The position numbers and the translations under genes were made by a program. Under the pieces are notes generated by a model. It made no database searches and was not told the origin of the DNA. It was given only the letters and a program-made list of their open reading frames with translations. Source: a virus (lineage: Duplodnaviria > Caudoviricetes). From it: a stretch of DNA of 64,000 bases. Shown here one piece after another: positions 1-64,000 of the stretch; the first letter of the stretch is position 1, and each line of letters starts with the position of its first letter. The stretch lies in the IMG/VR virus record IMGVR_UViG_3300033273_000833, positions 64,001 through 128,000 of that record; one strand, written 5' to 3'.

Positions 1-690
1 AGAGATTTTGTTCTAAAAAATTATTCTATAGAAGTTATAGGTAGTCAAGTCGAAGAATTTATTGATTCTTGTGAGGTTGTAAATTATGATTTTGATATCA
101 AGCCTCACTCAAAAAGGAGGAACAATACTTATCCTTTTCAAAATATTGAAGATGGCCTAGAGTGGGTTAAAGATTTATATAAAAATGTTCTTATTAGAGA
201 TGTAGAGGATAACGATGAAGGCGTTAAGCATTGGATGCAAAAATTAAAAGAAGGGGCTACCAGAGAAGGTATTTATAATTATTTTATTTCGGTTGCCAAC
301 AAAGAAAACCAAGAGATTGTAGACTCTCTAGACACTATCTTAAGTGAAGATAAAGAAAAGAAAATAGCTATTGTAATTAATGAAAATGCCACTGAAACAT
401 TCCTATGTACATCTTTATTGCCGTCAATCAAAAGATTATATCCTGAGCATAATATTTATTTCTTCGCACCAAAACATAATCTAGATATTTTAAAAGGGAA
501 TGAGTATATATATAAATCACTCCCTGTTTCAGAAGATATTTTTGACTGCATATCTATGGAAAAAGAAAAAGGGGACAATAAATTTTTTGACATCATCTAC
601 TACCCTTCTGACGCCTCTTCTGGAGCCTTTAGATACTGCCACCAAGGTAGAGACAAAATAGAATACGAAACAAAATATGCACATACTTGA
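1..690 (+). CDS. 5'-truncated protein; C-terminal part resembles the N-terminal Rossmann half of GT9 (heptosyltransferase-like) glycosyltransferases
   Basis: Frame is open from base 1 (RDFVLKNYSIEV...) through the track ORF 235..690; KIAIVI..TETFLCTSLLPSIKRLYPEHNIYFF..LDILKGNEYI matches the GT9 N-terminal pattern but lacks the GxGD motif. Confidence 0.5.
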   Translation, partial: RDFVLKNYSIEVIGSQVEEFIDSCEVVNYDFDIKPHSKRRNNTYPFQNIEDGLEWVKDLYKNVLIRDVEDNDEGVKHWMQKLKEGATREGIYNYFISVANKENQEIVDSLDTILSEDKEKKIAIVINENATETFLCTSLLPSIKRLYPEHNIYFFAPKHNLDILKGNEYIYKSLPVSEDIFDCISMEKEKGDNKFFDIIYYPSDASSGAFRYCHQGRDKIEYETKYAHT

Positions 691-1840
691 ACATTTTTCT
701 TTAAATTGCGGAATTAAATCATCAAAAGCCTTCATTCAAGAAGACTATATCCCCGTTCCTTTTGATCAATTTATATGCATCAATAATGACTCATCCATAG
801 ATTCGTTTACATACTCATATTGGTCAGATGTTTTTGACATAATCAAACCTTATCTAGAAAAGTCAAATATTAAAATCTTACAGATTGGTGGACCGAAAGA
901 TCAACTTCTGCCAAGCTGCGAAGATTACAGGCATATCCAAACTCGACACCAAGGAGCCTACATAATCAATAAAGCACAACTCTTTATTGGTTCAGATATT
1001 TTTTACTCAAACATCGCCTCCCATTTTGGAACCCCAGGCGTTCTCCTATACGGGCCGATACCACCATCTTGCACCAAACCATATTGGAATGAAGATAATT
1101 TTGAAATTTTATGCGAAAACGATAAGTTCTCCTACTCATCTAAAGAACTTCATAAGACAATTGATAAAATAAAACCTGAATCAATAGCAAATGCTATTCT
1201 TAAAAAATTAAAAATACCTTTTGAAAGCGATCAAAAGACAGAGTTTATAGGTCAGCTTTATGACAATAAAATATTCGAAGTCATTCCTAATTTTTCTCCC
1301 AATCCAGATTTCTTAAAAGGCTCATTTGTGACAATGAGAGCTGACTATCAAGAATCTGATGAATTCATAGGTGAGTGGTCGATTGGTCGAAAAATAAATC
1401 TCATAACTAATCGAAAAATTAATCTTGGATTAATACAAGCTATAAAAAACTCTCTACAAGTTATACATTTTGAAGTTTCTAATGACTGCAGTGAAGATGT
1501 TGTAAAAGAAAATATACAGTACTTTAAAGCAATTAAAAAACTTGGTTTAAATATCAGTCTTTTTAGAAAAGATGAAGACAATATTGCTGATCTTCGCTTA
1601 ACTTATTTTGATTGGAATGTAGAAGTTTTATCCCAGAATAAGCCTTCAGAAAATATAACTAAAAATAAAGATTTGTATTTTTATTCTGGCAAGCTGGTCT
1701 TTTCTGATGGCAAAAAATATCCCTCAATAGAGCATGCTATAAACGATCTTGACAGCGACACAGGAATAAATCGGATTGTAGATACAGATTTATTTTGGTT
1801 AGAATCAGATCATTATAGAATAATATCAAAAAAGAGTTGA
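677..1840 (+). CDS. GT9-like glycosyltransferase (C-terminal half-like domain plus unknown C-terminal extension)
   Basis: IKILQIGG...AYIINKAQLFIGSDIFYSNIASHFGTPGVLLYGP resembles the GT9 LFIGxDSGxxHxAxAxGxPxVxLFGP motif. Confidence 0.6.
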   Translation: MHILEHFSLNCGIKSSKAFIQEDYIPVPFDQFICINNDSSIDSFTYSYWSDVFDIIKPYLEKSNIKILQIGGPKDQLLPSCEDYRHIQTRHQGAYIINKAQLFIGSDIFYSNIASHFGTPGVLLYGPIPPSCTKPYWNEDNFEILCENDKFSYSSKELHKTIDKIKPESIANAILKKLKIPFESDQKTEFIGQLYDNKIFEVIPNFSPNPDFLKGSFVTMRADYQESDEFIGEWSIGRKINLITNRKINLGLIQAIKNSLQVIHFEVSNDCSEDVVKENIQYFKAIKKLGLNISLFRKDEDNIADLRLTYFDWNVEVLSQNKPSENITKNKDLYFYSGKLVFSDGKKYPSIEHAINDLDSDTGINRIVDTDLFWLESDHYRIISKKS

Positions 1841-1865
1841 CTTAGGTTGTTTTATATGCTATCAT
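1837..1865 (+). promoter_or_regulatory. sigma70-like promoter (near-leaderless)
   Basis: TTGACT-17-TATCAT; ATG at 1874. Confidence 0.7.
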
Positions 1866-1873
1866 TATAAACA

Positions 1874-2662
1874 ATGAAAAAATCAACTAAGCAAACAAAA
1901 ATAGACAACAGCCCTGGACCAAACCTTTATAGTAGAGACGAAAACGGACTACTAAAAAACCATCAGTATGAGTTCAATGAAGATGGATCAATTAACTGGA
2001 GGGCAATGATTAAAGATGAGCACCTATTCCCAAATCGATCTTGGTTTCAAACAAGAGGCAAAGATTACCCCAAGACCATCGAAGGCTTGGCGGACCATCA
2101 GTTATTAATTAAATTAAGCGGAATTAAAGAGCTGGCTAAACTACGAGGATTTTCTTCGGTTCATTATAAGACAGTCAAATGCGAAGAAAACCATGTGGCT
2201 GTTTCTTGTTCTATTACCTTTTTAGCTAACTACGAAACAAATAACGAACCCATCGTTTTTGAAGATATGGCCAATGCCACACTTAATAACACAAGCAGTT
2301 TTGCCACAAAGTTTCTTGAAACGATTGCATGCAACAGAGCCTTCGTCAGATGCGTTAGAAATTTTCTAAATGTTCATATTGTTGGAGATGACGAAATTGA
2401 TAAGTCCAATAACACCCAACAAAGTTTAACGCAAAGAGAATCAGAAGTTCAATCTAATTCTGACATCTCTCCCTCAGGAATATTAGCGAGCTTAGCTAAA
2501 GATAAATTCGGCATTAATAGCTACTCAGAATTTAAAAATAAACTGAGAGAGTTGTGGCAGAATGATTTATACAAGAACCCTGATACTAAAAATTGGTCAG
2601 ACTTCGCAGATATACCCCCGAAAGAAGCCAGAGCTTTACTTAAAGCACTTCATTCTTCTTAA
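1874..2662 (+). CDS. Rad52/Sak-like single-strand annealing protein (putative)
   Basis: IKLSGIKELA..GFSS...VAVSCSITF...FEDMANAT...LETIACNRAFVRCVRNFLNV..VGDDEI resembles the Rad52/ERF-type core ending AETRAxxRALR. Confidence 0.5.
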   Translation: MKKSTKQTKIDNSPGPNLYSRDENGLLKNHQYEFNEDGSINWRAMIKDEHLFPNRSWFQTRGKDYPKTIEGLADHQLLIKLSGIKELAKLRGFSSVHYKTVKCEENHVAVSCSITFLANYETNNEPIVFEDMANATLNNTSSFATKFLETIACNRAFVRCVRNFLNVHIVGDDEIDKSNNTQQSLTQRESEVQSNSDISPSGILASLAKDKFGINSYSEFKNKLRELWQNDLYKNPDTKNWSDFADIPPKEARALLKALHSS

Positions 2663-2698
2663 TTAAGTGTAATTTATAGAGTTCTTTGATAAATTTAT

Positions 2699-3062
2699 GG
2701 GCGTGTACTGGATTCGATTTAAATTGGATTAGTATACTGCAAGTAGGAGTTGCATCTGGCTCCTCAAAAAGGTGCAAACAATTACATGGCAACAAAAACC
2801 GTGTTAAAGCTTTCGGCCTTAAAGCTAAAAAGCTTGCCCTAGCAGCTTAGTTCTGCTACCTCGTAACCTTTGACGCAGATAAAAGGATTACGGGGCCATT
2901 AATCTGCAAAACAGAAAAAGTTTTCTTGCTTCACAAACTGCAAATAATTGAAACAAGAAGTTGGATGTTAATATCATAACTGTAAAAAAAATTAACTAAA
3001 CTTGTAGGCGTATATCTACAGAAAATTTAAAGACGCGGGTTCGACTCCCGCCACGTCCACCA
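2699..3062 (+). ncRNA. ssrA: tmRNA (364 nt); tag (A)GNKNRVKAFGLKAKKLALAA* at 2788..2850
   Basis: 5' GGGCGTG pairs with 3' CACGTCC-A-CCA including a G3.U wobble (Ala identity); GGATTCGA D-loop; GCGGGTTCGACTCCCGC T-arm; internal ORF ending LALAA-TAG. Confidence 0.95.
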
Positions 3063-3099
3063 AATTTATTCGCCAATCCACACTTAAACCAATTTATAT

Positions 3100-3687
3100 A
3101 TGCTTGTCAAAAAAATATTCTTAATCACCTTTCCAAATTCGTCTCGATCAAAATATTATACAGAATCAAATTCTCATTCCAAAAAGCATTTGACTTTTTT
3201 TAATGCCATTGATACCAGAGAAGACCCTCTAGGCTTTTGCTCAAAATATGGCATCAAGATCAACATAATGGAAAAATGGAAAAAATATTTTTTGTCAAAT
3301 AGTGGTTCATTTGGCTGCACAATTTCGCATGTAGAGCTTTGGAAAAAAATATCATCAATGAAAAAAGGAGATTTTGTCTGCGTTTGTGAAGACGACATAT
3401 CAGTAGATTCTCTAGAAAAATTAATTAACACAGACCTCAGGAGTATAGACTCAGATATAACTTCGGGTAAAATAATCAACATAGCAGGGTGGGCATTTGA
3501 TCTTTGTTCTGCGGGTTATTTGATTGATTCTGCTGGGGCTAAATATTTATTAAAAGAATTTAACCAAACCATTATAGCCCCTCAGGACAAATTTATGTTT
3601 CAAGTTTGCTTCAAAAAAAATCCAGAACTATTTAAATGGAATCCTGTTTTAAAATTTGCAGAACATTTTAAGAATACAACCTTGTAA
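3100..3687 (+). CDS. GT25 family glycosyltransferase
   Basis: FFNAID...GSFGCTISHVELWKKI...VCVCEDD...SAGYLI..AGAKYLL...APQD. Confidence 0.85.
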   Translation: MLVKKIFLITFPNSSRSKYYTESNSHSKKHLTFFNAIDTREDPLGFCSKYGIKINIMEKWKKYFLSNSGSFGCTISHVELWKKISSMKKGDFVCVCEDDISVDSLEKLINTDLRSIDSDITSGKIINIAGWAFDLCSAGYLIDSAGAKYLLKEFNQTIIAPQDKFMFQVCFKKNPELFKWNPVLKFAEHFKNTTL

Positions 3688-3699
3688 ATATTTTTATTT

Positions 3700-4137
3700 A
3701 TGACTGATATTAACCCATATTACATTGCTTACATGCAAGGTGGTGATTACATTATAAATGCAAAAATAGATGATCTTCCTGTACATGTAGAAAATAATAT
3801 ACAACAACCAGGCCAATATTTTATTAAAATTTGGATACAATATAAAAGTACAGAATGGGAAGTAGACTATAATAAGGGATGGGTAGGATGCTTAAACAGC
3901 GACGAATCACACCTAATCAATAAAACTTTTAAAAACGGCGACAACGGCCCAATTAAAATTGCAAAAATTGAACTTGATGATGTTATATTCATAGTTGATT
4001 TTCCTGACCGAGGTTTCAACTTAAAATTTAAAGAAAACTTTTTTAAAAATAATCCAAATATCAGTAAATATTTAGGCGGAATTATATCTAAAGATCAGTT
4101 ACGATATTTAGATGATTATAAACAAATTTTAATTTAA
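3700..4137 (+). CDS. hypothetical protein
   Basis: 145-aa ORF in tandem after GT25; no motif recognised. Confidence 0.6.
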   Translation: MTDINPYYIAYMQGGDYIINAKIDDLPVHVENNIQQPGQYFIKIWIQYKSTEWEVDYNKGWVGCLNSDESHLINKTFKNGDNGPIKIAKIELDDVIFIVDFPDRGFNLKFKENFFKNNPNISKYLGGIISKDQLRYLDDYKQILI

Positions 4138-4269
4138 TTATTTATAAAAATATACTTAGTGCTCCAGCTAATAAAATTAAAAATATTATTTGACTAATTT
4201 CAACGTTGTGTATCATGCTTGTTTTGTTTGTGCGTGGAAGTTGTTTTTGAAGAATTCCATAATGACTTA

Positions 4270-6075
4270 TTAGAAATACTTTAACCATGTTTCACAAATT
4301 TTTAAATCTAGCTCTGTGATGATTTGTTTGTTAAATAGTTTTTGGTAAATGTTTCGCATTAGTTCTTTGTTGAAGTTTTTATCTATTGACTTTTGTCGAG
4401 GTAAAACATCTTCGCCCAACACATCTACAATAGTTTCGTTAGCCAAATACATGGGAACTTCCGACTCGAAGTCTTGCATCAAATCGTGTTCATTCCTTAG
4501 CTGTGTTACATTAGGTGAGGTGTAAGCCATGTTTTTATTGTTGTACTTCAAGAGGGTATTTGCTACGATTCCTTTTAATATATCACAATAACGAAAAGTT
4601 ACAGAACAAGGTATAAGTAAACCTAGAAAGAGGTTTGGATCTAACCAAAAAGTATTTTGAGTATTAAACGGACAGGTATTCTCATTGGATATAATTATTT
4701 TTTTGCCTTTTTCCCATACAACTGCATGATTGCAAACTAAACGAAAAATAGCATCAACATCTGGATCGTTTTCAACGAGACCATTAATTATGGCAACATC
4801 TTCTTTGTTTTTTGAATTGTCAAATTTAAAGTCTGGATGCGGGTTTTGTTTTATATTGGATAACGGGTAACCTCTTGGCCAAATCCAACTGTTATTGGTG
4901 AAGTATTTAAAAATATTGATCCACGAACTATTATTTTCTTTGATAGTTTGTACATTTTTATCGAGTTCAAGAACTGAGTCAAAGTTGTCGTGCGGTATGT
5001 TGTCATCATCAGTCTCGTATATAACCTCGTAACCTTTTTTAATAGCGTAAAGATAACCTAAGTTTTTACGACCATAATGGTTGTAGGGTATCAAATCACA
5101 CAATTCAGGAAACAATTTTTTTTGATTTTCAACATCCAAAAATATACAATCTTCATTTTTATATGTGCCTGGAGTTTTTAGATCACCCACGATGATTACA
5201 TCATATTCTGAATTGCTTATGTGTTTACGAATAGTTTCCGTAGGTTCATTAATGGTGGTTATTATGACGCATTTTTTCTTTTGAAAAATATCATTTAGTA
5301 AATCGAGTAGTTTTGGGTTTTCACCAAATTTAATTGGATGTAAAAATAAATCAAATTTTTTATTAAATCTGTTCTTTATATACGGTGGTTTAGAGGTGAG
5401 ATTTCTGGAACTCCACAGGACAGTTCCACTTATGTTATTATAGTTCTGTCGTTCAGGTTCAATATTCCTAATAATTGTTGGTATTGCTATTTCTAAAAAA
5501 ACACCATAATTTGCGAATAGTTGAAATAAATCAAAAATTTTGCTCGAAAGATATTTTTTTGGTAAATAAAAATAATCAGCAAATTCTTTACAATATTTAT
5601 TAATACCAAAGTCATGATATTCCGCATTTTTTTCTAGTTTAGATATTGCTTTTATGCCGTAAGGGCCGTGCCACCAGCCCCCTTTAAGTGCATCTAGTGC
5701 ATCTAGTGGTTTTATATTAAAACCGTGACCTGTAGCAGAGCAGGCCTCTGTATTGTAAATAATTTTTCCTGTGTCATATAAATTCAATATATTTGTGTTG
5801 ATTATGTTATCATCCATTGTATAGAATAGACCATCGCATTCGTTTATATCGTTCTTGTAATTATCGTACAAATGCTTAAAAATTTTATGAGCAAGGTATC
5901 CACGCTCTATATCAATATAGTTAACATCGTTGTGCAATTTTTCATCGGTATCTTTGGGTGTATCAGAGTATACAATAATTTTTTTAAAATGGCTTTTATA
6001 CAAATCGCAAATTTTTTGCCTGCTGTCTAAGCATTTGCTATAGTTGAATACTAATAGTAATATTGAATTTGTCAT
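4270..6075 (-). CDS. STELLO/DUF288-like glycosyltransferase with swapped domain order
   Basis: CVIITTINEPT..VIIVGDLKTP..GRKNLGYLYAI..IYETDDDN..WPRGYPL (GT75-like STELLO domain) lies C-terminal; ILLLVFNY..LYKSHF..GY..DGLFYTMDD..WW..ADYFYLP..VFLEIAIPT lies N-terminal. Confidence 0.8.
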   Translation of the reverse strand: MTNSILLLVFNYSKCLDSRQKICDLYKSHFKKIIVYSDTPKDTDEKLHNDVNYIDIERGYLAHKIFKHLYDNYKNDINECDGLFYTMDDNIINTNILNLYDTGKIIYNTEACSATGHGFNIKPLDALDALKGGWWHGPYGIKAISKLEKNAEYHDFGINKYCKEFADYFYLPKKYLSSKIFDLFQLFANYGVFLEIAIPTIIRNIEPERQNYNNISGTVLWSSRNLTSKPPYIKNRFNKKFDLFLHPIKFGENPKLLDLLNDIFQKKKCVIITTINEPTETIRKHISNSEYDVIIVGDLKTPGTYKNEDCIFLDVENQKKLFPELCDLIPYNHYGRKNLGYLYAIKKGYEVIYETDDDNIPHDNFDSVLELDKNVQTIKENNSSWINIFKYFTNNSWIWPRGYPLSNIKQNPHPDFKFDNSKNKEDVAIINGLVENDPDVDAIFRLVCNHAVVWEKGKKIIISNENTCPFNTQNTFWLDPNLFLGLLIPCSVTFRYCDILKGIVANTLLKYNNKNMAYTSPNVTQLRNEHDLMQDFESEVPMYLANETIVDVLGEDVLPRQKSIDKNFNKELMRNIYQKLFNKQIITELDLKICETWLKYF

Positions 6076-6091
6076 TTTTTAAATTTCTTCT

Positions 6092-6847
6092 TCATTTAGG
6101 GGAATATTTACGTAAAAAAATGTATTCGGATGATTCTTTTGGTATGTTAGAGAATACTTGCGCCGCTGTCCTAGTTTGATCTATGTTACAATATATAAAT
6201 TGTTCATTGTCTATGTAATCAATACTATTGTATTTTAACGCATTTGCCCAATAATACTCGTCATGCAAAAAGTATTTAACACATTCATTTTTATCATGGG
6301 GAAGATACTTCTTGGCATAATCATCGTTAAAACCAACAAAAATATCGGATTTTAATATTTCAGGTGTTTTTAACTTATAAAAATCTTCTTTTGATATACA
6401 GAAAAACATATTTTGCTTGACCCATTCAACTTCACTAATTTTTGACTTAAATTTAGCAGTCGTTATACTATTGTATTTGCTTGAATTAAATTTAGCTTGT
6501 GATGTTGTTGGGTTTTTTTGTATTTTTATATTAGTATGTTTGTTATTATTTACAAACGATATAGATCGCCTTAGTGGTAGCATATCTCCCGACATTATGT
6601 ATACAACATCACACCCTTTATCAAATAAATCATGAAATAATAAGTTCGTCGCGACAACCAGGCTAGAATGCCCCCATTCGGTTGGTATAGTATTAATACA
6701 ATTTATTGGAAATGGTAATTTATTTTGCACCCTTCCTTTTGCATGCACAGATATTATCGTTTCATGTTTTATAGAATTAAAAAACGCATCAAGATGTGAT
6801 ACATTATGTATTTTATTATATACCATGAAGCCAAAACCAATTTTCAT
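6092..6847 (-). CDS. GT14/Core-2-I-branching (DUF266-type) glycosyltransferase-like
   Basis: KIGFGFMVY..ISVHAK..PTEWGHSSLVVAT..LF..YIMSGDMLPL..KQNMFF..HDEYYW. Confidence 0.65.
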   Translation of the reverse strand: MKIGFGFMVYNKIHNVSHLDAFFNSIKHETIISVHAKGRVQNKLPFPINCINTIPTEWGHSSLVVATNLLFHDLFDKGCDVVYIMSGDMLPLRRSISFVNNNKHTNIKIQKNPTTSQAKFNSSKYNSITTAKFKSKISEVEWVKQNMFFCISKEDFYKLKTPEILKSDIFVGFNDDYAKKYLPHDKNECVKYFLHDEYYWANALKYNSIDYIDNEQFIYCNIDQTRTAAQVFSNIPKESSEYIFLRKYSPK

Positions 6848-7521
6848 AACTTGTGGAGGTTAAAAAGTTGTGGATATTTTTCATGCATAATTGTTAAGAC
6901 CATTTCTTCATCATATATAATGAAATTATTATCAACAAATTGTAGGCATTCTATATATTTCTTTGTAAATTCAGGAATTATGTGTCTTGGGAGTTTTATA
7001 ACTTGAGCCAATATCTTTATGGGTGGTAATGTATTTTTTAGTAAACCTTTATATGGTTTATTTGGGAAGTTGTCTGATTTTGCATATTGATTGATGTAAC
7101 ACTTATTGCTATCACTGGAGGTTATTGACTGTAAATTTCTTGTCTTCACGCAATCAACCCACATTAAATAATCAGCATCTGTATAGTCTAAAATTTTTTC
7201 AAAAAGAAGAATTTTGCTTGTCCATATTGTAGCTAACTTTAAAAAAGCATTGGATTTAACGTGCCTCCCAAATTTGAAATAAACTGCATCTCGTGATTTG
7301 CAAAAATTAGTTAAGTTTTTAAGGTACGGCAAACTTGGAAGATTATTAAATTCCAAATCAATTTTATTGGAGAAGCCTACAACCTGATCTTGCGAACATA
7401 TAAAATAATCTAAATTTTTGTTTCGAGCATGTTTTATATGACCTTGTCTGTTTGAAAATTTTGGATTGTTTTCTACATGCCAGTAGGCGGAAAAGGTTGT
7501 TGTTTTTTTCATATTGATCAT
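6844..7521 (-). CDS. HtrL/WlaTC-like glycosyltransferase
   Basis: IWTSKILL...DADYLMWVD...DEEMVLTIMHEKYPQLF. Confidence 0.55.
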   Translation of the reverse strand: MINMKKTTTFSAYWHVENNPKFSNRQGHIKHARNKNLDYFICSQDQVVGFSNKIDLEFNNLPSLPYLKNLTNFCKSRDAVYFKFGRHVKSNAFLKLATIWTSKILLFEKILDYTDADYLMWVDCVKTRNLQSITSSDSNKCYINQYAKSDNFPNKPYKGLLKNTLPPIKILAQVIKLPRHIIPEFTKKYIECLQFVDNNFIIYDEEMVLTIMHEKYPQLFNLHKL

Positions 7522-7526
7522 AATTA

Positions 7527-7688
7527 CTATTCTCCAAATTTGTAACCGAAATACTCAATGTGCGTACTACCCCCATATGGGTCTCCGTTGTACCCCGTGT
7601 CCGATCTTCCGAAGACAGCCTCCTCGACTGATTCTCCGCCACATTTTGCAAAATGCACAAATATAATTTTTTGTTTATGACAAATCAC
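7527..7688 (-). pseudogene. internally deleted sulfotransferase (53 aa, GTG start), absent from the ORF track
   Basis: Translates MICHKQKIIFVHFAKCGGESVEEAVFGRSDTGYNGDPYGGSTHIEYFGYKFGE*: N- and C-termini of the neighbouring sulfotransferases fused in frame. Confidence 0.8.
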
Positions 7689-7690
7689 TA

Positions 7691-8452
7691 TTATCTATGT
7701 TTGCGGTTTCCTAAGCCTGTAATATATTTCCTGTTTTTCTGTATATACAGATTATCATATATCCCTTTGGATTTGGAGATAACAGTGTTTTTATTATAAA
7801 TCCCAGCAATTCCGCTAAACGAGGATATTCCAGAAGGAAATAATATGTCGCATAATATCATGTCATTGATTGCAGTTAGCTCTGGTGTATTGCGATCATA
7901 TACATTTACTCTCATTCCATGAGTGTTAAGCTCCCTTAAATTTATATTTCCGTCAGTATGTATATTTATTGATAAGGGGGGATTTATGTAGTAGTGGATA
8001 TAATCTAAAATATTTTTTAGGTCTTCAGTAGAGCAAGCTCTATATCTAACTGGTTTACAGCCTTTATATTCCTCATTAGCAGTATCTCCTCTTCGCACAT
8101 GTATACAGATATTGGTCTGATTAACTTGTTGAAGAGTGTTTTCTAGAGGGGTGTAGTTTTTAATGATTGATTGCATAAATTTGCTACTAAAATCAGCAAA
8201 TAAGCCACGTTTGATAATTGGAGTATAATTAGCTTCACCGCTAAAGATGGTGATCTTATTTAATTCTTTCTCACAAATGTTATGAAATTTAGAGCCTAGG
8301 TTAAAGACAGACTCGTATGGATCCTCGAGTGGTGTGTGTATATATTCGAAGCCTTCTTGTTTAGCAAAGTAAGCGGTCCATAGTCTGCTATAAATTTGCA
8401 TACCAATCCTATCTGTTTTTTGACAGGTGATATATTTTTTTGCTTTTCTCAT
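7691..8452 (-). CDS. GT11/NodZ-like fucosyltransferase-like protein
   Basis: DRIGMQI at the N-terminus; ICIHVRRGD; MILCDILF..SSFS. Confidence 0.6.
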   Translation of the reverse strand: MRKAKKYITCQKTDRIGMQIYSRLWTAYFAKQEGFEYIHTPLEDPYESVFNLGSKFHNICEKELNKITIFSGEANYTPIIKRGLFADFSSKFMQSIIKNYTPLENTLQQVNQTNICIHVRRGDTANEEYKGCKPVRYRACSTEDLKNILDYIHYYINPPLSINIHTDGNINLRELNTHGMRVNVYDRNTPELTAINDMILCDILFPSGISSFSGIAGIYNKNTVISKSKGIYDNLYIQKNRKYITGLGNRKHR

Positions 8453-8516
8453 TCAGTTAGTAATGTTTGCAAGTTATTTAAGCTGACGAATTCAATATTC
8501 TGGTTGTGGAATAAAT

Positions 8517-9122
8517 TTAATCTCCAAATTCATAATTAAAATACTCAATGTCTTTTGCATATTTTTCTGCAACTATTTGCTTCGTTTCTTCATCGTAATA
8601 TTCGGTGTAGTGTTTTTTGTTTCTCTTGTTCATATGTGGCAATTTCAATCCTTTCATATTCAAGTAATTACACACACACATAAAATTATTTTCAAAATTT
8701 TCAAATCTACCAACAAAATCAACAGCTATATTACCTTCATTATCTTTCAAGAAATCATATTGAGCAACAGAGTGAGATGGATCAAGGTGTATGGGCGATA
8801 GTAGAAACTTTTTTAAGCTTTGTTTTTTTGGTCCGCCGAAATAAAAATAATCTGATATGGCCCTGTCCCATGGGTTTCTAACAAAAGCAAAAGAAAAATA
8901 ATAATTCTTTAATTGTGGGTGAATTTTATAAACCTCACTGATTGTAAGGTGTTGAAGATATTTTCCTGTATACTCATCCCTGCCAAGCAATAATTGCTTG
9001 TCGCAAAAATTATTTGGGAATTTTTTTTTGTCCCATAAATTATAACCAAATGCAGTTTCAATACTAGAACCGCCGCACTTGGGTATATGAATGAAGATAA
9101 ATTTATGCTTATGGCTTATCAT
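8517..9122 (-). CDS. Sulfotransferase (Sulfotransfer_2 family)
   Basis: FIFIHIPKCGGSS (5'-PSB loop), FAFVRNPWDRAIS (3'-PB), DFVGRFENF, YAKDIEYFNY. Confidence 0.9.
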   Translation of the reverse strand: MISHKHKFIFIHIPKCGGSSIETAFGYNLWDKKKFPNNFCDKQLLLGRDEYTGKYLQHLTISEVYKIHPQLKNYYFSFAFVRNPWDRAISDYFYFGGPKKQSLKKFLLSPIHLDPSHSVAQYDFLKDNEGNIAVDFVGRFENFENNFMCVCNYLNMKGLKLPHMNKRNKKHYTEYYDEETKQIVAEKYAKDIEYFNYEFGD

Positions 9123-9142
9123 TGTACTGAATAATATACACC

Positions 9143-9784
9143 TTATTTTAACCAGCTTCCATTCCAGTGGTGAACCGCATAAGCTTCAGGATGCGTTTTG
9201 GAAAAATCTTCTTCCCTACGAAACTTTTCTTGCCAATAGTAAGGGTATACAGTTTTCTTAAGAGAATCGCGACCATCTGGCATTCCTATTTCGTGTCCTA
9301 ATTTTTCGGTTATGTATGCTGGTCCATATTTATAATCAGAGTTTTCTTTATGGCCATGAGATTTTTTTCTCGAAGGTAGTCCGTCTATCAAGCGTTTTAC
9401 ATCTCTATTATGCTTGGAGGCTCCAAAAAAAGCTCCGCATATTTTTTTATGTTCTTGATGAAATAAAACAATTTCTTTTTGTTCAAAGAGAGGATTTATA
9501 TTTTTTAAGCATTCAAAGTCGGTATCAATATACAATCCTCCAAACTGATAAAGGATTTCAAACCTTAAGATATCAGATTTTTCAGAAAAATTTTCGCAAC
9601 TCTCTAGAATTTCAGGGTAGGTAATTTTTAAATTATCTTTTATTTTTTTATCGTCCCAAAGAATATGTATCCATTCGGGGTTTTTACTTTTCCATGTACC
9701 TTGCCAGTATAACTCTTGTTTTGATAATGAACTTTCGCCCATATGTATTTGATGAAATATTTTTGGTATTATTGAATTTCTCAT
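9143..9784 (-). CDS. GT32 (OCH1-like, DXD) glycosyltransferase
   Basis: IPKIFHQI..SDILRFEILYQFGGLYIDTDFECLK..GPAY..YAVHHWNGSW. Confidence 0.9.
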   Translation of the reverse strand: MRNSIIPKIFHQIHMGESSLSKQELYWQGTWKSKNPEWIHILWDDKKIKDNLKITYPEILESCENFSEKSDILRFEILYQFGGLYIDTDFECLKNINPLFEQKEIVLFHQEHKKICGAFFGASKHNRDVKRLIDGLPSRKKSHGHKENSDYKYGPAYITEKLGHEIGMPDGRDSLKKTVYPYYWQEKFRREEDFSKTHPEAYAVHHWNGSWLK

Positions 9785-9786
9785 TT

Positions 9787-10371
9787 TTATTCTCCAAATT
9801 TATACCCAAAATACTCAATGTCCTTTGCGTATTTTTCCGCAACAAGTTGACGAGTTTCATCATCGTAATATTTTGTGTAATGGGTGGTTTCTGTTTTGTA
9901 ATTGTGTGGTAGTGTTTTTCCAGAAATACCTATATTTCTACAAACATTATTGAAGTCTTCGTGTAAATTTTCAAATCTTCCTATAAAATCCATTTGTTCA
10001 AGTGGTTTTAATATTTTCATGTAATCGTATCTGTGATATGGATCTCCTACATTGCTACTAAAAAATTTTTTTAAAAAACATTTAAAAGTTGTTCCGTGAT
10101 AAAATTTTTTGACTTTTTTTAGTGGGTATTTGTGTGTTGAATTTGTAAACCATTTAAACTCTGAAACCATTTTATCGTAAGGGTTTCTTACAAACGCAAA
10201 CTTATAATAATTTTTATACTTATCCAACTTCAGAACCTCTGCATGGGTCGTGTGAGTGTGACCATTAAAAAAGAATTCAAAATCTTGCAAGTATCTTTCC
10301 ATGCTTGTGCCCGCACACTTCGGTATATGAATAAATACAGTTTTATGTTTATCACTTATCATTTTTATCAA
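9787..10371 (-). CDS. Sulfotransferase (Sulfotransfer_2 family)
   Basis: VFIHIPKCAGTS, FAFVRNPYDKMVS, DFIGRFENL, YAKDIEYFGY. Confidence 0.9.
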   Translation of the reverse strand: MIKMISDKHKTVFIHIPKCAGTSMERYLQDFEFFFNGHTHTTHAEVLKLDKYKNYYKFAFVRNPYDKMVSEFKWFTNSTHKYPLKKVKKFYHGTTFKCFLKKFFSSNVGDPYHRYDYMKILKPLEQMDFIGRFENLHEDFNNVCRNIGISGKTLPHNYKTETTHYTKYYDDETRQLVAEKYAKDIEYFGYKFGE

Positions 10372-11183
10372 ATTTTGTTTTCTTTCTTCATAAGAGTTTC
10401 GTCCTTTACCTCTGGATGGTCACTGCTTAATAAATGTTGCAATGTATAATCTGAATACCAATTATTTAATTTTATTTTTTTTTCACAGTTTTCTTTGGAT
10501 ATTATTCTATAATGGTAGCACAACAAAAATCCAGTCTCAATATCTACCTCACGTAAATTATCATAAAACGGATTTAATTCACTTGGTTGGTTGCCAACTC
10601 CGTCGCGAATTTGCTCTGGAGTTCCCATGTGTTCACATGGATGATGGTCTTTTATCTTTGTAAAATATGTTGGTTTAAAAATACATTTAACTTCAATTTT
10701 TTCATAACGACATCTAAACTTGTGAATTTTGTGTGGATGTTTTTTATCATGATTCCACCTATAAGTTATTTCATTTAAAATGCTTTTTGGATTTTTTTTC
10801 AAGGAATTGCAAGACATCATCACCCAAGGTACTTTTATGCAATGGGCGTCCTTGAAAGTTGTTTGTAATTCATCCCTAATAGTTTTATTGAGATTTTTCT
10901 TTGTAACTATAAACTCATCAATGTCCACATATATTACCCACTCGTAATTATCCTTAAGTTTATCCACCCAATTTAAAATATAATTGTCCTTTGTAATTTC
11001 CTTTTCAAAGAAAATGTTTATGTTTTCTTTATTTAACAATTCATCATATATGGATTTATCTTCGGAATCGTCATCTATTATATTAATTTCGTCAACTCCT
11101 TGACTTAGATAATGATTGCAAAACTCTGCAACAAAAAACTCATCTTTACAACGAGCTATTAATCCTAAAAATTTTTTGTGCAT
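10368..11183 (-). CDS. GT2-like/GT92-like glycosyltransferase
   Basis: LIARCKDE..VAEFCNHY..GVDEINIIDDDSED..WVIYVDIDEF..KCIFKP..YHYR. Confidence 0.8.
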   Translation of the reverse strand: MHKKFLGLIARCKDEFFVAEFCNHYLSQGVDEINIIDDDSEDKSIYDELLNKENINIFFEKEITKDNYILNWVDKLKDNYEWVIYVDIDEFIVTKKNLNKTIRDELQTTFKDAHCIKVPWVMMSCNSLKKNPKSILNEITYRWNHDKKHPHKIHKFRCRYEKIEVKCIFKPTYFTKIKDHHPCEHMGTPEQIRDGVGNQPSELNPFYDNLREVDIETGFLLCYHYRIISKENCEKKIKLNNWYSDYTLQHLLSSDHPEVKDETLMKKENKI

Positions 11184-11189
11184 TGACTC

Positions 11190-11993
11190 TTATTCAGGTC
11201 TTTTGCCTAAAGGTTTTCCATCTTGACCAATTTCTCCAGCCCTAATTTTGGTTGCAGAAACATTTTGAAGCTCTTTACTTAATTCAAGCTGCTCAATGTT
11301 ATATCCTACGCCTCTACCATAAAATACATCTGTAATATTTGGAAGCTCAACAACTTTAATTTTATTCCCAAACTCAATGCATGCAGAATGAATTTCTGCT
11401 TTAACTTTTTCAAAATTATATGGATTCTTTTCGTCAATTCCGCCGACATCTCTTAAAGCAATGCAGCATTGCCCAGTTCTTTTAATCGCTTCAGCAACTA
11501 ATGTTTTATGGCCAACATGAAAAGGTTGATACCTCCCAATTAATAAAGCTGTTGGAGCTTGATTATCCCAGGATTCTGTTTCATTTAATTTATTCAATAC
11601 TCTTTCAACCCATTCTTCTGGAGATCCGTCAGTTAGTCTTACGTCGTAATTCAAAGGTCTTTCAAACATTTTATTAGTGTCTTCGTATCTACCTTCCATA
11701 ATCCTATCGACCCATACAACAAAATCAGCAGCAAATGCTTTTCTTGTTTCTTGGGTAGGGCATACAAAATCGGCGACAGAGTAACCTCCGCCCATTGAAG
11801 ACCAAGAACATAGTTTACCCATTCTTTCGGCATGCTTAATTCTATCTTCTTCCGAAAACCCTAGCTCTGAATATATATCTTGCCTAACGGCATCAGCGTT
11901 AAACCAGGCTGCGTTAATTTTTTTTACTAAAATCTCAGCCAACGTTGTTTTGCCAGATCCTGGGAGCCCCATAATCAAAATTTTTCTTTTCAT
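11190..11993 (-). CDS. cysC: Adenylyl-sulfate kinase fused to a C-terminal HxGH nucleotidyltransferase domain
   Basis: GLPGSGKTT..NADAVR..LGFSEEDR..VADFVCP (APS kinase); GRYQPFHVGH..NPY..VSATKIR (NadM/Sat-type nucleotidyltransferase). Confidence 0.85.
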   Translation of the reverse strand: MKRKILIMGLPGSGKTTLAEILVKKINAAWFNADAVRQDIYSELGFSEEDRIKHAERMGKLCSWSSMGGGYSVADFVCPTQETRKAFAADFVVWVDRIMEGRYEDTNKMFERPLNYDVRLTDGSPEEWVERVLNKLNETESWDNQAPTALLIGRYQPFHVGHKTLVAEAIKRTGQCCIALRDVGGIDEKNPYNFEKVKAEIHSACIEFGNKIKVVELPNITDVFYGRGVGYNIEQLELSKELQNVSATKIRAGEIGQDGKPLGKRPE

Positions 11994-12015
11994 ATCTCTG
12001 TTTACACGCTTTTTT

Positions 12016-12345
12016 TTATTTTATCTTCTTATTTATTAAACATGCTAGACTAGGCACGGAAAACATACTAAAGCCAGCAAAAATCATATTTAAATTAAAA
12101 AACCAACAACAAAACAAAGAAGCAAGCAAAGACAACCAAGTGCCATAACATAAGGGACAGCTCAATAGTTCTCCCAGCTTACCCCAATTATCAATTATAT
12201 AATCATGCAAATCATCTAATGTATATATTTTTTCTTTTATAAACAATGACAATATATATACTTTTAAATTAGTATACTCCAATACGGCAATAATATTAGA
12301 AACAAACAAAATGCAAGCTAAATAAATTAATAAATAATTAATCAT
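12016..12345 (-). CDS. membrane protein with CPLC motif (DUF1360-like)
   Basis: Likely start MINYLL at 12345; two or three hydrophobic segments; LLSCPLCYGTWLSL. Confidence 0.55.
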   Translation of the reverse strand: MINYLLIYLACILFVSNIIAVLEYTNLKVYILSLFIKEKIYTLDDLHDYIIDNWGKLGELLSCPLCYGTWLSLLASLFCCWFFNLNMIFAGFSMFSVPSLACLINKKIK

Positions 12346-12574
12346 CTTGAATGCGAGGAAGAATGAACGATGTGTATTTCCTACGCACACTAGCTTTTCT
12401 GCACGAAGAACATCCTCCAGGTTTATTCACTTCTGCCAAGTAATCTTTTTTCATTTGCTGACAACCATCAAAGTTTATTTCTTGACAAGTTTGCTCGGGC
12501 GTTTTATTTAAATCCATAAATATTCTTATGAGATTCATTTGGGCTGGTGTTTTTGGATTCATTTTTCTTGACAA
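12338..12574 (-). CDS. small Cys-containing hypothetical protein
   Basis: GGCSSC motif; start may be 12562. Confidence 0.55.
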   Translation of the reverse strand: MSRKMNPKTPAQMNLIRIFMDLNKTPEQTCQEINFDGCQQMKKDYLAEVNKPGGCSSCRKASVRRKYTSFILPRIQDD

Positions 12575-12596
12575 ATTTGATTACATATATTATACT
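12568..12596 (+). promoter_or_regulatory. sigma70 promoter (leaderless)
   Basis: TTGACA-17-TATACT; ATG at 12603. Confidence 0.85.
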
Positions 12597-12602
12597 TATA
12601 AT

Positions 12603-13142
12603 ATGAAAAATATTCTAGAAAAAACTAAAACTTATCTGGTTGGCCACATGCAATACATTAGTGGGAGGAACTGGCGAGAAGAAGTTACTCAAAAGCTTTC
12701 TGATATTAACATTACATGCTTCGACCCTTATAAAAAACCCTTTATTAAAGATGTCGAAGAAGATGAGGTCTCAAGACAAGAAATGGAAACTTGGATGAAA
12801 ACCAAGCAGTACGACAGAGTAACGGAAAGAATGAAAATGGTAAGAGCTTATGACCTAAATTTAGTTGATCGTAGCGATTTTATCATCGCTCATCTAGTTC
12901 CTAGCGTTGCATCTTGGGGTAGTGCCGAAGAAATTGTTACTGCGGTAAGAATGAAAAAACCTATCTTTATCAGCATGGAAGGCGGTAAGTCCCAAACTCC
13001 ACTCTGGATGCTAGGAATGCTTCCTCATAAATACATTTACAATTCAGTAGAAGAAATAGTAGATATGCTTTTTGCTATCAATGAAGGGTCAAAAACTATA
13101 GACTCAGATCGCTGGCGCCTATTAAGACATGAATTTAGATAG
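12603..13142 (+). CDS. nucleoside 2-deoxyribosyltransferase-like protein
   Basis: YLVGHM..WREEV..FDPY..DLNLVDRSDFIIA..SWGSAEEIVTA..KKPI; start reassigned to MKNILEK at the promoter-defined ATG. Confidence 0.65.
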   Translation: MKNILEKTKTYLVGHMQYISGRNWREEVTQKLSDINITCFDPYKKPFIKDVEEDEVSRQEMETWMKTKQYDRVTERMKMVRAYDLNLVDRSDFIIAHLVPSVASWGSAEEIVTAVRMKKPIFISMEGGKSQTPLWMLGMLPHKYIYNSVEEIVDMLFAINEGSKTIDSDRWRLLRHEFR

Positions 13143-13569
13143 TATAACCTTTTCCAAAAATAGGCTTCATATGAGGGTCGCCACTTCCACCAGCACTTAG
13201 GCTTGGAGTCCCAAATAGAATTTGATGATTATTGCTGTAATAAGGAGCAGCAACTAAGTCATTGGCAATAGCTACTTTTATACTTGTCTGCCCTCCGCCA
13301 GCATCAGAAATTTCGGTAGCTACTAGAGATATTGAATCAACATAACTGCTCGCTCCTGCATTGTTTGGCCAATGTCCGACGCTAGGTTTGGTAGACGATA
13401 ATACGCTTGAGTCGAACGTTTCATAATCTGAAGCGCTCATTGCTCCAACTGAGTGTGAATTTATATAAGGAGTTATAGTTATATTACTTAGTTCGGTGTC
13501 GCTAGGTATTATAGCGCTTGATACAGTAATTGTTGTTGAATTTGTTCCTGTTGATATTTCGTTTGGCAT
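13135..13569 (-). CDS. Ser/Thr-rich hypothetical protein ending in a GDPH motif
   Basis: C-terminus GGSGDPHMKPIFGKGYTI*. Confidence 0.65.
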   Translation of the reverse strand: MPNEISTGTNSTTITVSSAIIPSDTELSNITITPYINSHSVGAMSASDYETFDSSVLSSTKPSVGHWPNNAGASSYVDSISLVATEISDAGGGQTSIKVAIANDLVAAPYYSNNHQILFGTPSLSAGGSGDPHMKPIFGKGYTI

Positions 13570-13628
13570 AATATTTTAAAATTTAAAGTGATTAATATAG
13601 GTATATACACATTTTTTTTAAATAGTAC

Positions 13629-13657
13629 TTGACATTCTAAATAATTTTTACTATAAT
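13629..13657 (+). promoter_or_regulatory. consensus sigma70 promoter (leaderless)
   Basis: TTGACA-17-TATAAT; ATG at 13665. Confidence 0.9.
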
Positions 13658-13664
13658 TATAAAC

Positions 13665-13763
13665 ATGGATAATTCAGAATTACAAGGTTATTTTATTTTG
13701 GCTGGAGCAGTAATTTACTGCATATGTCTATGTGTCAAATATTCAGACGGAGGAAAACTATAA
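13665..13763 (+). CDS. 32-aa membrane peptide
   Basis: MDNSELQGYFILAGAVIYCICLCVKYSDGGKL*; starts at the predicted +1; TAATG-coupled to the next gene. Confidence 0.6.
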   Translation: MDNSELQGYFILAGAVIYCICLCVKYSDGGKL

Positions 13764-13984
13764 TGAAAGAAGTTTATCTTAGAGGAATTTATTCTCAATA
13801 TGTCGGATTAAGAGATCAAAAAATTGCAGACTTGAATGTCATGCTTAATTCTCCTGTTGGAGTCGGAGAGCACGGGGATTTAAGTGAGACAATTAAAAAA
13901 ATTATAGAAGAAATTGATAAGTACGATTCTCTTATTTCCACATTGAACAATTTAATTCCTAAAGAAGAAGATAAGAGTGAGTAA
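13763..13984 (+). CDS. hypothetical protein
   Basis: MKEVYLRG..LNSPVGVGEHGDL..; start reassigned via the TAATG overlap. Confidence 0.7.
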   Translation: MKEVYLRGIYSQYVGLRDQKIADLNVMLNSPVGVGEHGDLSETIKKIIEEIDKYDSLISTLNNLIPKEEDKSE

Positions 13985-14942
13985 AAGTTTAAAATACTCA
14001 GATATTTGCTTGATTCCTAATTATAGCGAATGTCACTCTAGATCAGATTGCGATACATCAGTATCTTTATTTGATAAAAAATTTAATCTACCTATCATTC
14101 CAGCCAATATGAAGTCTGTAATTGATATGGACTTAGCTAAATGGATGAGTGATAATCAATATTTTTATGTAATGCATCGCTTTAATCGCGATTTAGCTGA
14201 AGATGTTGCTAACGCTCAAGAATGGAATAATATTTCATTTAGCGTCGGGGTTAAGATGGAATGCAAGATCGCAATACAAAAAATTAAGAAGCGAAACCAC
14301 AAGGTCGATTTTTTAACAATTGATATTGCTCACGGACATTGTTTAAGAATGAAAACAATGATTAACTTTATCAGGAAACATTTGCCTGATACGAAAATTA
14401 TAGCTGGCAATGTCGCAACTCCTCAGGCAGTTAGAGATTTATCCTCTTGGGGCGCTGATGTCGTTAAGGTTGGAGTAGGTCAAGGTTCTCCTTGTACAAC
14501 TAAAGATAAAACTGGCTTCACTATGCCAATGTTTAGTTGCGTAAAAACTTGCTCTAAGCAGTATTCTGACGACCTTGAGGAGGAAACAAGTATTCCAATC
14601 ATTGCAGATGGAGGTATAGGTAGCAATGGAGATATCGCAAAAGCTCTTGTAGCTGGAGCAACAATGACTATGGCAGGAGGTTTATTTGCGGCTTGCTCTG
14701 ATAGCCCCGCATGCCCTAGCTTAATAGGAGGAGTATCTCACAAATCTTATTTTGGCTCAGCGAGTGCGGAGAATAAAGGGCATCGCAATCACGTAGAAGG
14801 CAAACTAAATCACATCTTATGCAACAATATGACCTACGAACGAAAGCTAAATGAAATCAAACAAGACTTACAAAGCGCCATATCATATGCAGGAGGCCAA
14901 GATCTAAGCGCATTTAAACACGTACAGTACACAGAACAATGA
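13977..14942 (+). CDS. guaC: GMP reductase
   Basis: PIIPANM, IDIAHGH, IAGNVATP, KVGVGQGSPCTT, IIADGGI..GDIAKAL, VEGK. Confidence 0.93.
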   Translation: MSKSLKYSDICLIPNYSECHSRSDCDTSVSLFDKKFNLPIIPANMKSVIDMDLAKWMSDNQYFYVMHRFNRDLAEDVANAQEWNNISFSVGVKMECKIAIQKIKKRNHKVDFLTIDIAHGHCLRMKTMINFIRKHLPDTKIIAGNVATPQAVRDLSSWGADVVKVGVGQGSPCTTKDKTGFTMPMFSCVKTCSKQYSDDLEEETSIPIIADGGIGSNGDIAKALVAGATMTMAGGLFAACSDSPACPSLIGGVSHKSYFGSASAENKGHRNHVEGKLNHILCNNMTYERKLNEIKQDLQSAISYAGGQDLSAFKHVQYTEQ

Positions 14943-15103
14943 ACAAACAAAAAGCATTATTAATTAAAAAATTAATTTCTTACGATGGCTCATCAGCCGA
15001 ACATAAAAGAGTTTTTAAAAAATTAAAGAAAAAGTACAACAAATTATCTAAATCAGAAAAGATTAAATTATTAGAAGATATAGAATCTACATTTAAAGAT
15101 TAA
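14939..15103 (+). CDS. small basic hypothetical protein (54 aa)
   Basis: MNKQKALLIKKLISYDG...ESTFKD*; ATGA overlap with guaC; converges on the gpJ stop. Confidence 0.55.
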   Translation: MNKQKALLIKKLISYDGSSAEHKRVFKKLKKKYNKLSKSEKIKLLEDIESTFKD

Positions 15104-18100
15104 GATATGCCATCAGGTTCAATCCTATACCATATACCATTAACTTCTATGTGAAGATTACCGTCTTCGACTTTTAATCTTGAATTTCCAGATATAACTA
15201 AATTTTGGGTAAAGCCCGTATCTTGTATTTTATTATCAAAAATAGTTGTGTTATTCAAAGCTTCGTCTATTTTACCAGATATCCCTTCTCCCTCAGAAAA
15301 GTAAGTTGACATCGGGGAATTACCGATAGTAGGTTCTTGCGAAAAGTTTACTATTTCCCCAGCCTCAAAACCATTTGTTTTAATTGTTGATCCAGAAATA
15401 ATTCCTCCTTGACCATCATAATCTCCATCATCGCCAGGTACGCACCTGATATTCATTCCTTTAACATTAACAAAAAAGTCTAACATATCACTATCAATTG
15501 ACCCGCTAGTTAAGGCAAAATTATTAGAACTATCACCTTCTCCTAATAAATCACTAAATGTTTTATTGCTTAAGTTTTCAATATCAAACTGTCCAATTCC
15601 TATAGGAGTGCCTTGATATGCAGTTTTAGATGCCAAGGGATACTTAACAAAAGAATCTGGATCAGAACTAACTCCATCAGAACTACTCCAAGTCTTTGTT
15701 CCTCCTATAATTATTCCTTCTCTAAACTGTTTCATCCCTACAATTCTCTCATCTCCAAAAGTGTTCATAAACACATGTCCCAACTCCTCAACTGAACTTT
15801 CTTCATCCTCAACACCTTCGCTTAGATCTGCCAACTCATCTTGAGGAGCAATCATAAAACCTGTTACTCCAAAATCAAAAACGGTATTATCAAGAAGAGT
15901 AACTTTATCAATTTCACTCAATAAAGAATTTTTCCATACGAAACTTTCGAATACTTTAACTTTCAAAAAATAATCTCTGTCATAATTAATTCCACCATTT
16001 TCCAAACTAGCGTCATAAGGAATTATTAGCTTATCACTACCATCTTTCTGTTGAATAGCTAAGGTTTCAGACAATTCAAAATCTGGATTATTTTTATTAG
16101 CATATAGTATAGCGTATCCAACAGTTTGCTTCTGGGAATATCTACTTGAGTCAGCTAATGATGGATTATGATAGGATCCAGATATATTTAAATTCATAGA
16201 GTCGAACGCCATTAACGTATTTGATCCAGCATCATCAGGTCTATTTTTTTGTAGAGCAGCTTTATTTGTATCATTAAATTCTACGTCGCTTGTTGTCCAG
16301 GAACCCAACTCTTCCAGCATAGCAGAATCTTCAATACCGTCTTGTTTCCAGAAATTTACTGCAGAGAAGTTTGCAAAATGAGTTACAGCCAAAATTTTAG
16401 TAAAATTATTAAAGCCATTTGACCCATAATCTTCCCAGGTTTGAGCTATCTGTTTAATTTGATCAAAAGAATATGTTTTATATGGGTAATTTTGATTATG
16501 GAATTGATTTACTTTTAAAGATTGAATTGTCAAATTTTTTATTTGATCCCAATATGCTAGCGCATCATCCAATGAATAAATTCTACTTGGGATATTGCTA
16601 TTCAAAGCCATTTCTGCCTGATAATCAAACCTTGCCCCTTCTGGAATATCTCCATGCGAAGCTGTTTCTGTATGAACATCGTTTCCATCATCATCAGTAG
16701 TTATAATTTTGATTTTTTGATCTTGATTTAAATCTAAAAATACTTCATCTGAGGGGATCCATTCTGGCAAAATTGAAGTTATTGACCCAGTAAATATTGT
16801 AGGTGCGTCGTAAAGTATAAATGTTTGGACTGAAGAATATCTTTTTTGGTTTCCAGCTTTTGCAATTGCTTGGATAACAACTGCTATACCTCTTTGATCT
16901 TGTAAGTTTGAATATTTAAAAGAAACACTACCCTGATCGTCTACAACTGTTTCAAACCTTATATCGTATGAAAAGCTGTAATCCAGCCTTTTGTATAAAT
17001 TGCTTTCATCATAAATCCATTGAGTTTGAGAGGTTACAGGGACTCCAGCTGTTTGAGCGCTAGATGCTCCAGATCTATCAACTGGACACAACCCAATTTT
17101 AAACCCTTCAAAATATGGACTACTGGAATTAAGCATTGACGAAGAGGTATAGGTTGTAGTTAAACTATCTATATCTCTGTATTCCCAGGTTAAATTATAA
17201 GAAGGAGAGTTTTGTTCTATTTTTGCATAATTACCAACCCAACCATCAGGAGCGAAATTGCTAATAACAGGAGGTCCACTACTGTACGTTGAGTCAGATA
17301 GAACTGCAGATAAAATTCCTGAAGCAGAAGTCTTAGACTTTCCTGTACTCTTTTCAGTTCCTGAAGTGGTAACCAATAAAGACCATGTACCTGTTGCTGC
17401 GGAAGAATTTTTTGCCACCGAAGTCGTTATTGAAAAAACTTTACTCCCCCCACCGTTTCTGGAAGAACTATTATGAGTAGTTTGATCTCCTGTTGGAGAT
17501 ATTAATATTATATTATTTGTTATGTTATTAAAGAGGGATTCGTCTACAGTTGTTGTAAATTTTACATCGAAAGTTAAGGTAGAGTTTGACTTAGCTTTAA
17601 ATTTTTCAACGATAGGCGGTGTGATATTTGCTGAAGCCTGAGATGTGCCAACTGATATATCATAGTCTGAAGTTATTATTGGGAATGTTTGATCCATTGA
17701 AGATAGTTTTTCTTCATCAAAAAATACTGCAATAATTTTATATTTACCCTCTCCTTCTTCTTCGATTGCCTGTATTCTATATTTTCGCTCTCTCCAGTCC
17801 GTACCATATTGGCCTCCATCTTCAGGATTAATTAAAGCCCAGTCAGTACCTTTCAGAATAACTTTGTATGAATTATCATAACTTTCAAGAATTGATGTAG
17901 TGAATTTTATAAAATTTCCATTAATGTCTTTTACTTTTATCTTGTTAGTAACAGCGGAACCTCCATCAGCAGGAAATACTGAGCCTTTAATTCTCTGGCT
18001 TTTATTCAAGTCTCGAATATCTTGACTACTTACAGAACCTTTTTCATCTAAAAAGTCTACATCATAATTTGGATCAATATTTCCTAGAATTATATCAAAG

Positions 18101-20835
18101 TAATTCGATTGCCTTGAATTTGGGTCGTAAGCTTTGAGAGATATAGGTTGAGTAAGTACCAGAGTTTCATCGCCTTCGACATCAATTACTTTTCCTATTG
18201 ATTGGTTCGTGTTCTTCAAAGTGTCTGTAACACTGATAATGTTTCCAGGTTTTAAAAACAAAGCTCTATAATCAGTACTAAAAGTAATTGTTTCTGTATT
18301 TACAGAAGAAGTCAGGAAAAACCATCTACCCATTCTTCTGGCCTGACCTCTAGAGGTACACCCCAATGGCTCAATATTTTTCCGAATGACTCCTAATTCT
18401 TTAACCCCCTGCTTATCTTCAACATATTCGTATTTTTTTCGAAAATTATCTTTCTTGTCCATATAGCCTACTCGAGCCACCGTATATCGCGTTGACTTAG
18501 AAGAAGTATAATACGAAAATACTCCTCCTTCTACATTTGTATTTGAAAAATTAATAGATGGTTCATCTACTTGAACACCAGGAACCTTATTCCAATATTT
18601 TTGCCAATTATTATCAACCCCAGGCCTAATTCCAGTTCCGCCAGTAGCGGTTTTTTTGAAAAAATTAAATGTAGATGCAGGAAACTCTACAACATCCCCT
18701 ATAGAATATGAAGTGCCTCCAGAGAAGCTTACATAACTAACGGTATTACTTCCGCCGTCAAGGGAAATAGAAACACCTCTGCCGTCCCAATATGCTATAC
18801 CATGAAATGTTTCAGCTATAGTTTTTAATAGCTGATAAGCTTCTTCTTCTTCGCTTATAATTACATTCATAGTGTATCTAGGCTCTTTACCGTTGTAAGT
18901 GTCATCGACGCCAACAAAATTACCTGAATCATTGACAGCGTCGCAGTATCTACCAATTTTATATAGTGTCCATTTATCAATTTTATCAATATCTAAATAT
19001 GCCCCAATTCCATATCTATTATTAATCATCAAATCATATAAAACCCACGCAGGATTATCAGACCATTCATATTTAAACGTTCCATCCCAGTTTCCGCTGT
19101 ATACATTTCCTCCGACAAATCTATTATCAGGAGTATAATTAGATGGAATTAATATTTTTTTAAGTCGTAGATGATAACTTCTTTCTGGCTTATCTTGAAA
19201 ATACCTTGAATTAAAAGATTGCTGAATAATTGCACTAAATGGGTATGACATTTTTTCGTCAATGATTTCAGTAACACTATCTAATGTAATTTTTGCAGAC
19301 ATTATAGGAGATATAATTTCTCTACCCGTTTTAGTGACTTTAATATATCTAGTTTTTCCAGCAATAGCTGGCGGCATCCTGAAACAATTAAAAGCATTAT
19401 TAGCATCAGTAATTGGCATAAAGAATGTTTCCAAACCTTCTTCATAATATTGCCTCATTCCTGAATCTTGTCCAAATTGACGAAATCTATTTAATCCTAA
19501 AGCTGGTTCATCGCTAGAAGGTGCGAACGTATGAGGGATAGCTTGATCAGGAGTAACTCCTTCTAGAGCTTCTGCATCAAATACCTCAGCTGGATTCCCT
19601 CCAGTTTCAATATCTCGCATTCCGTTATCAAAATCCGAATCCTCTCCAAATATAATTTCACCACTGTCTCCAAAACTAGCCCTACCTACATCAATTAAAT
19701 AACTTGAACCTTGAACCAGGCCTTGAATGAAATAATTTCTACTTATCGATTTCCTAGGAGCACCTCCAACTTGAGAAATTCCATGATATGCAAGCCATTG
19801 AGTAAACTCTAAAGAATTAGCTTCTTGATCAGTTAAACCGTTAATTCCTATTTCTACCTGAAAACCTATTTTATGTTCTCTTGCAGTTGTCATTAAACCT
19901 ACTTTACCACCCCCTGCTCCATGATCAACAGTATCTTTTAAGTCGTCAACGGATATTGTAATATAGGCAAAATCAACCTCAGGATTTGTGATGGTGTGAG
20001 ATACGGGAAAAGCGCCTTCTGAAAATTCTGCATGACCTGCGCTCCATGAAGTAAAATTTCTTACACTTGTATGAGTTCTTATATCTGAACCATGTTGTAC
20101 TTCGCTAGCTGCATACCCATATTTTATCGCTTCATCCAACCCTGCGGATGTACCAAGAAAATAACCTATGTAAGATCCGTTTTTTGCAAACCAATTCGCA
20201 GTATTAAAGTCGGACTTGACTGCCGTTTGACCCTCTTGCTTCATTAGATTAAGCATTGTTTTAAAATTTGGCGTCCCTCCTCCATATAGTATAGAAGCTC
20301 CATCTTCACCAGTACCCATATTAGGGCCGACCAAGCTTTGCTTAATAGATTGAGTATTATATATTTTACTCCTAGACCACGTATCTCTACTTGGGTCTAT
20401 GCCTTTATGGTTTCCAGGGCTCCAGTTTAAAGCAAGTTTTCTATAATTATATGTGCCATTTTCATTCTGAACCGCAGTCCCGTTAAAATATATTCCTTTA
20501 GCAATTTCTGTCCCAGACGCCAAGCTACCATCTGGTTTACAAAAGCCCTCTATAGGTCCTTCACAAATTAAATCTACAACTTCAGACTGAGAAAAACTCT
20601 GCAAAGCATTTTCGTCAGGAGCAGGAGGCTTTAGCAATGGGGTGGGAGGAGAGCCTTTTCCTTTTCCTCCTCCTTCTCCAGAAACTAAAGGTACGACTAT
20701 AAATTTATCCTCTTGTTCTAAAATTTTACATGGATATATATTATGCTTTATATAAAACTTTAATTCCTCCAAGCTTTTGTAAACCCTTTTACCAAGAGTT
20801 TTATTTAAAATTCCATGAAATTTTACGTTTATCAT
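15100..20835 (-). CDS. tail tip / host-specificity protein J (central tail fibre) with an N-terminal ubiquitin-like extension
   Basis: VVDLICEGPIEG, YPFSA..FNSRYF..R.YHLRLKKI, WSDNPAWVLYDL..RYGIG, CDA..EPRYTMN, GCTSRGQARRMGRW..E.ITF. Confidence 0.92.
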   Translation of the reverse strand: MINVKFHGILNKTLGKRVYKSLEELKFYIKHNIYPCKILEQEDKFIVVPLVSGEGGGKGKGSPPTPLLKPPAPDENALQSFSQSEVVDLICEGPIEGFCKPDGSLASGTEIAKGIYFNGTAVQNENGTYNYRKLALNWSPGNHKGIDPSRDTWSRSKIYNTQSIKQSLVGPNMGTGEDGASILYGGGTPNFKTMLNLMKQEGQTAVKSDFNTANWFAKNGSYIGYFLGTSAGLDEAIKYGYAASEVQHGSDIRTHTSVRNFTSWSAGHAEFSEGAFPVSHTITNPEVDFAYITISVDDLKDTVDHGAGGGKVGLMTTAREHKIGFQVEIGINGLTDQEANSLEFTQWLAYHGISQVGGAPRKSISRNYFIQGLVQGSSYLIDVGRASFGDSGEIIFGEDSDFDNGMRDIETGGNPAEVFDAEALEGVTPDQAIPHTFAPSSDEPALGLNRFRQFGQDSGMRQYYEEGLETFFMPITDANNAFNCFRMPPAIAGKTRYIKVTKTGREIISPIMSAKITLDSVTEIIDEKMSYPFSAIIQQSFNSRYFQDKPERSYHLRLKKILIPSNYTPDNRFVGGNVYSGNWDGTFKYEWSDNPAWVLYDLMINNRYGIGAYLDIDKIDKWTLYKIGRYCDAVNDSGNFVGVDDTYNGKEPRYTMNVIISEEEEAYQLLKTIAETFHGIAYWDGRGVSISLDGGSNTVSYVSFSGGTSYSIGDVVEFPASTFNFFKKTATGGTGIRPGVDNNWQKYWNKVPGVQVDEPSINFSNTNVEGGVFSYYTSSKSTRYTVARVGYMDKKDNFRKKYEYVEDKQGVKELGVIRKNIEPLGCTSRGQARRMGRWFFLTSSVNTETITFSTDYRALFLKPGNIISVTDTLKNTNQSIGKVIDVEGDETLVLTQPISLKAYDPNSRQSNYFDIILGNIDPNYDVDFLDEKGSVSSQDIRDLNKSQRIKGSVFPADGGSAVTNKIKVKDINGNFIKFTTSILESYDNSYKVILKGTDWALINPEDGGQYGTDWRERKYRIQAIEEEGEGKYKIIAVFFDEEKLSSMDQTFPIITSDYDISVGTSQASANITPPIVEKFKAKSNSTLTFDVKFTTTVDESLFNNITNNIILISPTGDQTTHNSSSRNGGGSKVFSITTSVAKNSSAATGTWSLLVTTSGTEKSTGKSKTSASGILSAVLSDSTYSSGPPVISNFAPDGWVGNYAKIEQNSPSYNLTWEYRDIDSLTTTYTSSSMLNSSSPYFEGFKIGLCPVDRSGASSAQTAGVPVTSQTQWIYDESNLYKRLDYSFSYDIRFETVVDDQGSVSFKYSNLQDQRGIAVVIQAIAKAGNQKRYSSVQTFILYDAPTIFTGSITSILPEWIPSDEVFLDLNQDQKIKIITTDDDGNDVHTETASHGDIPEGARFDYQAEMALNSNIPSRIYSLDDALAYWDQIKNLTIQSLKVNQFHNQNYPYKTYSFDQIKQIAQTWEDYGSNGFNNFTKILAVTHFANFSAVNFWKQDGIEDSAMLEELGSWTTSDVEFNDTNKAALQKNRPDDAGSNTLMAFDSMNLNISGSYHNPSLADSSRYSQKQTVGYAILYANKNNPDFELSETLAIQQKDGSDKLIIPYDASLENGGINYDRDYFLKVKVFESFVWKNSLLSEIDKVTLLDNTVFDFGVTGFMIAPQDELADLSEGVEDEESSVEELGHVFMNTFGDERIVGMKQFREGIIIGGTKTWSSSDGVSSDPDSFVKYPLASKTAYQGTPIGIGQFDIENLSNKTFSDLLGEGDSSNNFALTSGSIDSDMLDFFVNVKGMNIRCVPGDDGDYDGQGGIISGSTIKTNGFEAGEIVNFSQEPTIGNSPMSTYFSEGEGISGKIDEALNNTTIFDNKIQDTGFTQNLVISGNSRLKVEDGNLHIEVNGIWYRIEPDGIS

Positions 20836-21326
20836 CTAAATAAATTTCTATTCCATGTTTGATTGCCGATTACATAGCTACCAACCCTGAGCCTACCATA
20901 GGCAACAGGCACAGGCTTACCTTGTTTTTCAACATTTGTTTCTCCTCTAAAAGAGTAAGATTCAGTTTTAGCGGATTGAGTTGAAGCATTATCCATTTCG
21001 GGGGCTTGAACTGAATTAGCTGCCATAATTACGCTTACGCCAATTGAGACAAGAAGTCCTACAAAAAACCAAAAAAGCCCACCTTTAGCTGCAGGCAATA
21101 TGTCTATTCTTTTTATATTTTTTTTATTAGCATTCTCTAGAGACAAAACTTTTCCATCTATCAAAATCACAAATTCCATTTGATCAAAATTTTTAGCTAA
21201 AAAAGTCATAAAATTACCTTCTACGGCATCTATAGCTTTAAGAACGTCTTTCGCAGATGAAATTTCGAATTCATATTTTTCTTGAAAACGCTCCTCAAAT
21301 ATTCCATGCATATATACCTCAACCAT
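20832..21326 (-). CDS. tail assembly protein I (lambda gpI-like)
   Basis: N-terminal beta-grasp-like domain ending ILPAAKGG, hydrophobic segment, SYSFRG..QGKPVPVAYGRLRVGSYVI. Confidence 0.88.
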   Translation of the reverse strand: MVEVYMHGIFEERFQEKYEFEISSAKDVLKAIDAVEGNFMTFLAKNFDQMEFVILIDGKVLSLENANKKNIKRIDILPAAKGGLFWFFVGLLVSIGVSVIMAANSVQAPEMDNASTQSAKTESYSFRGETNVEKQGKPVPVAYGRLRVGSYVIGNQTWNRNLFR

Positions 21327-21690
21327 TAATCAGTCCTTTTATTTTATCAATTTTATGTTTCTTGCATAAATCAGGAAAAAATACTTCAAATTTATCTTCT
21401 TCATTTATATACAAAACATTGGGCAGGCAATTGATTCTCGAAACTATTTTATCAGCTTCGGAAAAAGATTCTGCATTAGGGTGGCTATGGTATATCGCTA
21501 AAATTTCTGAGCTTAATTTAGTCTCTAAATATGCCTCTGGATGTATTTCAAATTTGGTCTTGGGGGTGGAGGATACATTCTTGCATTCTTTTGCAGATAT
21601 TTCTCCATCAACCTCAACAATAAATCCGCAAATTTCTTCTGAAATTTTACTTAAAGCATGCGTTTTAATTCTTTTAAGCGTCTGATCCAT
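21319..21690 (-). CDS. tail assembly protein K-like JAB/MPN+ metalloprotease (no NlpC/P60 domain)
   Basis: EEICGFI..FEIHPEAY..YHSHP..FSEAD; position between gpL and gpI. Confidence 0.85.
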   Translation of the reverse strand: MDQTLKRIKTHALSKISEEICGFIVEVDGEISAKECKNVSSTPKTKFEIHPEAYLETKLSSEILAIYHSHPNAESFSEADKIVSRINCLPNVLYINEEDKFEVFFPDLCKKHKIDKIKGLING

Positions 21691-22873
21691 ATCCTTCTGT
21701 AGCTGGAAAACCTCCGAATCGTAAATTTTTATTTTTTGTGTACCCAGATCTAAATCTCATTCTGCAAGCATCTACGCTTTTTGAGCATTGATCAGCAACC
21801 CAATTTCCACTTTTTTTCTCAGGAGCATTACTTAAACTAGATAAATGAGCACTCACACAAACCCACACAGTTAAGTCGTGTTTTTTACTTATTTTTCCAG
21901 ATACAAGAGTAATTTGTTTTGTACCCTCCATAAAACCCCCTCCTTCAGAAGAAGGTGGCGTTTTAACAACTGTACCAACCTCATAATTAACCCCAGCAGC
22001 CCAATCTGAAATCGTAGCTGTATAATCTTTTTCTCCTATCACCGAAGAACCTCCATTGCTTGGAGTTCTTAATGCGTTTAATCTCCCTAATCCTGCGGCA
22101 TTTTCATAAGACTCTGTTTGTCCAAGCATAAAGTTTTTTTCATCTAATTCTGTAGCTATTGGAGGTCCAGTAAAGTAACAACCTTCGCCCCTATAACACC
22201 ATGAGCAATAACTACCCAATATAGTTCTATTTGGTATAGTTACATTTTCTACATCTAAAGAAGAGGTTAACTCATACTCCACAGATTCTTTTGTTTCGTT
22301 AGCTTTTTTTGATATAAAGTATAATTCCGAAGAAAATTCGTAAGCAGAATCTGTTTCTGAGCCAGCGCCAGCATTTCTGGTTCCCCAAGGATTTTTGTTG
22401 CCGTTTTCAGGAAAGTTGTCCCCGTCTAAAAACTTAGCAAAAACTCGCCTCCTTACAACTCTAGCATTAGTCATATCATTAAAGTACTTATTATATGTAG
22501 ATATAGTTTCTAACACAGTACCCTTGTGATTTGTATCCTGCACAGCGTTTGCGATTTCTTTATTTGATATTGTTAACAAAGGTCTAGGAAGACCTTGAGA
22601 AGAAGATGCAAAATTTGCAGACCTAATACCTATAGGTAGATATGAAAAACCAGCCCAATTTAACCCTTTTTCTTGCATATGATCTGCTGTGACTGCCGTG
22701 ATTTCAGACAAGTTATCTACAGAACATAACCTTAGTGCGTAATTTCGATTATCATATACATCAACATCTTGATATCCTTCCAAGTAATATATTTCATACA
22801 AAGACAATAAAGCCGTTGGCGACAAGCCGAATGCTTGCTCCATGTTTAATCCTTGTTTTTGATAATCTTCCAT
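21674..22873 (-). CDS. minor tail protein L (lambda gpL-like, Cys cluster)
   Basis: PRPLLTISN, RRRVFAKFLD, VEYELTSSLD, YCSWCYRGEGC, DQCSKSVDACRMRF..FGGFP. Confidence 0.9.
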   Translation of the reverse strand: MEDYQKQGLNMEQAFGLSPTALLSLYEIYYLEGYQDVDVYDNRNYALRLCSVDNLSEITAVTADHMQEKGLNWAGFSYLPIGIRSANFASSSQGLPRPLLTISNKEIANAVQDTNHKGTVLETISTYNKYFNDMTNARVVRRRVFAKFLDGDNFPENGNKNPWGTRNAGAGSETDSAYEFSSELYFISKKANETKESVEYELTSSLDVENVTIPNRTILGSYCSWCYRGEGCYFTGPPIATELDEKNFMLGQTESYENAAGLGRLNALRTPSNGGSSVIGEKDYTATISDWAAGVNYEVGTVVKTPPSSEGGGFMEGTKQITLVSGKISKKHDLTVWVCVSAHLSSLSNAPEKKSGNWVADQCSKSVDACRMRFRSGYTKNKNLRFGGFPATEGYGSDA

Positions 22874-22886
22874 ATAATTATTTACA

Positions 22887-23633
22887 CTATAGTTTAAAAT
22901 TATAAGTTATTGAAATTCCTTGTTTTATATTATTTATTCTATGCCACCAAAACCTAGGTATATTTAAACTTTCGTTTTCATTTAATATTATTATATTATA
23001 TTTTATATTGTTTTTAATTAAAATCTCGGAAATTTTTGTTTTAGAATACATAGCTCCAGAATGTTTTAAATCAGAACTTTCTATAAAGTTATTATATTGA
23101 GGATCAATCAACAAGACTTCTTTTCTACCACTTATAACGCTTAGTAGGGAATGTGCTATCGGCTTCTTATAAAAGTTTTCCTTGTGAATTTGCTTAAGAG
23201 TTTGATCAATTTTATAACTATAGGAATCGTAATGCAACGGAGTGATAGTGCCCTTTCCTCCCCACCAGAATGATATTCCGCCCTCTTTACCAAAATTGTA
23301 TTTATTGACTATTTCTTTTTCGAACTCTAAAATTTTTTCAGGATCAACAAAGCCAAAAGGATTTTCCGAGCGCAGATAATATTTATTATTTTTTTTATTC
23401 ATATACTCTTTAACATATTGCTCTATAGTAATTTCAATACAATTCATTTCTTGTAAATTTGATATTTGCCTACCTTCTATTATTTCTGGCACAATAACCT
23501 TGAGTCGCCCATATTTCTTTAATATATTATCGACATTAATAATTTTACTTAATCCAAAATCATAACTTAAAAAAAATGGGTTATTCTCCTTAAACAAATC
23601 TGTAATATTGTCAATATTTTCTACATGCAACAT
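22887..23633 (-). CDS. JmjC/cupin-like Fe(II)/2OG-dependent hydroxylase
   Basis: FWWGGKGTITPLHYD..SGRKEVLL..LNIPRFWWHRINN..ISITY (HxD...H triad). Confidence 0.85.
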   Translation of the reverse strand: MLHVENIDNITDLFKENNPFFLSYDFGLSKIINVDNILKKYGRLKVIVPEIIEGRQISNLQEMNCIEITIEQYVKEYMNKKNNKYYLRSENPFGFVDPEKILEFEKEIVNKYNFGKEGGISFWWGGKGTITPLHYDSYSYKIDQTLKQIHKENFYKKPIAHSLLSVISGRKEVLLIDPQYNNFIESSDLKHSGAMYSKTKISEILIKNNIKYNIIILNENESLNIPRFWWHRINNIKQGISITYNFKL

Positions 23634-23636
23634 GCT

Positions 23637-23948
23637 TTATTTTAGTCTATTTAATATTTTTCTCAATACAAAAGACTGATTATTATAATTAATTAATTCT
23701 ATCTGCAAATTACTTTTGCGACGCGGGCCTATATAAAAACCTTGAACCTCATCTCTACTCACCATAGCGTCAACAAAATCATATGAATTATTTTGTTTTA
23801 ACCAAGACCAATATAGATCAATTTCTTTTTCGCAACATTCTACAAAAACATTTTTGTTTAAAAAACATTTTGCATATAAACTAATGTCCCTAAAACAATA
23901 CACCTGACTAGGAGGAGCGGTCAAACTACCATCTATAATCAAATCCAT
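23637..23948 (-). CDS. hypothetical protein
   Basis: MDLIIDGSLTAPPS...; ATG at 23948 preferred over the TTG at 23966. Confidence 0.6.
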   Translation of the reverse strand: MDLIIDGSLTAPPSQVYCFRDISLYAKCFLNKNVFVECCEKEIDLYWSWLKQNNSYDFVDAMVSRDEVQGFYIGPRRKSNLQIELINYNNQSFVLRKILNRLK

Positions 23949-24028
23949 ATTTTTTTTTACACTCAAACAACTAAAATTTTTTTTCGACGGATTTTTGAAT
24001 CACAGTGGACGATATACAAAAATAATAC

Positions 24029-24057
24029 TTGACAAACCTTGCAATATTTAATATGAT
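24029..24057 (+). promoter_or_regulatory. sigma70 promoter (leaderless)
   Basis: TTGACA-17-TATGAT; ATG at 24065. Confidence 0.85.
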
Positions 24058-24064
24058 TATAAAC

Positions 24065-24370
24065 ATGAATACTGAAAACAAAACAAAAACTTCTACTGAG
24101 TGGTCTTCGAGAGAAATGGGAGCACTTTGGCGCAAAAGCGGGAATACCGACTATTTAACAGGACACTTCAAGACTACAGAACTTGGTCAAGAAGTAGTTC
24201 ATAAGGTTGTTATTTTTGCCAACAAAAATAAAAAAGATAATGAAAGAGCTCCTGATTTAATTATCTACAAATCTAAACCTAATAATGCGTCTGAGGTAGC
24301 GCAAGTTCAACCTGAAGTAGCAGCTGTTTCTGCGGCCTCTGAAGATGAAGTTCCTGATAACTTGTTTTAA
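24065..24370 (+). CDS. DUF736-like putative ssDNA-binding protein
   Basis: EMGALWRK..DYLTG..VIFANKNK..RAPDL and an acidic tail ending EDEVPDNLF. Confidence 0.6.
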   Translation: MNTENKTKTSTEWSSREMGALWRKSGNTDYLTGHFKTTELGQEVVHKVVIFANKNKKDNERAPDLIIYKSKPNNASEVAQVQPEVAAVSAASEDEVPDNLF

Positions 24371-24388
24371 TGTGTAAATAAGTTTATT

Positions 24389-25489
24389 ATGAATACTTAT
24401 GGTTTACTGAGCTCAAGCTCAACTTTGTCACAATCCTCTACTAGTAACGCTTTTAGAAGCTTATCCAAAAAAGCTTTTAATTCTAAGTCTCTTGATGAAG
24501 CCATAGCTGAGCTCAGTGAAATCATAATGCATAATGCGGTGTGCGCGCAAAACCATCTCAAATTTTGTGCTCAAAACAACATTAAGTTATATTCTATATT
24601 TAATGACTTAATTCCTTTGTTGCACGATGACGCAATACCATGTTCTATTAAAGACTTAAACGACTATGAGTCTATTATTAAAGAATTAAAGAAAATTGGA
24701 ATTATAGCAAGAAAATTTAATATTAAAATTTGTGTCGAACTAAGGAAACAAGTATTCTTGTCAGGTACAGACAATACTATTAAAAAATCTTTAAATTTAA
24801 TTAATTTATGGTCTACAATTTTTGACTTGTTCGAACTAGACCAAGGGCAAGAATCTCCAATTATTGTGCAAATTAATAATTCTGTAAATGAAGCCGAGGA
24901 ACTAAAACTAAAAAACGTGGTTGATAAATTTTACTCATCTTTTGAAAACCTACCCGAATCTTCTCAATCAAGAGTCGTCGTAACCAATGAAAAAGAAGGT
25001 TGCTGGAACTGTCAAAATCTATTTAAATGGTTGCATCTATACTGTGGCGGAGAATATGGCAAATTCTTTTCTTTATCTTACAATAATTTAAATCATAAAT
25101 TAAATTCCTCTATAGTTGGCGGTTCTGAGGTTTCTGATAAGCAAAATGTTCAAGCTTTTAAACATACTTGGGCTAAAAACGTAACTCCCACTTTCTTTTG
25201 GGACGAAGAACCTCTTGATGATTCATTTTCTAAAGAAATTCCTGATTTTGGAGAGAGCGTTAATTGGGTATGCTGTGGTGTAGAAAGTGATAAGAATATT
25301 TTTGGAATGCAAGGCGTTGTTGTTGAAGATGAGAATCTTGACATTAGTAGCTTTGATGAATTACTTATTGACGTCGAAGTTGATGATAGTGATATTAATG
25401 AAAGCGAAATAGATCTTGCTCATAAGAAAATTAGAGAAGCTTTAGAGTCAAAAGGGGGCAAAGACTTCAATTCTATATACGGTTTTTAG
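24389..25489 (+). CDS. degenerate UvdE-like (UV damage endonuclease fold) protein with acidic C-terminus
   Basis: Colinear with 56038..57048 (FCAQNNIKLYSIFNDLIPL, VVVTNEK..WN, SYNNLNH..N, TW..PTFFWDE) but catalytic motifs altered. Confidence 0.65.
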   Translation: MNTYGLLSSSSTLSQSSTSNAFRSLSKKAFNSKSLDEAIAELSEIIMHNAVCAQNHLKFCAQNNIKLYSIFNDLIPLLHDDAIPCSIKDLNDYESIIKELKKIGIIARKFNIKICVELRKQVFLSGTDNTIKKSLNLINLWSTIFDLFELDQGQESPIIVQINNSVNEAEELKLKNVVDKFYSSFENLPESSQSRVVVTNEKEGCWNCQNLFKWLHLYCGGEYGKFFSLSYNNLNHKLNSSIVGGSEVSDKQNVQAFKHTWAKNVTPTFFWDEEPLDDSFSKEIPDFGESVNWVCCGVESDKNIFGMQGVVVEDENLDISSFDELLIDVEVDDSDINESEIDLAHKKIREALESKGGKDFNSIYGF

Positions 25490-25490
25490 A

Positions 25491-25907
25491 ATGCCAAGTA
25501 TAAATAGCCTTGACATCACTTATCTCGAAATGGCTAAGACATGGTCAAATTTGTCAAAAGCTTTGCGTAAAAAAGTCGGATGCTTAATTGTCAAAGATGG
25601 TGCGATAATCTCAGATGGGTACAACGGAACTCCTAGTGGTTTCGACAATTGTTGTGAAACTGAGGATTTTATCACTAAGCCAGAAGTTATACACGCTGAA
25701 AGCAATGCCATCACTAAACTATCAAGGTCTACACAATCAAGCCTTGACGCGACTATGTATGTCACGATATCTCCATGCGTTGAATGCGCAAAGCTTATTA
25801 TTCAGTCTGGTATCTCTCGCGTTGTATTTGGAGAAGTTTATCGCAGTGAAGAAGGTATAGATTTATTAAGTAAAGCAGGAATTAGGACAGATTTAGTAGT
25901 TTTTTAA
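25491..25907 (+). CDS. dCMP deaminase
   Basis: KVGCLIV..GYNGTPSG..HAESNAI..SPCVECAK. Confidence 0.9.
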   Translation: MPSINSLDITYLEMAKTWSNLSKALRKKVGCLIVKDGAIISDGYNGTPSGFDNCCETEDFITKPEVIHAESNAITKLSRSTQSSLDATMYVTISPCVECAKLIIQSGISRVVFGEVYRSEEGIDLLSKAGIRTDLVVF

Positions 25908-25908
25908 T

Positions 25909-26940
25909 ATGGAACAACCTTTAATAGATTTTGATTTAATTAGATCAAAAATTTCCATCAGAGATGAAAATTTGTCTAATAACGATCAAACAAAACAATA
26001 TAAAAAAATAGCTTCACTTATAACTCCTTATTGTCTTTCTTTTAAAGATGACGAAACAAGAAGAAAATATATAGAATTATTTAATCATCTTTGCGGCACT
26101 TTACAGTATTTTTATCAAGTTAAAATTATAACGCCCCGCAAGTATTTAGATATTACTTCTAAATATATAACAAAAAATCATGAATTATTAATTAGCGTTC
26201 CTGACGCATATGAAATTAAACACGTTAATCTAGCCCCAAGGAATTATTTATTTTATCAAATCAGCTCAAGAAAAGAAGGCATAGACTGCTCGTTTGCCCA
26301 GAGTTTCATGTCTTCAGATTATCGTTTAGATTTTCGCCAACTATTTAAACATTTAGACGGAGTTTATACTTTTGTCAATTTACCTGATAATGTTTCTTTG
26401 AATGAAATTTGCATAACCAAGCATTATGCTATTATATCAACAGCGCTTGAAAAGCAATATCCAAACATAAAAGAGAAGCTATCAAAATTTTTAAGATTAA
26501 AAATCATAACTTTTCGTTCTCCTGAAAATTCGACAGATATAACAAAATATTTTAGGTCAATTGATTCCGCGCCATCCTTGAATATCTCAGATTCTTTTGT
26601 TTCCTCTAATAATAGTCGATTAATATATGCCGAAACAGGAGTAAAAGATATAGATTCTAAAATCAAATTAGTGCTTGATGAAATTTCAAAAATTCAAAAC
26701 ACTACCACAATAAAATTTTTAAACCCTCAGAATAATAGATTAATTAATTATCTTGATTTCGCAATGTTAGATGGAACTTTTTTATTCCCACTATACGACG
26801 AAACTGCAGAGCAGAACCAATACGCTCTATCAGAACATTTTGCAAATAATTATTTTTTAACAATGATGCATCCAGACCTTGATTTATTTAACAAAAACAA
26901 AGTTAATTTTTCAAACAGCATTCTATTATCTCTAATATAA
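25909..26940 (+). CDS. agmatine/peptidyl-arginine deiminase-like (pentein fold), apparently degenerate
   Basis: LAPRNY, HLDGVYTF, INYLDF..LDGTFLFPLYD resemble AguA segments; terminal GGxxHC nucleophile motif absent. Confidence 0.4.
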   Translation: MEQPLIDFDLIRSKISIRDENLSNNDQTKQYKKIASLITPYCLSFKDDETRRKYIELFNHLCGTLQYFYQVKIITPRKYLDITSKYITKNHELLISVPDAYEIKHVNLAPRNYLFYQISSRKEGIDCSFAQSFMSSDYRLDFRQLFKHLDGVYTFVNLPDNVSLNEICITKHYAIISTALEKQYPNIKEKLSKFLRLKIITFRSPENSTDITKYFRSIDSAPSLNISDSFVSSNNSRLIYAETGVKDIDSKIKLVLDEISKIQNTTTIKFLNPQNNRLINYLDFAMLDGTFLFPLYDETAEQNQYALSEHFANNYFLTMMHPDLDLFNKNKVNFSNSILLSLI

Positions 26941-26953
26941 AATTATTTTTTTA

Positions 26954-26982
26954 TTGACATTTTAATATCTTTTTAATACAAT
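26954..26982 (+). promoter_or_regulatory. sigma70 promoter (leaderless)
   Basis: TTGACA-17-TACAAT; ATG at 26989. Confidence 0.85.
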
Positions 26983-26988
26983 ATATAT

Positions 26989-27195
26989 ATGAAAATTGAA
27001 AATAACTCACATTCTGCTACGAAGAGAGGTAGAAAAAAAGGTTCAACATCATTTACCCATTTAACATACAAAGATTTAGGTAAATTTGTTGGCGCCGAAA
27101 CCTTAGTTCCTGTCCATAAATCTTGGCTCGAACAACTTGGCTTTGATATCTATACGAAAGAGCAGATCGAAAAATATACTCAGAAAAAATTATAA
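26989..27195 (+). CDS. small AT-hook-like DNA-binding protein; paralog of 52615..52848
   Basis: KRGRKKG..LTYKDL..FVG..VPVHKSWLE. Confidence 0.6.
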   Translation: MKIENNSHSATKRGRKKGSTSFTHLTYKDLGKFVGAETLVPVHKSWLEQLGFDIYTKEQIEKYTQKKL

Positions 27196-27205
27196 ATTAT
27201 ATAAA

Positions 27206-27625
27206 ATGCAGAAAATCTTAATTGTTTTATCACTTATTGGTTTAGCTAGTTGCTCTAGCTCATTAACTAAAATCAACAAAGGCTCAAACGGGGAAATTGT
27301 AAGAGAATTACATATTGCTCCAATTGAAAAAGTGCGAGAAGCTACTGATTCCATCAAAGATTCAGTTCCTGTTAGAGTTAAATTATATCACATGCCATTT
27401 GTGTTAGGGCCAAGACTAAAAATGATAAATAACTGGGATCAACCACCACATATTTATGAATATGATTACGCCGAAGAACAGTATACAGAAAAATATGTTA
27501 TGTTCGATGTTAAAAATATTGAAAAATCAGAATCAATGAATATAATTGATTATATTAACTCAAACATTAAAGATCCTTCAGGCTTTCAACAAAATCATAA
27601 TAAACGATTTTTATTGGGGCTCTGA
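27206..27625 (+). CDS. lipoprotein
   Basis: MQKILIVLSLIGLASC lipobox; start reassigned to 27206. Confidence 0.7.
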   Translation: MQKILIVLSLIGLASCSSSLTKINKGSNGEIVRELHIAPIEKVREATDSIKDSVPVRVKLYHMPFVLGPRLKMINNWDQPPHIYEYDYAEEQYTEKYVMFDVKNIEKSESMNIIDYINSNIKDPSGFQQNHNKRFLLGL

Positions 27626-27626
27626 T

Positions 27627-28109
27627 ATGGAAAAACAACCAACTCCATTTGCCGTGTTTCAAGATTTAGCAGAAAAAAAAGGGTATAGGCCCAAAAGAGC
27701 TACTACATCTCTTAAGAAAGAAAATGTTCAGTTTATCTTCCAAACTCCAACTCATAAAAATATTGAAGTTGATTTAAAGACTAAGAAAAAGTTTAAAAAT
27801 AAGTCTTTTGATAAGTGGATTTGGATTGAGTTTGCTAACAAGTATGGTAGGAAAGGCTGGATATATGGTCGAGCAAAATTTATCGCATTTGAAACGGCAG
27901 ATTCTTTTATACTCGTAAACAGGTCCGAACTAGCTAATTTCTTACAAAGCAGCAATGTAGCAAGATTTGACCTACCATTTGTTGACCAACCATGGAAAGC
28001 TAAATACAGGGTTTTTCGCAGACCTAATACAAAAGAAACTTTGACCCAAATCAAAACTCATGATTTATTAAAATTAAAATCCGTACAGATTTGGAAAAAA
28101 TATGAGTAA
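27627..28109 (+). CDS. PD-(D/E)xK nuclease-like protein; paralog of 48046..48501
   Basis: EVDLK..WIWIEF.N..GRKGWIYG.AKFIAFE..FILVNR.EL. Confidence 0.55.
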   Translation: MEKQPTPFAVFQDLAEKKGYRPKRATTSLKKENVQFIFQTPTHKNIEVDLKTKKKFKNKSFDKWIWIEFANKYGRKGWIYGRAKFIAFETADSFILVNRSELANFLQSSNVARFDLPFVDQPWKAKYRVFRRPNTKETLTQIKTHDLLKLKSVQIWKKYE

Positions 28110-28275
28110 TTTATTAGAAGTCGCACTCTTTAATGTGTGGCATTTTTTTGGAACTATTGTATTAATTATTACTATAGGTTTCGCAATATCTCTACCAGTG
28201 AGCGTTTACTTCAGGAATAAGCAATTACAATCATCAAACCTACTAAAAGTAATCAAATCAAAATTATATGAATAA
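28102..28275 (+). CDS. small membrane protein (57 aa)
   Basis: MSNLLEVALFNVWHFFGTIVLIITIGFAISLPVSVY...; overlaps both neighbours. Confidence 0.55.
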   Translation: MSNLLEVALFNVWHFFGTIVLIITIGFAISLPVSVYFRNKQLQSSNLLKVIKSKLYE

Positions 28276-28453
28276 TCAAGACAAATTCTATGTTGTCACA
28301 AGAAATGGTCGCAGAATTGAAGAAAAAAATTACTGGACCAAAGATCTTGCAATCAAGCGCGCAGACGCTTTAATCGCATGTTTAAAAAAGTGGAAGGATA
28401 AAACTAATAAGGTTGAAATCGTAGAAACTTTTAAGCCTGAATCTATTAGGTGA
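28268..28453 (+). CDS. hypothetical protein
   Basis: FYVVTRNGRRIEEKNY..A..RA. Confidence 0.65.
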   Translation: MNNQDKFYVVTRNGRRIEEKNYWTKDLAIKRADALIACLKKWKDKTNKVEIVETFKPESIR

Positions 28454-28995
28454 TAAAAAGTCTAGATTTATCGAACTCTAAAAAAAAGTATAGTCATAAA
28501 GGTTTTGAGATTCTACCCTCACACTATTGGGTAGAAGAATTTCTGCAAAGCCTAAATAAGCTGCCTGAAGAATCAAGAAAGCTTATGTTTTGGAACCAAA
28601 CAAACAGCGACTTATACTTTAATCTTAGGTCTTTTTCCCGCACAAAAGGTTTTAGATTTCAAAAAGAAGGTCGAGGTATGTACTGGTTATTCAATAAGCC
28701 AAAAGATTTTAATAATGCATGGACTTTAGATGTGTTTAATCCACCAGATTCTGGAATTAATGGAATTGATTTTATTAGGGCAGTCCCCACCTACTTTTAT
28801 ATAGTTGATAAATTTAAAGAAACCCTAAAATGTAAAAAATTGAGAGCTTTTGTGTTAAATGATAATATTCAATCTATGAGAATGTGCAAAACTTTAGTCA
28901 AAAAAGGTTATCTAGATCTTGAATGCGAACTTAAAAACGAGGTTTTTGTTCATGGTAAAGATAGAGATTTAACACTTTTTTTAAGGTCAAAATAA
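28450..28995 (+). CDS. GNAT (RimJ/RimL-like) fold protein
   Basis: LRAFVLNDNIQSMRMCKTL..ECELKNEVFVHGKDRD. Confidence 0.5.
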   Translation: MIKSLDLSNSKKKYSHKGFEILPSHYWVEEFLQSLNKLPEESRKLMFWNQTNSDLYFNLRSFSRTKGFRFQKEGRGMYWLFNKPKDFNNAWTLDVFNPPDSGINGIDFIRAVPTYFYIVDKFKETLKCKKLRAFVLNDNIQSMRMCKTLVKKGYLDLECELKNEVFVHGKDRDLTLFLRSK

Positions 28996-29003
28996 AAAAA
29001 AAT

Positions 29004-29549
29004 ATGGAATTTCTGGTTTTTACATGTATAATTATACTAATAGCAAGTTTATACTTTCAATCTCAACACAAAAATAACGCAAATTTATTATCATCAGAAA
29101 ATAAATTACTTAAAAATAGAGAGGATCAATTAAATAGAACAATATCTGACTTAAATGCATCTTTAAAAAGAGAGCAAGAAATTATCAAAGAGCGTAAAAC
29201 TGAATTAGATAAAAAAGAAAAGCATATTGTCTCAACTTTAAATGATTTAGAAATACAATTAGCTAAAGAAAAAGAAGCGAAGAAAAAAGTAACATCACAG
29301 AAAAAGAGTAGCGAAGTTAGACTCGGTCATATCGCAGAAACTCTGGCTCCTTTTTTAGATCAATTTGAATTCGATCCAGAGGCTTGTACATTTCTAGGAA
29401 AACCTATAGACTATATATCGTTTGGAGAAGAAGAAATTACATTTATAGAAGTTAAAAGCGGAAATAGTCAATTAAACCAAAATCAGAGAAGAGTAAGAGA
29501 TTTAGTGAAAGACAAAAAAGTAAGTTGGAAAGAAATCAGAATAAAATAA
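29004..29549 (+). CDS. Holliday junction resolvase-like endonuclease with N-terminal TM and coiled coil
   Basis: SSEVRLGHIAETLAPF..FLGKPIDYISF..FIEVKSGNSQL..QRRVRD. Confidence 0.85.
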   Translation: MEFLVFTCIIILIASLYFQSQHKNNANLLSSENKLLKNREDQLNRTISDLNASLKREQEIIKERKTELDKKEKHIVSTLNDLEIQLAKEKEAKKKVTSQKKSSEVRLGHIAETLAPFLDQFEFDPEACTFLGKPIDYISFGEEEITFIEVKSGNSQLNQNQRRVRDLVKDKKVSWKEIRIK

Positions 29550-29566
29550 ATTTAATTATAAAATAT

Positions 29567-30220
29567 ATGAAAACTAAAATCGTATCATTATTACTAGCCC
29601 TCGGGCTCACAACTAACGCCGCCTTTTCAGGCAACTCTGCACAAGTAGGATACACATCCGACTTTTTCTACAGAGGAGCGCAAAAGGCAGAACAATCAAT
29701 TCAATCCTCAGTTAGCCTCGGCTCTGCCGTCGGAAGCGTTGATCTTAGCGCGAATGTTTCCACTAATCAAGCTGTTGATACTGGTGCAGATAGCTACCAA
29801 ATTGCAGTAGGAGGAGGAAAGTCTTTCTCGGAAGGATTATTATCTGTCTATGCTGGAATCAATCATTTTGAAGACCGTCCAGGAGACGCCATTTCTGAAT
29901 TCGAAGTAGGTCTTTCTTCAAATGTATTGCTGAATCCATCTGTTTCGGTATTCAGAGATCTTGATGATTCTTTGTATACGGTTGAGCTTGGAGTCGGTCA
30001 TTCTGTAGATTTATCAGTTGCTTCCCTTGATTTGTCAGCTTCAATTGGTAACACTGATTTAACTGACACTACCGACAGAACATATTACGCTATTGGAGCA
30101 AGTGTTTCAAAAGCTGTTTCTGATAATGCAGAAGTTTCTGTTGGTGTAGATTATATTGATGCTGACGATCTTGCTGATAGAGAGTATGTTTTTGGAGGAG
30201 CTCTAACAATTAATTTTTAA
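29567..30220 (+). CDS. outer-membrane beta-barrel, TorF/Gcw_chp-like putative porin
   Basis: Signal peptide MKTKIVSLLLALGLTTNAAFS; YTSDFFYRG; alternating beta strands; terminal Phe. Confidence 0.75.
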   Translation: MKTKIVSLLLALGLTTNAAFSGNSAQVGYTSDFFYRGAQKAEQSIQSSVSLGSAVGSVDLSANVSTNQAVDTGADSYQIAVGGGKSFSEGLLSVYAGINHFEDRPGDAISEFEVGLSSNVLLNPSVSVFRDLDDSLYTVELGVGHSVDLSVASLDLSASIGNTDLTDTTDRTYYAIGASVSKAVSDNAEVSVGVDYIDADDLADREYVFGGALTINF

Positions 30221-30247
30221 CCCCTAACCATCAACCATTAAATTATT

Positions 30248-30487
30248 ATGAAAAATACATTGGAAACAATCAAAGCATATGCTGGCGGAATTACCAGCGT
30301 GTTACTAACGCTCATTGGACTACTTGTAGTAGCCCAAGTTGTATTCGGTACTGGAGCTCCAATTAATGTTATTGGAAATCTTCAAGAAGTAGTTACTGGA
30401 TTTGTAGGAGAAGGAGCCAGCCTGTCTGGAGTCATTACTCTCTTGCTTATCGTAGCTCTGTTTCAGAAAACTAAAGAAGCTAAGTAA
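30248..30487 (+). CDS. small two-helix membrane protein
   Basis: 79 aa, two hydrophobic segments. Confidence 0.75.
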   Translation: MKNTLETIKAYAGGITSVLLTLIGLLVVAQVVFGTGAPINVIGNLQEVVTGFVGEGASLSGVITLLLIVALFQKTKEAK

Positions 30488-30510
30488 CAGCTAATACATA
30501 GCAAGCTTTA

Positions 30511-30536
30511 AGGGGCGCTTTTGCGCCCCTTTTTTT
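30511..30536 (+). terminator. rho-independent terminator
   Basis: AGGGGCGC-TTTT-GCGCCCCT followed by a T run. Confidence 0.9.
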
Positions 30537-30570
30537 GTGGATTTTTTAATTTTTAATTATATAATAATTA

Positions 30571-31326
30571 ATGCAAGAATCATTAGCTATATTAAGTTCT
30601 TATTTTTCTAAAAAAAAGCACCCCAATGACCCTGCGGATGCTCATGTAGTCGGAAGAACTGTTGATGGTAAAGTTAAAAACGACGAAATATCCTATATTA
30701 AACCTTGGTATGATTCTATTAATAAATTAAACCTTAAAGGATTCATATTTCACGACAATCTTTCGGAATACTTTGTAGAGCAGTATACAACAGAAAATGT
30801 AACTTTTATTAAAGTTGAAGATTCGATATACTCTAACAATGATTATAGATTTTTCTGTTTTAACAATTTTTTGCAAGAGAATAAATTCAATTACGTTTTT
30901 CATTCTGATGCATCAGATGTTACGGTAGCTCAAAATCCAATTAAATTAATTAAAAATAATCCAGAAATTTCATATTTCGCCTGTAAAGACAGCATTAAAC
31001 TCAAACAGTTTGGCGATTACTTAAGCGTTCATGATAAATTTAATTTTGAAGATAAAATGATGTTCATGCTGAACATGGATTCATGGGATTTAATTAATAT
31101 GGGGGTTATCGGGGGAGCTTACGAAGATATGTCTAATTTTTATTCTAGATTCGTTGAAATTAGACAATCTATGGGTGTTCCAGAATTTAATTCTGATATG
31201 TGGTTATGCCAGTACTTACTCAGGTCTCAATTCAAAGATAAAAAGTTTATTATGGGTGAGCCTGTTTGTAGTGAATTTAAACAATACCAAAACGAAAGAG
31301 AAGATGTCTATTTCATCCACAAGTAA
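30571..31326 (+). CDS. glycosyltransferase-like protein
   Basis: NDYRFF..YVFHSDASDV..NPI..INMGVIGG; first gene of a glycan cluster. Confidence 0.55.
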   Translation: MQESLAILSSYFSKKKHPNDPADAHVVGRTVDGKVKNDEISYIKPWYDSINKLNLKGFIFHDNLSEYFVEQYTTENVTFIKVEDSIYSNNDYRFFCFNNFLQENKFNYVFHSDASDVTVAQNPIKLIKNNPEISYFACKDSIKLKQFGDYLSVHDKFNFEDKMMFMLNMDSWDLINMGVIGGAYEDMSNFYSRFVEIRQSMGVPEFNSDMWLCQYLLRSQFKDKKFIMGEPVCSEFKQYQNEREDVYFIHK

Positions 31327-32032
31327 AATTACGGTTTATTGCTCTACCTATAATTCAATTAAATGGATTGAAGGTTATTTAAATAATATCAACTCTCAGA
31401 TTTGTGAAGCCTTTGAATTATTTTTCATAGACGCAGGCTCAACAGATGGCTCTCTTGAGAAAATTAAAAATTTTAAATTCAGCCCACATATTAATGTGTC
31501 TATTTTTGAACCTGGATTTTTATCCATTTACGGAGCATGGAATTTAGCAGTCGCTAAAGCTAGTACTCCATATGTTATGAATTTCAATACAGACGATAGA
31601 CTTAATTTTTGCGCCCTTTCAACCTATCATAGGTATATCGAAGAGTTCCCAGAGATAGATTTATTTTACGGAGTTCACAATTTCGTATCTGAAATTGGCG
31701 GAACCAACCTACCTATAGGTGAATATTGGAAAAACTTAACTGACTCCCTACTATCTGAATCAGAGAAAAAATTAATGTTTACAATTAATCCCTGTGGACC
31801 ATTTCCTTTAGTCAAAAAAGCCTCCCTGATGGACGCTGGTGAATTTGATGAAAAATATTTTTCTTCTGCGGATTATGACATGTGGTTGCGAATGTTTTCG
31901 ATGGGCATGAGATTTAAAAGAACTCAAGATATCATTGGTGACTTTTTATATAGGCCTGATTCAGCCTCTCAAGCTAAAATCAAAGAGTCAGAATCGCACG
32001 ATAAAGAAATACAATCAAAATATAAAACATGA
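31304..32032 (+). CDS. GT2 family glycosyltransferase
   Basis: ITVYCSTYN..IDAGSTDGS..GAWNLAV..FNTDD..ADYDMWLR; start reassigned to MSIS. Confidence 0.9.
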   Translation: MSISSTSKITVYCSTYNSIKWIEGYLNNINSQICEAFELFFIDAGSTDGSLEKIKNFKFSPHINVSIFEPGFLSIYGAWNLAVAKASTPYVMNFNTDDRLNFCALSTYHRYIEEFPEIDLFYGVHNFVSEIGGTNLPIGEYWKNLTDSLLSESEKKLMFTINPCGPFPLVKKASLMDAGEFDEKYFSSADYDMWLRMFSMGMRFKRTQDIIGDFLYRPDSASQAKIKESESHDKEIQSKYKT

Positions 32033-32685
32033 AAAAAGTAGTATCATTTTCTCTATGGGGCGATTGCGATCACTATACATATGGAGCCATTGAAAATGCA
32101 AAAAGTATTGGGCGCGAATTTTATTCAGACTGGGAAAGCTGGTTCTATACGCACCCATCAGTAGGTCAAGATATTCAAGAAAAAATAAAAGAAGCTGGGG
32201 GTAAAATTATTATGTCAGAAAGCTCTAAAGACTTTTCTATGCTTTTTGAAAGATTCAAGCCAATGTCTGATCCTAATGTATCAATTTTCGCCAGCAGAGA
32301 TTGCGATTCTAGAGTTTCAGATAAAGAATATCAAGCCGTTCTGGAATGGGAAAATAGCGACTTTCAATTTCATGCAATGCGCGACCACTTCCATCATCAT
32401 CTTTACGTCATGGGCGGACTATGGGGAGCAAAAACTGAAGGATTAATCAATACATCCCAAGCATACCGACAAATGATTGATTCATCTTTTGGAACCCATT
32501 ATAACGACGATCAAAGATCATTGCATTTTTTATACAAAGAATATAGCAAAAATTTTTTGGAGCACGACGATAGACAAAGACATAAAGGAATAAAATTCCC
32601 TAATCATAAACCCTTTAAATATGGCTCCTTCATAGGAGAGCGCATAACTTCTAATAATCAAGTCGGACCAATAGAAAGATGGTGA
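32029..32685 (+). CDS. glycosyltransferase-like protein
   Basis: KKVVSFSLWG..Y.YGAIEN..RFKPM..FASRDCDSR..FHAMRDH..MGGLWG. Confidence 0.6.
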   Translation: MKKVVSFSLWGDCDHYTYGAIENAKSIGREFYSDWESWFYTHPSVGQDIQEKIKEAGGKIIMSESSKDFSMLFERFKPMSDPNVSIFASRDCDSRVSDKEYQAVLEWENSDFQFHAMRDHFHHHLYVMGGLWGAKTEGLINTSQAYRQMIDSSFGTHYNDDQRSLHFLYKEYSKNFLEHDDRQRHKGIKFPNHKPFKYGSFIGERITSNNQVGPIERW

Positions 32686-33362
32686 ACCACAATAAAGACA
32701 TTTTATTCAGATCCCACCTAGGGCTTGGAGATCAAATATCTTGCTGTGGCATTGTTCACTATCTTAGAATTGAACTTCAAAAGAAAATACATGTACTAAC
32801 TAAAACTCGGAATGTGCAAAATATATCTTTTTTATACAAGGATTACGAAGACATTGAAGTCGTAGAGATACCAGGAATAAATGAAGATCAAGAATCCAAT
32901 CAAATATCAAAAGATTTAAATTTAAATGTAATTAGAACGTTAATACCGCATGGCAGACATCTTTCAGATATATACTGGGACAAAGCTTTTTATGACCTCT
33001 TAAATTTAGACTACAATATAAAATATACACACTGGTCATCTCCTAAGCTTAATGAGCGGCATATAATTGAAAAATACTGCCCAAAAGAAGATTTCGCCTT
33101 CGTTTTTGATGATGAGCGCAGAGGCTTTACATTTCAAGCTTCAACTAACCTACAAGTAGTAAAAAATATACCAGACTTGAATATTTTTGAAATGGAGCCT
33201 ATAATAAAAAGAGCTAAAGAGCTTCATATAATGAATGGCGGCCTACTCTGCCTAATTGAAATGTTAGATATACCAAAAGAAAACCAAAAAGCATTTTTTT
33301 ACCCGATTAGGGATAATTTAAATTTCAGAAATAAAGAAAAATACAAAATAATTTCTACATGA
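32679..33362 (+). CDS. GT-B-like hypothetical protein
   Basis: SHLGLGDQI..AKELHIMNGG. Confidence 0.5.
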   Translation: MVNHNKDILFRSHLGLGDQISCCGIVHYLRIELQKKIHVLTKTRNVQNISFLYKDYEDIEVVEIPGINEDQESNQISKDLNLNVIRTLIPHGRHLSDIYWDKAFYDLLNLDYNIKYTHWSSPKLNERHIIEKYCPKEDFAFVFDDERRGFTFQASTNLQVVKNIPDLNIFEMEPIIKRAKELHIMNGGLLCLIEMLDIPKENQKAFFYPIRDNLNFRNKEKYKIIST

Positions 33363-34060
33363 AAATAAAAAACGTTATATTATGCGGAACAAACTGGGCA
33401 GGCTGCAAAGCCTTAGAGATCCTGCATTCGAGAAAAGATGTAAATCTATATGTTTATACAGAGCGAAGACCTTATTATATTAATGATATGGAAAACTACT
33501 GTAAAAAATTAAAAATAAATTATTCTTTAGAAAAAATTAAAAAAGAGAACCTTCCTTTTAATCCAGACATAGTGATTTCAGTATATTACTCTTATATCAT
33601 TCCAGCGGAGGTATTGACAAAAAACAGCTTCAATCTCCATCCGTCGTTATTGCCAAAATACAGAGGTTGTAGCAGTCTAACTTGGGCTTTAATAAATGGA
33701 GACAAAGAAGCTGGCTTTACATATCACTTCATGAATGAAAAAATCGATGACGGTAAAATAATTCTTCAAGAAAGAGTATTAATAGAGGAATTTGATACTC
33801 AAGAAACCTTATATCAAAGAACAATGTTTGAAGCCTTAAAATTTTTCAATAAAGTGTTATCGTTAATTGAAAATGGTTACGCAGGCTCAGAACAAAAAGG
33901 AACTATAACATATAATAAAAGAGGCTGCCCTCATAGCGGAGAAATAGATGAATCCTGGGCCATTGACAAAAAAGAGCGTTTTATAAGAGCCATGATATAC
34001 CCTCCTTTAAAATGTGCAACATATAAAGGGAAAGAAATTAAGTCGATAAATGAACTTTAA
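33359..34060 (+). CDS. N10-formyl-THF-dependent formyltransferase (sugar N-formyltransferase-like)
   Basis: ISVYYSYIIP..FNLHPSLLPKYRG..G.TYH..IDDGKI. Confidence 0.85.
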   Translation: MKIKNVILCGTNWAGCKALEILHSRKDVNLYVYTERRPYYINDMENYCKKLKINYSLEKIKKENLPFNPDIVISVYYSYIIPAEVLTKNSFNLHPSLLPKYRGCSSLTWALINGDKEAGFTYHFMNEKIDDGKIILQERVLIEEFDTQETLYQRTMFEALKFFNKVLSLIENGYAGSEQKGTITYNKRGCPHSGEIDESWAIDKKERFIRAMIYPPLKCATYKGKEIKSINEL

Positions 34061-34106
34061 ATTTTAAAATTATGGAAATAAATAAATTTAACTATATAAT
34101 AATATT

Positions 34107-34415
34107 ATGGCAGATACAATAGGCAGTTTAATAGATAAATTAATTACAGCTGATCTTAAAATGTGGAATAATCAAGAGATTTATTACGCAATTAGGCACA
34201 TGGATTTCGATCAATTCAAAAAAGAATACTTGTCTAACGAAAAAGATCAAGAAGCGATCTTTAATTGTTTCAAAAAAGTTGCAGACCTTAATGTTCAAAG
34301 AAATTCAATTATCGATGAGATAGATGAAAAAATCATAGACATTATAAAATCTGGCTTATCTGGAAAAGATTTAGATGACGGAAAGTTTATTCAACGAAAA
34401 CACAAAACTTATTAA
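34107..34415 (+). CDS. DUF4254-like helical protein
   Basis: TIGSLIDKL..LKMW..LNVQRNSIIDEID. Confidence 0.55.
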   Translation: MADTIGSLIDKLITADLKMWNNQEIYYAIRHMDFDQFKKEYLSNEKDQEAIFNCFKKVADLNVQRNSIIDEIDEKIIDIIKSGLSGKDLDDGKFIQRKHKTY

Positions 34416-34445
34416 ACAAATATCAGTCGAATTTAGAGGCAGACA

Positions 34446-35579
34446 ATGATACCAATTTACAAGCCTTATTTACCTCCCAATAGCCTGCGATATGCGCACG
34501 AAGCTATAGATTCTGGCTGGATATCTTCTCAAGGAAAATACGTCTCTCAGGCAGAAGATATGGTTAAAGAAAAAAATCAATCTAAATTCGCCCTCTTAAC
34601 CAATAGCGGAACTTCTGCGACCCATTTACTTTCTATAGGCCTAAAGCACAAATACCCTGACATAGATACATTGATTGTTCCAAACGGCGTATATGTTGCC
34701 GCGTGGAATAGCTTCATGATGTCAGAAGATTATATTTTTAGAGTTGCCGAAATGAATCCAGACACCTGGAACTCAAACTATATTGACGCAATACATGCAG
34801 AGCATAACCTAAAAGACATTATACCTCATTTAGATCACGCAAGAATGATCGGCGTTCTCGTCGTTCACAATCTTGGGAATATAGTGAATGTACCTAAAAT
34901 TCAAAACAGCATTCGCAATTGGAGTAATCGTACCATTTTTGTTGAAGATAATTGCGAGGGTTTTTTAGGTTCATACAACAACACCTTAAGCGGTAACGCT
35001 TCATTACTTTCTTCTGTCTCTTTTTTTGGAAATAAAACCATAACAAGTGGCGAGGGCGGAGCAGTTTTCACTAATGACGAAGAATTATTTGAGCACCTCA
35101 ACTCCGTTAAAAATCAAGGAAACTGTTCTGGTAATTATATTTTCAATAAATTAGGTTACAATTATCGCATGACCAATGTTCAAGCTGCCATACTCCTAGG
35201 GCAACTAGAAATCTTAGATGAAATATTGGAAAAAAAGCGGACAATATTCAATACTTATAAACAAGAATTATGCATGGTTGATGAAATAGATTTTCAGGAA
35301 GCCGAAGTAGATACATCACATTCAAATTGGATGTTTTCTATAAAATGCAAATTAAAATCAGCAGCAGATTTACAATTAAATTTATACAGAAACAAGATTG
35401 ACTCACGCAGTATGTTCCCTCCAATAAATCAACACAAACACTTAAGTCAACATGCTCATGACTGCGTCGCAGATGAGCTATGGAGGAGCGTTTTAATGCT
35501 GCCCAGTTACCCTGAATTAACAAAGCCTGAAGTTGTATGCATTTGCAAACATATTAAAAATTATTTTAAAAAGAATTAA
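34446..35579 (+). CDS. DegT/DnrJ PLP aminotransferase, GDP-perosamine synthase-like
   Basis: MIPIYKP..SGWISSQGKY..VEDNCE..SFFGNKTITSGEGG..GYNYRMTNVQAA. Confidence 0.88.
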   Translation: MIPIYKPYLPPNSLRYAHEAIDSGWISSQGKYVSQAEDMVKEKNQSKFALLTNSGTSATHLLSIGLKHKYPDIDTLIVPNGVYVAAWNSFMMSEDYIFRVAEMNPDTWNSNYIDAIHAEHNLKDIIPHLDHARMIGVLVVHNLGNIVNVPKIQNSIRNWSNRTIFVEDNCEGFLGSYNNTLSGNASLLSSVSFFGNKTITSGEGGAVFTNDEELFEHLNSVKNQGNCSGNYIFNKLGYNYRMTNVQAAILLGQLEILDEILEKKRTIFNTYKQELCMVDEIDFQEAEVDTSHSNWMFSIKCKLKSAADLQLNLYRNKIDSRSMFPPINQHKHLSQHAHDCVADELWRSVLMLPSYPELTKPEVVCICKHIKNYFKKN

Positions 35580-35588
35580 TGAAATCCA

Positions 35589-36851
35589 ATGAATAGTAAA
35601 TTAATTATACCAAAAGCTTGTTTCGAGAAGCAATTTGGTTTTTGCCTCATCAATCATGACGACAAAAAAGCTTACCGTTTTGTAACAAAAGAATGTTCGA
35701 ATTTTTTGAAATCTAATGCTTACCAATCTAAATCTTCGGATTTATGGATTCAAGCTAAACATATAAACCAGAAAGAAATAGACTATCCCCATCAACCTAA
35801 TCTTGAACTATTCGAGGTTGATTATGTCCAAAATGTATTTTATTGGACTGAAATGTCATTTTTTGATATCAAAAAAAGCTTGATTAAATTGTGTGATATT
35901 TGTATTTTTTTAAGTGAAAACAACTATAGCATACAATCCCATTTATGGAATATTGTCCTTCAAAAAGGTGAGCCGATTTTAATTGACTTAGGGGATTTTA
36001 AACATGGCGCTAATAAATATTTTGTATTTGAAACAATAAGGAGTACTCTAAAAGAGCATTGCGAAGAACATCATTGTCCTAAAAATTTGCACGGGAAAAT
36101 TTGGATAAAAAACTATAAAGATATTTTGAGTAGAATTAATGATCTTCAAAATAATATTAATATATATCATGCCAGTGATTTATCGAAAAAATTGAAAGAT
36201 ATTATTTTGTCTATCGAAATTAATTTAGAGAAACATTATTGGGATAGCTATCCTGCACAAAAAAACATACCGAAAGACCGCAATGAAATACTTAAATACG
36301 CTCAAAATAATTCAGGCGCCAAAAGCTTGAATTTATGCAAAATAATTTCAAATGAAAAACCCAAAACTCTGATTGATATCGGATGCTCTAGAGGTCTGTA
36401 TTCTACATACGCTACTTTATCTTGTGAAGCAACTTGCACAGGTATAGATTATAGCCACGAGTTAGTTTCATCAGCTAACGAGCTTTCTAGAAACTTAAAC
36501 CTAAATAATAATTTTGCTTTCATAGATCTATTAAATCTAAAAAAATATGGATTTAAAAATGCTTATGAAAGTTTTTTAGAGCGATTTAGATGCGAAATGC
36601 TTATAGCCCCTGCTGTTATTCATCACTTGAATGGTCGGGGCGTTCTATTAAAGGATATCATTAACCAATGGTGCAAAATCACTTCTAATTGCTTGATGAT
36701 TGAATATATTAGCAAAGATACCCTTGGTAATGAAATAAGTTTGGATGCTATAAAAAACTACCTTGCTTTGAATAGATTTTCAGATATAAAAATTTTAGAT
36801 TCTAGTTCTGTAGACAGAAAATGGATTTACGCTAAAAAACTTTTAAATTAA
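35589..36851 (+). CDS. class I SAM-dependent methyltransferase with an N-terminal kinase-like region
   Basis: LIDIGCSRG..GIDYS..APAVIHHL..LMIEY; N-terminal LWNIV..PILIDLG. Confidence 0.6.
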   Translation: MNSKLIIPKACFEKQFGFCLINHDDKKAYRFVTKECSNFLKSNAYQSKSSDLWIQAKHINQKEIDYPHQPNLELFEVDYVQNVFYWTEMSFFDIKKSLIKLCDICIFLSENNYSIQSHLWNIVLQKGEPILIDLGDFKHGANKYFVFETIRSTLKEHCEEHHCPKNLHGKIWIKNYKDILSRINDLQNNINIYHASDLSKKLKDIILSIEINLEKHYWDSYPAQKNIPKDRNEILKYAQNNSGAKSLNLCKIISNEKPKTLIDIGCSRGLYSTYATLSCEATCTGIDYSHELVSSANELSRNLNLNNNFAFIDLLNLKKYGFKNAYESFLERFRCEMLIAPAVIHHLNGRGVLLKDIINQWCKITSNCLMIEYISKDTLGNEISLDAIKNYLALNRFSDIKILDSSSVDRKWIYAKKLLN

Positions 36852-36906
36852 AATATATAAAATATATCGGTTTAAAAACCTTAATTGTGTAATATAATTT
36901 TATAGA

Positions 36907-37959
36907 ATGAAGAAAATTATCATAACAGGAGTAACAGGTCAAGACGGTAGCCACATGGTAGACTATCTCTTAAAATTATTTAACGAAGAGTTTGGTAAAA
37001 CAGACTACATGATATACGGATCGATAAGAAGGTTAAGTGTCAAGAATCATGAAAACATTTTACATCTAGAAGATGAGCCTAGATTTCAGTTAATTGACAT
37101 GGATCTAAATGATCCTCACAGTATTCGTGACGTGGTCATCGATATTCAGCCTGATTACTTTATTAACTTTGCGGCTCAATCCTTTGTGGCAGGAAGCTGG
37201 AAATATCCAATACAAACGTGGGACACTGATGCAGATGCCGTTCTTCATATTTTAGAATCAATTCGTAGATTTGCACCAAATTGTAGATTTTATAATGCTG
37301 GATCATCTGAAGAATTTGGAGATGTCATTTATAGCCCTCAAGACGAAAAGCATCCACTTCGCCCTCAATCTCCTTATGGAGCTGCAAAATGTGGTGCTAG
37401 GCATATAGTCAGAGTCTATAGAGAATCTTATGGTCTATATGCAGTTCAAGGCTGGTTATTTAATCATGAAGGAACTCGCAGAGGACTTGACTTTGTAACT
37501 CGAAAAATTACTCATACTATCGCTAGAATTAAAATTGCTCTTGAAAATAACAAACCCCTACCAATTCTTAAACTTGGAAACTTAGAGGCTAAAAGAGACT
37601 GGAGTGACTCAGAAGATTTTATGGAGGGAGTATGGTTAATGCTAAATCAAGACGCTCCTAAAAATTATGTTCTAGGAAGCGGTGAAATGTTTACTGTTAG
37701 GGAGTTTTTAAATATTTGCCTTAAATATGCTGGTATTGAGTTTGAAACTAGAGGCTCTAATGATTCCGAAGAATATTATACAAAAGAAGGTGCTCTATTT
37801 TTTCAGGTAGATCCTAAATTTTATCGACCTGCAGAAGTTCATGAGCTGTGTGGAGATCCATCTCTTGCTGAAAAAGAATTAGGCTGGGTAAGAAAAACTT
37901 CATTCGAAGCCTTAGTAAAAAAGATGTACGACAATGACTACCAATTACTCAATCACTAA
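36907..37959 (+). CDS. gmd: GDP-mannose 4,6-dehydratase
   Basis: GVTGQDGS, NFAAQSFV, SSEEFG, SPYGAAK, LFNHE, RDW, FYRPAEV. Confidence 0.96.
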   Translation: MKKIIITGVTGQDGSHMVDYLLKLFNEEFGKTDYMIYGSIRRLSVKNHENILHLEDEPRFQLIDMDLNDPHSIRDVVIDIQPDYFINFAAQSFVAGSWKYPIQTWDTDADAVLHILESIRRFAPNCRFYNAGSSEEFGDVIYSPQDEKHPLRPQSPYGAAKCGARHIVRVYRESYGLYAVQGWLFNHEGTRRGLDFVTRKITHTIARIKIALENNKPLPILKLGNLEAKRDWSDSEDFMEGVWLMLNQDAPKNYVLGSGEMFTVREFLNICLKYAGIEFETRGSNDSEEYYTKEGALFFQVDPKFYRPAEVHELCGDPSLAEKELGWVRKTSFEALVKKMYDNDYQLLNH

Positions 37960-38908
37960 AGATTCAAAAATTTTCATCGCAGGCCACAGAGGAATGGTCG
38001 GCTCTGCGACATTAGATTGTCTTAAAGCTCAAGGCTATCAAAACATCGTAACTAAAAACAGGAAAGAGCTTGACTTAACAAACCAAAAAGATGTTGATTC
38101 TTTTTTTGAAAAGGAACAAATCAACATTGTTATTCTATGCGCGGCAAAAGTTGGAGGGATACTCGCCAACAATACTTATAGAGGAGATTTCCTTTATGAT
38201 AATTTACTCATTAGTGCAAACATTATTAAAGCCGCCCGAGATTGCTCTGTAGGTAAATTAATCAATCTAGGCTCGTCTTGCATTTATCCTAAAAATTCGG
38301 ATTTACCAATTAAAGAAGAAAGTCTTTTGAGCGGATTTCTAGAGTCTACAAACGAGCCTTATGCTATAGCTAAAATTGCGGGATTAAAATTATGCGAAGC
38401 ATTCTACCACCAATACTCTAGTAATTTTTACTCAATTATGCCATGCAATTTATACGGCGAAAGAGATAATTTTGACCTCAAAAGCTCTCACGTACTTCCT
38501 GCGTTTATTAACAAATTCCATACTGCAAAAGAAAGTGATTTAGATTTTGTTAAAATTTGGGGCTCAGGAAAACCTAAAAGAGAATTTTTGCATGTTAGGG
38601 ATTTGGCTAACGCTATACTGTTTTGCTTGGAGAATGTTGAAGCTGAAGACATATACAAGTACAATATTTCTCACTTGAATTGCGGTTCATCTCAAGAAGT
38701 TTCTATCCTAGAGTTAGCCAACTTGATTAAAAAAACTGTAAAATATAAGGGCGAAATCAGATTCGATAAATCGAAGCCAGATGGAACTTTTAGAAAAGTT
38801 ATGAACAATAATAGAATCTTCAAATTAGGCTTTTTACCTCAGATATCTCTCGAGGATGGGATTAAACAAACATATAATTGGTATATAAAAAATAATGAAA
38901 AAAAATAA
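37934..38908 (+). CDS. fcl: GDP-L-fucose synthase
   Basis: AGHRGMVGSA, AAKVGGI, GSSCIYP, YAIAKIAG, CNLYG, WGSGKPKREFLHV. Confidence 0.96.
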   Translation: MTTNYSITKDSKIFIAGHRGMVGSATLDCLKAQGYQNIVTKNRKELDLTNQKDVDSFFEKEQINIVILCAAKVGGILANNTYRGDFLYDNLLISANIIKAARDCSVGKLINLGSSCIYPKNSDLPIKEESLLSGFLESTNEPYAIAKIAGLKLCEAFYHQYSSNFYSIMPCNLYGERDNFDLKSSHVLPAFINKFHTAKESDLDFVKIWGSGKPKREFLHVRDLANAILFCLENVEAEDIYKYNISHLNCGSSQEVSILELANLIKKTVKYKGEIRFDKSKPDGTFRKVMNNNRIFKLGFLPQISLEDGIKQTYNWYIKNNEKK

Positions 38909-39818
38909 ATTTTTAGTAACTGGTGGAGCTGGATTCATTGGTAGTAATCTTGTTGACTTATTAATAGAAGAAGGTCACGAAGTAACTGTTGTGGATAATT
39001 TATCAACAGGCAAAGAGTCAAATTTAAACCCAAAAGCGAATTTTGAAATACTTGATATAAGTCATTCTTGCAATCAAGAAAAACTGACCAAGTTAATGGT
39101 TGGTTGTGATGGCGTTTTTCATCTTGCGGCTCTTGCCAGGGTTCAGCCTTCGATTGAAGACCCTAATGAATTTAATAAACAAAACGTTAATGGAACACTA
39201 AATGTTATTGTTGCTGCTCGCGACTCAAAAGTTAAAAGAGTGGTGTACAGCGCCAGCTCCGCCGCTTACGGGGACGCTGAAGTTTTACCTACTCCAGAAG
39301 ATTTCCCAACCGACCCTTTGAGTCCTTATGGTTTACAAAAATTAATTGGAGAACAGTATTGCAGAGTTTTTTATCATTGTTACGGTTTAGAGACTGTTAG
39401 CCTTCGCTATTTTAATGTTTTTGGGGAAAGGCAGTCTCTAGATAGTGGCGCTTATAAACTGGTTATGAGTGTATTTGCACAGCAAAGGCTGGAGGGAAAG
39501 CCTCTGACGATAACAGGAGATGGCGAACAGCGTAGAGATTTTACCTACGTTGGGGATGTTGCTAGAGCAAATCTTTTGGCAATGACTTCAGAAAATGTTG
39601 GAAGCGGAGAAGTTATTAATATAGGCTGCGGAGATAATCGTTCAGTAAATCAGCTCGCTGATCTTATGGGCGGGGAAAAAACATATATAGAAAAAAGGCT
39701 TGAACCTCAAGAAACCCTTGCCGACAACAGCAAAGCTAAAAAACTCTTAGAATGGGAGCCAACCGTGTCAATTGAAGAATGGGTTCCAAAATATAAAAAA
39801 TCCTTAAATATTGATTAA
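38895..39818 (+). CDS. NAD-dependent nucleotide-sugar epimerase/dehydratase
   Basis: VTGGAGFIGS, SPYGLQK, LRYFNVFG, RDFTYVGDV. Confidence 0.92.
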   Translation: MKKNKFLVTGGAGFIGSNLVDLLIEEGHEVTVVDNLSTGKESNLNPKANFEILDISHSCNQEKLTKLMVGCDGVFHLAALARVQPSIEDPNEFNKQNVNGTLNVIVAARDSKVKRVVYSASSAAYGDAEVLPTPEDFPTDPLSPYGLQKLIGEQYCRVFYHCYGLETVSLRYFNVFGERQSLDSGAYKLVMSVFAQQRLEGKPLTITGDGEQRRDFTYVGDVARANLLAMTSENVGSGEVINIGCGDNRSVNQLADLMGGEKTYIEKRLEPQETLADNSKAKKLLEWEPTVSIEEWVPKYKKSLNID

Positions 39819-40051
39819 TGTCTGATAAATATACTGGCCCAAATGATTTTGACGAACAGACTGATGCATTCAGATTTGATTTAGATTCTTTAGTAGATAG
39901 ATATTTGCAAGAATTTGATATTAATGTCTTTACTATAGCAGGTGCATTGATGGAAAAAATCAAAGAAGTTTTAGGTGATGATATTGTATTCAATATAGAA
40001 GAGCCAGAAGAAGAGTCAGAAGAAGAGAATGACAATGATGATGAAATATAA
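39818..40051 (+). CDS. acidic hypothetical protein
   Basis: 77 aa; TAATG-coupled; D/E-rich tail. Confidence 0.6.
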   Translation: MSDKYTGPNDFDEQTDAFRFDLDSLVDRYLQEFDINVFTIAGALMEKIKEVLGDDIVFNIEEPEEESEEENDNDDEI

Positions 40052-40057
40052 GGAATC

Positions 40058-40225
40058 ATGACAGAAAGGCAAAAAAAATATTTTGCAACCGAAAAAGGGA
40101 AAAAGTCTCTAGAAAAAGCTAGAAAAAAATATGACGAATCAGATAAAGAAAGACGCAAAGAGCAAAAAAGAGAGTATATGCGCAGAAAAAGAGAAAAAGA
40201 TCCAAATTATTGTAAATGGAAATAA
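40058..40225 (+). CDS. small highly basic protein (55 aa)
   Basis: MTERQKKYFATEKGKKSLEKARKKY...YMRRKREKDPNYCKWK*. Confidence 0.6.
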   Translation: MTERQKKYFATEKGKKSLEKARKKYDESDKERRKEQKREYMRRKREKDPNYCKWK

Positions 40226-40262
40226 AATTGTGTAATTTGATAAAAATTACATATAATATATT

Positions 40263-42533
40263 ATGAAAATTCTAACTATTCTATTATTGTCATCAATTTT
40301 CTGCTTTGGTGATGTTCTTTATTTTAATAACGGAAAAGACCTAAAAGGCGATATTATTGAAGCGAACGCGACACACGCATTAATTAAAAGATCAAGCGAC
40401 TTGCAGTTATTTAGAATCGCTATCGATTCTTTAACAGAAGACAATCGGGCGTATATTAAAAACAATTTTGCACCCAGCCATGAAGCTCTACCTAAGTTCA
40501 ATAAACCCTTGTCTGATAAAGAGTTAACTACCCACTCCAAATACATTGATAGTTTAATTGAAACAAAATTAAGATCATACAATCTTAGGTCGAATAAAGA
40601 AGTTGATGATGCCACTTTTTTGCGCAGATCTTATTTAAAAATTATCGGCAGAACACCATCATTAACCGAAGTAGACTCCTTTTTAAATAGCAGAGAAAAT
40701 AATAAAAGATCTAAATTAATTGATCAATTACTAGGCAGCGAAGGCTATGTAAGCCATTGGTTTAATTTTTGGGCAGATATATTAAGAATAAAAGATCGAC
40801 TGAATAATAGAATATCTGGAGTGCCATACAAAAATTATGTAAAAGATTTTATATCTAATAATAGGCCTTACGATGAATGGGTAAGAGAGATGCTTTCCTC
40901 TTCTGGCCCATTATGGATAAAAGGCAATGAAGGAGTTAGTTATTTTGCTCGAGATGTAAATATGCCTCTTGACAGCATGGCTAATACAGTCCGAGTTTTT
41001 TTAGGTACTAGCCTTGAATGCGCTCAGTGCCATGATCACCCTTTTGATCGTTGGACACAAAAACAATTTTATGAAATGGCAGCATTTACGAGTGGGTCAA
41101 CCAATTTAAGAATAAAGAGTCCAGATAATTTAACTCAGTTAAACAGGCTAGTGAGGGACGAAAGAAAAAAACTAGAAGATTCAGATCAGCCTCAAAAATC
41201 AAGACAATTATCAAATGCTGTCAGAGATATCCAAGATATTCTGCAAACTGGTTTAACTAGTTTAGGAAATGGTAAGATAAATTTACCGAAAGATTATCAA
41301 TATAACAATGCAAAACCAAATGAAGTTTTATTAGGTAAAACAATTTTTGGAAAAGAAATCGATATCAAAACTAAAGCTCCTGACGCTGGTTCTAGAGAGA
41401 TTTACGCTAATTGGTTGGCTTCAGATTCTAACCCAAGATTTACCGCTGTAATTGTAAATCGTTTATGGAAAGAAGTGTTTGGGCTTGCCTTAATTGAACC
41501 TCTGGATAATATGTTCGACGATACTCTCGCAACTGATACAAAACTTCAGTTACATTTGGAAAAAGTTATGGTTGCATTAGATTATGATTTAAAAGAATTT
41601 TTGAGGATATTATATAACACAAAGACTTTTCAAAGACAATCTGTAGTTCGAGATGTAATACCTAAAGACAATAAAGATCAGTCTATGCCTGTAGATGTAA
41701 AATGGATCATAGCTGGACCAAATGTAGAAAAGCAATCTCAAGGAGCAATTCCATATTTCTATCAAGGGCCAATACTCGAAAGAATGAGTGGCGAGCAAAT
41801 CTGGGACTCTTTAGTCAACTTAACCTTTAATGATATAGACTCTAGAAAATTAGAGCAAAACACAAAAGGTTACCAGAATTACGAAAATTTTTCCGAAATG
41901 ACTGGAGAAGAATTGTTTGCAGACATAATGGCTAAAATTAATAAAACAGAAAAGCCAAAAATAGAGAAGAAGACTAAGTTTTCTGAACCTATCAACACCG
42001 ACTGCCCCATAAAGCCTGGGAGGGCAATTGATCCAACATTATTAGCTCTAAACGAAAACGGAGAAACTCTTGCGTTTTGTTGCGAATCTTGCGTTGATAA
42101 ATATAAATCCCAGCAGAAAGCTAGAGAACAAGAGTATAAGCAGAATTTTGTTAAAGATAGAAACTCTGTCAGAGCCTCTGAACTGCCTTCCCCTGCTCCG
42201 ATTGGTCACTTAATCCGAGAGTTTGGAGGTTCGGATAGAGAGCAGATAGAAAATGCGCATAAAAGCGCCTCTGCAACACAAGTATTAAATTTACTCAATG
42301 GGTTTGTAGAAACTAGATTATTAAAAAATAAAAACTTTGAAATTATTAAAGCAATTCAATCTCAAAAATCATTAAATGATAAAATAAAAGTTGGATATAA
42401 ATACATACTAAATAGAGAGCCTGACACTAAAGAGTTAAGAATTTTTTCTGACAATTTAAAAAACGCAAAAGAACCTTATAAAGAAATAATATGGACGCTA
42501 ATCAATACTCATGAATTCATGTTTATTAAATAA
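40263..42533 (+). CDS. DUF1549/DUF1553 (PSCyt2/PSD1) protein with a CxxCH motif and a YHS-like insert
   Basis: Signal peptide; FLRRSYL.IIGRTP, RPYDEWVREML, FLGTSLECAQCHDHPFDRWTQ..FY, NPRF..VIVNRLW..FG.ALIEP, WTLINTHEF. Confidence 0.92.
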   Translation: MKILTILLLSSIFCFGDVLYFNNGKDLKGDIIEANATHALIKRSSDLQLFRIAIDSLTEDNRAYIKNNFAPSHEALPKFNKPLSDKELTTHSKYIDSLIETKLRSYNLRSNKEVDDATFLRRSYLKIIGRTPSLTEVDSFLNSRENNKRSKLIDQLLGSEGYVSHWFNFWADILRIKDRLNNRISGVPYKNYVKDFISNNRPYDEWVREMLSSSGPLWIKGNEGVSYFARDVNMPLDSMANTVRVFLGTSLECAQCHDHPFDRWTQKQFYEMAAFTSGSTNLRIKSPDNLTQLNRLVRDERKKLEDSDQPQKSRQLSNAVRDIQDILQTGLTSLGNGKINLPKDYQYNNAKPNEVLLGKTIFGKEIDIKTKAPDAGSREIYANWLASDSNPRFTAVIVNRLWKEVFGLALIEPLDNMFDDTLATDTKLQLHLEKVMVALDYDLKEFLRILYNTKTFQRQSVVRDVIPKDNKDQSMPVDVKWIIAGPNVEKQSQGAIPYFYQGPILERMSGEQIWDSLVNLTFNDIDSRKLEQNTKGYQNYENFSEMTGEELFADIMAKINKTEKPKIEKKTKFSEPINTDCPIKPGRAIDPTLLALNENGETLAFCCESCVDKYKSQQKAREQEYKQNFVKDRNSVRASELPSPAPIGHLIREFGGSDREQIENAHKSASATQVLNLLNGFVETRLLKNKNFEIIKAIQSQKSLNDKIKVGYKYILNREPDTKELRIFSDNLKNAKEPYKEIIWTLINTHEFMFIK

Positions 42534-42895
42534 TCCCATTTCTTATATTTAAATATATAAATCATATTGCTTTTAATATAAATCCACCCCAACTTTTCTG
42601 CATAAAAATACCCTTTTTTGTTGGGCATATTATAAACCCATCCTAATTTTTTTGAATATATCCAATCATTGCTTATTGATTTTTGATAAGTTCCATATAC
42701 CCTGCCAAGCCCCTTCATATCGAACCATATAGACTTAGGTTTTTTCTGGCATTTAGCCATCCATTCGCCAATATCTAAAGGTTCTCTATATTTAGCTTTT
42801 TTTTTACACCAATCACAATCATCCAGAAAATCATCTAATTCAACCCTAGCTCCTGTACAAACGCAAATCATTACAAAAATAAAGAAAAACCTCAC
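42509..42895 (-). CDS. secreted/membrane protein with Trp-rich WxYxxxLGWxY repeats
   Basis: CDWC; WIYSKKLGWVY, YFYAEKLGWIY, IYIFKYKKW; GTG start. Confidence 0.6.
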   Translation of the reverse strand: MRFFFIFVMICVCTGARVELDDFLDDCDWCKKKAKYREPLDIGEWMAKCQKKPKSIWFDMKGLGRVYGTYQKSISNDWIYSKKLGWVYNMPNKKGYFYAEKLGWIYIKSNMIYIFKYKKWDYLINMNS

Positions 42896-42950
42896 ATTTA
42901 TGTATACACAAATTGTTTGATTTTTTAAAAAATGTGTATATAATATTATT

Positions 42951-44243
42951 ATGAACTTAAATACAATAGACGAATTAGGAAGAAGAGAATTTATAGCTCA
43001 TGCCGCCAGAGCATGTTTTGGAGTAGGGTTAATGCCGATGGCGGGGGCATACATACATAATAGTGTTAGCGCTTTACAGCCTGGAGCTAGAGTTCCAACA
43101 GCCAGACACGTTATTTATTTAAATATGGCAGGGGCAATGTCTCATCTGGACACATTTGGCCCGAAACCCGATGCTCCTGATATCCAAGGCCCAACTCAGT
43201 CTATTTCTACAAGTGCAGACGGTATTATTTTATCAGAAAATTTACCCTTAACCGCTCAACACATGCATAATGGCTCTATTATTAAAACAATGGTTACGAG
43301 TCAAGGCGCGCATGAGCAAGCAAGCTACCTAATGCACACAAGCTATCTTAAAAGAGGCACTATTGTACACCCAACTTTTGGTAGCTGGGTTTCAAAACTT
43401 TCAGGATCAATCAATAGAACGATTCCAAGTAATATAAAAATCGGCGGAGGCGGAGGTGGAGCTGGATTTTTAGAGTCTAAATACGGAGCACTTCCCATCA
43501 ATAATCCTTCATCAGGTTTAGCTAATAGTAAGATGGCTTCATACTTAGATCATGAGCATTTTCAGAGCAGAATATCTATTGCAGAACAGTTAAACGAAAA
43601 TTTCTCCACAGAGTTTCCTCAAAAGCAAGTTAGAGCTTATGGTGACCTCTATAAAGACGCCATTAAATTAATGAATAGCAATGATCTTAATGCGTTCGAT
43701 ATAACCCAAGAAGCTGAGTCAACAAGTTCTCTCTACGGACCAACTAATTTTGGTAAAGGCTGCCTACTAGCAAGAAGGCTAGTGGAGCATGGAGTAAGAT
43801 ATGTTGAAGTCACAAGAGGAGGATGGGACACTCATGACAATAATTTTGAAAGAGTAGCGGCTAATTGCGCTGATATAGACAAGGCCTTAAGTGGGCTACT
43901 TATAGACTTAGATAGAAGAGGTCTGCTATCAGAAACTCTAGTTGTTCTAACTTCAGAATTTGGACGCACTCCAAACATTAACGGCAGAGACGGCAGAGAT
44001 CACTGGCCTTACTGCTTCACAGCGTTCCTAGCAGGAGGCGGAGTCAAAGAAGGCTTTAGTTACGGAGAGACAGATAAAACTGGCAGATCCCCTACGGAAG
44101 GCAAACCAATTAAGCCTGAAGATCTGAATGCTACAATTGCTCATACGCTAGGCTTACCACTAAATGACTATCAGTATTCGCCGTCAGGAAGGCCTTTTAC
44201 CATAGCTCATAAAGGCGAGCCTTTATTTGATATTTTGGCTTGA
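42951..44243 (+). CDS. DUF1501 family protein with a Tat signal
   Basis: GRREFI Tat motif; VIYLNMAGAMSHLDTFGPK, CLLARRLVEHGVRYVEV..GGWDTH, SEFGRTP, RDHWP. Confidence 0.93.
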   Translation: MNLNTIDELGRREFIAHAARACFGVGLMPMAGAYIHNSVSALQPGARVPTARHVIYLNMAGAMSHLDTFGPKPDAPDIQGPTQSISTSADGIILSENLPLTAQHMHNGSIIKTMVTSQGAHEQASYLMHTSYLKRGTIVHPTFGSWVSKLSGSINRTIPSNIKIGGGGGGAGFLESKYGALPINNPSSGLANSKMASYLDHEHFQSRISIAEQLNENFSTEFPQKQVRAYGDLYKDAIKLMNSNDLNAFDITQEAESTSSLYGPTNFGKGCLLARRLVEHGVRYVEVTRGGWDTHDNNFERVAANCADIDKALSGLLIDLDRRGLLSETLVVLTSEFGRTPNINGRDGRDHWPYCFTAFLAGGGVKEGFSYGETDKTGRSPTEGKPIKPEDLNATIAHTLGLPLNDYQYSPSGRPFTIAHKGEPLFDILA

Positions 44244-44268
44244 CAAATAATTTAAATTCATCTATAAT
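44240..44268 (+). promoter_or_regulatory. consensus sigma70 promoter (leaderless)
   Basis: TTGACA-17-TATAAT; ATG at 44275. Confidence 0.9.
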
Positions 44269-44274
44269 ATTTAG

Positions 44275-44871
44275 ATGAATAAATTACCAAAAATTATCGG
44301 CCTAACAGGGTTTGCAACGAGCGGCAAAGACACGTTTTTTACTGCAATTAATTCTTTAGCAAAAGATATGAATCTTCCAGAAATGACAAGATTTGCCTTT
44401 GCGGATGAACTTAAACGAGAATGTGATTCATTTTTAATTGAAAATGTAGGTATATCAGCTTGGACTTCTGAAAAAAAATCTAAAGAAATAATTAGACCTT
44501 TTTTGGTTACATACGGAACTCATATCCGAAGGAAGTTAGATCAAAATTGCTGGATTAATAAAATTAAAGATTCTGTAGAAAATTGTATAGCTAATAATGA
44601 GATTCCTGTCGTAACAGATGTACGGTACGAAAACGAAGCTTTATGGGTTAAAGAACAAGAAGGTATTATTGTCCAAATAAACAGAGAGTCTATCGGACCA
44701 GCAAATAATGAAGAAGAGTCTGAAATGAAAAAGCTTTCGAATTATCAAGATTTTTCTGTAGATTGGCCTACATTCGGCGCCGATAATCTATCAGAATGTA
44801 TGGGCTTCGCTAGATCCTTTTTGTCTCAATTAGGCTCAAGCATGGCAGTGGAATCTAATGCTTTTACCTAA
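44275..44871 (+). CDS. deoxynucleoside monophosphate kinase
   Basis: IIGLTGFATSGKDT..FADELK..R.FLV.YGT..R..VTDVRYENE. Confidence 0.85.
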   Translation: MNKLPKIIGLTGFATSGKDTFFTAINSLAKDMNLPEMTRFAFADELKRECDSFLIENVGISAWTSEKKSKEIIRPFLVTYGTHIRRKLDQNCWINKIKDSVENCIANNEIPVVTDVRYENEALWVKEQEGIIVQINRESIGPANNEEESEMKKLSNYQDFSVDWPTFGADNLSECMGFARSFLSQLGSSMAVESNAFT

Positions 44872-45517
44872 TCAATACATACAAAAGCAAATATTAAATA
44901 AATTATTAATATATAATTCTAACTTTTTTGACTTCAAAAATAATTTATTCACTGAAGAGATCAACTTTATCCATAGATCGATCAAGAATATTTCAGCAGA
45001 AGACATTTTCTTGCATGAACATATATCAGTTTATACATTTTGTCCTCAAGTATTACCCTCAGGAGACATAAACTACGGAAGGTTTGCATTTGGTAAAAAA
45101 ACGGAAAATGAAACATTTAATCAAATAACATTAGAACTATTTAGTTTTTTTAATTTAAAGTTAAAACCAAAAAAAAATTTCTTTTTCTATGGCGTTGGAT
45201 GGGATTATAGAAATAATTTAATAAAGCTATATAAGCTAAGTTTTGATTATGAAAACATTTTATGCTTAGAATATTTTGTAGATCGCTCTGATTTCAATAA
45301 TAATAAGTTATTACGAAAAAAAATGTATAATATAGGAAAAAAAACTACAGTTATGCATAAAGATGATTTAAATATTGAGCAAATTAATTTAACTAAATCA
45401 AAAAAAATCTTCAATCATAAGCCCGTAGATAAGTTTTGTGAAGTAATGGAAAAATTAAATTTTAATTTAGATACATACAGTTTATATAACAATATCACAA
45501 CTTTGTATTTTGATTAA
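44858..45517 (+). CDS. hypothetical protein
   Basis: 219-aa ORF overlapping the kinase stop. Confidence 0.6.
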   Translation: MLLPNQYIQKQILNKLLIYNSNFFDFKNNLFTEEINFIHRSIKNISAEDIFLHEHISVYTFCPQVLPSGDINYGRFAFGKKTENETFNQITLELFSFFNLKLKPKKNFFFYGVGWDYRNNLIKLYKLSFDYENILCLEYFVDRSDFNNNKLLRKKMYNIGKKTTVMHKDDLNIEQINLTKSKKIFNHKPVDKFCEVMEKLNFNLDTYSLYNNITTLYFD

Positions 45518-45525
45518 TTTTTTTC

Positions 45526-45554
45526 TTGATATTTGCCAAATAAAGAGTTATAAT
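45526..45554 (+). promoter_or_regulatory. sigma70-like promoter (leaderless)
   Basis: TTGATA-17-TATAAT; ATG at 45562. Confidence 0.8.
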
Positions 45555-45561
45555 TTATAAC

Positions 45562-45783
45562 ATGAACAATAAATTCCTATCTATTCTTGAATATTCTTTA
45601 AATAAGTTTATGCCATATGTTTTAATTAGTTTTTTAGTGTTTTTTGAATTTGGATTTTATAAAGTTCAACCATACATAATCATGGGGCTATTGTGTTTTC
45701 TAGACAAACATTCTTTCAGAGTTGGGTACGCAGTAGCTCTTTGCGAACAAAAAGGTATCGATCTTGAGAAATGGGAAGAATAA
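45562..45783 (+). CDS. small membrane protein
   Basis: 73 aa, hydrophobic core. Confidence 0.6.
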   Translation: MNNKFLSILEYSLNKFMPYVLISFLVFFEFGFYKVQPYIIMGLLCFLDKHSFRVGYAVALCEQKGIDLEKWEE

Positions 45784-45799
45784 GAGTGTAATCTTGTTT

Positions 45800-46012
45800 G
45801 TGCAAGAAAGAATTATAAATTTGCTTTTAACAATTATTGGTTGTTGTGTAGTATTCTATATTTTTAAACAAAATCACGAAATAACTTACTTGAAAGATAC
45901 AATTAGACTGCAACACGAAGCAATAGAAAGGCAAAATGTTTTAATCGACTTCCAAAAAAGAATCATGTATCCCGATAATTTCAAAAATGAATTTCAGCCA
46001 ACTTATAAATAA
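45800..46012 (+). CDS. small protein with N-terminal TM and coiled coil
   Basis: GTG start 14 nt after a GTGTA motif; IINLLLTIIGCCVVFYIF. Confidence 0.55.
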   Translation: MQERIINLLLTIIGCCVVFYIFKQNHEITYLKDTIRLQHEAIERQNVLIDFQKRIMYPDNFKNEFQPTYK

Positions 46013-46382
46013 GCAATCATACAAGCGTATATTTAATATATTATATTCAAGTCATTATAAACATGAACGATCCTCTACCGTCTCAGAAATTGATGTAAAA
46101 TCGCGAGCAGCTTGGGATGTTTTATTAAAAACTCAGCCTCAAAGATCCAAGCATGAAATATATGTGGCTTTTTGTAAAGACTTTGAAAATAAAAAATTTG
46201 CTTGTGCAGAATTGCAGAACATTAAAAGTAAACTTTTTCATGATTTTGATCAAGTTGCTTGGCAGGAAGTTTTGGGTTCAAATATTATCAATCACACAGA
46301 TCTACCAGACGAAAAAATATGTGCAATAATTTTTTGGCACCTGACAATGAATTCTTTCGAGCTAAATAAGACAAATGGATAG
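45987..46382 (+). CDS. hypothetical protein
   Basis: 131-aa ORF in tandem. Confidence 0.55.
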   Translation: MNFSQLINKQSYKRIFNILYSSHYKHERSSTVSEIDVKSRAAWDVLLKTQPQRSKHEIYVAFCKDFENKKFACAELQNIKSKLFHDFDQVAWQEVLGSNIINHTDLPDEKICAIIFWHLTMNSFELNKTNG

Positions 46383-47319
46383 ACAGCCTTGGTGGTTCGA
46401 TAGAAACCTTGACGAAATTATAGGAGAGAATCCTATTATTTTAAATAATGTTTACATTGGGGCGAAAGGCTCTGTTTTTAACGAGCAAAAACAACCTATA
46501 TACTTAAACAACATAAAGGAAACGCATGAATCTGCTAAATTCCACAAATCCCAAAAAATTCATGAACTTAAAGGAGAATATATATACATGCTTTCTGAAC
46601 ATGATATCCAAGTATATGGGCATATTGGAGAAGATTTCTCTAGGCTTAGATTTTTTGAGGATGATAAATTTAAAAAATGCTCGGTTCTTAAAAACGTAGG
46701 ACATTTCACAAGCTGGCAAGGGCTTAGTAAAAGAGAATGCCTAACAAAACATCTAGAATTTTTTGGCTACCCTCCATCTCGGCAAAAGGAATTAACCTTA
46801 AGCCCCTCTCCTTCGGGAATTACTTATAAGATAGACACCCTACATTTAGCGCCTCGAACCATTAATGTTGAAAGTATTAATTTTTTCACTCAAACATGGA
46901 GGAAAGCATTATCTCTCCCTCAATATAAAAATAAAAACAATAAAATTTATTTATCACGACCTCATCGACCAGATCAGCGCGCCGTGCTTAATAATTCTGA
47001 AGTTGAAAAGTATTTAAGGCAAGAAGGTTTTTATATATGGACAGGTAAAGAAAATCTTGAGGATCAAGTGCATCTTTTCAGGGATGCTGATGTAATTATT
47101 GGGCCTCACGGAGCCGCTTTTTTTAACTGCATTTTTTGCCAAAACAAACCTTTAATATTAGAATTCATGCCCTCATCAAGGAGTGTATATATGTTTCGAA
47201 ATCAATCTCATATTATTGGTAACAAGAACCATAAAGTAATCGAATGCGATTCGGATAAAAATTGGAATCATGAAATAAATATAGATATAATTAAAAATGA
47301 AATACTTGCTATACGATAA
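46375..47319 (+). CDS. GT61 (DUF563) family glycosyltransferase
   Basis: KIYLSR..RAVLNNSEV..EDQVHLFRDADVIIGPHGAAFFN. Confidence 0.85.
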   Translation: MDRQPWWFDRNLDEIIGENPIILNNVYIGAKGSVFNEQKQPIYLNNIKETHESAKFHKSQKIHELKGEYIYMLSEHDIQVYGHIGEDFSRLRFFEDDKFKKCSVLKNVGHFTSWQGLSKRECLTKHLEFFGYPPSRQKELTLSPSPSGITYKIDTLHLAPRTINVESINFFTQTWRKALSLPQYKNKNNKIYLSRPHRPDQRAVLNNSEVEKYLRQEGFYIWTGKENLEDQVHLFRDADVIIGPHGAAFFNCIFCQNKPLILEFMPSSRSVYMFRNQSHIIGNKNHKVIECDSDKNWNHEINIDIIKNEILAIR

Positions 47320-48049
47320 TCTAGTGCGCGGTGCAGGCCTTGGTCACTTAATGAATTGCTATAATTATGGTCTAGACTATAGCATCAGAGAAGACATGGA
47401 ATGGGTTCCTATCAGAATTAAGTGTGGACATCATTTAGGCTCAGGTGGGCATGTAATAGAAAATGAATTAGGGTTACCTATTTTCGAAGATTCTTATCGA
47501 GAAAATATTAAAAAAAACCATAAATACGAACATAAAGAGTATAATCCAAAATATAGTCCAACATCAGAATCTACAGAGCTGACAGGAAAAATATTAAAAG
47601 ACTGGTATACGACTTCTCGAAAAGGGCTCTCAAGTAAGTTTTTAAGTCAAGATAAAGTCAATATATGCATTTCGATTAGAAGGGGGGATATATCCGCCAC
47701 CCCAAACCATTCAATGAGAGATCGGCTTCGGCCCTTAAGTTACTATACAAATATGTTGAATGAAATTATTAAAGAAAATGGCGTATCTAAGTATAGAATC
47801 ATTCTCTCTACTGATTTGCGTGGGCATCGTGATTGCCTAGTTGATATGGACAACCAACCTCATTCAGTGGAAAAAATATTCAAAAACCACTTGGATGATT
47901 TAATATTCCTGCCTTTTTGCGAAGATGATCCAGACTCCAATGAATATCATACTTTTGATTTTTTTCATACAGCGATAGCTTCTGATTTTTTCATTGGCAG
48001 TAATAGTGGTTTTAGTCATATTATTGAAAATTATTATAGATCAAAATGA
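47297..48049 (+). CDS. GT11/NodZ-like glycosyltransferase
   Basis: GAGLGH; ICISIRRGD; SDFFIGSNSGFS. Confidence 0.55.
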   Translation: MKYLLYDNLVRGAGLGHLMNCYNYGLDYSIREDMEWVPIRIKCGHHLGSGGHVIENELGLPIFEDSYRENIKKNHKYEHKEYNPKYSPTSESTELTGKILKDWYTTSRKGLSSKFLSQDKVNICISIRRGDISATPNHSMRDRLRPLSYYTNMLNEIIKENGVSKYRIILSTDLRGHRDCLVDMDNQPHSVEKIFKNHLDDLIFLPFCEDDPDSNEYHTFDFFHTAIASDFFIGSNSGFSHIIENYYRSK

Positions 48050-48501
48050 ATGAAAGTGAAAAAAAGTTTTGCGATATCTGTGTTTCAAGAAATTGGAGCG
48101 TAAAAAAAGCGTCAAAATATCAAGACATGCATGAGCATTGGGATTTTAAAGTGAGAGATTCTCTAATTGATGTCAAAGGGCCTAAAAAAACTTCTAGACA
48201 TGATGCTTGTTTTAATTATAATGAAGCTTGGATAGAGCTTCAAAATGTAAGAGGTCAAAAAGGTTGGCTTCGTGGTAAAGCAGATTATATAGCTTTTGAG
48301 CATATAGATCATTTTTTAATCGTGAACCGCCAAGACTTATTAAATTGGTGCAAAAATAAAATCGAAACCTCCTCTTTTGTTGCAAGTCCTAAAGAAGCTT
48401 TGTATAAACTTTATCGCCGAAAAAACCGCAAAGATATTATTTCTATTATAAAAATAAAAGATTTTCAAAAAGATATAAAAACTTGGAAACTCAAACAATA
48501 G
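48046..48501 (+). CDS. PD-(D/E)xK nuclease-like protein
   Basis: EHWDF..IDVKG..WIELQNVRGQKGWL.GKADYIAFE. Confidence 0.6.
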   Translation: MNESEKKFCDICVSRNWSVKKASKYQDMHEHWDFKVRDSLIDVKGPKKTSRHDACFNYNEAWIELQNVRGQKGWLRGKADYIAFEHIDHFLIVNRQDLLNWCKNKIETSSFVASPKEALYKLYRRKNRKDIISIIKIKDFQKDIKTWKLKQ

Positions 48502-48505
48502 TGCG

Positions 48506-48763
48506 ATGTACGACAATGGCTTAAACAATGGATTTGAAGAAGCTCATCAAAAAGGACTTCATCGAGGCTTTGATCTAGGCTGGTCATACAAAGGAAGGTT
48601 TGATCGCCAAATAATACAAGATAAAATAAACGAACTTAAGGTAAAATATGATATGCGAAAGTCAAAAAAAACTTTGCATGAAATTAACGTATTACAAACT
48701 GTTTTAGATCAAATAAAAGAACATAAATCTAACAGAGAAAATATAACTTTAAATTTTTGGTAG
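48506..48763 (+). CDS. hypothetical protein
   Basis: GxxxG repeats (GFEEAHQKGLHRGFDLG). Confidence 0.55.
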   Translation: MYDNGLNNGFEEAHQKGLHRGFDLGWSYKGRFDRQIIQDKINELKVKYDMRKSKKTLHEINVLQTVLDQIKEHKSNRENITLNFW

Positions 48764-48786
48764 GCTTGTGTAAATAATGGAAAATT

Positions 48787-49290
48787 ATGAACTTATATAA
48801 CATTGCAAAACACTGTAATTCACCCGAAAAAGTATACGGAGTAGTTGAAATACCCAAAGACACAAACGTAAAGTATGAATATCGCCCTGATTTAGAAGCA
48901 TTTATTTATGATAGGAGCTTATTAAGCTCTATGGTTTATCCATCTAATTATGGCTTTATCCCTAGTACAAAAGCTGAAGACGGAGACGCCTTAGATGTGT
49001 TGATTTATAATGGAACTCCTATTGACAGAGCTACTATAGTAGAGTGTAAAATAATTGGTGTATTAGACATGGAAGACGAAGGGCAAAAAGATTACAAAGT
49101 TTTAGTAACTCCTGTTTCTCATGTTAAAAAATATCGAGGTCTTGAGGACATTGACCCTCATTTTTTAAATATATGTAAAAATTTCTTTTCTCATTACAAA
49201 GACTTAAATGGAAAAAAGGTAGAAGTTTTTGAATGGCATGATAGTGATTTTGCTAAAAATATAGTCGAAAAAAGTTATATCAAATATTAG
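48787..49290 (+). CDS. ppa: inorganic pyrophosphatase (family I)
   Basis: VEIPK..KYE..DR..YPSNYGFIP.T.AEDGDALDV..MEDEG..DYK. Confidence 0.95.
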   Translation: MNLYNIAKHCNSPEKVYGVVEIPKDTNVKYEYRPDLEAFIYDRSLLSSMVYPSNYGFIPSTKAEDGDALDVLIYNGTPIDRATIVECKIIGVLDMEDEGQKDYKVLVTPVSHVKKYRGLEDIDPHFLNICKNFFSHYKDLNGKKVEVFEWHDSDFAKNIVEKSYIKY

Positions 49291-49311
49291 TGGTGTAATG
49301 CTTTGTGTACT

Positions 49312-49701
49312 ATGGAACACAAACATCTTTTAATAAATGCAACTTTCAAGGAAACCCCATTTACAAATGTAGATTTCACAAATAAATGGCTTTTAGATAT
49401 TGTTGACTTAATAGGAATGGAAGTGCTTCACCCACCAACTTCTGTTAGATGCGAGCAAGAAGGAAATAAAGGCATTAGTGGGTTTTGCCTTATAACCACA
49501 AGCCACATTTGCTTACATTCATGGGAAGAGAGAGAGCCGAACTTACTGCAACTTGATGTTTACAGCTGTAAAGATTTTGATCGAAATTTAATTAGAAATG
49601 AAATCGAAAAATTCAAACCTCTTTCTTTTGGATTCAAGTTTTTGGATAGAAAAATCAAAAACACAAAAGGTTGGGCTGTTTTTGACGAAAATAAAGCGTG
49701 A
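49312..49701 (+). CDS. speD: pyruvoyl-dependent S-adenosylmethionine decarboxylase-like proenzyme (T-SH variant)
   Basis: GISGFCLITTSHICLHSWEE..LQLDVYSCKDF. Confidence 0.8.
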   Translation: MEHKHLLINATFKETPFTNVDFTNKWLLDIVDLIGMEVLHPPTSVRCEQEGNKGISGFCLITTSHICLHSWEEREPNLLQLDVYSCKDFDRNLIRNEIEKFKPLSFGFKFLDRKIKNTKGWAVFDENKA

Positions 49702-50468
49702 AAATATATTTCCGACATTACTCAGGGGCAATTACTGAATATGATTATTTATTTTTTGACTGCATGGCAGAAGTTTCTTTACCTGAAGAAGATAAAGCTT
49801 TATGTGAAGGTTGGTTACCTGATGATTATTTAATTAAAAAAGACTCTTTAGGTAATATTTCAAAATCACATTGGTATCAAGCAAGGCAAACGAGAATTAA
49901 TTTAAGTAAATTTTTGGATACCCGAAGCACTAGAAAAGCTCGAAAGAAATGTAAACAAATAACAACTAAATGCTTAAACGCAAAAGAGATAGATTTAAAT
50001 ATTTTACAAGATATTTTTGATAAATATTTTGAGTATAGAAATTTCAAGAAATGGGATTTAGAACCATTGATTTTAGCAGAGCCTCATAGAAAATATTTTT
50101 TAATTTATTATTTAAATGAAAAACCTATTGCATTTACATTCCTGAGAGATGTTGGGTCGAGTAGCGTGTTCTCAACTCAATTTGCATGGGACTATGAAAA
50201 CCCGAAATTATATTTAGGCAAATATGCAAATCTCGCAGAGATAGACTATTGTATCGCAAATAATAAGAATTATATGTACCTTGGTTTTGGTTATGAAAAA
50301 TCTTGTATGTATAAAGCAGATTATAAAGGTTTTGAATTTTGGACAGGAGAGAATTGGTCTAATGATACAGAACAATATAAATGGTTGTGCGAAAGAGATT
50401 CTAAAATAATTAAAACAAGTGATTTGGATAAAATAAAGAAATATGATGATAAAAATTTTTTTAAATGA
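49698..50468 (+). CDS. aminoacyl-tRNA-protein transferase, Ate1/Bpt-like
   Basis: ALCEGW..RQTRINLSKF..FAWDY....LYLGKYA.LAEI..C...YMYLGFGYEK.CMYKADY..FEFW. Confidence 0.7.
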   Translation: MKIYFRHYSGAITEYDYLFFDCMAEVSLPEEDKALCEGWLPDDYLIKKDSLGNISKSHWYQARQTRINLSKFLDTRSTRKARKKCKQITTKCLNAKEIDLNILQDIFDKYFEYRNFKKWDLEPLILAEPHRKYFLIYYLNEKPIAFTFLRDVGSSSVFSTQFAWDYENPKLYLGKYANLAEIDYCIANNKNYMYLGFGYEKSCMYKADYKGFEFWTGENWSNDTEQYKWLCERDSKIIKTSDLDKIKKYDDKNFFK

Positions 50469-50917
50469 TTAAAGATTATATAGAATACATTTCGCTTAAA
50501 AGAAAAGAATTGGGAGGTCATGCAATTTGCCCGTTCGCTAAAACTTTTTTAAATAAAGTCGAAATAATAGAGTCGAAAGATTTTTGGGTCGATGCTATCA
50601 AATGCATGGACAATAAAGATCACCCAATGTTATATCTTATATATGGAGACAGAAATAGATATGATACTGAATGGCTTAAGTGGTTCTGCGAAATACATGA
50701 GCAATATTCAAAAGATAAGGACTTGTGGTTAATATGGGATCATCCCGACCAAATAAATAAAATAAACGGAATTGATACAAATAACAAAGAATATGCTATT
50801 CTGTTAATACAAAAATTATCTGAATTAAATAAATATTCTGAAAAGTTACATAAAACAAATTATTATGGATTTTGGGATGAAAAATACTATAATAAAATAG
50901 TGGAAAGGAGAAAATAA
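50465..50917 (+). CDS. hypothetical protein (DUF1415-like CPFA motif)
   Basis: LGGHAICPFAK..WDHP..YAILLIQKLSEL. Confidence 0.55.
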   Translation: MIKDYIEYISLKRKELGGHAICPFAKTFLNKVEIIESKDFWVDAIKCMDNKDHPMLYLIYGDRNRYDTEWLKWFCEIHEQYSKDKDLWLIWDHPDQINKINGIDTNNKEYAILLIQKLSELNKYSEKLHKTNYYGFWDEKYYNKIVERRK

Positions 50918-50919
50918 AA

Positions 50920-51111
50920 ATGAAAAAACTTTGGTTAATTTGGGCTAGAACACTAGATCATCGCGTTGGTAGAACTGATGACGATCAGCCCGATATTCCA
51001 ATTTTATCTTTGCGAGATGCTCAATTTAGTTTAATCTTGAGGACGATTATAGTCGTTGTAAATATAACAACTTGTTTCTTTATAATAGCAAATATAATTA
51101 AAAATTGGTGA
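50920..51111 (+). CDS. small membrane protein
   Basis: WLIWARTL..LILRTIIVVVNITTCFFIIANII. Confidence 0.65.
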   Translation: MKKLWLIWARTLDHRVGRTDDDQPDIPILSLRDAQFSLILRTIIVVVNITTCFFIIANIIKNW

Positions 51112-51118
51112 TTTTTTC

Positions 51119-51147
51119 TTGATTTTTCGCAAATAATATGGTATATT
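51119..51147 (+). promoter_or_regulatory. sigma70-like promoter (leaderless)
   Basis: TTGATT-17-TATATT with upstream TG; ATG at 51155. Confidence 0.7.
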
Positions 51148-51154
51148 TATACCC

Positions 51155-51559
51155 ATGTATTTAGGTAGTCACGAATTAGTTGAATTTTATAATTGCGATG
51201 AAGATATTTTAAAAGATTCTGATTTAATAAAAAGAATATTTATTGAGTCTGCTAAACTGGGTAATGCAAATATAGTTAATAGTCTATTTCATTCTTTCAG
51301 TCCGTATGGGGTCACAGGAGTCTTAGTGATTGCAGAAAGTCATATGAGTATTCATACATGGCATGAATTTAATTATTGTGCCGTTGATATATTTTCTTGT
51401 TGCGATAAATTAAATAATAAAATTGTTTTAGAAGACTTAAAAGACAAACTATTCAGCAGTAGATATGAATCAAAACTAATTAATAGGGGGAATAAATATA
51501 TTATCGAACAAAGTGCAAATAAAAAGTTGACAAATAAACAAAAATCTGTCATTATATAA
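51155..51559 (+). CDS. speD: S-adenosylmethionine decarboxylase proenzyme (canonical E-SH)
   Basis: LGSHELVEFY.C..HSFSPYGVTGVLVIAESHMSIHTWHE..AVDIFSC. Confidence 0.93.
   Translation: MYLGSHELVEFYNCDEDILKDSDLIKRIFIESAKLGNANIVNSLFHSFSPYGVTGVLVIAESHMSIHTWHEFNYCAVDIFSCCDKLNNKIVLEDLKDKLFSSRYESKLINRGNKYIIEQSANKKLTNKQKSVII
51527..51555 (+). promoter_or_regulatory. sigma70-like promoter (leaderless)
   Basis: TTGACA-17-CATTAT; ATG at 51562. Confidence 0.75.
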
Positions 51560-51561
51560 AC

Positions 51562-51822
51562 ATGGTAATTAGAAAAGAATTAAAAAACGCCACTTTTGAA
51601 TACGATGAAGAGAAAAAAATATTCACCATTATGGAAGCTGATGGTTTTAATGGTTATATTGAATTAAATAAAATTTATGCTTTTTCTTTTATGCGTTTTG
51701 TAATCAGAATGGCTCAGAGAAATTGGCTAAAAAGTGCAGATTCTTTTAATAAAACTGAAGAACTTTTAGACTCTATTGAAGAGGAAGAAGATAATCCAAA
51801 TCAATTAGAGCTTTTTAATTAA
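51562..51822 (+). CDS. hypothetical protein
   Basis: 86 aa, acidic tail. Confidence 0.65.
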   Translation: MVIRKELKNATFEYDEEKKIFTIMEADGFNGYIELNKIYAFSFMRFVIRMAQRNWLKSADSFNKTEELLDSIEEEEDNPNQLELFN

Positions 51823-51837
51823 TAAATAATAAATAAT

Positions 51838-52020
51838 ATGAACAATAAATCATTCGATATAGTTTGTGCGTCTGAAGTAGAAGAATTTTTTTACGAAGAC
51901 TCTGATTTGCCTGTTTCTGAAGGCGAGCCTGTTGGTGTTGAGTTTTATTCTCAAACCCAATCAAGTCTCATTTTATCTAAAGGAATCTATTTTTCGCATG
52001 AAAATCTTTTTTTAGATTAA
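51838..52020 (+). CDS. hypothetical protein
   Basis: 60 aa. Confidence 0.5.
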   Translation: MNNKSFDIVCASEVEEFFYEDSDLPVSEGEPVGVEFYSQTQSSLILSKGIYFSHENLFLD

Positions 52021-52063
52021 AATTTTATTTGACAAACCCACGCTTCTGTGCAATGCTTATTAC

Positions 52064-52240
52064 ATGATGAAAACAGAATATATCAAACTTACAGACTTGT
52101 GGAACGAAGGCGAATACGCTCAAGTAGGAAATATTATTAACGAAGAAAATTGGAGTGCATCAAGGGTTGCTGAATTCTGTGCGTACTTCAATAAATATCT
52201 TGGAGTAAATCAATTAAATCTTTTATATAAGTTTTTATAA
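52064..52240 (+). CDS. hypothetical protein (58 aa), absent from the track
   Basis: MMKTEYIKLTDLWNEG..VAEFCAYFNKYLG...; TTGACA at 52029 at the standard spacing. Confidence 0.65.
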   Translation: MMKTEYIKLTDLWNEGEYAQVGNIINEENWSASRVAEFCAYFNKYLGVNQLNLLYKFL

Positions 52241-52241
52241 T

Positions 52242-52628
52242 ATGGATGATTTAAGTAATGAAATAGCTTGGGATAGTTATGAATTCTATACCGAGCAATT
52301 ATTTAAACTCGAAGAAGATCATTTATCAAATATGGATAAAGTGACAAATGTCTTGCAAGGCGGGTCGTACTGCAACAAGCAAGACCACTTAGAAGTATTT
52401 AATAAATCCCTTGAAGTGACTTCTCAATTAATAGTTCTATATAATAAACAATTGTCATCTATTCAAGATATGTTAATAGCCTTGTCTGATGAAAAAGATG
52501 AGCAGTTAAAAAATCGCACTATTAACTCCTTAAATGTTCTAGTTCAATGGACAAATGATCTCCGAGATGATACAAATAAGTATAGACAAGATTTAAATAA
52601 ACTAATAAAAGAATATGAAGAGAGGTAG
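52242..52628 (+). CDS. coiled-coil hypothetical protein
   Basis: 128 aa, helical composition. Confidence 0.6.
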   Translation: MDDLSNEIAWDSYEFYTEQLFKLEEDHLSNMDKVTNVLQGGSYCNKQDHLEVFNKSLEVTSQLIVLYNKQLSSIQDMLIALSDEKDEQLKNRTINSLNVLVQWTNDLRDDTNKYRQDLNKLIKEYEER

Positions 52629-52848
52629 ACCAAAAGGATATACTCCATATGTTGAAATTTCTTACGAGGAATTGGCTGATTGGGTAGGCAGAAAAGCTAA
52701 AGTAGTTGTCTGTAAAAAATGGCTAGAATCATTAATGGGTAAAGAGATTCATATTGGATCAACAGAAGAACTCATTGCAGACAAACAACAACAACAAGAA
52801 GAAGAGAAAGAAGTTCCGAAGATTGAATACGAAATAACTCATTTTTAA
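52615..52848 (+). CDS. small AT-hook-like DNA-binding protein
   Basis: MKRGRPKG..ISYEEL..VG..VVVCKKWLE. Confidence 0.6.
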   Translation: MKRGRPKGYTPYVEISYEELADWVGRKAKVVVCKKWLESLMGKEIHIGSTEELIADKQQQQEEEKEVPKIEYEITHF

Positions 52849-52850
52849 TC

Positions 52851-52879
52851 TTGACAATTACTAATTTTAACTTTAGATT
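52851..52879 (+). promoter_or_regulatory. sigma70 promoter (leaderless)
   Basis: TTGACA-17-TAGATT; ATG at 52886. Confidence 0.8.
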
Positions 52880-52885
52880 TATATC

Positions 52886-53818
52886 ATGGACAATAATTAC
52901 TTCGATGGTTTGATCGGGCAAGAGTGCGTCAAAAAGAAACTCTCCTTTTATTTAGATGCGTTTCACAAAACAAGCGTTTGCCCATTCCTTAATTTAGTTG
53001 GTGCAAAAGGCTTGGGTAAAACCGAATTTGCAAAAGCCTTCGCTAAAAATCTGTACAATAGAAATGGGGGCAAGCGTTCGTTCTTGGAATTAAATTGCTC
53101 TACAATTAAAAATAATGAGCAATTTTTTGAGCAAATATTCCTACCCTTAATTGCAGACAATGAGATTACAATTCTTTTTGATGAATGCCATGCTCTGCCT
53201 AAAGACTTGACAATGGCTTTTTTAACCATTTTCAATACCGAAACAAACACAAGAAAGCGTTTTGAATGGAATGAGATGACATTTGAGTTTGACTTTAGAA
53301 AACAAACTTTTATTTTCGCAACAACAGAGAGTGATAAAATATTTCCACCACTTAAAGATAGATTAACGACAATAGATTTCGATCCGTATTCTCAAGAGGA
53401 GATTGGCGAAATTATTAAAATTTGTTGCGGTAATATTTCTTTCTCCGATGAATGCATAAACGAGGTTTCTTCTACAATTAGAAGTAACGCTAGAAGTGCC
53501 GTAATGCGTTCAAGAGAGATAATGCTATATTGCGAATCTAAAGAGATTGAAAGATTTGAATCTCATCATTTTAAAGATTTGCGTGACTCTATTGGGATTT
53601 TACCTTTAGGTATTTCTCGAACAGAAAAACAAATCCTACAAATACTTAAAGAGTGTGGATCAATTAGCCTAACAGGCTTATCCGCTAAGTTAGGCTTAAG
53701 CAAGACATCCCTACAAAGAGATCACGAACTTTACTTATTGGGCAAAAATTTAATTGAAATTGATGGTAAGCGAAGAATTACTTCAAATGGAATAAAACTT
53801 TGCGAGGACTTGTCATGA
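52886..53818 (+). CDS. ruvB: Holliday junction branch migration ATPase RuvB-like
   Basis: F..LIGQE.VK..L; Walker A GAKGLGKT; Walker B LFDECH; FIFATTE..PPLKDR; C-terminal winged helix ending GKRRIT..G. Confidence 0.85.
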   Translation: MDNNYFDGLIGQECVKKKLSFYLDAFHKTSVCPFLNLVGAKGLGKTEFAKAFAKNLYNRNGGKRSFLELNCSTIKNNEQFFEQIFLPLIADNEITILFDECHALPKDLTMAFLTIFNTETNTRKRFEWNEMTFEFDFRKQTFIFATTESDKIFPPLKDRLTTIDFDPYSQEEIGEIIKICCGNISFSDECINEVSSTIRSNARSAVMRSREIMLYCESKEIERFESHHFKDLRDSIGILPLGISRTEKQILQILKECGSISLTGLSAKLGLSKTSLQRDHELYLLGKNLIEIDGKRRITSNGIKLCEDLS

Positions 53819-53991
53819 CAAGAGATCAACTATCGCATTTAAGACAAGAGGTTTATTCCTTATGGTATCATGCTAAAGATAATTCTGAAGATAAAAAAAC
53901 TTATACTAGAATACTAGAATTAATAGATTATACCTTAGAATTAAAATCTGCAGTAAGATCAATTAGGAATTTATATGAAGGGTTAGTATGA
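53815..53991 (+). CDS. hypothetical protein
   Basis: ATGA-coupled to ruvB. Confidence 0.55.
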   Translation: MTRDQLSHLRQEVYSLWYHAKDNSEDKKTYTRILELIDYTLELKSAVRSIRNLYEGLV

Positions 53992-54182
53992 ACTTATCTG
54001 AAGATCAAAAATTAATATTTATGAAACTAGTTGAAGAACTATCAGAGCTTTCCGTTGAACTTTGTCACGCAGTTAATAAACCTAAAAAAAATAATTTTTC
54101 AAAAATTTTAAATGAAATAAATGATGTAGAAGGTTGGATTTTGAAATTAAAAGAAATAAATAATGATTTAAAATGTAATTAG
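53988..54182 (+). CDS. MazG-like all-alpha NTP pyrophosphatase-like small protein
   Basis: KLVEELSEL..EL..AV.K..ILNEINDV. Confidence 0.45.
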   Translation: MNLSEDQKLIFMKLVEELSELSVELCHAVNKPKKNNFSKILNEINDVEGWILKLKEINNDLKCN

Positions 54183-54185
54183 AGC

Positions 54186-54214
54186 TTGACTTTATTCACT
54201 CTTGTTATTATAAT
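54186..54214 (+). promoter_or_regulatory. sigma70 promoter (leadered; GGAG before ATG 54238)
   Basis: TTGACT-17-TATAAT. Confidence 0.8.
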
Positions 54215-54237
54215 ATATATTTTATGGAGATAAATAA

Positions 54238-54453
54238 ATGTTTGAATATAAAATAACTTATAGAAGAAGAGGAGATATGTTATCAAACTCTCATTATTAT
54301 ATGGCATCAGATGCTCATGAAGCACTAGACTACCAACTAGAAATGATTGACCATAAAGGATGGAATATAGATATATTAAAAATAGAAAAATTTTGTAAAT
54401 ATTCTAATAAATGGATAGATGAAAGTGAAGTATTAGAGGAAGAAAATAAATGA
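54238..54453 (+). CDS. hypothetical protein
   Basis: 71 aa. Confidence 0.65.
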   Translation: MFEYKITYRRRGDMLSNSHYYMASDAHEALDYQLEMIDHKGWNIDILKIEKFCKYSNKWIDESEVLEEENK

Positions 54454-54827
54454 AATATATAAACTTATTGATATTGTTAATGTTTGTGACTGCCTTTGGC
54501 TTTCAAACAAATAACTTTTATGACTCAAAAAATATACAACAGGCAACTTTTGTTCCTACTCCAAAAGTTATACCTCAGTCTGTACCTATATTTGATGATC
54601 CCATAGACAAATCTAAACACAAAGGGCAAATACAGATAAATCCTGCTCCATTCCCTTTCAATCTTACTCATCCTTATGTAGTTTGGATAGATGGTGAAAA
54701 AGCAGATTTAAGTCTAAAAGAAGTCAAAGCTTTAGCAAAAACATTAAACTTGACTCTTGAAAAGCCCAAAGATACTGCTGAAATTCATTCGGGTGATGGA
54801 TGGCTTAGACCTAAAATTATTAAATAA
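54450..54827 (+). CDS. secreted Pro-rich hypothetical protein
   Basis: Signal peptide MKYINLLILLMFVTAFG. Confidence 0.6.
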   Translation: MKYINLLILLMFVTAFGFQTNNFYDSKNIQQATFVPTPKVIPQSVPIFDDPIDKSKHKGQIQINPAPFPFNLTHPYVVWIDGEKADLSLKEVKALAKTLNLTLEKPKDTAEIHSGDGWLRPKIIK

Positions 54828-54845
54828 TTAGTGTAATCCACATAA

Positions 54846-55685
54846 ATGAAAATAGGAGTAATTGGAAATGGTTATGTAGGTTCAGCAGTAGCGAATGGAT
54901 TTAAGTGTTATGATTTAAAAATTTATGATAAAAATCCCGATTTATCAAGCTCTTCGTTAGAGGATGTTTTATCTCAAGACTTTGTTTTTGTATGTGTGCC
55001 TACTCCCATGACCGAAGTTTTGGGTGGAGATTGTAATTTATCAATTATTGATTCTTGTTTTAAAGAAATAGAAGAGATAGGTTCTAAAGCTATTTTTATC
55101 ATTAAATCTACTATACCTATTGGTACGACAAACTTTTTGCAAACTAAGCATCCTAGTTTAAGTATTGTGCATTCTCCCGAATTTTTGACTGCCAAGTCTG
55201 CAAAAAAAGATTTCGTCAACGCTGATAGGCATATTATCGGCTACCCTAAAAATAAAAGCATTGCAAAAAGAGTTGAACTTCTTTTTAAAGATCGATTCCC
55301 TAGCACTTTAACTTTAATTATGACGAGTGATGAATCTGAATCAGTTAAATATATAGCTAATTGCTTTTTCGCAACAAAAGTTAGCTTTTTTAATGAAATA
55401 TATACTTTAATTGAAAAATCGGGTCTTGATTGGACTCATATTATTAATGGGGTTATGTCAGACAGAAGAATTGGAAAATCTCACTATAAAGTTCCAGGGC
55501 ATGATGGATTCAAAGGATTCGGAGGCACTTGTTTTCCTAAAGATATTAATGCTTTAATAAAAACTTTTGAAAGAAATAATCTTGATCCAAAACTACTTAA
55601 ATCAGTATGGGCAGTTAATCTTGATGTCCGAAAAAATCACGATTGGGGCGACTCAGAATCAGCAGTTAAAAATGTGGAATTATAG
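54846..55685 (+). CDS. ugd: UDP-glucose/GDP-mannose 6-dehydrogenase family protein lacking the C-terminal domain
   Basis: IGNGYVG, CVPTP, KSTIP, SPEFL, KYIANCFFATKVSFFNE, GFGGTCFPKD. Confidence 0.88.
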   Translation: MKIGVIGNGYVGSAVANGFKCYDLKIYDKNPDLSSSSLEDVLSQDFVFVCVPTPMTEVLGGDCNLSIIDSCFKEIEEIGSKAIFIIKSTIPIGTTNFLQTKHPSLSIVHSPEFLTAKSAKKDFVNADRHIIGYPKNKSIAKRVELLFKDRFPSTLTLIMTSDESESVKYIANCFFATKVSFFNEIYTLIEKSGLDWTHIINGVMSDRRIGKSHYKVPGHDGFKGFGGTCFPKDINALIKTFERNNLDPKLLKSVWAVNLDVRKNHDWGDSESAVKNVEL

Positions 55686-55998
55686 AATCATACAAGCGTC
55701 AGATAAGAGCTATGGTCTTCATGAAGTCATTTACAATGATGATGGAGAAATATCTTTTGTTACAGAAAATCCCGAAATAATAGGTTGTAGCGTCAAAGAT
55801 TTACTTAATACTCTGAGGTTAATGCTTGATGACGCACAGAAAGCATCTAATAATATATTAGAAATGGATAAAATAGAATTTTCTCCAATCTGCGAAGATT
55901 ATGATAAAGAAGATGCCATACCATATGAAGAATGCAATAAAACAATAAATGTTTGGAAACCTAGTTGGGATTGGGAAGAAGAAGATAAGAGTAAATAA
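55672..55998 (+). CDS. hypothetical protein
   Basis: MWNYRII..YGLHEVIYNDDG; start reassigned. Confidence 0.65.
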   Translation: MWNYRIIQASDKSYGLHEVIYNDDGEISFVTENPEIIGCSVKDLLNTLRLMLDDAQKASNNILEMDKIEFSPICEDYDKEDAIPYEECNKTINVWKPSWDWEEEDKSK

Positions 55999-56002
55999 TT
56001 TC

Positions 56003-56031
56003 TTGACATTTTTTTTGTTTTGTCTTATGAT
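56003..56031 (+). promoter_or_regulatory. sigma70 promoter (leaderless)
   Basis: TTGACA-17-TATGAT; ATG at 56038. Confidence 0.85.
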
Positions 56032-56037
56032 TATATC

Positions 56038-57048
56038 ATGTCAGAACAAATATTAGGCTTAACTTGCATTAGTGAAGAACTAAAGGAGAAAGATAAAGTT
56101 AAATATTCCTTTAGAACTATGACTCGCAAAAGATTCAATGATTTGTGTAACTCCGAAGGTAGAGATGAAGCAATTAATCAATTATCTGAAAGAATTTTGC
56201 ACAATGTTATTGTTACTCAATATATTGTCAATCATTGCCATGCCTCAAATATTAGGCATTATCGTCTTAGTTCTGCTCTTTTTCCTCTCCTTACCGATCA
56301 GACTTTGGAAATTTCTTTGGAAGAATTGCCTCACAGAGCAAGAATCGAAAAAGGATTAGAATTTGTAGGCTTAATTGCAAAACGCTTTAATATATCAATC
56401 GGCTCTCACCCCGACCAATTCAATGTTCTCGCGTCTCCCGATAGAGACAAGGTTAGTCGCACTATAAACGAACTTAATTTCCAAGCGAGCGTTCTTGACA
56501 TGGTAGGACTACCACAAGATCATACTGCACCGATGAACATTCATGTAAACTATACTCCAAAAATGGATGAAAGTTTGGAAATAGTTGCAACTAGATTTTT
56601 TCGCAATCTTTCTATGTGCGACAAAGGTGTTTATAATCGTCTAACTATCGAGAACGAAGACAAAGGTTTCTTTAATGTAGATAATTGCATCAAATTTAGT
56701 GAATACTTGTTTGCAGTCTTCGGTGTTAATATTCCTGTTTGTTACGACAATTTGCATGACTTCTGCAACCCATCAGAAGATCATAATATTGCATTTCAAG
56801 CAGAGCGATGTGCATATACATGGGTAAATCAAGGAAGTGGTGATAACAATTTTGTTGCTCCTGTTTTTCATTGGTCAGAAGGTAAACCCGAAAAGCCTCG
56901 CTCTCATGCAGACTATTTTGCTCTTGGAAATTTTCCACCACATATCGCCATTGACCCCGATCAACCTGCCAAGTGGGAGTGTGAAGTTAAGTTAAAAGAT
57001 CAAGCGATTAAAGTATTGCGAAATAATCTAACAGAAAAAAGTGGTTGA
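56038..57048 (+). CDS. uvsE: UV DNA damage endonuclease
   Basis: LGLTCI, YRLSSALFP, HPDQFNVL, NIHV, LTIENED, YDNLH, FHWSE, HADY, ECEVKLKD. Confidence 0.93.
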   Translation: MSEQILGLTCISEELKEKDKVKYSFRTMTRKRFNDLCNSEGRDEAINQLSERILHNVIVTQYIVNHCHASNIRHYRLSSALFPLLTDQTLEISLEELPHRARIEKGLEFVGLIAKRFNISIGSHPDQFNVLASPDRDKVSRTINELNFQASVLDMVGLPQDHTAPMNIHVNYTPKMDESLEIVATRFFRNLSMCDKGVYNRLTIENEDKGFFNVDNCIKFSEYLFAVFGVNIPVCYDNLHDFCNPSEDHNIAFQAERCAYTWVNQGSGDNNFVAPVFHWSEGKPEKPRSHADYFALGNFPPHIAIDPDQPAKWECEVKLKDQAIKVLRNNLTEKSG

Positions 57049-57063
57049 TTTATTTATGTCTTT

Positions 57064-58404
57064 ATGACCTTAGCTCAAAAACATCCTAAAGATAGTTATA
57101 TTTTGGAACAGCAAATTGGCATTGTTTACAAGATAACAAATAAAATTCAATTCGATCCATTTCATGAAAAGTATAAATATTTAAACGCTTGGGACTCTTG
57201 TTATATTGGATGTACAAGCCAAGACCTTAATGAGCGTTATCAAGATGGAATAGAGAATACCCATAACCATTTTCTAAAAAAAGCTATCGAATTGTATGGT
57301 AAAGAAAATTTTGATATTGAAGTTTTAGAAGAAAAAATTCGGTTTGTAGATTTACTAAGAAGAGAGCGTTATTATATTCAATTAAATAATTGTATATATC
57401 CCAATGGATATAACATAAGAGAAGGTTCTGAATCTGATAATTCTAGCCATAGACGCAAAAAAGAGTCTCACATCAGAAACATTAAAACTAATAATGTTTT
57501 TTCTATTAAAAACCTTAAACATTTTTGCAAAAATCCAAGTTTATACGATAAATCCATTGATGAAAATTTAAAAATAAATTATACACAGATGTCTAATGCT
57601 CTCACAGGTTATGTAGAGCCTAAACACAAAAAGAAAGGATATGACTTACCTCACCAAATAATCGTTTCCGAAACTTATTGCTCGGCTAAACACACAAATA
57701 AAGATTTAGAAAATTTCAAACAATACCTGTATAAAAAAAGTATAGAAGAGTTTGCGGATAAATTAATATTCCCGATTGAATTAATAAATTTTAAAAATTT
57801 TAATATAATTAAAATTAAGGATGAACTTGCATTCGCCCATTTCATAATTAATAATCCTGAAATTTCCTTATCGAAATTGAAGCGAATTTTTTCAACCGAT
57901 AAAAGTGGGTATAAACGCTCAAAATATTCTAATCATGATCTTATCTTAAAAGAAAATTTTAAAAAAAACAATCAATGGCATAAATATGACATTAATGGTG
58001 AACCTGCTAAATTCACTCTAATTCACAAAAAAAGTGGAGATACAGAAACATTTACTTGGCAAGAGCTTGAAGCATTAGCTCAAAAACTATACTTAAAATC
58101 ATATGCTAGTATTGGTCTGAAAAATCACATAAGCCACATAAAAGATGTTGCACATTCAACTTTTGGTCGATCCATTAGAAAACTTTTGACAGGAGAGTTA
58201 AAAATATGTTATGGATACAAACTTGATGAATCTAATTTACCTTTTAAATTAAGAATAAAAAGATTTACGACAAATAAGTATGTTAAAAAAGTTTTAGACT
58301 TAGGTTATGCCGTTAGATTTAAAAATTTACCAACAGATTCTAAAGAGGAAGTTAAAATGACAAAAAAAATTCTTGATCTTCTTGACATTCCTTTCTTTTT
58401 ATGA
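57064..58404 (+). CDS. GIY-YIG homing endonuclease-like protein (free-standing)
   Basis: GIVYKITNK..YIGCT..RY..L..AI..YG..NF..E.YYI..PNGYN followed by basic repeated DNA-binding-like modules. Confidence 0.8.
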   Translation: MTLAQKHPKDSYILEQQIGIVYKITNKIQFDPFHEKYKYLNAWDSCYIGCTSQDLNERYQDGIENTHNHFLKKAIELYGKENFDIEVLEEKIRFVDLLRRERYYIQLNNCIYPNGYNIREGSESDNSSHRRKKESHIRNIKTNNVFSIKNLKHFCKNPSLYDKSIDENLKINYTQMSNALTGYVEPKHKKKGYDLPHQIIVSETYCSAKHTNKDLENFKQYLYKKSIEEFADKLIFPIELINFKNFNIIKIKDELAFAHFIINNPEISLSKLKRIFSTDKSGYKRSKYSNHDLILKENFKKNNQWHKYDINGEPAKFTLIHKKSGDTETFTWQELEALAQKLYLKSYASIGLKNHISHIKDVAHSTFGRSIRKLLTGELKICYGYKLDESNLPFKLRIKRFTTNKYVKKVLDLGYAVRFKNLPTDSKEEVKMTKKILDLLDIPFFL

Positions 58405-58410
58405 GAGTAT
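58382..58410 (+). promoter_or_regulatory. sigma70-like promoter (leaderless)
   Basis: TTGACA-17-GAGTAT with upstream TG; ATG at 58417. Confidence 0.65.
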
Positions 58411-58416
58411 ATTTGT

Positions 58417-58899
58417 ATGGACATTAAAATAATAGATGGAAATCTTCTTGATTTTCCTAATGATATAGATTTCATTGCTCACTCTTGCAATACACATAAT
58501 GTTATGGGAGCAGGAATTGCTAGAGCAATAAAAGATCGCTACCCTAAAGCCTATGAAGCTGATTGTCATGCAATGTACGAAGGTGCTAATATTTTAGGGG
58601 ATTATAGTTTTTCAGTAACAGATGCTACTCAAAATAAAGGCATTTATAATATGTATACGCAATCTAAGATTGGAGACAAAAGATCAGTTAATTATGAAGC
58701 ATTTTATGTTGCATTAAATAAAGTGGCAGGTCATATTGAATGGCAATCCAAGCATGAAGATGAAGAAAAGATTCTAGGTTTACCTTGGATGATCTCTTGT
58801 GGACTCGCAGGTGGAAGTTGGAATGTAATTTTTTCAATGATAAATGATATTTTGATTGACAGGTGCTTCAAAACCTTTATAGTTAAATATGATGAATAA
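58417..58899 (+). CDS. macro domain (ADP-ribose-binding/hydrolase) protein
   Basis: IDGNLL..IAHSCN..MGAGIA..I..RYP..NMYTQ..LP.ISCGLAGGSW. Confidence 0.85.
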   Translation: MDIKIIDGNLLDFPNDIDFIAHSCNTHNVMGAGIARAIKDRYPKAYEADCHAMYEGANILGDYSFSVTDATQNKGIYNMYTQSKIGDKRSVNYEAFYVALNKVAGHIEWQSKHEDEEKILGLPWMISCGLAGGSWNVIFSMINDILIDRCFKTFIVKYDE

Positions 58900-59107
58900 A
58901 TTAGAAGAAGCAATGGGTAGCATGAGTCAGATTCAATCTGATATAGACGCAATGATTTATGCGATTGGAGATTCTCCTCGCAAATATACAGAAGATGAAT
59001 TATTAAATATGCTAATTGGAATGAATCAGTTGCACAAAACTCGCTATGATATGATGTGGCAAGAATATGAAACATTTACAAAAAAAGAAAGGCAAAATAA
59101 TGATTGA
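58889..59107 (+). CDS. hypothetical protein
   Basis: 72 aa; TEDELLNMLIG. Confidence 0.65.
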   Translation: MMNKLEEAMGSMSQIQSDIDAMIYAIGDSPRKYTEDELLNMLIGMNQLHKTRYDMMWQEYETFTKKERQNND

Positions 59108-59483
59108 AATAGAAAAACCTTGGAGAGTTGACGAAAAAGTTGCGTTAGAAATAATTGATTTAGCAATAGCTCATATTAAAAAAGTTGAGCTTAATCCCGA
59201 AGTCGAAACTGATGGAGATAATTTTGATTATTGGAATAGTTACAAGCTAGAAGATGGCACTTTTGTAGATTACAATATCTATTGCGGTGATGATATTGGA
59301 GAATTTACTTGGAATGGTAAGTTTAGATATAGTGATCCAAGTGAATGGTCTTGGGATGTTGCCTGTTATGCAGTTGATCCGCCAAATAAAGACAATCCTC
59401 ATCATCAAATAGATACAGATAGAACACAATATTTATTTAATTATAATAAAGATGGGAATAAGGAGATAGTTTTTGAAAATTGA
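59100..59483 (+). CDS. hypothetical protein
   Basis: Start reassigned to MIEIEK (TAATG overlap). Confidence 0.6.
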   Translation: MIEIEKPWRVDEKVALEIIDLAIAHIKKVELNPEVETDGDNFDYWNSYKLEDGTFVDYNIYCGDDIGEFTWNGKFRYSDPSEWSWDVACYAVDPPNKDNPHHQIDTDRTQYLFNYNKDGNKEIVFEN

Positions 59484-59520
59484 TTGGTCATTTTTATTTG
59501 AATTATTTTTCGTTTTGTTC

Positions 59521-59549
59521 TTGACTTTTATATTAGTCTACTTTAGTCT
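59521..59549 (+). promoter_or_regulatory. sigma70-like promoter (leaderless)
   Basis: TTGACT-17-TAGTCT; ATG at 59556. Confidence 0.75.
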
Positions 59550-59555
59550 TTAATT

Positions 59556-60143
59556 ATGAGCGGAGAAGGTTTATCAGTTAGTTTTAGAAGAACATCCTTT
59601 ACGGATAAGTCTAATGCAGAACTCCTTAAGGAGTTTCAAAAGATCATCTACAATAGTAGAGTCATGAGACATATGAAATGGTATGGCAAACTTCATAGCG
59701 TTGACATACTAGAGCATGGTGACGACAACCGACCAAAATTTCAACAAGAATATGTTGCAATTAAAGACACTTTTCAATTTGAGATTAGTGTTTATGATTC
59801 TTGGTACGAAGATGCCGATCTTTATGAGTCGCATGAAGTAGAAGATAGTTTTGTGTCTCTTGCTTTTAAGTTCGCCAAAGATAACAACTTGATGTATTTT
59901 TCCCAAGGTTTTCCTGCTGAATGGATAGAGACAGAAACTACTGATGGAGAAAGATGTTGGAATCATTATAATGTAAAACCCGATGATAAAAACATTGACA
60001 AAATATGTAAAGTATGGCATGATTATGGTATGAAAATGATTCAAGCAGAACAATGTGGTCAAGCTGACGAAATGAAAAGTTATTATTGGGCAAATGCAAG
60101 AGATCAAATAAAAGAATTAATGGAATATGAATATGCAAAATAG
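59556..60143 (+). CDS. hypothetical protein
   Basis: 195 aa. Confidence 0.7.
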   Translation: MSGEGLSVSFRRTSFTDKSNAELLKEFQKIIYNSRVMRHMKWYGKLHSVDILEHGDDNRPKFQQEYVAIKDTFQFEISVYDSWYEDADLYESHEVEDSFVSLAFKFAKDNNLMYFSQGFPAEWIETETTDGERCWNHYNVKPDDKNIDKICKVWHDYGMKMIQAEQCGQADEMKSYYWANARDQIKELMEYEYAK

Positions 60144-60498
60144 ATCAGATAGTTGGTTAATAGAACAATACAATCGGAATCGTCCACCATCAGAACATAT
60201 TTCAAGTGTGGATCAAATCTCAAACGCTTACTCGCAAAGTTGGTTGACTATCAGACAACAAGATGGTACAGACGATTGGGGCACTCCGATTATGTGGCTC
60301 GATGACGGATCAGAATATGACCTCTTTGCGTCTAATGATCTTAATATAGATTGGGTAGAAGAAATGGATAAAGAGGGTTCTCCGATCATAGAGGACGATC
60401 ACTTATGTAGAGATATTTGTATTGAAGTAACCTGTCCATCCAAGGGTTGGAATAAAAGAAGGGCGGTAGGATATAACATAGACTTTGATTGGAACTAA
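60127..60498 (+). CDS. hypothetical protein
   Basis: 123 aa, acidic. Confidence 0.6.
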   Translation: MNMQNRSDSWLIEQYNRNRPPSEHISSVDQISNAYSQSWLTIRQQDGTDDWGTPIMWLDDGSEYDLFASNDLNIDWVEEMDKEGSPIIEDDHLCRDICIEVTCPSKGWNKRRAVGYNIDFDWN

Positions 60499-60641
60499 TG
60501 AAGCAAAAATCAAATGGAAATGGTAAAGGTGATTCGCCTAGAAACAATACTTCAAAAAAATTTAAAGACAATTATTCTAAAATAAATTGGAAAAAGGTGC
60601 GAGACACAAAAAAATATCTTGACAAAAACAAGAATAAATAA
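60498..60641 (+). CDS. small basic phage protein (47 aa)
   Basis: GKGDSPR..FKDNYSKINW; TAATG-coupled. Confidence 0.6.
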   Translation: MKQKSNGNGKGDSPRNNTSKKFKDNYSKINWKKVRDTKKYLDKNKNK

Positions 60642-60647
60642 TATCAT
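60619..60647 (+). promoter_or_regulatory. sigma70 promoter (leaderless)
   Basis: TTGACA-17-TATCAT; ATG at 60654. Confidence 0.85.
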
Positions 60648-60653
60648 ATATAA

Positions 60654-61004
60654 ATGAAAATACAAGTAACTAATTACGGAAAAACATACACTATTGAATC
60701 TAACGAAGATCATGATGTTGAAAGTGTCGCAGATATGTTCAAGAGCTTGCTTGTAAGTATGGGATACCATCCATGCAATGTAGACGCATTATTTAATACA
60801 GAATATAAATGGTTTACCGAAGAAGAGTTAGAAGCAAACTTACAAGGTCACATTCCCGCCTCAAATAAAATAGTAAACAAGTGGTACGATGAATGTCTAA
60901 ATGAATCTAAAGAAGATAAGGATAAAAGGGTGCAAGCATGGCAAAATAATCTTTATCGCCCCGAAGATGATGACTTTGATGATTACGACATATTCAAGAC
61001 ATGA
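60654..61004 (+). CDS. hypothetical protein
   Basis: MKIQVTNYGKTYTIE..F..LL..MGYHP. Confidence 0.7.
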   Translation: MKIQVTNYGKTYTIESNEDHDVESVADMFKSLLVSMGYHPCNVDALFNTEYKWFTEEELEANLQGHIPASNKIVNKWYDECLNESKEDKDKRVQAWQNNLYRPEDDDFDDYDIFKT

Positions 61005-61083
61005 AAGAATTAGAAAAAAAAATTGATGTTTTTCTTTTGCTTGTTTTGATGGTCGCAGTATTAATCTTAATATTTAATTGAAA

Positions 61084-61374
61084 ATGATAGAAAAAGAAAT
61101 AATATTAAAAGAAACTACCAATGGTGAATTGTTTTTTACTATACCCGATGAAATGCTCAATCGATTAGGTTGGAAAGAAGGAGATGATTTAAAGTTTGAA
61201 GATAGAAATGGTTCGGTTTTAATTCGTAAAGTTAAATACGAAAGCGTTGAACTAGAATTTGATGACGAAGAATTACTCAAGTACATGAAGTTTGCACACG
61301 AAAAAGGAATCACATTTAATGAACTTTGCGAGGAAGCAATCAAAGCTAAATTAGATGAGGTTAATTCTGAGTAA
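61084..61374 (+). CDS. AbrB/MazE-like domain fused to a ribbon-helix-helix-like domain
   Basis: GELFFTIPDEML.RLGWKEGDDL.F; VEL.FDDEEL..AHEKGITFN. Confidence 0.7.
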   Translation: MIEKEIILKETTNGELFFTIPDEMLNRLGWKEGDDLKFEDRNGSVLIRKVKYESVELEFDDEELLKYMKFAHEKGITFNELCEEAIKAKLDEVNSE

Positions 61375-61513
61375 AATATTATATCATATTGGAGACTTTA
61401 TTAGTATGTTTTTGTATTTTAATTGCTTTAGTTGGTTATATCCACTTTACAAAAGATTAATGATAGTAAGTTGTAAATTAGATAAAGACGCTAAAATATG
61501 GAAACATGAGTAA
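61355..61513 (+). CDS. small hypothetical protein (52 aa)
   Basis: MRLILSKILYHIGDFIS..WLYPLY..LM..S..LD..IW. Confidence 0.5.
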   Translation: MRLILSKILYHIGDFISMFLYFNCFSWLYPLYKRLMIVSCKLDKDAKIWKHE

Positions 61514-61745
61514 CTATCTCCCTAACAATAAAGAACCCGAAATGCCTCCCGATACTTGTCCGTATATAAATTTCATACAAGAAGTATTAGATCAAATAAA
61601 AGATAAAACAAAATCAAAAAATATAGACTCTCAAATACAATTAATAAATGATACCCTTGAATATATTAGAGATGCAAATTCGTCCCTCAGAGATTGTGGT
61701 AAATATTGGAAAAGACAATACCAAAATAAAGGTAAGAGAAAATGA
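61506..61745 (+). CDS. hypothetical protein
   Basis: PPDTCPYI..LEYIRDANSSLR. Confidence 0.65.
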   Translation: MSNYLPNNKEPEMPPDTCPYINFIQEVLDQIKDKTKSKNIDSQIQLINDTLEYIRDANSSLRDCGKYWKRQYQNKGKRK

Positions 61746-61909
61746 AAGAAGAAAAACAAGAATACATTATTATTGATTGGGGTCGTCCTCATGGTCACGA
61801 AAGAGTTCCAACTGATAAAAAAATTCTCTTAACAAAAGACGAAGCATATGATTTAAATAAATTACTTACATTAAATGGTGAGCATAAAAGGTATGTAAAA
61901 TGTCCGTAA
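61742..61909 (+). CDS. small hypothetical protein (55 aa)
   Basis: ATGA-coupled; TKDEAYDLN. Confidence 0.55.
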   Translation: MKEEKQEYIIIDWGRPHGHERVPTDKKILLTKDEAYDLNKLLTLNGEHKRYVKCP

Positions 61910-62148
61910 ATCGTCCAACAAAAAAACAACTATTAAGAGCTTTAAAACTTAATAAACAAATCTTAAAACTTTTGCCCGAAGGTGATTCGATGCACTTAAT
62001 GTATAAAAAAATGAATAAGAGGCTACAAGAAAGATATGATACTTATGAAAAATTTTTAATTAATCCTTATTGGACAAATAAAGGTCAAGTAAAGTACAAT
62101 TCCGACAATGAATTAAACTTGGGAGAATATAATATTAACGAAAGATGA
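61900..62148 (+). CDS. hypothetical protein
   Basis: 82 aa. Confidence 0.55.
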   Translation: MSVNRPTKKQLLRALKLNKQILKLLPEGDSMHLMYKKMNKRLQERYDTYEKFLINPYWTNKGQVKYNSDNELNLGEYNINER

Positions 62149-62426
62149 AAACAATACATAACACACGCAATTGCAATTATAGAAGATTTTTGCATAAAAA
62201 ATTAAAACATGGAAAAATAAGTGGTCGCTTTTATAAGTTCGTTTGTAGAAGTCATCCTTATCGTATTACAACTCGCAATATACAGCTAATTGTACGAGAA
62301 ATTCTTGATGGTAAGATGACAGAAAATAAAGCAATCCGCTTATTACAACAAGATACCCAAGAATTAAAACACCAACAAGAGTTATATAAATCCAACATTG
62401 AATGCAGAAAAAAAAATAATTCTTGA
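62145..62426 (+). CDS. basic hypothetical protein
   Basis: 93 aa. Confidence 0.55.
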   Translation: MKTIHNTRNCNYRRFLHKKLKHGKISGRFYKFVCRSHPYRITTRNIQLIVREILDGKMTENKAIRLLQQDTQELKHQQELYKSNIECRKKNNS

Positions 62427-62451
62427 CATTTATCGTTAAATATACTATTAT
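62423..62451 (+). promoter_or_regulatory. sigma70 promoter (leaderless)
   Basis: TTGACA-17-TATTAT; ATG at 62458. Confidence 0.85.
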
Positions 62452-62457
62452 TTACTT

Positions 62458-62730
62458 ATGCCTTATATAGCAAAATCAGAAAAAGAAAAAATAGACAAGG
62501 GCTTATTAGCTTTGCATCTATCAGAATTTACTAACGCAGGAGCATTAAACTATGCGATTCATCAAGTAATTGCACAATATATTTCACAAAATAAGGAAAG
62601 CTACCAAACATACAATGATATTGTTGGGGTTTTAGATTGTGCAAAAATGGAATTATATCGCAGATTAATATCAGAATATGAGGATAAGAAAATGACTCAA
62701 AATAAAGATGTTGCTCCATACGAAAATTAA
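62458..62730 (+). CDS. conserved phage hypothetical protein
   Basis: MPYI..GALNYAI..Y..YNDIVGVL.CAKMELYRR..YEDKK..N.DV. Confidence 0.75.
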   Translation: MPYIAKSEKEKIDKGLLALHLSEFTNAGALNYAIHQVIAQYISQNKESYQTYNDIVGVLDCAKMELYRRLISEYEDKKMTQNKDVAPYEN

Positions 62731-62736
62731 ATAATT

Positions 62737-63156
62737 ATGAAAATCGGAATTACATTCTCAACATTTGACTTGCTTCATGCAGGTCATAATTTAATGCTAA
62801 AGCAAGCAAAGTCTGTTTGTGATTATCTTATTTGTGGTCTCCATGTCGATCCTCAGATTGAGCGTCCAAAAAAAAATAAGCCTGTTCAGAGTTTGGTTGA
62901 AAGATATATTCAACTATCTTCTGTTTCTTATGTTGATGAAATCATTCCATATAATCTCGAAAAAGATTTACATGATATTTTGTTAGGTTACCCAATCAAT
63001 GTCAGAATTATTGGCTCGGATTATAAAGATGTAGAATTTTCGGGAAAAGATATTTGTCAAGCAAAAGGTATAGAAATTTATTACAACGATAGATTCCATA
63101 ACTTTTCAAGCACAGAATTAAGGCAGAGGATAGCCACTAGAGAAAATGCGAAATAA
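62737..63156 (+). CDS. glycerol-3-phosphate cytidylyltransferase-like (TagD-like) nucleotidyltransferase
   Basis: TFDLLHAGH..LICGL.VDP..KPVQS..ER..VDEIIPY..GSDY..FSSTELR. Confidence 0.85.
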   Translation: MKIGITFSTFDLLHAGHNLMLKQAKSVCDYLICGLHVDPQIERPKKNKPVQSLVERYIQLSSVSYVDEIIPYNLEKDLHDILLGYPINVRIIGSDYKDVEFSGKDICQAKGIEIYYNDRFHNFSSTELRQRIATRENAK

Positions 63157-63250
63157 AATAATACAAATATATGAACTCTTTGCTTTTATTGGAGTCTTTG
63201 CCTTGATATTGTGCTTCCAAATAATTTATATCCTAACAGGAAGAGAATAA
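63146..63250 (+). CDS. 34-aa membrane peptide
   Basis: MRNKIIQIYELFAFIGVFALILCFQIIYILTGRE*. Confidence 0.45.
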   Translation: MRNKIIQIYELFAFIGVFALILCFQIIYILTGRE

Positions 63251-63253
63251 ATA

Positions 63254-63457
63254 ATGAAAGAAATAATAATTAAAGTTTTAAAAAATTTTGCTGACTTACA
63301 AGCGAACTTAGAATCAGAGTCGGCAAGAGAAATGATTGCAACAGAAATAGAACTTAATTTAATAAAAAATAATGTTAATTTAAGTATTGATTCCTTGGAG
63401 CAAATTTGCGAGGATAAAAATTCCGATGATTGTTGTGGGGGTAATTGTCATCAATGA
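63254..63457 (+). CDS. hypothetical protein with a C-terminal CCGGNC motif
   Basis: 67 aa. Confidence 0.6.
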   Translation: MKEIIIKVLKNFADLQANLESESAREMIATEIELNLIKNNVNLSIDSLEQICEDKNSDDCCGGNCHQ

Positions 63458-63545
63458 TCTGTTTAAACTATAAGGGGTTAAAGATTATAGAAGACCTTCA
63501 CAAGTTGCGAGCAGAAACGAAAGTTCCCAAGCAGAAAAAAAAGTC

Positions 63546-63574
63546 TTGACATATTACTCTTGTTGGCTCATACT
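63546..63574 (+). promoter_or_regulatory. sigma70 promoter (leaderless)
   Basis: TTGACA-17-CATACT; ATG at 63581. Confidence 0.8.
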
Positions 63575-63580
63575 TAAACC

Positions 63581-63832
63581 ATGAGCAAAAATAGAAACAA
63601 AGAGTTGGTTGAAGAAATTAAAGAAATGAACCCCGAAGCAATGTTTGCTGATGGGTTCGATGATTCTATCCTTGGTTATGATACTAAAGGTAGAGTTGTG
63701 TACTCTGTTGATTCCATTCTTGAAACTCTCACAGAAAGAGACGAAATGAGCGTAGAGGAAGCTCAAGAATATTTTTATTTTAATATTGATGGAGCTTTTG
63801 TTGGCGAATATACTCCAATTTACATCTATTAA
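63581..63832 (+). CDS. conserved phage hypothetical protein
   Basis: ADGFDD.ILG..VVYS..EEAQEYF.FNI.GA.VGE.TPI. Confidence 0.75.
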   Translation: MSKNRNKELVEEIKEMNPEAMFADGFDDSILGYDTKGRVVYSVDSILETLTERDEMSVEEAQEYFYFNIDGAFVGEYTPIYIY

Positions 63833-63835
63833 TAC

Positions 63836-63864
63836 TTGACAATAACAAAAAACTAAACTAGGAT
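63836..63864 (+). promoter_or_regulatory. sigma70 promoter (leaderless)
   Basis: TTGACA-17-TAGGAT; ATG at 63871. Confidence 0.8.
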
Positions 63865-63870
63865 TATAAC

Positions 63871-64000
63871 ATGAAAACATACGAAGTAGAAATGGCAAGT
63901 ACGACATATCGTACTTTTGAAGTTGAAGCAGATTCACCCGAAGATGCTCAAAATAAAGCGTTCCTTGAGCTAGATGCTGATTGGGAGATTAGTAAAGCGT
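63871..64000 (+). CDS. 3'-truncated hypothetical protein
   Basis: MKTYEVEMASTTYRTFEVEADSPEDAQNKA... runs off the window. Confidence 0.6.
   Translation, partial: MKTYEVEMASTTYRTFEVEADSPEDAQNKAFLELDADWEISKA

Follow-up and report, generated by a model that had tools for sequence, protein, structure and literature searches.

Host-type promoters predicted to start messengers on the start codon in an uncultured marine phage and its relatives

The window analyzed here is a stretch of 64,000 nucleotides (positions 64,001 to 128,000 of IMG/VR record IMGVR_UViG_3300033273_000833) from the 203-kb genome of an uncultured marine phage with many relatives. It contains a series of promoters of the host type, with a -35 box, a spacer and a -10 box, most of which are followed within a few nucleotides by the ATG of a gene. 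An earlier note on this DNA had listed 19 of these promoters, and all 19 could be read as described: the gap between the -10 box and the ATG is 6 nt in 13 of them, 7 nt in four and 8 nt in one, and the remaining one, at 54186, is indeed an exception with a leader. The list was nonetheless incomplete, as one likely unit with a 5-nt gap (ATG 58889) and an ambiguous one at 42951 had been missed. The promoters are given below, from the -35 box to the ATG.

1837..1876, plus strand: TTGACT-N17-TATCAT, 8-nt gap, ATG 1874 (262 aa)
12568..12605, plus strand: TTGACA-N17-TATACT, 6-nt gap, ATG 12603 (179 aa, nucleoside deoxyribosyltransferase-like), which supersedes the longer ORF start at 12528
13629..13667, plus strand: TTGACA-N17-TATAAT, 7-nt gap, ATG 13665 (mini-ORF of 32 aa, then a gene with GGAGG)
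24029..24067, plus strand: TTGACA-N17-TATGAT, 7-nt gap, ATG 24065 (101 aa); the ORF start was earlier placed on the TTG of the -35 box
26954..26991, plus strand: TTGACA-N17-TACAAT, 6-nt gap, ATG 26989 (68 aa)
44240..44277, plus strand: TTGACA-N17-TATAAT, 6-nt gap, ATG 44275 (198 aa, dNMP-kinase-like); arrangement common to three relatives
45526..45564, plus strand: TTGATA-N17-TATAAT, 7-nt gap, ATG 45562 (73 aa)
51119..51157, plus strand: TTGATT-N17-TATATT, 7-nt gap, ATG 51155 (134 aa, AdoMet decarboxylase, Pfam match from residue 6)
51527..51564, plus strand: TTGACA-N17-CATTAT, 6-nt gap, ATG 51562 (86 aa); promoter within the 3′ end of the upstream ORF, 2 nt from its stop to the ATG
52029..52066, plus strand: TTGACA-N17-AATGCT, 6-nt gap, ATG 52064 (58 aa)
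52851..52888, plus strand: TTGACA-N17-TAGATT, 6-nt gap, ATG 52886 (310 aa, AAA/RuvB-like)
54186..54240, plus strand: TTGACT-N17-TATAAT, the leadered exception, with 23 nt including GGAG before ATG 54238
56003..56040, plus strand: TTGACA-N17-TATGAT, 6-nt gap, ATG 56038 (336 aa, UvdE endonuclease)
58382..58419, plus strand: TTGACA-N17-GAGTAT, 6-nt gap, ATG 58417 (160 aa, macro domain); promoter within the homing-endonuclease ORF 57064-58404, at its 3′ end
58856..58891, plus strand: TTGACA-N16-TATAGT, 5-nt gap, ATG 58889 (72 aa)
59521..59558, plus strand: TTGACT-N17-TAGTCT, 6-nt gap, ATG 59556 (195 aa)
60619..60656, plus strand: TTGACA-N17-TATCAT, 6-nt gap, ATG 60654 (116 aa)
62423..62460, plus strand: TTGACA-N17-TATTAT, 6-nt gap, ATG 62458 (90 aa); -35 box overlapping the upstream ORF at its end
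63546..63583, plus strand: TTGACA-N17-CATACT, 6-nt gap, ATG 63581 (83 aa)
63836..63873, plus strand: TTGACA-N17-TAGGAT, 6-nt gap, ATG 63871

A strict form of the pattern, TTGAC-N19-A-N3-T-N6-ATG, is found 14 times in the window, always on the plus strand, compared to 0.15 ± 0.41 expected per window; none of 100 dinucleotide shuffles reaches 14. One of these matches (59995) lies in frame within a gene. The series runs on for about 24 kb beyond the window, and the whole genome holds around 40 promoter-ATG units. Genome-wide, plus-strand TTGAC-to-ATG distances peak at 35 nt (n = 27) and 36 nt (n = 12) over a background of around 4-5, and the minus strand has no peak. Generic scans are undiscriminating in such AT-rich DNA, for promoters (109 sites compared to 106 in shuffles) as well as for terminators (6 compared to 7.5). 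A Bacteroidota-type promoter (TTG ... TAnnTTTG) was rejected by eye, since the -10 boxes do not fit it.

Genome-wide we collected 48 candidate sites, of which around 40 match called gene starts and a few are intragenic false positives (for example 53213, 60030 and, on the minus strand, 19893 of the window). With a 17-nt spacer, the gap is 6 nt in 25 of these units and 7 nt in 11. Scanning for promoters without requiring an ATG gives the same picture, with 18 gaps of 6 nt, 10 of 7 nt and a few of 8-10 nt. Overall, gap lengths fall into two groups, 5-8 nt or around 21-36 nt, with only a handful in between, and five of the eight long-gap promoters carry a GGA, GGAG or AGGAGG motif in the leader. 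Start sites of RNA polymerase usually prefer a pyrimidine at -1 and a purine at +1. Taking the A of the ATG as +1, 40 of the 48 sites have a pyrimidine (C or T) at -1, and codon 2 begins with A in 35 of them.

The units also differ from the genes that follow them. All 40 begin with ATG, compared to 122 of 143 downstream genes, and a Shine-Dalgarno-like motif of at least 4 bases precedes one of the 40, compared to 27 of the 143, in keeping with the earlier statement that there is no room for a Shine-Dalgarno at these sites. The predicted 5′ ends are rich in A and fold weakly (-1.76 kcal/mol compared to -4.72 kcal/mol for internal windows). Stop-start overlaps among downstream genes, likewise pointed out before, are real: 35 of the 143 share 4 nt with the preceding gene, and 13 share 1 nt with it.

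The idea that the spacing corrects many ORF starts holds for three ORFs of the window only (12528 to 12603, 24029/24053 to 24065 and 56020 to 56038); elsewhere, among the sites that were checked, no earlier in-frame start precedes the ATG. Alternatively, the true starts could lie farther downstream and the intervening region be a leader, as some units have another in-frame start 1-8 codons on (52064, 58889, 52886 and 63581). Mostly, though, the next in-frame start is 15-44 codons off, and none of the downstream candidates seen has a Shine-Dalgarno. Furthermore, the Pfam domains of UvdE, AdoMet decarboxylase and the RuvB-like protein start at residues 5-9, and tblastn matches to relatives at residues 1-6, which makes misplaced starts scarcely credible. 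On these comparisons the called ATGs are the right start codons, because the domains begin so early and the ATG is the first in-frame start at most of the sites checked.

The arrangement is conserved in relatives. For example, the orthologue of UvdE keeps the geometry in 45 of 50 relatives (59-92% protein identity), with spacer sequences that are unrelated, and in the pooled relatives the TTGAC-to-ATG distance is 35 nt in 111 cases and 36 nt in 66, over a background of around 5. Since the distances are kept and the spacers and flanks differ completely, the pattern points to purifying selection on geometry rather than recent copying; judged from these alignments, the promoter-ATG geometry is under selection. 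Not every promoter is old in the family: that of the AAA/RuvB-like gene (52886) is found only in the three closest relatives, and in the other relatives listed the gene adjoins its upstream neighbor without such a promoter, often with a stop-start overlap. This case, together with the insertion of a homing endonuclease that brings the promoter of the next gene, would suit a shuffled cassette, comparable to the promoter-early stem-loop modules of T4-type phages, in which promoter and ATG form the boundary and the fixed spacing reflects common descent of the copies. Such a mobile module is nonetheless very unlikely as a general explanation, given that the copies, around 40 in number, have wholly different spacers and flanks, as orthologous promoters also do, and the distances remain. 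A search for cultured relatives by DNA and protein in a phage collection returned distant tail-protein matches only.

One captured gene points to a marine Opitutales bacterium (Verrucomicrobiota) as the probable host; the tmRNA was uninformative in this respect, as Opitutales genomes match its last 31 nt only. The promoter-ATG pattern is faint in the probable host genome and far denser in the phage. If the host assignment is right, the spacing is thus not the host norm, and the claim that it is specific to the phage stands. The tRNA genes of the probable host have promoters of the form TTGAC(A/T)-N16-TAnnnT, so the phage promoters should be recognized by the host polymerase. We found no Shine-Dalgarno peak in the probable host genome.

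Motifs, spacing, statistics and conservation are direct observations on the DNA; from them we infer where transcription would start and how ribosomes would load. Our preferred explanation, which we consider probable, is that around 40 promoters of housekeeping-sigma type start mRNAs on the ATG, giving leaderless first genes with followers coupled by stop-start overlaps. A typical unit would consist of an A-rich upstream stretch, TTGACA, a 17-nt spacer, TAnnnT and a T/A-rich gap of 6-7 nt ending in C or T, so placed that the normal start base of RNA polymerase would be the A of the gene's ATG. For this phage and its relatives, the start point is predicted from this promoter rule. With the A of the ATG at +1, the messenger would begin with AUG and have no leader and no Shine-Dalgarno, and ribosomes would load on the 5′-terminal AUG, as in other leaderless mRNAs. 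The later genes of each unit would be translated by stop-start coupling (ATGA or TAATG overlaps) and, in around one fifth of the cases, from a Shine-Dalgarno-like motif.

The main rival is genome compaction with dual use of the same DNA. The genes would mainly be internal cistrons of read-through transcripts, translated without a Shine-Dalgarno from unstructured A/U-rich RNA; this initiation region would be supplied by the AT-rich promoter itself, the ATG would sit beside the -10 box through tight packing, and leaderless transcripts would be a minor by-product. Packing is certainly tight: in 23 of the 48 units the ATG follows the upstream stop by at most 60 nt or falls within the ORF before it, which leaves no room for a terminator, and several promoters lie within the upstream ORF. 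About half of the promoter-headed genes are therefore probably present on longer transcripts too, as internal cistrons. The missing Shine-Dalgarno peak in the probable host is consistent with such initiation, as are the reported scarcity of Shine-Dalgarno motifs in some Verrucomicrobia (PMC10783764) and the AAA gene, which in relatives would be expressed without a promoter or Shine-Dalgarno of its own. However, compaction alone leaves unexplained the exact gap of 6-7 nt, the pyrimidine at -1, the fact that ATG alone serves as start codon, the small number of intermediate leaders and the geometry kept across diverged spacers. We therefore regard it as improbable as the whole account and retain leaderless initiation at the promoter-headed genes.

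Four sequencing runs labeled metatranscriptomic consist of contigs flagged as probably DNA, and none of the listed runs with this stretch is recorded as RNA. Over 44001-64000, some contigs start 2-6 nt past predicted starts (52066, 59561 and 59562). Other contigs span promoters (51509-52255, 59343-59666 and 60358-60938). As contig ends cannot show RNA ends, contig starts were set aside as evidence.

A second class of putative promoters is marked by GTGTAA. Three copies in the window head minus-strand genes:

11991..12007, minus strand: GTGTAA, 8 nt, ATG, at the head of the glycan operon on this strand
22871..22887, minus strand: GTGTAA, 8 nt, ATG, at the head of the tail-tip gene 21674-22873
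23946..23962, minus strand: GTGTAA, 8 nt, ATG, opening the tail gene block

The genome has 72 copies of GTGTAA, many of which begin 14-23 nt before a start codon: 16 copies begin at exactly 14 nt, none is closer, and a tail extends to 23 nt. The class has no conserved upstream element and no -35 box. The phage also encodes a Sigma70 region-2 protein, with a weak match to Sigma70_r2 (22-24 bits) and to phrog_1740 (E = 2e-4). From these features, GTGTAA is probably a phage-specific promoter read with the phage's own sigma-like protein. The motif stands ahead of late genes and never less than 8 nt from their start codons, so that a leader would be missing or very short in many late messengers as well. 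In distant relatives, one late gene has GTGTAA 36-38 nt upstream or not at all, suggesting that the geometry of this late class is less conserved.

The earlier note had further proposed that leaderless initiation could keep phage translation going when leadered host mRNA is disfavored. Its reading of the sigma70-type promoters, with the expected start on the A of the ATG and coupling downstream, agrees with our analysis; the proposed advantage over host mRNA finds no support in it. We looked for phage genes for IF1, IF3 and S21 and found none, and the probable host has no Shine-Dalgarno peak. A broader version can still be formulated, modeled on the IF2/IF3 shift proposed for phage phiYS40. 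A family of marine phages of around 200 kb, probably living on Opitutales, may have tuned both host-sigma and phage-sigma promoters to start on the start codon as a translational takeover, in which an early function would shift host initiation to 5′-terminal AUGs and favor phage over leadered host messengers. We consider this speculative and rather unlikely.

If the starts are confirmed, the phage family would provide a dense, family-wide set of leaderless mRNAs made from canonical -35/-10 promoters, in a probable host without this habit. The pattern would also give a straightforward way to call gene starts and transcription units in around 100 genomes of uncultured marine phages. The compact promoter-ATG modules could be tried out in Verrucomicrobia, where genetic tools are scarce. 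Finally, they would offer a natural system for studying how the ribosomes of a Shine-Dalgarno-poor lineage handle 5′-terminal AUGs.

A few phages and bacteria are already known to use a leaderless promoter-ATG design, the closest precedent being the Thermus thermophilus phage phiYS40. This phage reportedly has no polymerase or sigma of its own, and its leaderless promoters are said to have a -10-like element only, -35/-10 promoters forming the early class. By later accounts (PMC3594737, PMC12340547) of the work of Sevostyanova et al. (2007, J Mol Biol 366:420), its middle and late transcripts are leaderless, and a rise in IF2 with a drop in IF3 was proposed to favor leaderless mRNAs. On the same accounts, the two systems share a large AT-rich phage genome and a whole temporal class of transcripts that begins, here by prediction, at the start codon. 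They differ in the class concerned, for in our phage it is the full -35/-10 promoters, in a region of small early-type genes, that appear leaderless, as opposed to the middle and late promoters described for phiYS40. Our phage also has a sigma-like gene, and the pattern is rare in its probable host, a marine verrucomicrobium.

Bacteria with leaderless genes, such as Deinococcus, similarly lack a Shine-Dalgarno, place the -10 box within a few bases of the ATG and use a 5′-terminal AUG as the signal. In these bacteria the leaderless habit is host-wide, and in Deinococcus the -10 motif alone is sufficient, whereas here the promoter is a full -35/-10 promoter and the habit is that of the phage and not of its probable host. 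Compared to the promoter-early stem-loop (PeSL) cassettes of T4-type phages, we find the same abundance of strong sigma70-type early promoters heading small cassettes of short uncharacterized genes, and signs that cassettes were gained and lost as the relatives diverged. T4 early transcripts reportedly have leaders with a Shine-Dalgarno, unlike the present series, in which the ATG would sit at +1 in 18 of the 19 listed promoters of the window. The GTGTAA class in turn resembles T4 late promoters (TATAAATA, for which gp55 is the sigma) in its short motif, absence of a -35 box, putative link to a phage sigma-like protein and position ahead of late structural genes; the motif differs, it often lies exactly 8 nt before the start codon, and the sigma match is weak. 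Among large phages with mapped starts, phiKZ has no leaderless transcript and AR9 has leaders of 26-491 nt, so both differ from the leaderless design predicted here.

All 19 sigma70-type promoters listed in the earlier note, which had the ATG of the gene 6-8 nt after the -10 box in 18 of them, are present as described. The strict form of this arrangement, TTGAC-N19-A-N3-T-N6-ATG, has 14 matches in the window, each on the + strand, compared to 0.15 +/- 0.41 expected from dinucleotide shuffles. Across the + strand of the whole genome, TTGAC-to-ATG distances peak at 35 nt (n = 27) and 36 nt (n = 12) above a background of 4-5; the same genome-wide histogram has no peak on the - strand. The spacing is also found by a promoter scan for which no ATG was required: the gap between the -10 box and the ATG is 6 nt in 18 cases and 7 nt in 10, very few gaps measure 8-16 nt, and a further cluster lies at 21-36 nt. 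Outside the window, further promoter-ATG units follow as far as about 152 kb in genome coordinates. The consensus of 48 seed sites, about 40 of which coincide with called gene starts, opens with A-rich sequence, followed by cTTGACA, 17 nt, TAnnnT and 6-7 nt rich in T and A. The A of the ATG falls at the predicted +1 position; the base before it is C or T in 40 of the 48 sites, and the second codon begins with A in 35.

In about nine promoters of this type (one, at 54186, within the window and the rest beyond it) the ATG is further away, and several of these carry ATA or ATC at the position where the other promoters have ATG. GGA, GGAG or AGGAGG precedes the start codon in five of eight leadered promoters. 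This pattern of gaps and motifs means that a promoter has either no leader or one with enough room for a ribosome-binding site, as expected if transcription starts at a fixed point. A full unit also lies in frame within the gene at 59556-60143 (positions 59995-60032); it could yield a 37-aa C-terminal product or may merely be the promoter of the next gene (60127).

The start codon is ATG in all 40 units examined, while downstream genes use GTG and TTG as well. A Shine-Dalgarno-like motif of at least 4 bases is found in one of these 40 units compared to 27 of 143 downstream genes. At most sites checked in the window, no other in-frame start separates the ATG from the preceding stop codon, and in the predicted proteins the Pfam domains (UvdE, AdoMet decarboxylase, RuvB-like AAA, deoxyribosyltransferase) start at residues 5-9. 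The suggestion that the spacing corrects many gene starts was overstated because only three ORFs become shorter (12528 to 12603; 24029/24053 to 24065; 56020 to 56038). The first 40 nt of the predicted 5' ends are rich in A and fold only weakly (mean -1.76 compared to -4.72 kcal/mol for internal windows, p = 1e-10), with no difference in folding from shuffles of equal composition. Gene starts in general are typically low in structure.

Among the sequences of the viral collection are about a hundred related contigs, many of them 180-214 kb long. Upstream of the UvdE gene (ATG 56038), TTGAC(A)-N17-(-10)-N6-ATG is kept in 45 of 50 relatives (59-92% protein identity) while spacer and -10 sequences have freely diverged; the remaining five comprise three near misses and two without a promoter. 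When non-identical sites of relatives are pooled, the TTGAC-to-ATG distance is 35 nt in 111 cases and 36 nt in 66, compared with a background of about 5. For the AAA gene (ATG 52886), the promoter is confined to the three closest relatives; in the other relatives listed, the gene follows the upstream gene without such a promoter, often with a stop-start overlap. Units thus come and go as modules, with their geometry kept once present.

In many orthologous UvdE promoters (loci L056-L105), a conserved TACAC(A/T)AAAA stretch also precedes the -35 box by about 10-15 nt. A homing-endonuclease gene (446 aa, 57064-58404) separates the UvdE gene from a macro-domain gene; in relatives' contigs without it, 57041 is joined to 58423. 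The macro-domain gene's own promoter (58382-58419) falls within the 3'-terminal part of this insertion, which thereby supplies a replacement promoter to the gene downstream. Another related contig, G005:C4 (210,818 bp; loci L200-L205), is binned into a 'Cellvibrionales' genome, probably wrongly; it has 35% G+C and 12 strict matches, and its DUF1501 gene is 70% identical to that of the phage.

The DUF1501 protein of the phage (42951-44243) shares 70-82% identity with proteins encoded in marine Opitutia/Opitutales genomes (Verrucomicrobiota). From this one captured gene we infer a marine Opitutales/Verrucomicrobiota host. Sampled contigs of one such genome have scattered tRNA genes and 44% G+C, as expected of a cellular genome. 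A host that shares the spacing as its norm would make it no phage feature, and in the probable host the pattern is far sparser. Four Opitutia/Opitutales genomes (2.2-3.7 Mb) contain 3-11 strict matches compared to 4-8 for a reversed control. In 680 kb of one of them, 19 TTGAC-to-ATG distances of 35-36 nt compare with about 8 expected; the corresponding phage figures are 32 and about 2.3. The ATG-at-+1 habit is, on this inferred host assignment, the phage's and not the host's. The host sample has no Shine-Dalgarno peak, in agreement with the reported scarcity of such motifs in some Verrucomicrobia (PMC10783764). Host tRNA genes have promoters of the form TTGAC(A/T)-N16-TAnnnT, so the host polymerase should be able to read the phage promoters. 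Three Opitutales genomes do share one conserved unit (G002:C74:9365, G003:C21:3708, G004:C10:5601) whose spacer contains the palindrome TGACGTCA; this is a candidate for a leaderless gene of the host that has an operator.

The motif of a second promoter class, GTGTAA, occurs in 72 copies in the phage genome. Those copies that stand 14-23 nt before a start codon head structural, tail, glycan and nucleotide-metabolism operons. Three such sites lie in the window:

12007, - strand, GTGTAA site
22887, - strand, GTGTAA site
23962, - strand, GTGTAA site

These sites have no -35-like element. The start codon lies exactly 14 nt from the first base of the motif in 16 cases, with a tail out to 23 nt and never, genome-wide, at less than 14 nt. 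So abrupt a minimum is consistent with transcription starting 8 nt downstream of GTGTAA, which would make many late messengers leaderless too. One structural gene keeps the arrangement in 90%-identical relatives; in 47%-identical ones GTGTAA is 36-38 nt upstream or absent. A phage protein of 259 aa (genome 157543-158322; L011:9543-10322) matches Sigma70 region 2 weakly, and region 4 is not detectable in it; AGGAGG, and not a promoter-ATG unit, precedes its gene.

The stop-start overlaps reported for downstream genes are real (4 nt with the previous gene in 35 of 143, 1 nt in 13) and support translational coupling. An upstream stop lies within 60 nt of 23 of the 48 units, and some units are inside the upstream ORF, which makes nested read-through transcripts likely; on such transcripts, the same ATGs must also serve as internal, Shine-Dalgarno-less starts. 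The proposal that leaderless initiation favours the phage over leadered host mRNA, with host translation disfavoured during infection, is unsupported: a search for phage genes for S21, IF3 and IF1 found none. All sequencing runs in which this stretch occurs consist of contigs, probably of DNA.

The record comprises 203,067 bp (34% G+C; rated complete by CheckV), of which the window covers bases 64001-128000, and carries lambda-like genes for the tail tip (J and L homologues). It lacks tRNA genes and has one tmRNA gene, one-piece and full-length (2699-3062, + strand; Rfam RF00023, 130 bits), whose tag, GNKNRVKAFGLKAKKLALAA, is unusual.

We found no close cultured relative of this phage. Promoters abutting an ORF and giving leaderless mRNA are already established in bacteria, in Deinococcus-Thermus and Actinobacteria (PMC12340547, PMC3160421, PMC4633059), and in phage: a summary in PMC3594737 describes leaderless middle and late genes in Thermus phage phiYS40. 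The design predicted here differs from that of mapped large phages, namely phiKZ, with no leaderless transcript among those mapped (PMC8244752), and AR9, with leaders of 26-491 nt (PMC5312081). Notable here is that the canonical -35/-10 promoters are the predicted leaderless ones, at high density (about 260 genes have about 40 units and as many as 36 late ones), in a family-wide design that the probable host does not share.

What the first reader, a model, noticed from the sequence alone, without database searches (positions are those of the whole stretch)
3100..11993. Sulfated-glycan biosynthesis island with its own putative PAPS supply
Seen: one minus-strand operon (11993 to 4270) encodes an APS kinase-nucleotidyltransferase fusion, two intact and one deleted Sulfotransfer_2 genes, and GT2/92-like, GT32, GT11-like, HtrL-like, GT14-like and STELLO-like glycosyltransferases, plus a convergent GT25. 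Established: Sulfotransfer_2 enzymes transfer sulfate from PAPS to carbohydrates; APS kinase makes PAPS. Inference: the phage builds a sulfated glycan on the virion or the infected cell surface (anti-defence, superinfection exclusion, or mimicry of algal sulfated polysaccharides that PVC hosts bind). This would recast cysC here as a glycan-sulfation gene, not a sulfur-assimilation AMG.
Basis: partly seen in the sequence, partly recalled or inferred. Interest (0 to 1): 0.8.

Follow-up and report, generated by a model that had tools for sequence, protein, structure and literature searches.

The report
Phage sulfated-glycan operon with PAPS supply
A 203-kb uncultured marine phage carries a tight operon of sugar-adding and sulfate-adding enzymes headed by a small two-part enzyme that probably makes the activated sulfate donor (PAPS), so the phage most likely builds its own sulfated, fucose-containing sugar coat, and the small enzyme may be an undescribed compact PAPS synthase that is also common in SAR11 bacteria.

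Summary
A co-directional, almost gapless minus-strand operon (11993-4270) encodes an APS-kinase-like/nucleotidyltransferase fusion (KinNT). It also encodes two intact Sulfotransfer_2 genes, one in-frame deleted remnant, and GT2/92, GT32, GT11-like, HtrL-like, GT14-like and STELLO-like transferases. A GT25 gene converges on it.

The record is a complete phage, probably of marine Opitutales, and has GDP-L-fucose genes 25 kb away. It has no canonical ATP sulfurylase, CysD/CysH or CysQ.

KinNT homologues lie within 0-5 kb of sulfotransferases of two Pfam families in several phage clades and two bacterial lineages. The two halves occur fused in both orders, or split into adjacent genes in SAR11. 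The checked SAR11 genomes that carry the pair mostly have sulfotransferases and AprA but no canonical ATP sulfurylase.

Best reading (0.6): a phage-encoded cytoplasmic pathway builds a sulfated, probably fucosylated glycan, most likely on virion proteins, with KinNT supplying PAPS.

Caveats:
- The kinase has N-A-D where APS kinases have D-G-D.
- The second domain is closest in sequence to NMN adenylyltransferases.
- Some KinNT-bearing phages have no detectable sulfotransferase.
- No activity or acceptor is shown.

This scan reached the same "mini PAPS synthase" reading earlier on other genomes.

The parts
11190..11993 (-). KinNT: first gene of the operon, 267 aa. An APS-kinase-like P-loop domain (residues 1 to about 138) is fused to a mini HxGH/ISxTxxR nucleotidyltransferase (residues about 143-267).
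   Evidence: Pfam, NCBIfam and PHROG. PDB sequence hits to APS kinases and to NadM. AF2 model pLDDT 84, and the roughly 50 listed Foldseek hits are nearly all APS kinases or APS-kinase domains. Invariant motifs in 31 homologues.
11190..11567 (-). The nucleotidyltransferase half of KinNT, with GRYQPFHVGH, PNI, YGRGVGYNIE and VSATKIR. Candidate sulfate adenylyltransferase.
   Evidence: Profile against the PDB: NadM/NMNAT best, E 4.9e-9. VIA Z: 9.4 PPAT, 8.7 NadM, 7.8 ATP sulfurylase 1v47. hhalign against a canonical Sat aligns only the ISGTKIR motif.
12002..12007 (-). GTGTAA box 8 nt upstream of the KinNT ATG. This phage-specific start-proximal motif also precedes tail and virion genes.
   Evidence: Sequence. 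Genome-wide, 20 of 29 GTGTAA-N6-11-ATG sites start ORFs of at least 60 aa. In 7 unrelated control hexamers the figure was 0-2 of 7-14; an eighth control that overlaps the motif gave 10 of 14. The motif-led genes include a minor tail protein, a tail-fibre-like protein, a virion structural protein and RNR.
10368..11183 (-). GT2_4/GT92-like glycosyltransferase (DIDEF motif).
   Evidence: Pfam PF13704 E 1.9e-12 and PF01697 E 1.3e-7.
9787..10371 (-). Sulfotransfer_2 enzyme number 1, with the PAPS-binding motifs HIPKCAGTS and VRNPYDKMVS.
   Evidence: Pfam PF03567 E 9.7e-19, 68.9 bits, cut-off 22. phrog_3347 E 7e-23.
9143..9784 (-). GT32-type glycosyltransferase (Gly_transf_sug, DTD motif).
   Evidence: Pfam PF04488 E 6.7e-16.
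8517..9122 (-). Sulfotransfer_2 enzyme number 2, with HIPKCGGSS and VRNPWDRAIS.
   Evidence: Pfam PF03567 E 9.2e-19. It is 42% identical to enzyme number 1.
7691..8452 (-). GT11-like protein with the HVRRGD motif, a probable fucosyltransferase.
   Evidence: Weak Pfam hit, E 0.025. Three of 13 homologues carry PF01531. H118, R120, R121 and D123 are invariant.
7527..7688 (-). In-frame internally deleted remnant of a third Sulfotransfer_2 (53 codons).
   Evidence: tblastn of the two intact genes. Sequence and translation.
6844..7521 (-). HtrL_YibB-like protein, a putative glycosyltransferase.
   Evidence: ESM Atlas feature score 0.96; 20 of 30 nearest clusters carry PF09612. There is no Pfam hit of its own.
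6092..6847 (-). GT14/Branch-like glycosyltransferase.
   Evidence: ESM Atlas structure TM 0.74 to PF02485 clusters. There is no Pfam hit of its own.
4270..6075 (-). Two-domain 601-aa protein and last gene of the operon. The C-terminal half is a STELLO-like GT-A with DDD.
   Evidence: Own Pfam E 1.9e-4. Most of the 120 full-length homologues carry PF03385.
3100..3687 (+). GT25 glycosyltransferase, convergent with the operon.
   Evidence: Pfam PF01755 E 1e-14.
36907..38908 (+). GDP-mannose 4,6-dehydratase plus GDP-L-fucose synthase. They lie outside the finding but are the likely donor supply for the GT11-like enzyme.
   Evidence: Pfam. NCBIfam gmd E 1.4e-92 and GDPFucSynFcl E 8e-130.

Best explanation
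The operon is a phage-encoded, cytoplasmic pathway that assembles a branched, probably fucose-containing oligosaccharide and sulfates it at two or more positions.

KinNT, the first gene, supplies the donor. Its N-terminal domain phosphorylates APS to PAPS. Its C-terminal mini adenylyltransferase most likely makes the APS from ATP and sulfate. The 267-aa protein would then work like a compact PAPS synthase.

The seven soluble glycosyltransferases (six in the operon plus the convergent GT25) extend the chain. GDP-fucose comes from the phage's own Gmd and Fcl, and the two Sulfotransfer_2 enzymes add sulfate.

The most likely acceptor is a virion (tail or capsid) protein, for these reasons:
- every enzyme is soluble;
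- the phage has no priming transferase or flippase;
- the operon carries the phage-specific start motif also seen on tail and virion genes;
- its gene content turns over rapidly between close relatives, which suggests an exposed structure under diversifying selection.

Shown here: gene identities, motifs, folds and genomic linkage. Inferred: every enzymatic activity, the APS-forming step, the acceptor and the biological purpose.
For: 1. Operon anatomy and family calls.

2. The kinase half. The roughly 50 listed Foldseek PDB hits are nearly all APS kinases or APS-kinase domains (E 1e-8). The residues that align with the APS kinase LDGDxxR...LGFSxxDR...FxSP block are invariant in 31 homologues: R36, F45, R50 and F75..P78.

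3. The second half. HxGH and ISxTxxR are invariant. The fold is that of HUP adenylyltransferases, and ATP sulfurylase 1v47 scores Z 7.8 over 115 residues.

4. Linkage to sulfotransferases:
- In close relatives, 26 of 35 records carry Sulfotransfer_2, up to 11 genes each. All 11 records at least 90% complete have a sulfotransferase of some family.
- In distant clades (40-44% identity), the only Sulfotransfer_2 gene of a 169-kb and a 238-kb record starts 4 nt after KinNT ends.
- Other clades have Sulfotransfer_2 1.1-1.6 kb away, or Sulfotransfer_3 1-5 kb away.
- On the KinNT tree, proximity to a sulfotransferase occurs in both main branches.
- Two bacterial lineages also have an adjacent sulfotransferase.

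5. Fused and split forms. Among the top 150 relatives of the second domain, 61 are Kin-NT fusions, 2 are NT-Kin and 73 are NT alone. In 39 of 77 bacterial loci the halves are two overlapping 135-aa genes.

6. No other route to PAPS in the phage. There is no ATP sulfurylase and no CysD/CysH, and KinNT is the only APS_kinase hit.

7. Ten bacterial genomes that carry the pair. Nine lack PF01747. The SAR11 ones lack a full CysD. Eight have Sulfotransfer_3 and six have AprA. In four of them the pair is the only APS-kinase hit.

8. Fucose supply: Gmd and Fcl.

9. Cytoplasmic acceptor. There are no membrane segments and no Bac_transf, Glycos_transf_4 or Polysacc_synt in the genome. The GTGTAA motif is shared with tail and virion genes.

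10. Island turnover. Relatives with 85-90% identical KinNT share none of the downstream genes. In two relatives KinNT directly abuts the homologue of window gene 1874-2662.
Against: - The first Asp of the APS kinase D-G-D-N motif is Asn in nearly all family members. In human PAPSS1 the D87A change abolishes kinase activity (PMC8528679). The Pfam match covers only 5-91 of 152 positions, so the lid is shortened.
- By sequence the second domain is nearest to NadM/archaeal NMN adenylyltransferases. It shares only the ISGTKIR motif with a canonical Sat. The fold scores do not separate PPAT, NMNAT and ATP sulfurylase.
- KinNT occurs with no detectable sulfotransferase in phage Bacata, where it sits next to a NADAR/COG3236 gene. 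The same holds for a complete 117-kb record, where a Trp halogenase lies downstream. In another clade it sits beside a TET-associated glycosyltransferase.
- In SAR11 the pair lies in a core metabolic neighbourhood with no sulfotransferase within 6 kb.
- AprAB could be an alternative APS source in SAR11.
- The GTGTAA motif also precedes ribonucleotide reductase, so it does not prove late timing.
- No activity, glycan or acceptor has been observed.
Confidence: 0.6

Rival explanations
1. KinNT supplies only the APS-to-PAPS step, and APS comes from the host. The C-terminal domain does something else, such as NMN/NaMN adenylyltransferase activity for NAD upkeep, or a regulatory or nucleotide-binding role. 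The island still makes a sulfated glycan.
For: The C-domain's best sequence relatives are NadM/NMNAT, with GRxQPxHxGH and NPF conserved. There is no sequence homology to Sat beyond ISGTKIR. In Bacata the gene overlaps a NADAR/COG3236 gene, a family tied to NAD/ADP-ribose chemistry.
Against: The domain is about 115 residues with only three predicted strands, so it lacks the NMN-binding part of NMNATs of about 170 residues. It scores far below the NMNAT model cut-offs, 31 against 397 bits. It is almost always fused or adjacent to this one kinase type, in either order. SAR11 genomes with sulfotransferases and the pair lack any canonical ATP sulfurylase.
Confidence: 0.2
2. KinNT is a small-molecule kinase plus nucleotidyltransferase that makes some other activated donor, an NDP-alcohol or NDP-sugar as HldE or LicA/LicC-type pairs do, for decorating the glycan. 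The sulfotransferases would then live on host PAPS.
For: Kinase plus HUP-nucleotidyltransferase pairs that make activated donors are well known (established knowledge). KinNT also sits beside non-sulfotransferase glycan genes: GLF and GT2, a DegT fragment, and TAGT.
Against: The kinase domain's structural and sequence neighbours are almost all APS kinases, and the residues aligned to the conserved APS kinase motif block are invariant. Linkage is specifically to sulfotransferases of two unrelated Pfam families, often as the only such gene in a record of more than 150 kb.
Confidence: 0.08
3. The glycan is made, but the target is the infected cell's envelope (LPS, capsule or S-layer glycan) and not the virion. 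It would serve to block superinfection or to mask receptors.
For: Phage glycosyltransferases that change host serotype are a known kind (established knowledge; cited in PMC12619734). GT25 and HtrL families are LPS-core associated by name.
Against: There is no priming phosphoglycosyl transferase, flippase or membrane-anchored enzyme in the operon or the genome. The operon does not carry the sigma70-type early promoter and shares its start motif with tail and virion genes. The phage could still act on host-primed intermediates, so this is not excluded.
Confidence: 0.25
4. The sulfotransferases act on something other than a sugar, for example hydroxylated residues of tail-fibre or collagen-like proteins, small metabolites, or glycans attached to phage DNA.
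For: Bacterial operons that combine sulfotransferases, PAPS synthetases, dioxygenases and tail-collar or collagen-like proteins have been predicted to sulfate hydroxylated proteins (PMC2938197). One KinNT clade sits next to a Trp halogenase and another next to a TET-associated glycosyltransferase.
Against: In this operon the sulfotransferases are interleaved with, and translationally coupled to, glycosyltransferases. Sulfotransfer_2 is the carbohydrate sulfotransferase family. This genome has no thymidylate-synthase/dCMP-hydroxymethylase family, no TET/JBP and no TAGT, so no hydroxymethyl-base anchor for DNA glycans was found.
Confidence: 0.07

Closest known systems
Bifunctional PAPS synthases: metazoan PAPSS1/2 (PDB 1x6v) and bacterial or fungal Sat-APS kinase fusions (2gks, 1m8p)
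   Same: Both join an APS-kinase-type domain to an adenylyltransferase of the HUP fold in one chain. The order is the same as in PAPSS, with the kinase first. PAPSS1 and ATP sulfurylases appear among the fold matches of both halves.
   Different: KinNT is 267 aa against about 620. The kinase has a shortened lid and N-A-D in place of D-G-D. The second domain is about 115 aa, is not a PF01747 member, and is closest in sequence to NMNATs. Activity is untested.
Dedicated PAPS supply next to a sulfotransferase in bacteria (NodP/NodQ with NodH in rhizobia)
   Same: The logic is the same: a sulfation cassette carries its own activated-sulfate genes even where the genome has housekeeping ones. The SAR116 and alphaproteobacterial genomes have both KinNT plus a sulfotransferase and canonical CysD.
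   Different: NodPQ are canonical CysD/CysN-CysC homologues (established knowledge). Here the activating enzyme belongs to a different, miniature family and sits in a phage.
NadM / archaeal NMN adenylyltransferase (PDB 2qjt, 1f9a) and NadR
   Same: They are the best sequence relatives of the C-domain. GRxQPxHxGH, NPF and ISxTxxR are shared. NadR also couples a P-loop kinase with this transferase type.
   Different: The C-domain lacks about 50 residues of the NMNAT core and scores about 10-fold below the family cut-offs. The attached kinase resembles APS kinase and not ribosylnicotinamide kinase.
Virus-encoded cytoplasmic glycosylation of virions: mycobacteriophage capsid and tail-tube glycans (Freeman et al. 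2023, as cited in PMC12619734); chlorovirus and mimivirus glycan machinery (from knowledge)
   Same: The glycosyltransferases are soluble and virus-encoded, and there is no lipid-carrier or export machinery. The GT14-, HtrL- and STELLO-like genes have their nearest clusters largely in giant-virus and phage metagenomes.
   Different: Sulfation of such glycans, and a virus-encoded PAPS source, were not found in the literature searched. The acceptor here is unknown.

Membership tests
APS kinase (CysC, PF01583) | Walker A P-loop | tested here: met
   GLPGSGKT is invariant in 31 homologues.
APS kinase (CysC, PF01583) | D-G-D-N loop. In human PAPSS1 the single changes D87A and D89A each abolished APS kinase activity (PMC8528679). 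| tested here: not met
   The motif reads N-A-D. The second Asp (D33) is invariant. The first position is Asn in at least 90% of homologues.
APS kinase (CysC, PF01583) | APS-binding block xxR...(L/W)(G/D)FSxxxR...FxxP | tested here: met
   R36, F45, R50, F75 and P78 are invariant and align to this block in 7yq0, 2yvu and 2gks.
APS kinase (CysC, PF01583) | Full-length domain with lid, scoring above the family-specific cut-off | tested here: not met
   Pfam is above its cut-off (46.6 against 21.1 bits) but covers only 5-91 of 152 positions. NCBIfam apsK gives 42 bits against a cut-off of 138.7.
APS kinase (CysC, PF01583) | APS kinase fold | tested here: met
   The roughly 50 listed Foldseek hits are nearly all APS kinases or APS-kinase domains, E about 1e-8, rmsd about 3 Å over about 170 columns.
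ATP sulfurylase (Sat, PF01747) | Sequence membership (the QxRNPxHxxH and GRDHAG motifs; profile match) | tested here: not met
   There is no PF01747 hit at KinNT. hhalign against a SAR11 Sat aligns only 15 columns around ISGTKIR.
ATP sulfurylase (Sat, PF01747) | Same catalytic fold (HUP nucleotidyltransferase) | tested here: inconclusive
   1v47 gives Z 7.8 over 115 residues. PPAT, NadR and NMNAT score 8.4-9.4, which is effectively a tie.
ATP sulfurylase (Sat, PF01747) | Forms APS from ATP and sulfate | not testable with these tools
   This needs an enzyme assay or genetic complementation.
NMN adenylyltransferase (NadM/archaeal type) | GRxQPxHxGH and ISxTxxR motifs | tested here: met
   Both are invariant.
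NMN adenylyltransferase (NadM/archaeal type) | Complete domain of about 170 residues, including the NMN-binding part, scoring above the model cut-off | tested here: not met
   The domain has about 115 residues and three predicted strands. The best NCBIfam score is 31 bits against a cut-off of 397.
Sulfotransfer_2 (PF03567) | Full-length profile match above the cut-off | tested here: met
   69.0 and 68.9 bits against a cut-off of 22, covering profile positions 4-252.
Sulfotransfer_2 (PF03567) | 5'-phosphosulfate-binding PKxGxS/T motif and 3'-phosphate-binding RxPxxxxxS motif | tested here: met
   IPKCGGSS with RNPWDRAIS, and IPKCAGTS with RNPYDKMVS. The motif definitions come from established knowledge.
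Sulfotransfer_2 (PF03567) | PAPS-dependent sulfation of a carbohydrate | not testable with these tools
   This needs an assay.
GT11 fucosyltransferase (PF01531) | Profile match and motif I, HxRRxD | tested here: inconclusive
   Own hit is E 0.025, 14 bits, below the cut-off. HVRRGD is present and invariant. Three of 13 homologues carry PF01531.
Phage virion-glycosylation system | Glycan found on capsid or tail proteins | not testable with these tools
   Only indirect support exists: soluble enzymes, no export genes, and a start motif shared with tail genes.

The most novel reading that the evidence does not exclude
The 115-residue NMNAT-like domain is an undescribed, minimal class of ATP sulfurylase. 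With its lid-less APS-kinase partner it forms a complete PAPS synthase of about 270 aa, fused or as two 135-aa genes. Many phage lineages use it to feed their own sulfotransferases. It is also the missing sulfate-activating (or APS-to-sulfate) enzyme of SAR11 bacteria, which have AprA and sulfotransferases but no canonical Sat or CysDN. In this phage it feeds a hypervariable sulfated fucoglycan displayed on the virion of a phage whose probable Opitutales host belongs, from general knowledge, to a group known for degrading sulfated algal polysaccharides.
Probability: 0.42. Interest if true: 0.85.

Novelty: new variant of a known kind. Interest (0 to 1): 0.7.

Why it matters
Viral 'cysC' genes are usually counted as sulfur-assimilation auxiliary genes. 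Here, and in several other phage clades, the gene sits with sulfotransferases and glycan genes and with no reduction genes. It should therefore be read as a donor supply for sulfation.

That would make sulfated glycans a phage-made product. In relatives with up to 11 sulfotransferase genes per genome it would be a heavily diversified one. This bears on virion surface chemistry, host recognition and marine sulfated-carbohydrate pools.

If the small second domain is an ATP sulfurylase, it is a new enzyme class. It would also change how sulfur metabolism is annotated in SAR11, the most abundant marine bacteria.

All of this can be tested directly with one recombinant protein of 267 residues.

Tried and rejected
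- Megablast of the island against cultured phages found nothing.
- The sigma70 promoter and terminator scan was no better than shuffles.
- phmmer of the sulfotransferase, and a profile of the GT11-like family, against PDB sequences gave nothing useful.
- Foldseek with the C-domain alone gave only E of about 4e-3, to PPAT and pantothenate synthetase.
- hhalign of the C-domain profile against a canonical Sat aligned only ISGTKIR, so homology to PF01747 is rejected.
- The DNA-glycan reading is rejected as the main explanation. The genome has no thymidylate-synthase family and no TAGT. No TET/JBP was found either, but that model hit no control genome, so its absence is uninformative.
- I looked for a phage CysQ and found none.
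- In SAR11 loci I looked for adjacent sulfotransferases and found none within 6 kb. Adjacency to aprA was seen in two loci only and I treat it as anecdotal.
- The 'moraphage' paper (PMC12619734) describes another lineage and no sulfation.
- Literature searches found no description of phage-made sulfated glycans or of this fusion. Subscription journals are not covered.
Neighbourhoods were therefore read from fetched loci with my own ORF calls.

Full report
**What the DNA is.**
The window is bases 64001-128000 of a 203,067-bp IMG/VR virus record that CheckV rates 100% complete. It has lambda-type tail genes (a 1911-aa J-like fibre and a minor tail protein) and a tmRNA gene. G+C is about 32%. Its DUF1501 gene is 70-82% identical to genes on contigs assigned to more than 20 marine Opitutia/Opitutales/Verrucomicrobiota genomes, including single-cell genomes. 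The host is therefore probably a marine Opitutales bacterium. Some of those contigs may themselves be phage.

Genes from 11993 down to 4270 are co-directional, with gaps of -4 to +64 nt.

Pfam places:
- KinNT (APS_kinase plus CTP_transf_like);
- a GT2_4/GT92 enzyme;
- two Sulfotransfer_2 enzymes, 42% identical to each other;
- a GT32 enzyme;
- the convergent GT25.

A 53-codon frame at 7527-7688 is an in-frame deleted third sulfotransferase that keeps both ends.

- GT11-like: HVRRGD is invariant and 3 of 13 homologues carry PF01531.
- HtrL-like: Atlas score 0.96.
- GT14-like: Atlas TM 0.74.
- STELLO-like: most full-length homologues carry PF03385.

All enzymes keep their DxD-type or PAPS-binding motifs, and none has a membrane segment.

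**The first gene, kinase half.**
KinNT belongs to phrog_10255, annotated only as 'kinase'. The AF2 model has pLDDT 84. Its roughly 50 listed Foldseek PDB matches are nearly all APS kinases or APS-kinase domains. The residues aligned to the conserved APS kinase motif block are invariant across 31 homologues down to 41% identity.

Two departures stand out. The lid is shortened to a family-specific EGRYEDTNKMF block. The D-G-D-N loop reads N-A-D, and in human PAPSS1 the first Asp is needed for activity (PMC8528679). The Asn is conserved across phages and SAR11, so it is a family trait and not decay. It does bar filing the domain as a canonical CysC.

**The first gene, second half.**
The C-terminal roughly 115 residues keep an invariant GRxQPxHxGH, PNI, YGRxVGYxIE and SATxxR. 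By sequence they are nearest to NadM/archaeal NMN adenylyltransferases (profile E 4.9e-9). They score far below those families' cut-offs, and only three strands are predicted.

Fold comparison gives PPAT Z 9.4, NadR 8.9, NadM 8.7, NMNAT 8.4 and ATP sulfurylase 7.8 over 115 residues. This is the HUP adenylyltransferase fold, with the substrate unresolved. A canonical Sat shares only the ISGTKIR motif. The domain could therefore work like an ATP sulfurylase, but it is not a member of that family.

IMG/VR gave 80 KinNT loci.
- *Close relatives (70-90% identity).* 26 of 35 records carry Sulfotransfer_2, with up to 11 genes per record. Ten of the 11 records at least 90% complete carry it. The eleventh has a Sulfotransfer_3 gene 4.7 kb from KinNT.
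- *Distant clades (40-44% identity).* In four records of one clade, including a 169-kb and a 238-kb record, the only Sulfotransfer_2 gene starts 4 nt after KinNT ends. Another clade has one 1.1-1.6 kb away. Two further clades have Sulfotransfer_3 genes 1-5 kb away, in one case in a same-strand run with UDP-galactopyranose mutase and a GT2.
- *Tree.* These cases fall in both main branches of the KinNT tree.
- *Cultured phages.* Only 3 of 50,697 records match the window's sulfotransferase and 15 match KinNT. One record, Stenotrophomonas phage DLP_6, has both.

Exceptions are real:
- Bacata has none, and its KinNT overlaps a NADAR/COG3236 gene.
- A complete 117-kb record has none and carries a Trp halogenase downstream.
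- Another clade has a TET-associated glycosyltransferase next door.

**The pair as a unit.**
Among the 150 best 50%-identity cluster representatives of the C-domain, 61 are kinase-NT fusions, 2 are NT-kinase and 73 are NT alone.

In bacterial genomes the family is abundant in Pelagibacteraceae, including a complete chromosome. Of 77 loci, 28 are fused and 39 are two overlapping 135-aa genes. Such fused and split forms, in both orders, argue that the halves act in one pathway.

I checked ten bacterial genomes that carry the pair:
- nine lack PF01747;
- the SAR11 ones lack a full CysD;
- eight have Sulfotransfer_3 genes, six of them at E 1e-36 to 1e-41;
- six have AprA;
- in four, the pair's kinase is the only APS_kinase hit.

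A sulfotransferase needs PAPS and PAPS needs APS. These genomes therefore need either an unrecognised ATP sulfurylase or APS from AprAB. The first option fits the NT domain, and the second keeps rival 1 alive.

A SAR116 genome and an alphaproteobacterial genome have the pair next to a sulfotransferase in addition to canonical CysD(N-C). That is the NodPQ/NodH logic.

**The phage's own genome.**
There is no ATP sulfurylase, no PAPS_reduct family (CysD/CysH), no second APS kinase and no CysQ. The 'cysC' is therefore not part of an assimilation set.

GDP-mannose 4,6-dehydratase and GDP-L-fucose synthase lie at 36907-38908. Next to them are an aminotransferase, a formyltransferase, a methyltransferase and further epimerases. 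This fits the GT11-like enzyme and suggests a fucose-containing product.

**Where the glycan goes (inference).**
- No Bac_transf, WecA-type or Wzx-type gene exists in the genome, and all enzymes are soluble. Assembly is therefore cytoplasmic, on a protein or on a host-primed intermediate.
- The KinNT start is preceded at -8 by GTGTAA. Genome-wide, 20 of 29 such sites start real ORFs, against 0-2 of 7-14 for seven unrelated control hexamers (an eighth control overlaps the motif itself). They include minor-tail, tail-fibre-like and virion-structural genes, and also ribonucleotide reductase. Relatives keep a degenerate TGTA box there. This marks a phage-specific programme and not the sigma70 early cassettes. 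It does not prove late timing.
- The island is hypervariable. Relatives with 85-90% identical KinNT share none of its downstream genes. In two relatives KinNT directly abuts the homologue of window gene 1874-2662.

Rapid turnover around a conserved donor gene is what an exposed, selected surface structure would show. I therefore favour virion proteins (about 0.4), then the host envelope (about 0.25).

**Comparison with the known.**
The system works like a PAPS synthase plus a sulfation cassette, and like virus-encoded cytoplasmic glycosylation. It fails defining tests for canonical CysC (D-G-D, lid), for Sat (sequence) and for NMNAT (size, score).

I found no paper describing phage-made sulfated glycans or this fusion. 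The library lacks most subscription journals.

Earlier AI notes of this scan reached the same 'mini PAPS synthase' reading on other phage, archaeal and bacterial DNA. I saw them after forming my reading, and they are not independent evidence.

**Verdict.**
The most interesting element is the candidate compact PAPS synthase.

Noticed in passing
window 2699-3062 (+): Phage-encoded tmRNA gene with tag peptide GNKNRVKAFGLKAKKLALAA. It lies between the conserved left-flank genes and GT25.
   Followed up: no
window 31154-39818 (+): Second sugar cluster: a GT2, a formyltransferase (ArnA-N-like), a LegC/DegT aminotransferase, a methyltransferase, Gmd, Fcl and a GalE/TviC-like epimerase. It suggests GDP-fucose plus an N-formylated amino sugar.
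   Followed up: partly
window 40263-44243 (+): A PSCyt2/PSD1/DUF4214 protein and a DUF1501 protein. The DUF1501 protein is 70-82% identical to genes on marine Opitutales/Verrucomicrobiota contigs, including 'Candidatus Seribacter sulfatis', which is a host clue. One 210,818-bp contig binned as Cellvibrionales carries both this gene and a 76% identical KinNT, so it is probably a phage of this lineage.
   Followed up: partly
G000 genome-wide; window 12002-12007, 22873, 24389, 54846: GTGTAA placed 8-11 nt before the ATG marks at least 20 gene starts, including tail, virion-structural and RNR genes. It is a phage-specific promoter or initiation signal.
   Followed up: partly
L093-L172 (bacterial loci), e.g. 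L164:5980-6761: SAR11 genomes carry the kinase and the mini nucleotidyltransferase as two overlapping 135-aa genes in a conserved core neighbourhood: enoyl-CoA hydratase, Rieske oxygenase, GcvT-like, SBP56 and CoA-binding genes. They have AprA but no canonical Sat or CysD. In L098 and L100 aprA lies about 3 kb downstream.
   Followed up: partly
L052:11291-12835; L080:10786-12324: In other phage clades KinNT is followed by a flavin-dependent Trp halogenase, or by a TET-associated glycosyltransferase, with no sulfotransferase detected. This may point to other PAPS users or to another function.
   Followed up: no
window 4270-6075 (-): The STELLO-like two-domain protein has full-length homologues at more than 50% identity on 'viral metagenome' UniRef entries and on contigs of 490-549 kb. 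This suggests gene exchange between large phages and giant viruses.
   Followed up: no
window 12528-13142 (+) and 13977-14942 (+): A nucleoside 2-deoxyribosyltransferase-like gene (below the Pfam cut-offs) and an IMPDH/GMP-reductase-family gene flank the island. Together with KinNT they are the conserved anchors of this plastic region in relatives.
   Followed up: no
G001, G018, G027, G033, G035 (relatives of the window's phage): Close relatives carry 10-11 Sulfotransfer_2 matches per genome, some as tandem arrays or multi-domain ORFs of 400-657 aa. This is an unusually large sulfotransferase complement for any virus.
   Followed up: no

Follow-up and report, generated by a model that had tools for sequence, protein, structure and literature searches.

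A 267-residue phage fusion protein as a candidate PAPS synthase with a minimal NadM-like nucleotidyltransferase domain

Sat and CysDN are regarded as the two enzyme types on which sulfate activation depends. A further and very small sulfurylase type would alter the way in which sulfur metabolism is read from genomes, and the locus described here raises the question of whether such a type exists. It is located in a 64,000-nucleotide stretch (the window) of a 203-kb phage genome, in which a minus-strand gene (11190..11993) encodes a kinase-nucleotidyltransferase (NT) fusion protein (P0001). A sequence-only reading of this DNA had placed a kinase and an HxGH nucleotidyltransferase in a single 267-residue open reading frame, and Pfam searches confirmed this arrangement with PF01583 in the N-terminal and PF01467 in the C-terminal part.

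Domain structure of the fusion protein and its gene neighbours

ORF calling and translation yielded an ATG-started reading frame of 267 codons, which is the first gene in a minus-strand run of glycan and sulfation genes. The AlphaFold2 model of the full-length protein had a mean pLDDT of 93.9. Metagenome searches yielded more than 7,000 relatives, of which the best 120 shared 73-89% identity with the query over 96-100% of its length. An exhaustive search added a further 2,482 representatives. The fusion protein is selected as one unit.

The N-terminal part (residues 1-140; 11574..11993, minus strand) had earlier been called an APS kinase, and both its sequence and its fold are indeed APS-kinase-like. 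PF01583 (APS_kinase) matched residues 5-86 (E 4.7e-12, 46.6 bits, cut-off 21.1), but this match covers only positions 5-91 of the 152 profile positions. The best sequence matches in the PDB were APS kinases (7yq0 at 2e-7). In Foldseek, which the sequence-only reading had proposed as a check, ranks 1-47 were all occupied by chains or domains of the APS-kinase fold (best E 5.7e-9, TM by target 0.6-0.77). The P-loop GLPGSGKT (residues 9-16; 11946..11969, minus strand) involves a lysine (K15) that is invariant in the family. The putative APS-binding block NADAVR...LGFSEEDR (11841..11900, minus strand) contains D34, R37, F46, and R51, each of which is either invariant or conserved to at least 90% among 58 relatives. 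Matched by motif, their counterparts in M. tuberculosis CysC are D480, R483, F492, and R497, which bind APS at its ribose 2'-OH, phosphosulfate, and adenine (PMC4373884). In the same 58 relatives K15, T16, and V77-C78-P79 are also conserved, and thus the P-loop, the DGD-type Asp, the APS-holding residues and the (I/V)SP site are all present. With CysC of M. tuberculosis (4bzp) and A. fulgidus (7yq0), the protein shares the P-loop, the (D/N)xDxxR, LGFSxxDR, and (I/V)(S/C)P blocks and the fold. In contrast, the CysC lid with K562, F576, and R559 is replaced in the P0001 family by the short conserved motif GR(Y/F)xDTNxxFExP. Pfam and PDB alignments of the kinase end near residues 86-92, and the lid region that follows lacks about 15 residues relative to solved APS kinases; a full-length lid of about 30 residues, with Lys, Phe, and Arg closing over ATP and APS, was not found in P0001. 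Because of this shortened lid and because the first D of the DGD motif is an N, the kinase activity is, like that of the second domain, putative. From the conserved APS- and ATP-binding residues and the fold, we infer that the kinase domain phosphorylates the 3'-OH of APS.

Two Sulfotransfer_2 genes of the same run are presumed consumers of PAPS (9787..10371, PF03567 E 9.7e-19; 8517..9122, PF03567 E 9.2e-19; both minus strand). They are the only genes of this kind in the 203-kb phage genome and both lie less than 3 kb from the fusion gene. Three complete relative phages carry 7, 5, and 10 sulfotransferase genes, and Sat, CysD, and CysH were absent from all four phage genomes searched. The arrangement resembles that of the bifunctional PAPS synthases (human PAPSS1/2, 1x6v; Aquifex aeolicus Sat-APS kinase, 2gks; CysN/CysC fusions), which likewise combine an APS kinase and an AMP-transferring HxxH/HIGH superfamily domain in one chain. 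As in animal PAPSS, the kinase precedes the (candidate) sulfurylase, and the presumed product is PAPS for sulfotransferases. However, the candidate sulfurylase half of P0001 comprises about 115 residues (about 390 in PAPSS) and the whole protein 267 (about 620). Moreover, P0001 differs from PAPSS in that it involves neither a PUA-like N-domain nor a PF01747 match, its kinase lid is shortened, and its second domain is nearer to NMNAT than to Sat and is not a family-level homologue of the PAPSS sulfurylase.

The C-terminal nucleotidyltransferase and its relation to ATP sulfurylases

The C-terminal part (residues 141-256; 11226..11573, minus strand) constitutes a minimal HxGH nucleotidyltransferase of about 115 residues (domain model pLDDT 94.5), which we consider a candidate non-canonical ATP sulfurylase. 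PF01467 (CTP_transf_like) matched from residue 151 onward (E 1.5e-5, 25.6 bits, cut-off 21). All motifs quoted earlier for this domain were located: the nucleotide-binding motif GRYQPFHVGH at residues 153-162 (11508..11537, minus strand), NP at residues 190-191 and VSATKIR, the second signature of the NT superfamily, at residues 245-251 (11241..11261, minus strand). In the domain alignment, the G, R, Q, H, and H of GRxQPxHxGH (G153, R154, Q156, H159, H162) and the R of ISATxIR (R251) are invariant, and S246 is nearly so. R181 and a family-specific YGR(D/G)VGY loop are also conserved. This loop reads YGRGVGY in P0001 (11301..11321, minus strand; G226, R227, and G230 invariant) and YGRDVGY in the family consensus; the D of the GRD-like loop is replaced by G in P0001 and in the protein of the SAR11-like genome L108.

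When the PDB was searched with an NT profile, the MJ0541 NMNAT (E 2.6e-11) and Francisella NadM (2.9e-10) were retrieved. The alignment with MJ0541 spans only residues 3-75 and 109-133 of this enzyme, and its residues 76-108 and 134-168 are without counterpart in NT. The former segment (about 33 residues), which we take to be the nicotinamide-binding region forming the NMN site, is replaced by the YGR(D/G) loop of about 8 residues, and the C-terminal helices (134-168) are absent. With NadM and the archaeal NMNATs (MJ0541, 1f9a; M. thermautotrophicus, 1ej2; Francisella and Synechocystis NadM-Nudix, 2qjt and 2qjo) the domain shares GRFQPFHxGH, the NP after strand 2, SxTxIR, and a Rossmann-like core. 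Unlike NadM, P0001 has neither a Nudix domain nor a NadV partner, and its gene context is sulfur rather than NAD metabolism.

Structural comparison with VIA-align gave Z-scores of 10.7 for NadM and NMNAT and of 10.5 for PPAT. T. thermophilus ATP sulfurylase (1v47) scored 8.8 over 113 of 116 residues and other ATP sulfurylases 5.5-6.4. The 1v47 match shows membership of a common superfamily, no more. By sequence and fold, NT is closest to NMNAT, PPAT, and NadR, and ATP sulfurylases rank lower. The sequence-only reading had described the domain as NadM-like and as belonging to the same superfamily as Sat, and NadM and the archaeal NMNATs, not Sat, proved to be its closest relatives.

We also considered a direct kinship of NT with Sat and dropped this idea. 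No ATP sulfurylase was retrieved at E<=10 when the NT profile was searched against the PDB, none was among the Foldseek top 50 for NT, and PF01747 did not match the P0001 reading frame at E<=1. PF01747 scored no more than 9.9 bits on another ORF, a stand-alone cytidylyltransferase (62737-63156). Comparison by hhalign with a cyanobacterial Sat profile aligned 25 columns around HxxH at a probability of 11%, but this profile was shallow since the homologue search had only returned Sat sequences that were more than 90% identical. With Sat (PF01747; T. thermophilus 1v47, yeast 1j70) NT shares the superfamily fold and the motif order HxxH, GRD-type loop, SxT..R. In contrast, NT is much smaller, and a family-level sequence relationship (QxRNPxHxxH, GRDHAG) was not detectable. 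Nor does NT belong to CysD (TIGR02039; PAPS_reduct fold): its fold differs, and PF01507 was not matched anywhere in the phage genome. A sulfurylase activity of NT, if real, would have evolved independently, from an NMNAT-like ancestor.

Gene contexts of the module in phages and bacteria

Bacterial loci were collected by searching genome contigs with a trimmed alignment, which gave 26 loci. In 21 of them, those in which ORF calling succeeded, NT is fused to the kinase or adjoins it in either gene order. The carriers are Alphaproteobacteria, Flavobacteriaceae, Halobacteriovorax, Peribacteria, and other Patescibacteria. A Rhizobium protein of 555 residues combines Sulfotransfer_2, kinase, and NT and shares 52% identity with P0001 over the whole length of the phage protein. 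A sulfotransferase gene directly adjoins the module in three loci (L099, L117, L119) and lies two genes downstream of it in a fourth (L110). A Sulfotransfer_2-like gene was found within 8 kb in 22 of 80 IMG/VR loci. The commonest neighbour was DUF2061 (53/80 loci), although this family was not found in our phage genome, where the membrane ORF upstream of the fusion gave only a weak DUF1360 match. Neither Sat nor CysD was detected in 19 of 24 module-bearing bacterial genomes. In a SAR11-like Pelagibacteraceae MAG (L108), genes for a TP_methylase (cysG-like), CysI, CysH, DUF2061, kinase, and NT form a tight operon; its CysH carries the CC...CxxC motif, and Sat and CysD were not found in this genome.

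SAR11 bacteria (Pelagibacterales) are the most abundant marine bacteria. Their published genomics reports aprA, cysC, and cysQ but not sat and cysDNHIJ, and this annotation without sat and cysDN shapes models of ocean sulfur cycling (PMC5069961). In our census of 201 Pelagibacterales genomes, each at least 80% complete, NT was present in 164, AprA in 167, Sat in 8, and CysD in 7 genomes. NT and AprA co-occur (both in 155 genomes, NT only in 9, AprA only in 12, neither in 25; Fisher p 1e-15), and CysD was confined to NT-negative genomes (0/164 vs. 7/37, p 4e-6); both tests on the 201 genomes ignore shared ancestry. Sat was also present in six NT-positive genomes. In two annotated SAR11 loci (L182, L183) the gene order on one strand is NT, a 263-residue protein, AprB, AprA, a 116-residue protein, and TauE. 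Here, NT precedes aprB-aprA in the place that sat holds in sulfur oxidisers, for instance in the sat-aprMBA operon of Allochromatium vinosum (PMC3779200). APS kinase was looked for in seven genomes in which NT lies no more than about 3.5 kb from aprA (the two annotated loci and five identified from coordinates). A match was missing in five of the seven but present in three control genomes. Since NT occurs near aprA without an APS-kinase match in these five genomes, it appears to have an APS-linked role of its own.

Proposed reaction and competing explanations

Taken together, these data indicate that NT is tied to APS/PAPS metabolism in independent contexts where a known sulfurylase was not found: by fusion or adjacency to sulfotransferases, by the cysI-cysH operon and by the position of sat before aprB-aprA. 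From this gene context, we infer a sulfurylase activity of NT, and comparative genomics thus supports the earlier idea that a NadM-like domain has been repurposed as ATP sulfurylase. P0001 is probably a two-step PAPS synthase with a NadM-derived minimal sulfurylase domain outside the Sat and CysD families. The NT domain would transfer AMP from ATP onto sulfate, forming APS and pyrophosphate, and the fused kinase domain would phosphorylate the 3'-OH of APS to yield PAPS. PAPS would then supply both sulfotransferases as well as the glycosyltransferases encoded in this minus-strand run, and a sulfated glycan would be formed during infection. NT has probably descended from NadM or archaeal NMNATs with loss of the segment and of the C-terminal helices beyond the ATP-binding half, and such a descent would make it a functional analogue of Sat and CysD but a member of neither family. 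Several observations speak against this reading: the closer match of NT to NMNAT than to ATP sulfurylases, the G in its GRD-like loop, the short kinase lid, the six NT-positive Pelagibacterales genomes that also have Sat, and the betaine-cluster and NADAR neighbourhoods described below.

On balance, we also favour the broader proposal that this NadM-derived domain of about 115 residues represents a third class of ATP sulfurylases that has escaped recognition until now. It would be a near-core SAR11 gene (164/201) that fills in for the sat of AprBA sulfite oxidation, whose absence has been remarked on for a long time, would complete the assimilatory sulfate pathway in some SAR11-like lineages and would be spread by phages, in fusion with a trimmed APS kinase, as a self-contained glycan-sulfating PAPS synthase. 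A literature search on phage PAPS synthesis, DUF2061, and SAR11 sulfurylase returned no description of such an enzyme. Should the mini-domain prove to be a sulfurylase, SAR11 would have a complete AprBA pathway, and sulfate use would become possible in some SAR11-like lineages. Phages whose annotation lists "cysC" alone would then in many cases carry the whole PAPS pathway, which would imply that surface glycans of phages or hosts are widely sulfated. A PAPS synthase of 267 residues could moreover be put to practical use in enzymatic sulfation.

The fused kinase, and possibly also a phage pyrophosphatase, may pull the unfavourable first step forward. The ppa gene to which the sequence-only reading had pointed in this connection encodes a genuine inorganic pyrophosphatase (48787..49290, plus strand; PF00719 E 1.9e-46). 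It is present in all four related marine phages, but these phages are kin and the occurrences are not independent evidence. In our phage ppa is unlinked to the fusion gene (37 kb away), and a role in drawing the sulfurylase step forward is at most compatible with the data.

Alternatively, the kinase half alone may be involved in sulfate activation, using host APS from CysDN, Sat, or AprBA, and NT may either bind APS, PAPS, or ATP as a regulator or adenylylate an unrelated small phosphate. A kinase by itself would suffice for the association with sulfotransferases, NT lacks a specific similarity to Sat, and kinase-only relatives do exist, some of them fused to a DUF4118 membrane domain and others in Ralstonia jumbo phages, which have only the kinase. 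(The stand-alone NTs and the DUF4118 fusion, P0227, P0245, and P0122, are located on contigs of less than 2.3 kb with uninformative neighbourhoods.) We consider this explanation unlikely. The invariant HxGH and ISATxIR signatures argue against a purely regulatory relic, and NT occurs beside aprB-aprA without any APS-kinase match as well as in the cysI-cysH operon of the MAG without Sat and CysD. Moreover, the restriction of CysD to NT-negative Pelagibacterales and the 19 of 24 module-bearing genomes without an enzyme able to supply APS are difficult to reconcile with a kinase that works alone.

The pair might also produce another 3'-phosphorylated adenylyl compound, either by CoA-like chemistry (PPAT-type transfer followed by 3'-phosphorylation) or in the form of a small phosphonate or phosphate that is activated for attachment to glycans. 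PPAT fits NT almost as well as NMNAT does (see the Z-scores above), the kinase lid is unlike that of APS kinases, and the dephospho-CoA kinase reaction is also a phosphorylation of the 3'-OH of an adenylyl compound. In most SAR11 genomes, the pair belongs to a cluster for glycine-betaine catabolism, where its neighbours are a HalD-like Fe/2OG enzyme and CoA-related genes (enoyl-CoA hydratase, CoA-binding protein), a setting with no obvious link to sulfur. Nevertheless, such a function appears decidedly improbable. Both sulfate-holding arginines of CysC are retained, the recurrent partners (sulfotransferases, CysH/CysI, AprBA, TauE, DUF2061) are all tied to sulfate or sulfite, and the drastically shortened acceptor half of NT would fit a small anion better than phosphopantetheine.

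Finally, the gene might encode an NAD salvage enzyme of the NadR kind with its two domains swapped, in which a nicotinamide riboside kinase and an NMN adenylyltransferase would restore NAD during infection. This explanation is hardly credible and was dropped. GRxQPFHxGH is the NadM signature, NadM and NMNAT are the best matches in sequence and fold, the module adjoins a gene of NADAR, a family linked to NAD and ADP-ribose, in Salvovirus-type phages and in Xylella, Xanthomonas, and Stenotrophomonas phages, and phage NADAR genes can accompany NAD salvage genes (PMC9503650), but the kinase is APS-kinase-like in all top 47 fold matches and not NadR-like, NadV (NAPRTase, PF04095) and NADAR (PF08719) had no match in the 203-kb genome, both NMNAT segments named above lack a counterpart in NT, and the sulfur-metabolism contexts of the module follow no NAD logic.

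As a separate observation on these phages, the ORF upstream of the NADAR gene in Xylella phage Bacata, which had no relative in the PDB, gave sub-threshold matches to Sulfotransfer_4 (E 9e-4 and 6.6e-5), which we take as a hint only.

The fusion gene and its neighbourhood

The source genome (203,067 bp, G+C about 32%) belongs to an uncultured marine phage and is complete according to CheckV. P0001, a protein of 267 residues, is encoded on the minus strand at window positions 11190-11993, and here we found Pfam matches to APS_kinase at residues 5-86 and to CTP_transf_like starting at residue 151. These matches bear out the pairing of an N-terminal APS kinase with a C-terminal HxGH domain proposed in a sequence-only reading, and all the motifs quoted there are in place. 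A small membrane-protein ORF lies upstream with its stop 22 nt ahead of the P0001 start, and GCGTGTAAACAGAGAT stands in front of the start codon (11994-12018, minus strand). P0001 heads a minus-strand run in which it is followed by a GT2/GT92-like gene (10368-11183), a Sulfotransfer_2 gene (9787-10371), a GT32-like gene (9143-9784), a second Sulfotransfer_2 gene (8517-9122) and more glycosyltransferase-like genes. This genome carries two Sulfotransfer_2 genes and both are located within 3 kb of the fusion gene.

Just upstream of this glycan and sulfation island ARAGORN detected a tmRNA gene (2699-3062, plus strand) with the tag peptide GNKNRVKAFGLKAKKLALAA. On the other strand, the island is flanked by a nucleoside 2-deoxyribosyltransferase-like gene (12528-13142, plus strand; below Pfam cut-offs) and a GMP-reductase/IMPDH-family gene (13977-14942, plus strand; E 1.2e-55). 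A stand-alone 139-aa cytidylyltransferase-like protein (62737-63156, plus strand) matches PF01467 over its full length (E 3e-12), and the single weak match (9.9 bits) of the ATP-sulfurylase model in the whole phage genome fell on this protein.

The kinase and nucleotidyltransferase domains

The best solved sequence relatives of the kinase half were APS kinases, with the A. fulgidus enzyme (7yq0, 2e-7) leading a long list. An AlphaFold2 model of P0001 (pLDDT 93.9, pTM 0.75) was compared with known structures by Foldseek, and the best 47 matches were all chains or domains of the APS-kinase fold. By both sequence and fold the N-terminal half is APS-kinase-like. In an alignment of 58 relatives (identity down to 33%), K15 and R37 are invariant, and conservation reaches 90% or more at D34, F46, R51 and P79. 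In CysC of M. tuberculosis, D480 contacts the ribose 2'-OH, R483 and R497 the phosphosulfate, F492 stacks on the adenine and I523/S524 form a backbone site (PMC4373884); placed by motif, D34, R37, F46, R51 and the P79 region correspond to D480, R483, F492, R497 and I523/S524. In contrast, the lid of about 30 residues found in APS kinases is replaced by a short family-specific GR(Y/F)xDTNxxFExP, and alignments to APS kinases stop near residue 90. The kinase half departs from CysC in its lid, and we therefore label it APS-kinase-like: the substrate site is kept, the complete family architecture is not.

For the C-terminal HxGH nucleotidyltransferase domain (NT), a profile of 57 such domains retrieved from the PDB the archaeal NMNAT MJ0541 (2.6e-11), Francisella NadM (2.9e-10) and further NMNATs, followed by weaker matches to NadR, PPAT and pantothenate synthetase, and ATP sulfurylase was absent at E<=10. 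The domain model (pLDDT 94.5) ranked NadM and MJ0541 first in fold (Z 10.7), followed by PPAT (10.5), NadR (9.1-9.4), the ATP sulfurylase of T. thermophilus (8.8) and other ATP sulfurylases (5.5-6.4). The domain is NadM-like, as had been claimed. Foldseek, the check suggested in the sequence-only reading, gave no ATP sulfurylase among its top 50 matches to the NT half. When NT was aligned by hhalign with a shallow cyanobacterial Sat profile, the alignment was confined to the HxxH stretch, and membership tests place the candidate sulfurylase half in neither the Sat nor the CysD family. The domain alignment shows no variation at G153, R154, Q156, H159, H162, G226, R227, G230 and R251, and hardly any at R181. 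Residues 76-108 of MJ0541 are reduced to about eight residues with YGR(D/G)VGY, and residues 134-168 have no counterpart. The domain is thus a pared-down NadM-type enzyme, in which the apparatus for ATP/AMP transfer is intact and the acceptor side is remodelled and much reduced in size. By descent it belongs to the NadM-like branch, but the acceptor side and the partners typical of the NadM family are missing. A smaller acceptor side would fit a small anion.

Relatives in phages and bacteria

The kinase-NT fusion turns up very often: marine metagenomes contain more than 7,000 close relatives of P0001 (contigs up to 237 kb), an exhaustive search yielded 2,482 representatives, and cultured phages of Xylella, Xanthomonas, Stenotrophomonas and Clavibacter carry the same fusion at about 38% identity. 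The most frequent neighbour in 80 IMG/VR loci was a DUF2061 membrane protein of 68 aa, encoded immediately downstream in 53, and a Sulfotransfer_2-like gene was located within 8 kb in 22. Three complete phage relatives carry 7, 5 and 10 Sulfotransfer_2 genes and Stenotrophomonas phage DLP6 carries one; Xylella phage Bacata gave sub-threshold matches only, and none of 14 control bacterial genomes had a match above the family cut-off. The tie between fusion and sulfation holds at the level of the phage genome. Neither Sat nor CysD nor CysH was found in the present genome and the three complete relatives.

Local context varies: relatives of 73% identity have the gene among small early-type ORFs or beside a PSCyt2/PSD1 (DUF1549/DUF1553) and DUF1501 pair. 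This pair adjoins the kinase-NT gene directly in one such locus (L004, 6864-10234) and in two loci of 87-88% identity (L009 and L010; L010 8868-10145), and in the window it lies 28 kb from the fusion gene (40263-44243). A functional tie of the pair to sulfate is conceivable, since DUF1501 has been described as sulfatase/alkaline-phosphatase-like.

We collected 26 bacterial loci with a full-length NT (Alphaproteobacteria, Flavobacteriaceae, Halobacteriovorax, Peribacteria and other Patescibacteria), and in all 21 with working ORF calls NT and kinase were fused or adjacent, in either order. A 555-aa protein of Rhizobium sp. BK376 joins Sulfotransfer_2, kinase and NT, with 52% identity to full-length P0001. 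Sulfotransferase genes adjoin the module in three loci (L099, L117, L119), and in a fourth (L110) the order is TauE, kinase, NT, pyruvate-kinase barrel, Sulfotransfer_3 and ABC transporter, with Sulfotransfer_3 two genes downstream of the module. A Pelagibacteraceae MAG (L108) has TP_methylase, CysI, CysH, DUF2061, kinase and NT in a single tight operon, and both Sat and CysD are absent from its genome. Its CysH contains the CC...CxxC motif known from APS-reductase-type enzymes. A second small genome has the same pieces divided between two contigs. Among 24 module-carrying genomes, Sat was present in one (a Synechococcus) and CysD in four.

The kinase is also fused to a DUF4118 membrane domain, on either side and with or without NT (proteins P0122, P0183, P0191, P0197, P0212, P0215), and a membrane partner recurs, fused as DUF4118 or separate as the DUF2061 protein. 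The pyruvate-kinase protein of L110 (1716-3844, a Flavobacteriaceae MAG) comprises 335 aa, barrel only, and might regenerate ATP for sulfate activation.

SAR11 genomes and the proposed pathway

Among 201 Pelagibacterales genomes (each at least 80% complete), NT was detected with its trimmed alignment A3 in 164, AprA (TIGR02061) in 167, Sat (PF01747) in 8 and CysD (TIGR02039) in 7. NT and AprA co-occurred in 155 genomes (NT only 9, AprA only 12, neither 25; odds ratio 36, Fisher p 1e-15) and CysD was confined to NT-negative genomes (0/164 vs 7/37, p 4e-6), but these p-values overstate independence because the tests ignore shared ancestry. Sat was not excluded by NT (six NT-positive, two NT-negative genomes). 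The pattern agrees with a published table of SAR11 strains that have aprA, cysC and cysQ and lack sat and cysDNHIJ (PMC5069961).

Gene order near apr is the stronger point. In two loci (L182, L183), one strand carries a TenA-like gene, NT, a 263-aa protein, AprB, AprA, a 116-aa protein and TauE; the 263-aa protein has no Pfam match and is possibly AprM. A third (L180) has AprB, AprA and the gene for the 116-aa protein, with NT and kinase next in convergent orientation. In Allochromatium vinosum, sat is co-transcribed with aprMBA (PMC3779200), and in L182 and L183 NT stands in the position of sat. Judged from coordinates, NT lies within about 3.5 kb of aprA in five further genomes. An APS-kinase search of these seven genomes (L182, L183 and the five judged from coordinates) gave no match in five, a sub-threshold match in one and a canonical full-length kinase elsewhere in one, and in three control genomes it matched the kinase adjoining NT. 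Hence NT plays an independent, APS-linked role.

Two contexts fit less well. In most SAR11 genomes the pair (kinase 136 aa, NT 124 aa) sits inside a glycine-betaine/one-carbon cluster (L175 5747-15316; L176-L178): Rieske oxygenase, homocysteine S-methyltransferase-like, dimethylglycine-dehydrogenase-like, methyltransferase, M24 creatinase-like, kinase, NT, HalD-like Fe/2OG enzyme, enoyl-CoA hydratase and CoA-binding protein. This setting lies outside the sulfate reading and is unexplained by it. In Salvovirus-type phages a NADAR gene adjoins the fusion gene, and NADAR is discussed as a domain in NAD/ADP-ribose conflicts (PMC9503650). On account of these two contexts rival readings stay in play, although the several contexts linked to APS are not outweighed by them. 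In Bacata (L001 4978-6008) the NADAR-domain gene (E 9e-27) precedes the fusion gene, and a 192-aa ORF upstream of it has a sub-threshold Sulfotransfer_4 match.

With domain identities, conserved residues, contexts and distributions as observed here, we consider it probable that P0001 is a PAPS synthase with a NadM-derived sulfurylase half, working like other PAPS synthases. The function would be a known one performed by an enzyme type so far unrecognised, and in the literature searched we found no description of a kinase-NT enzyme. NT would convert ATP and sulfate to APS and PPi, and the fused kinase would convert APS to PAPS; fusion would favour hand-over of the unstable and thermodynamically costly APS. 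In SAR11, NT may run in reverse and drain APS made by AprBA. In the phage, PAPS would serve the sulfotransferases, acting on glycans made by the neighbouring glycosyltransferases. A phage pyrophosphatase (48787-49290) could help; its gene is present in all four related phages, which are kin, and is unlinked to the fusion.
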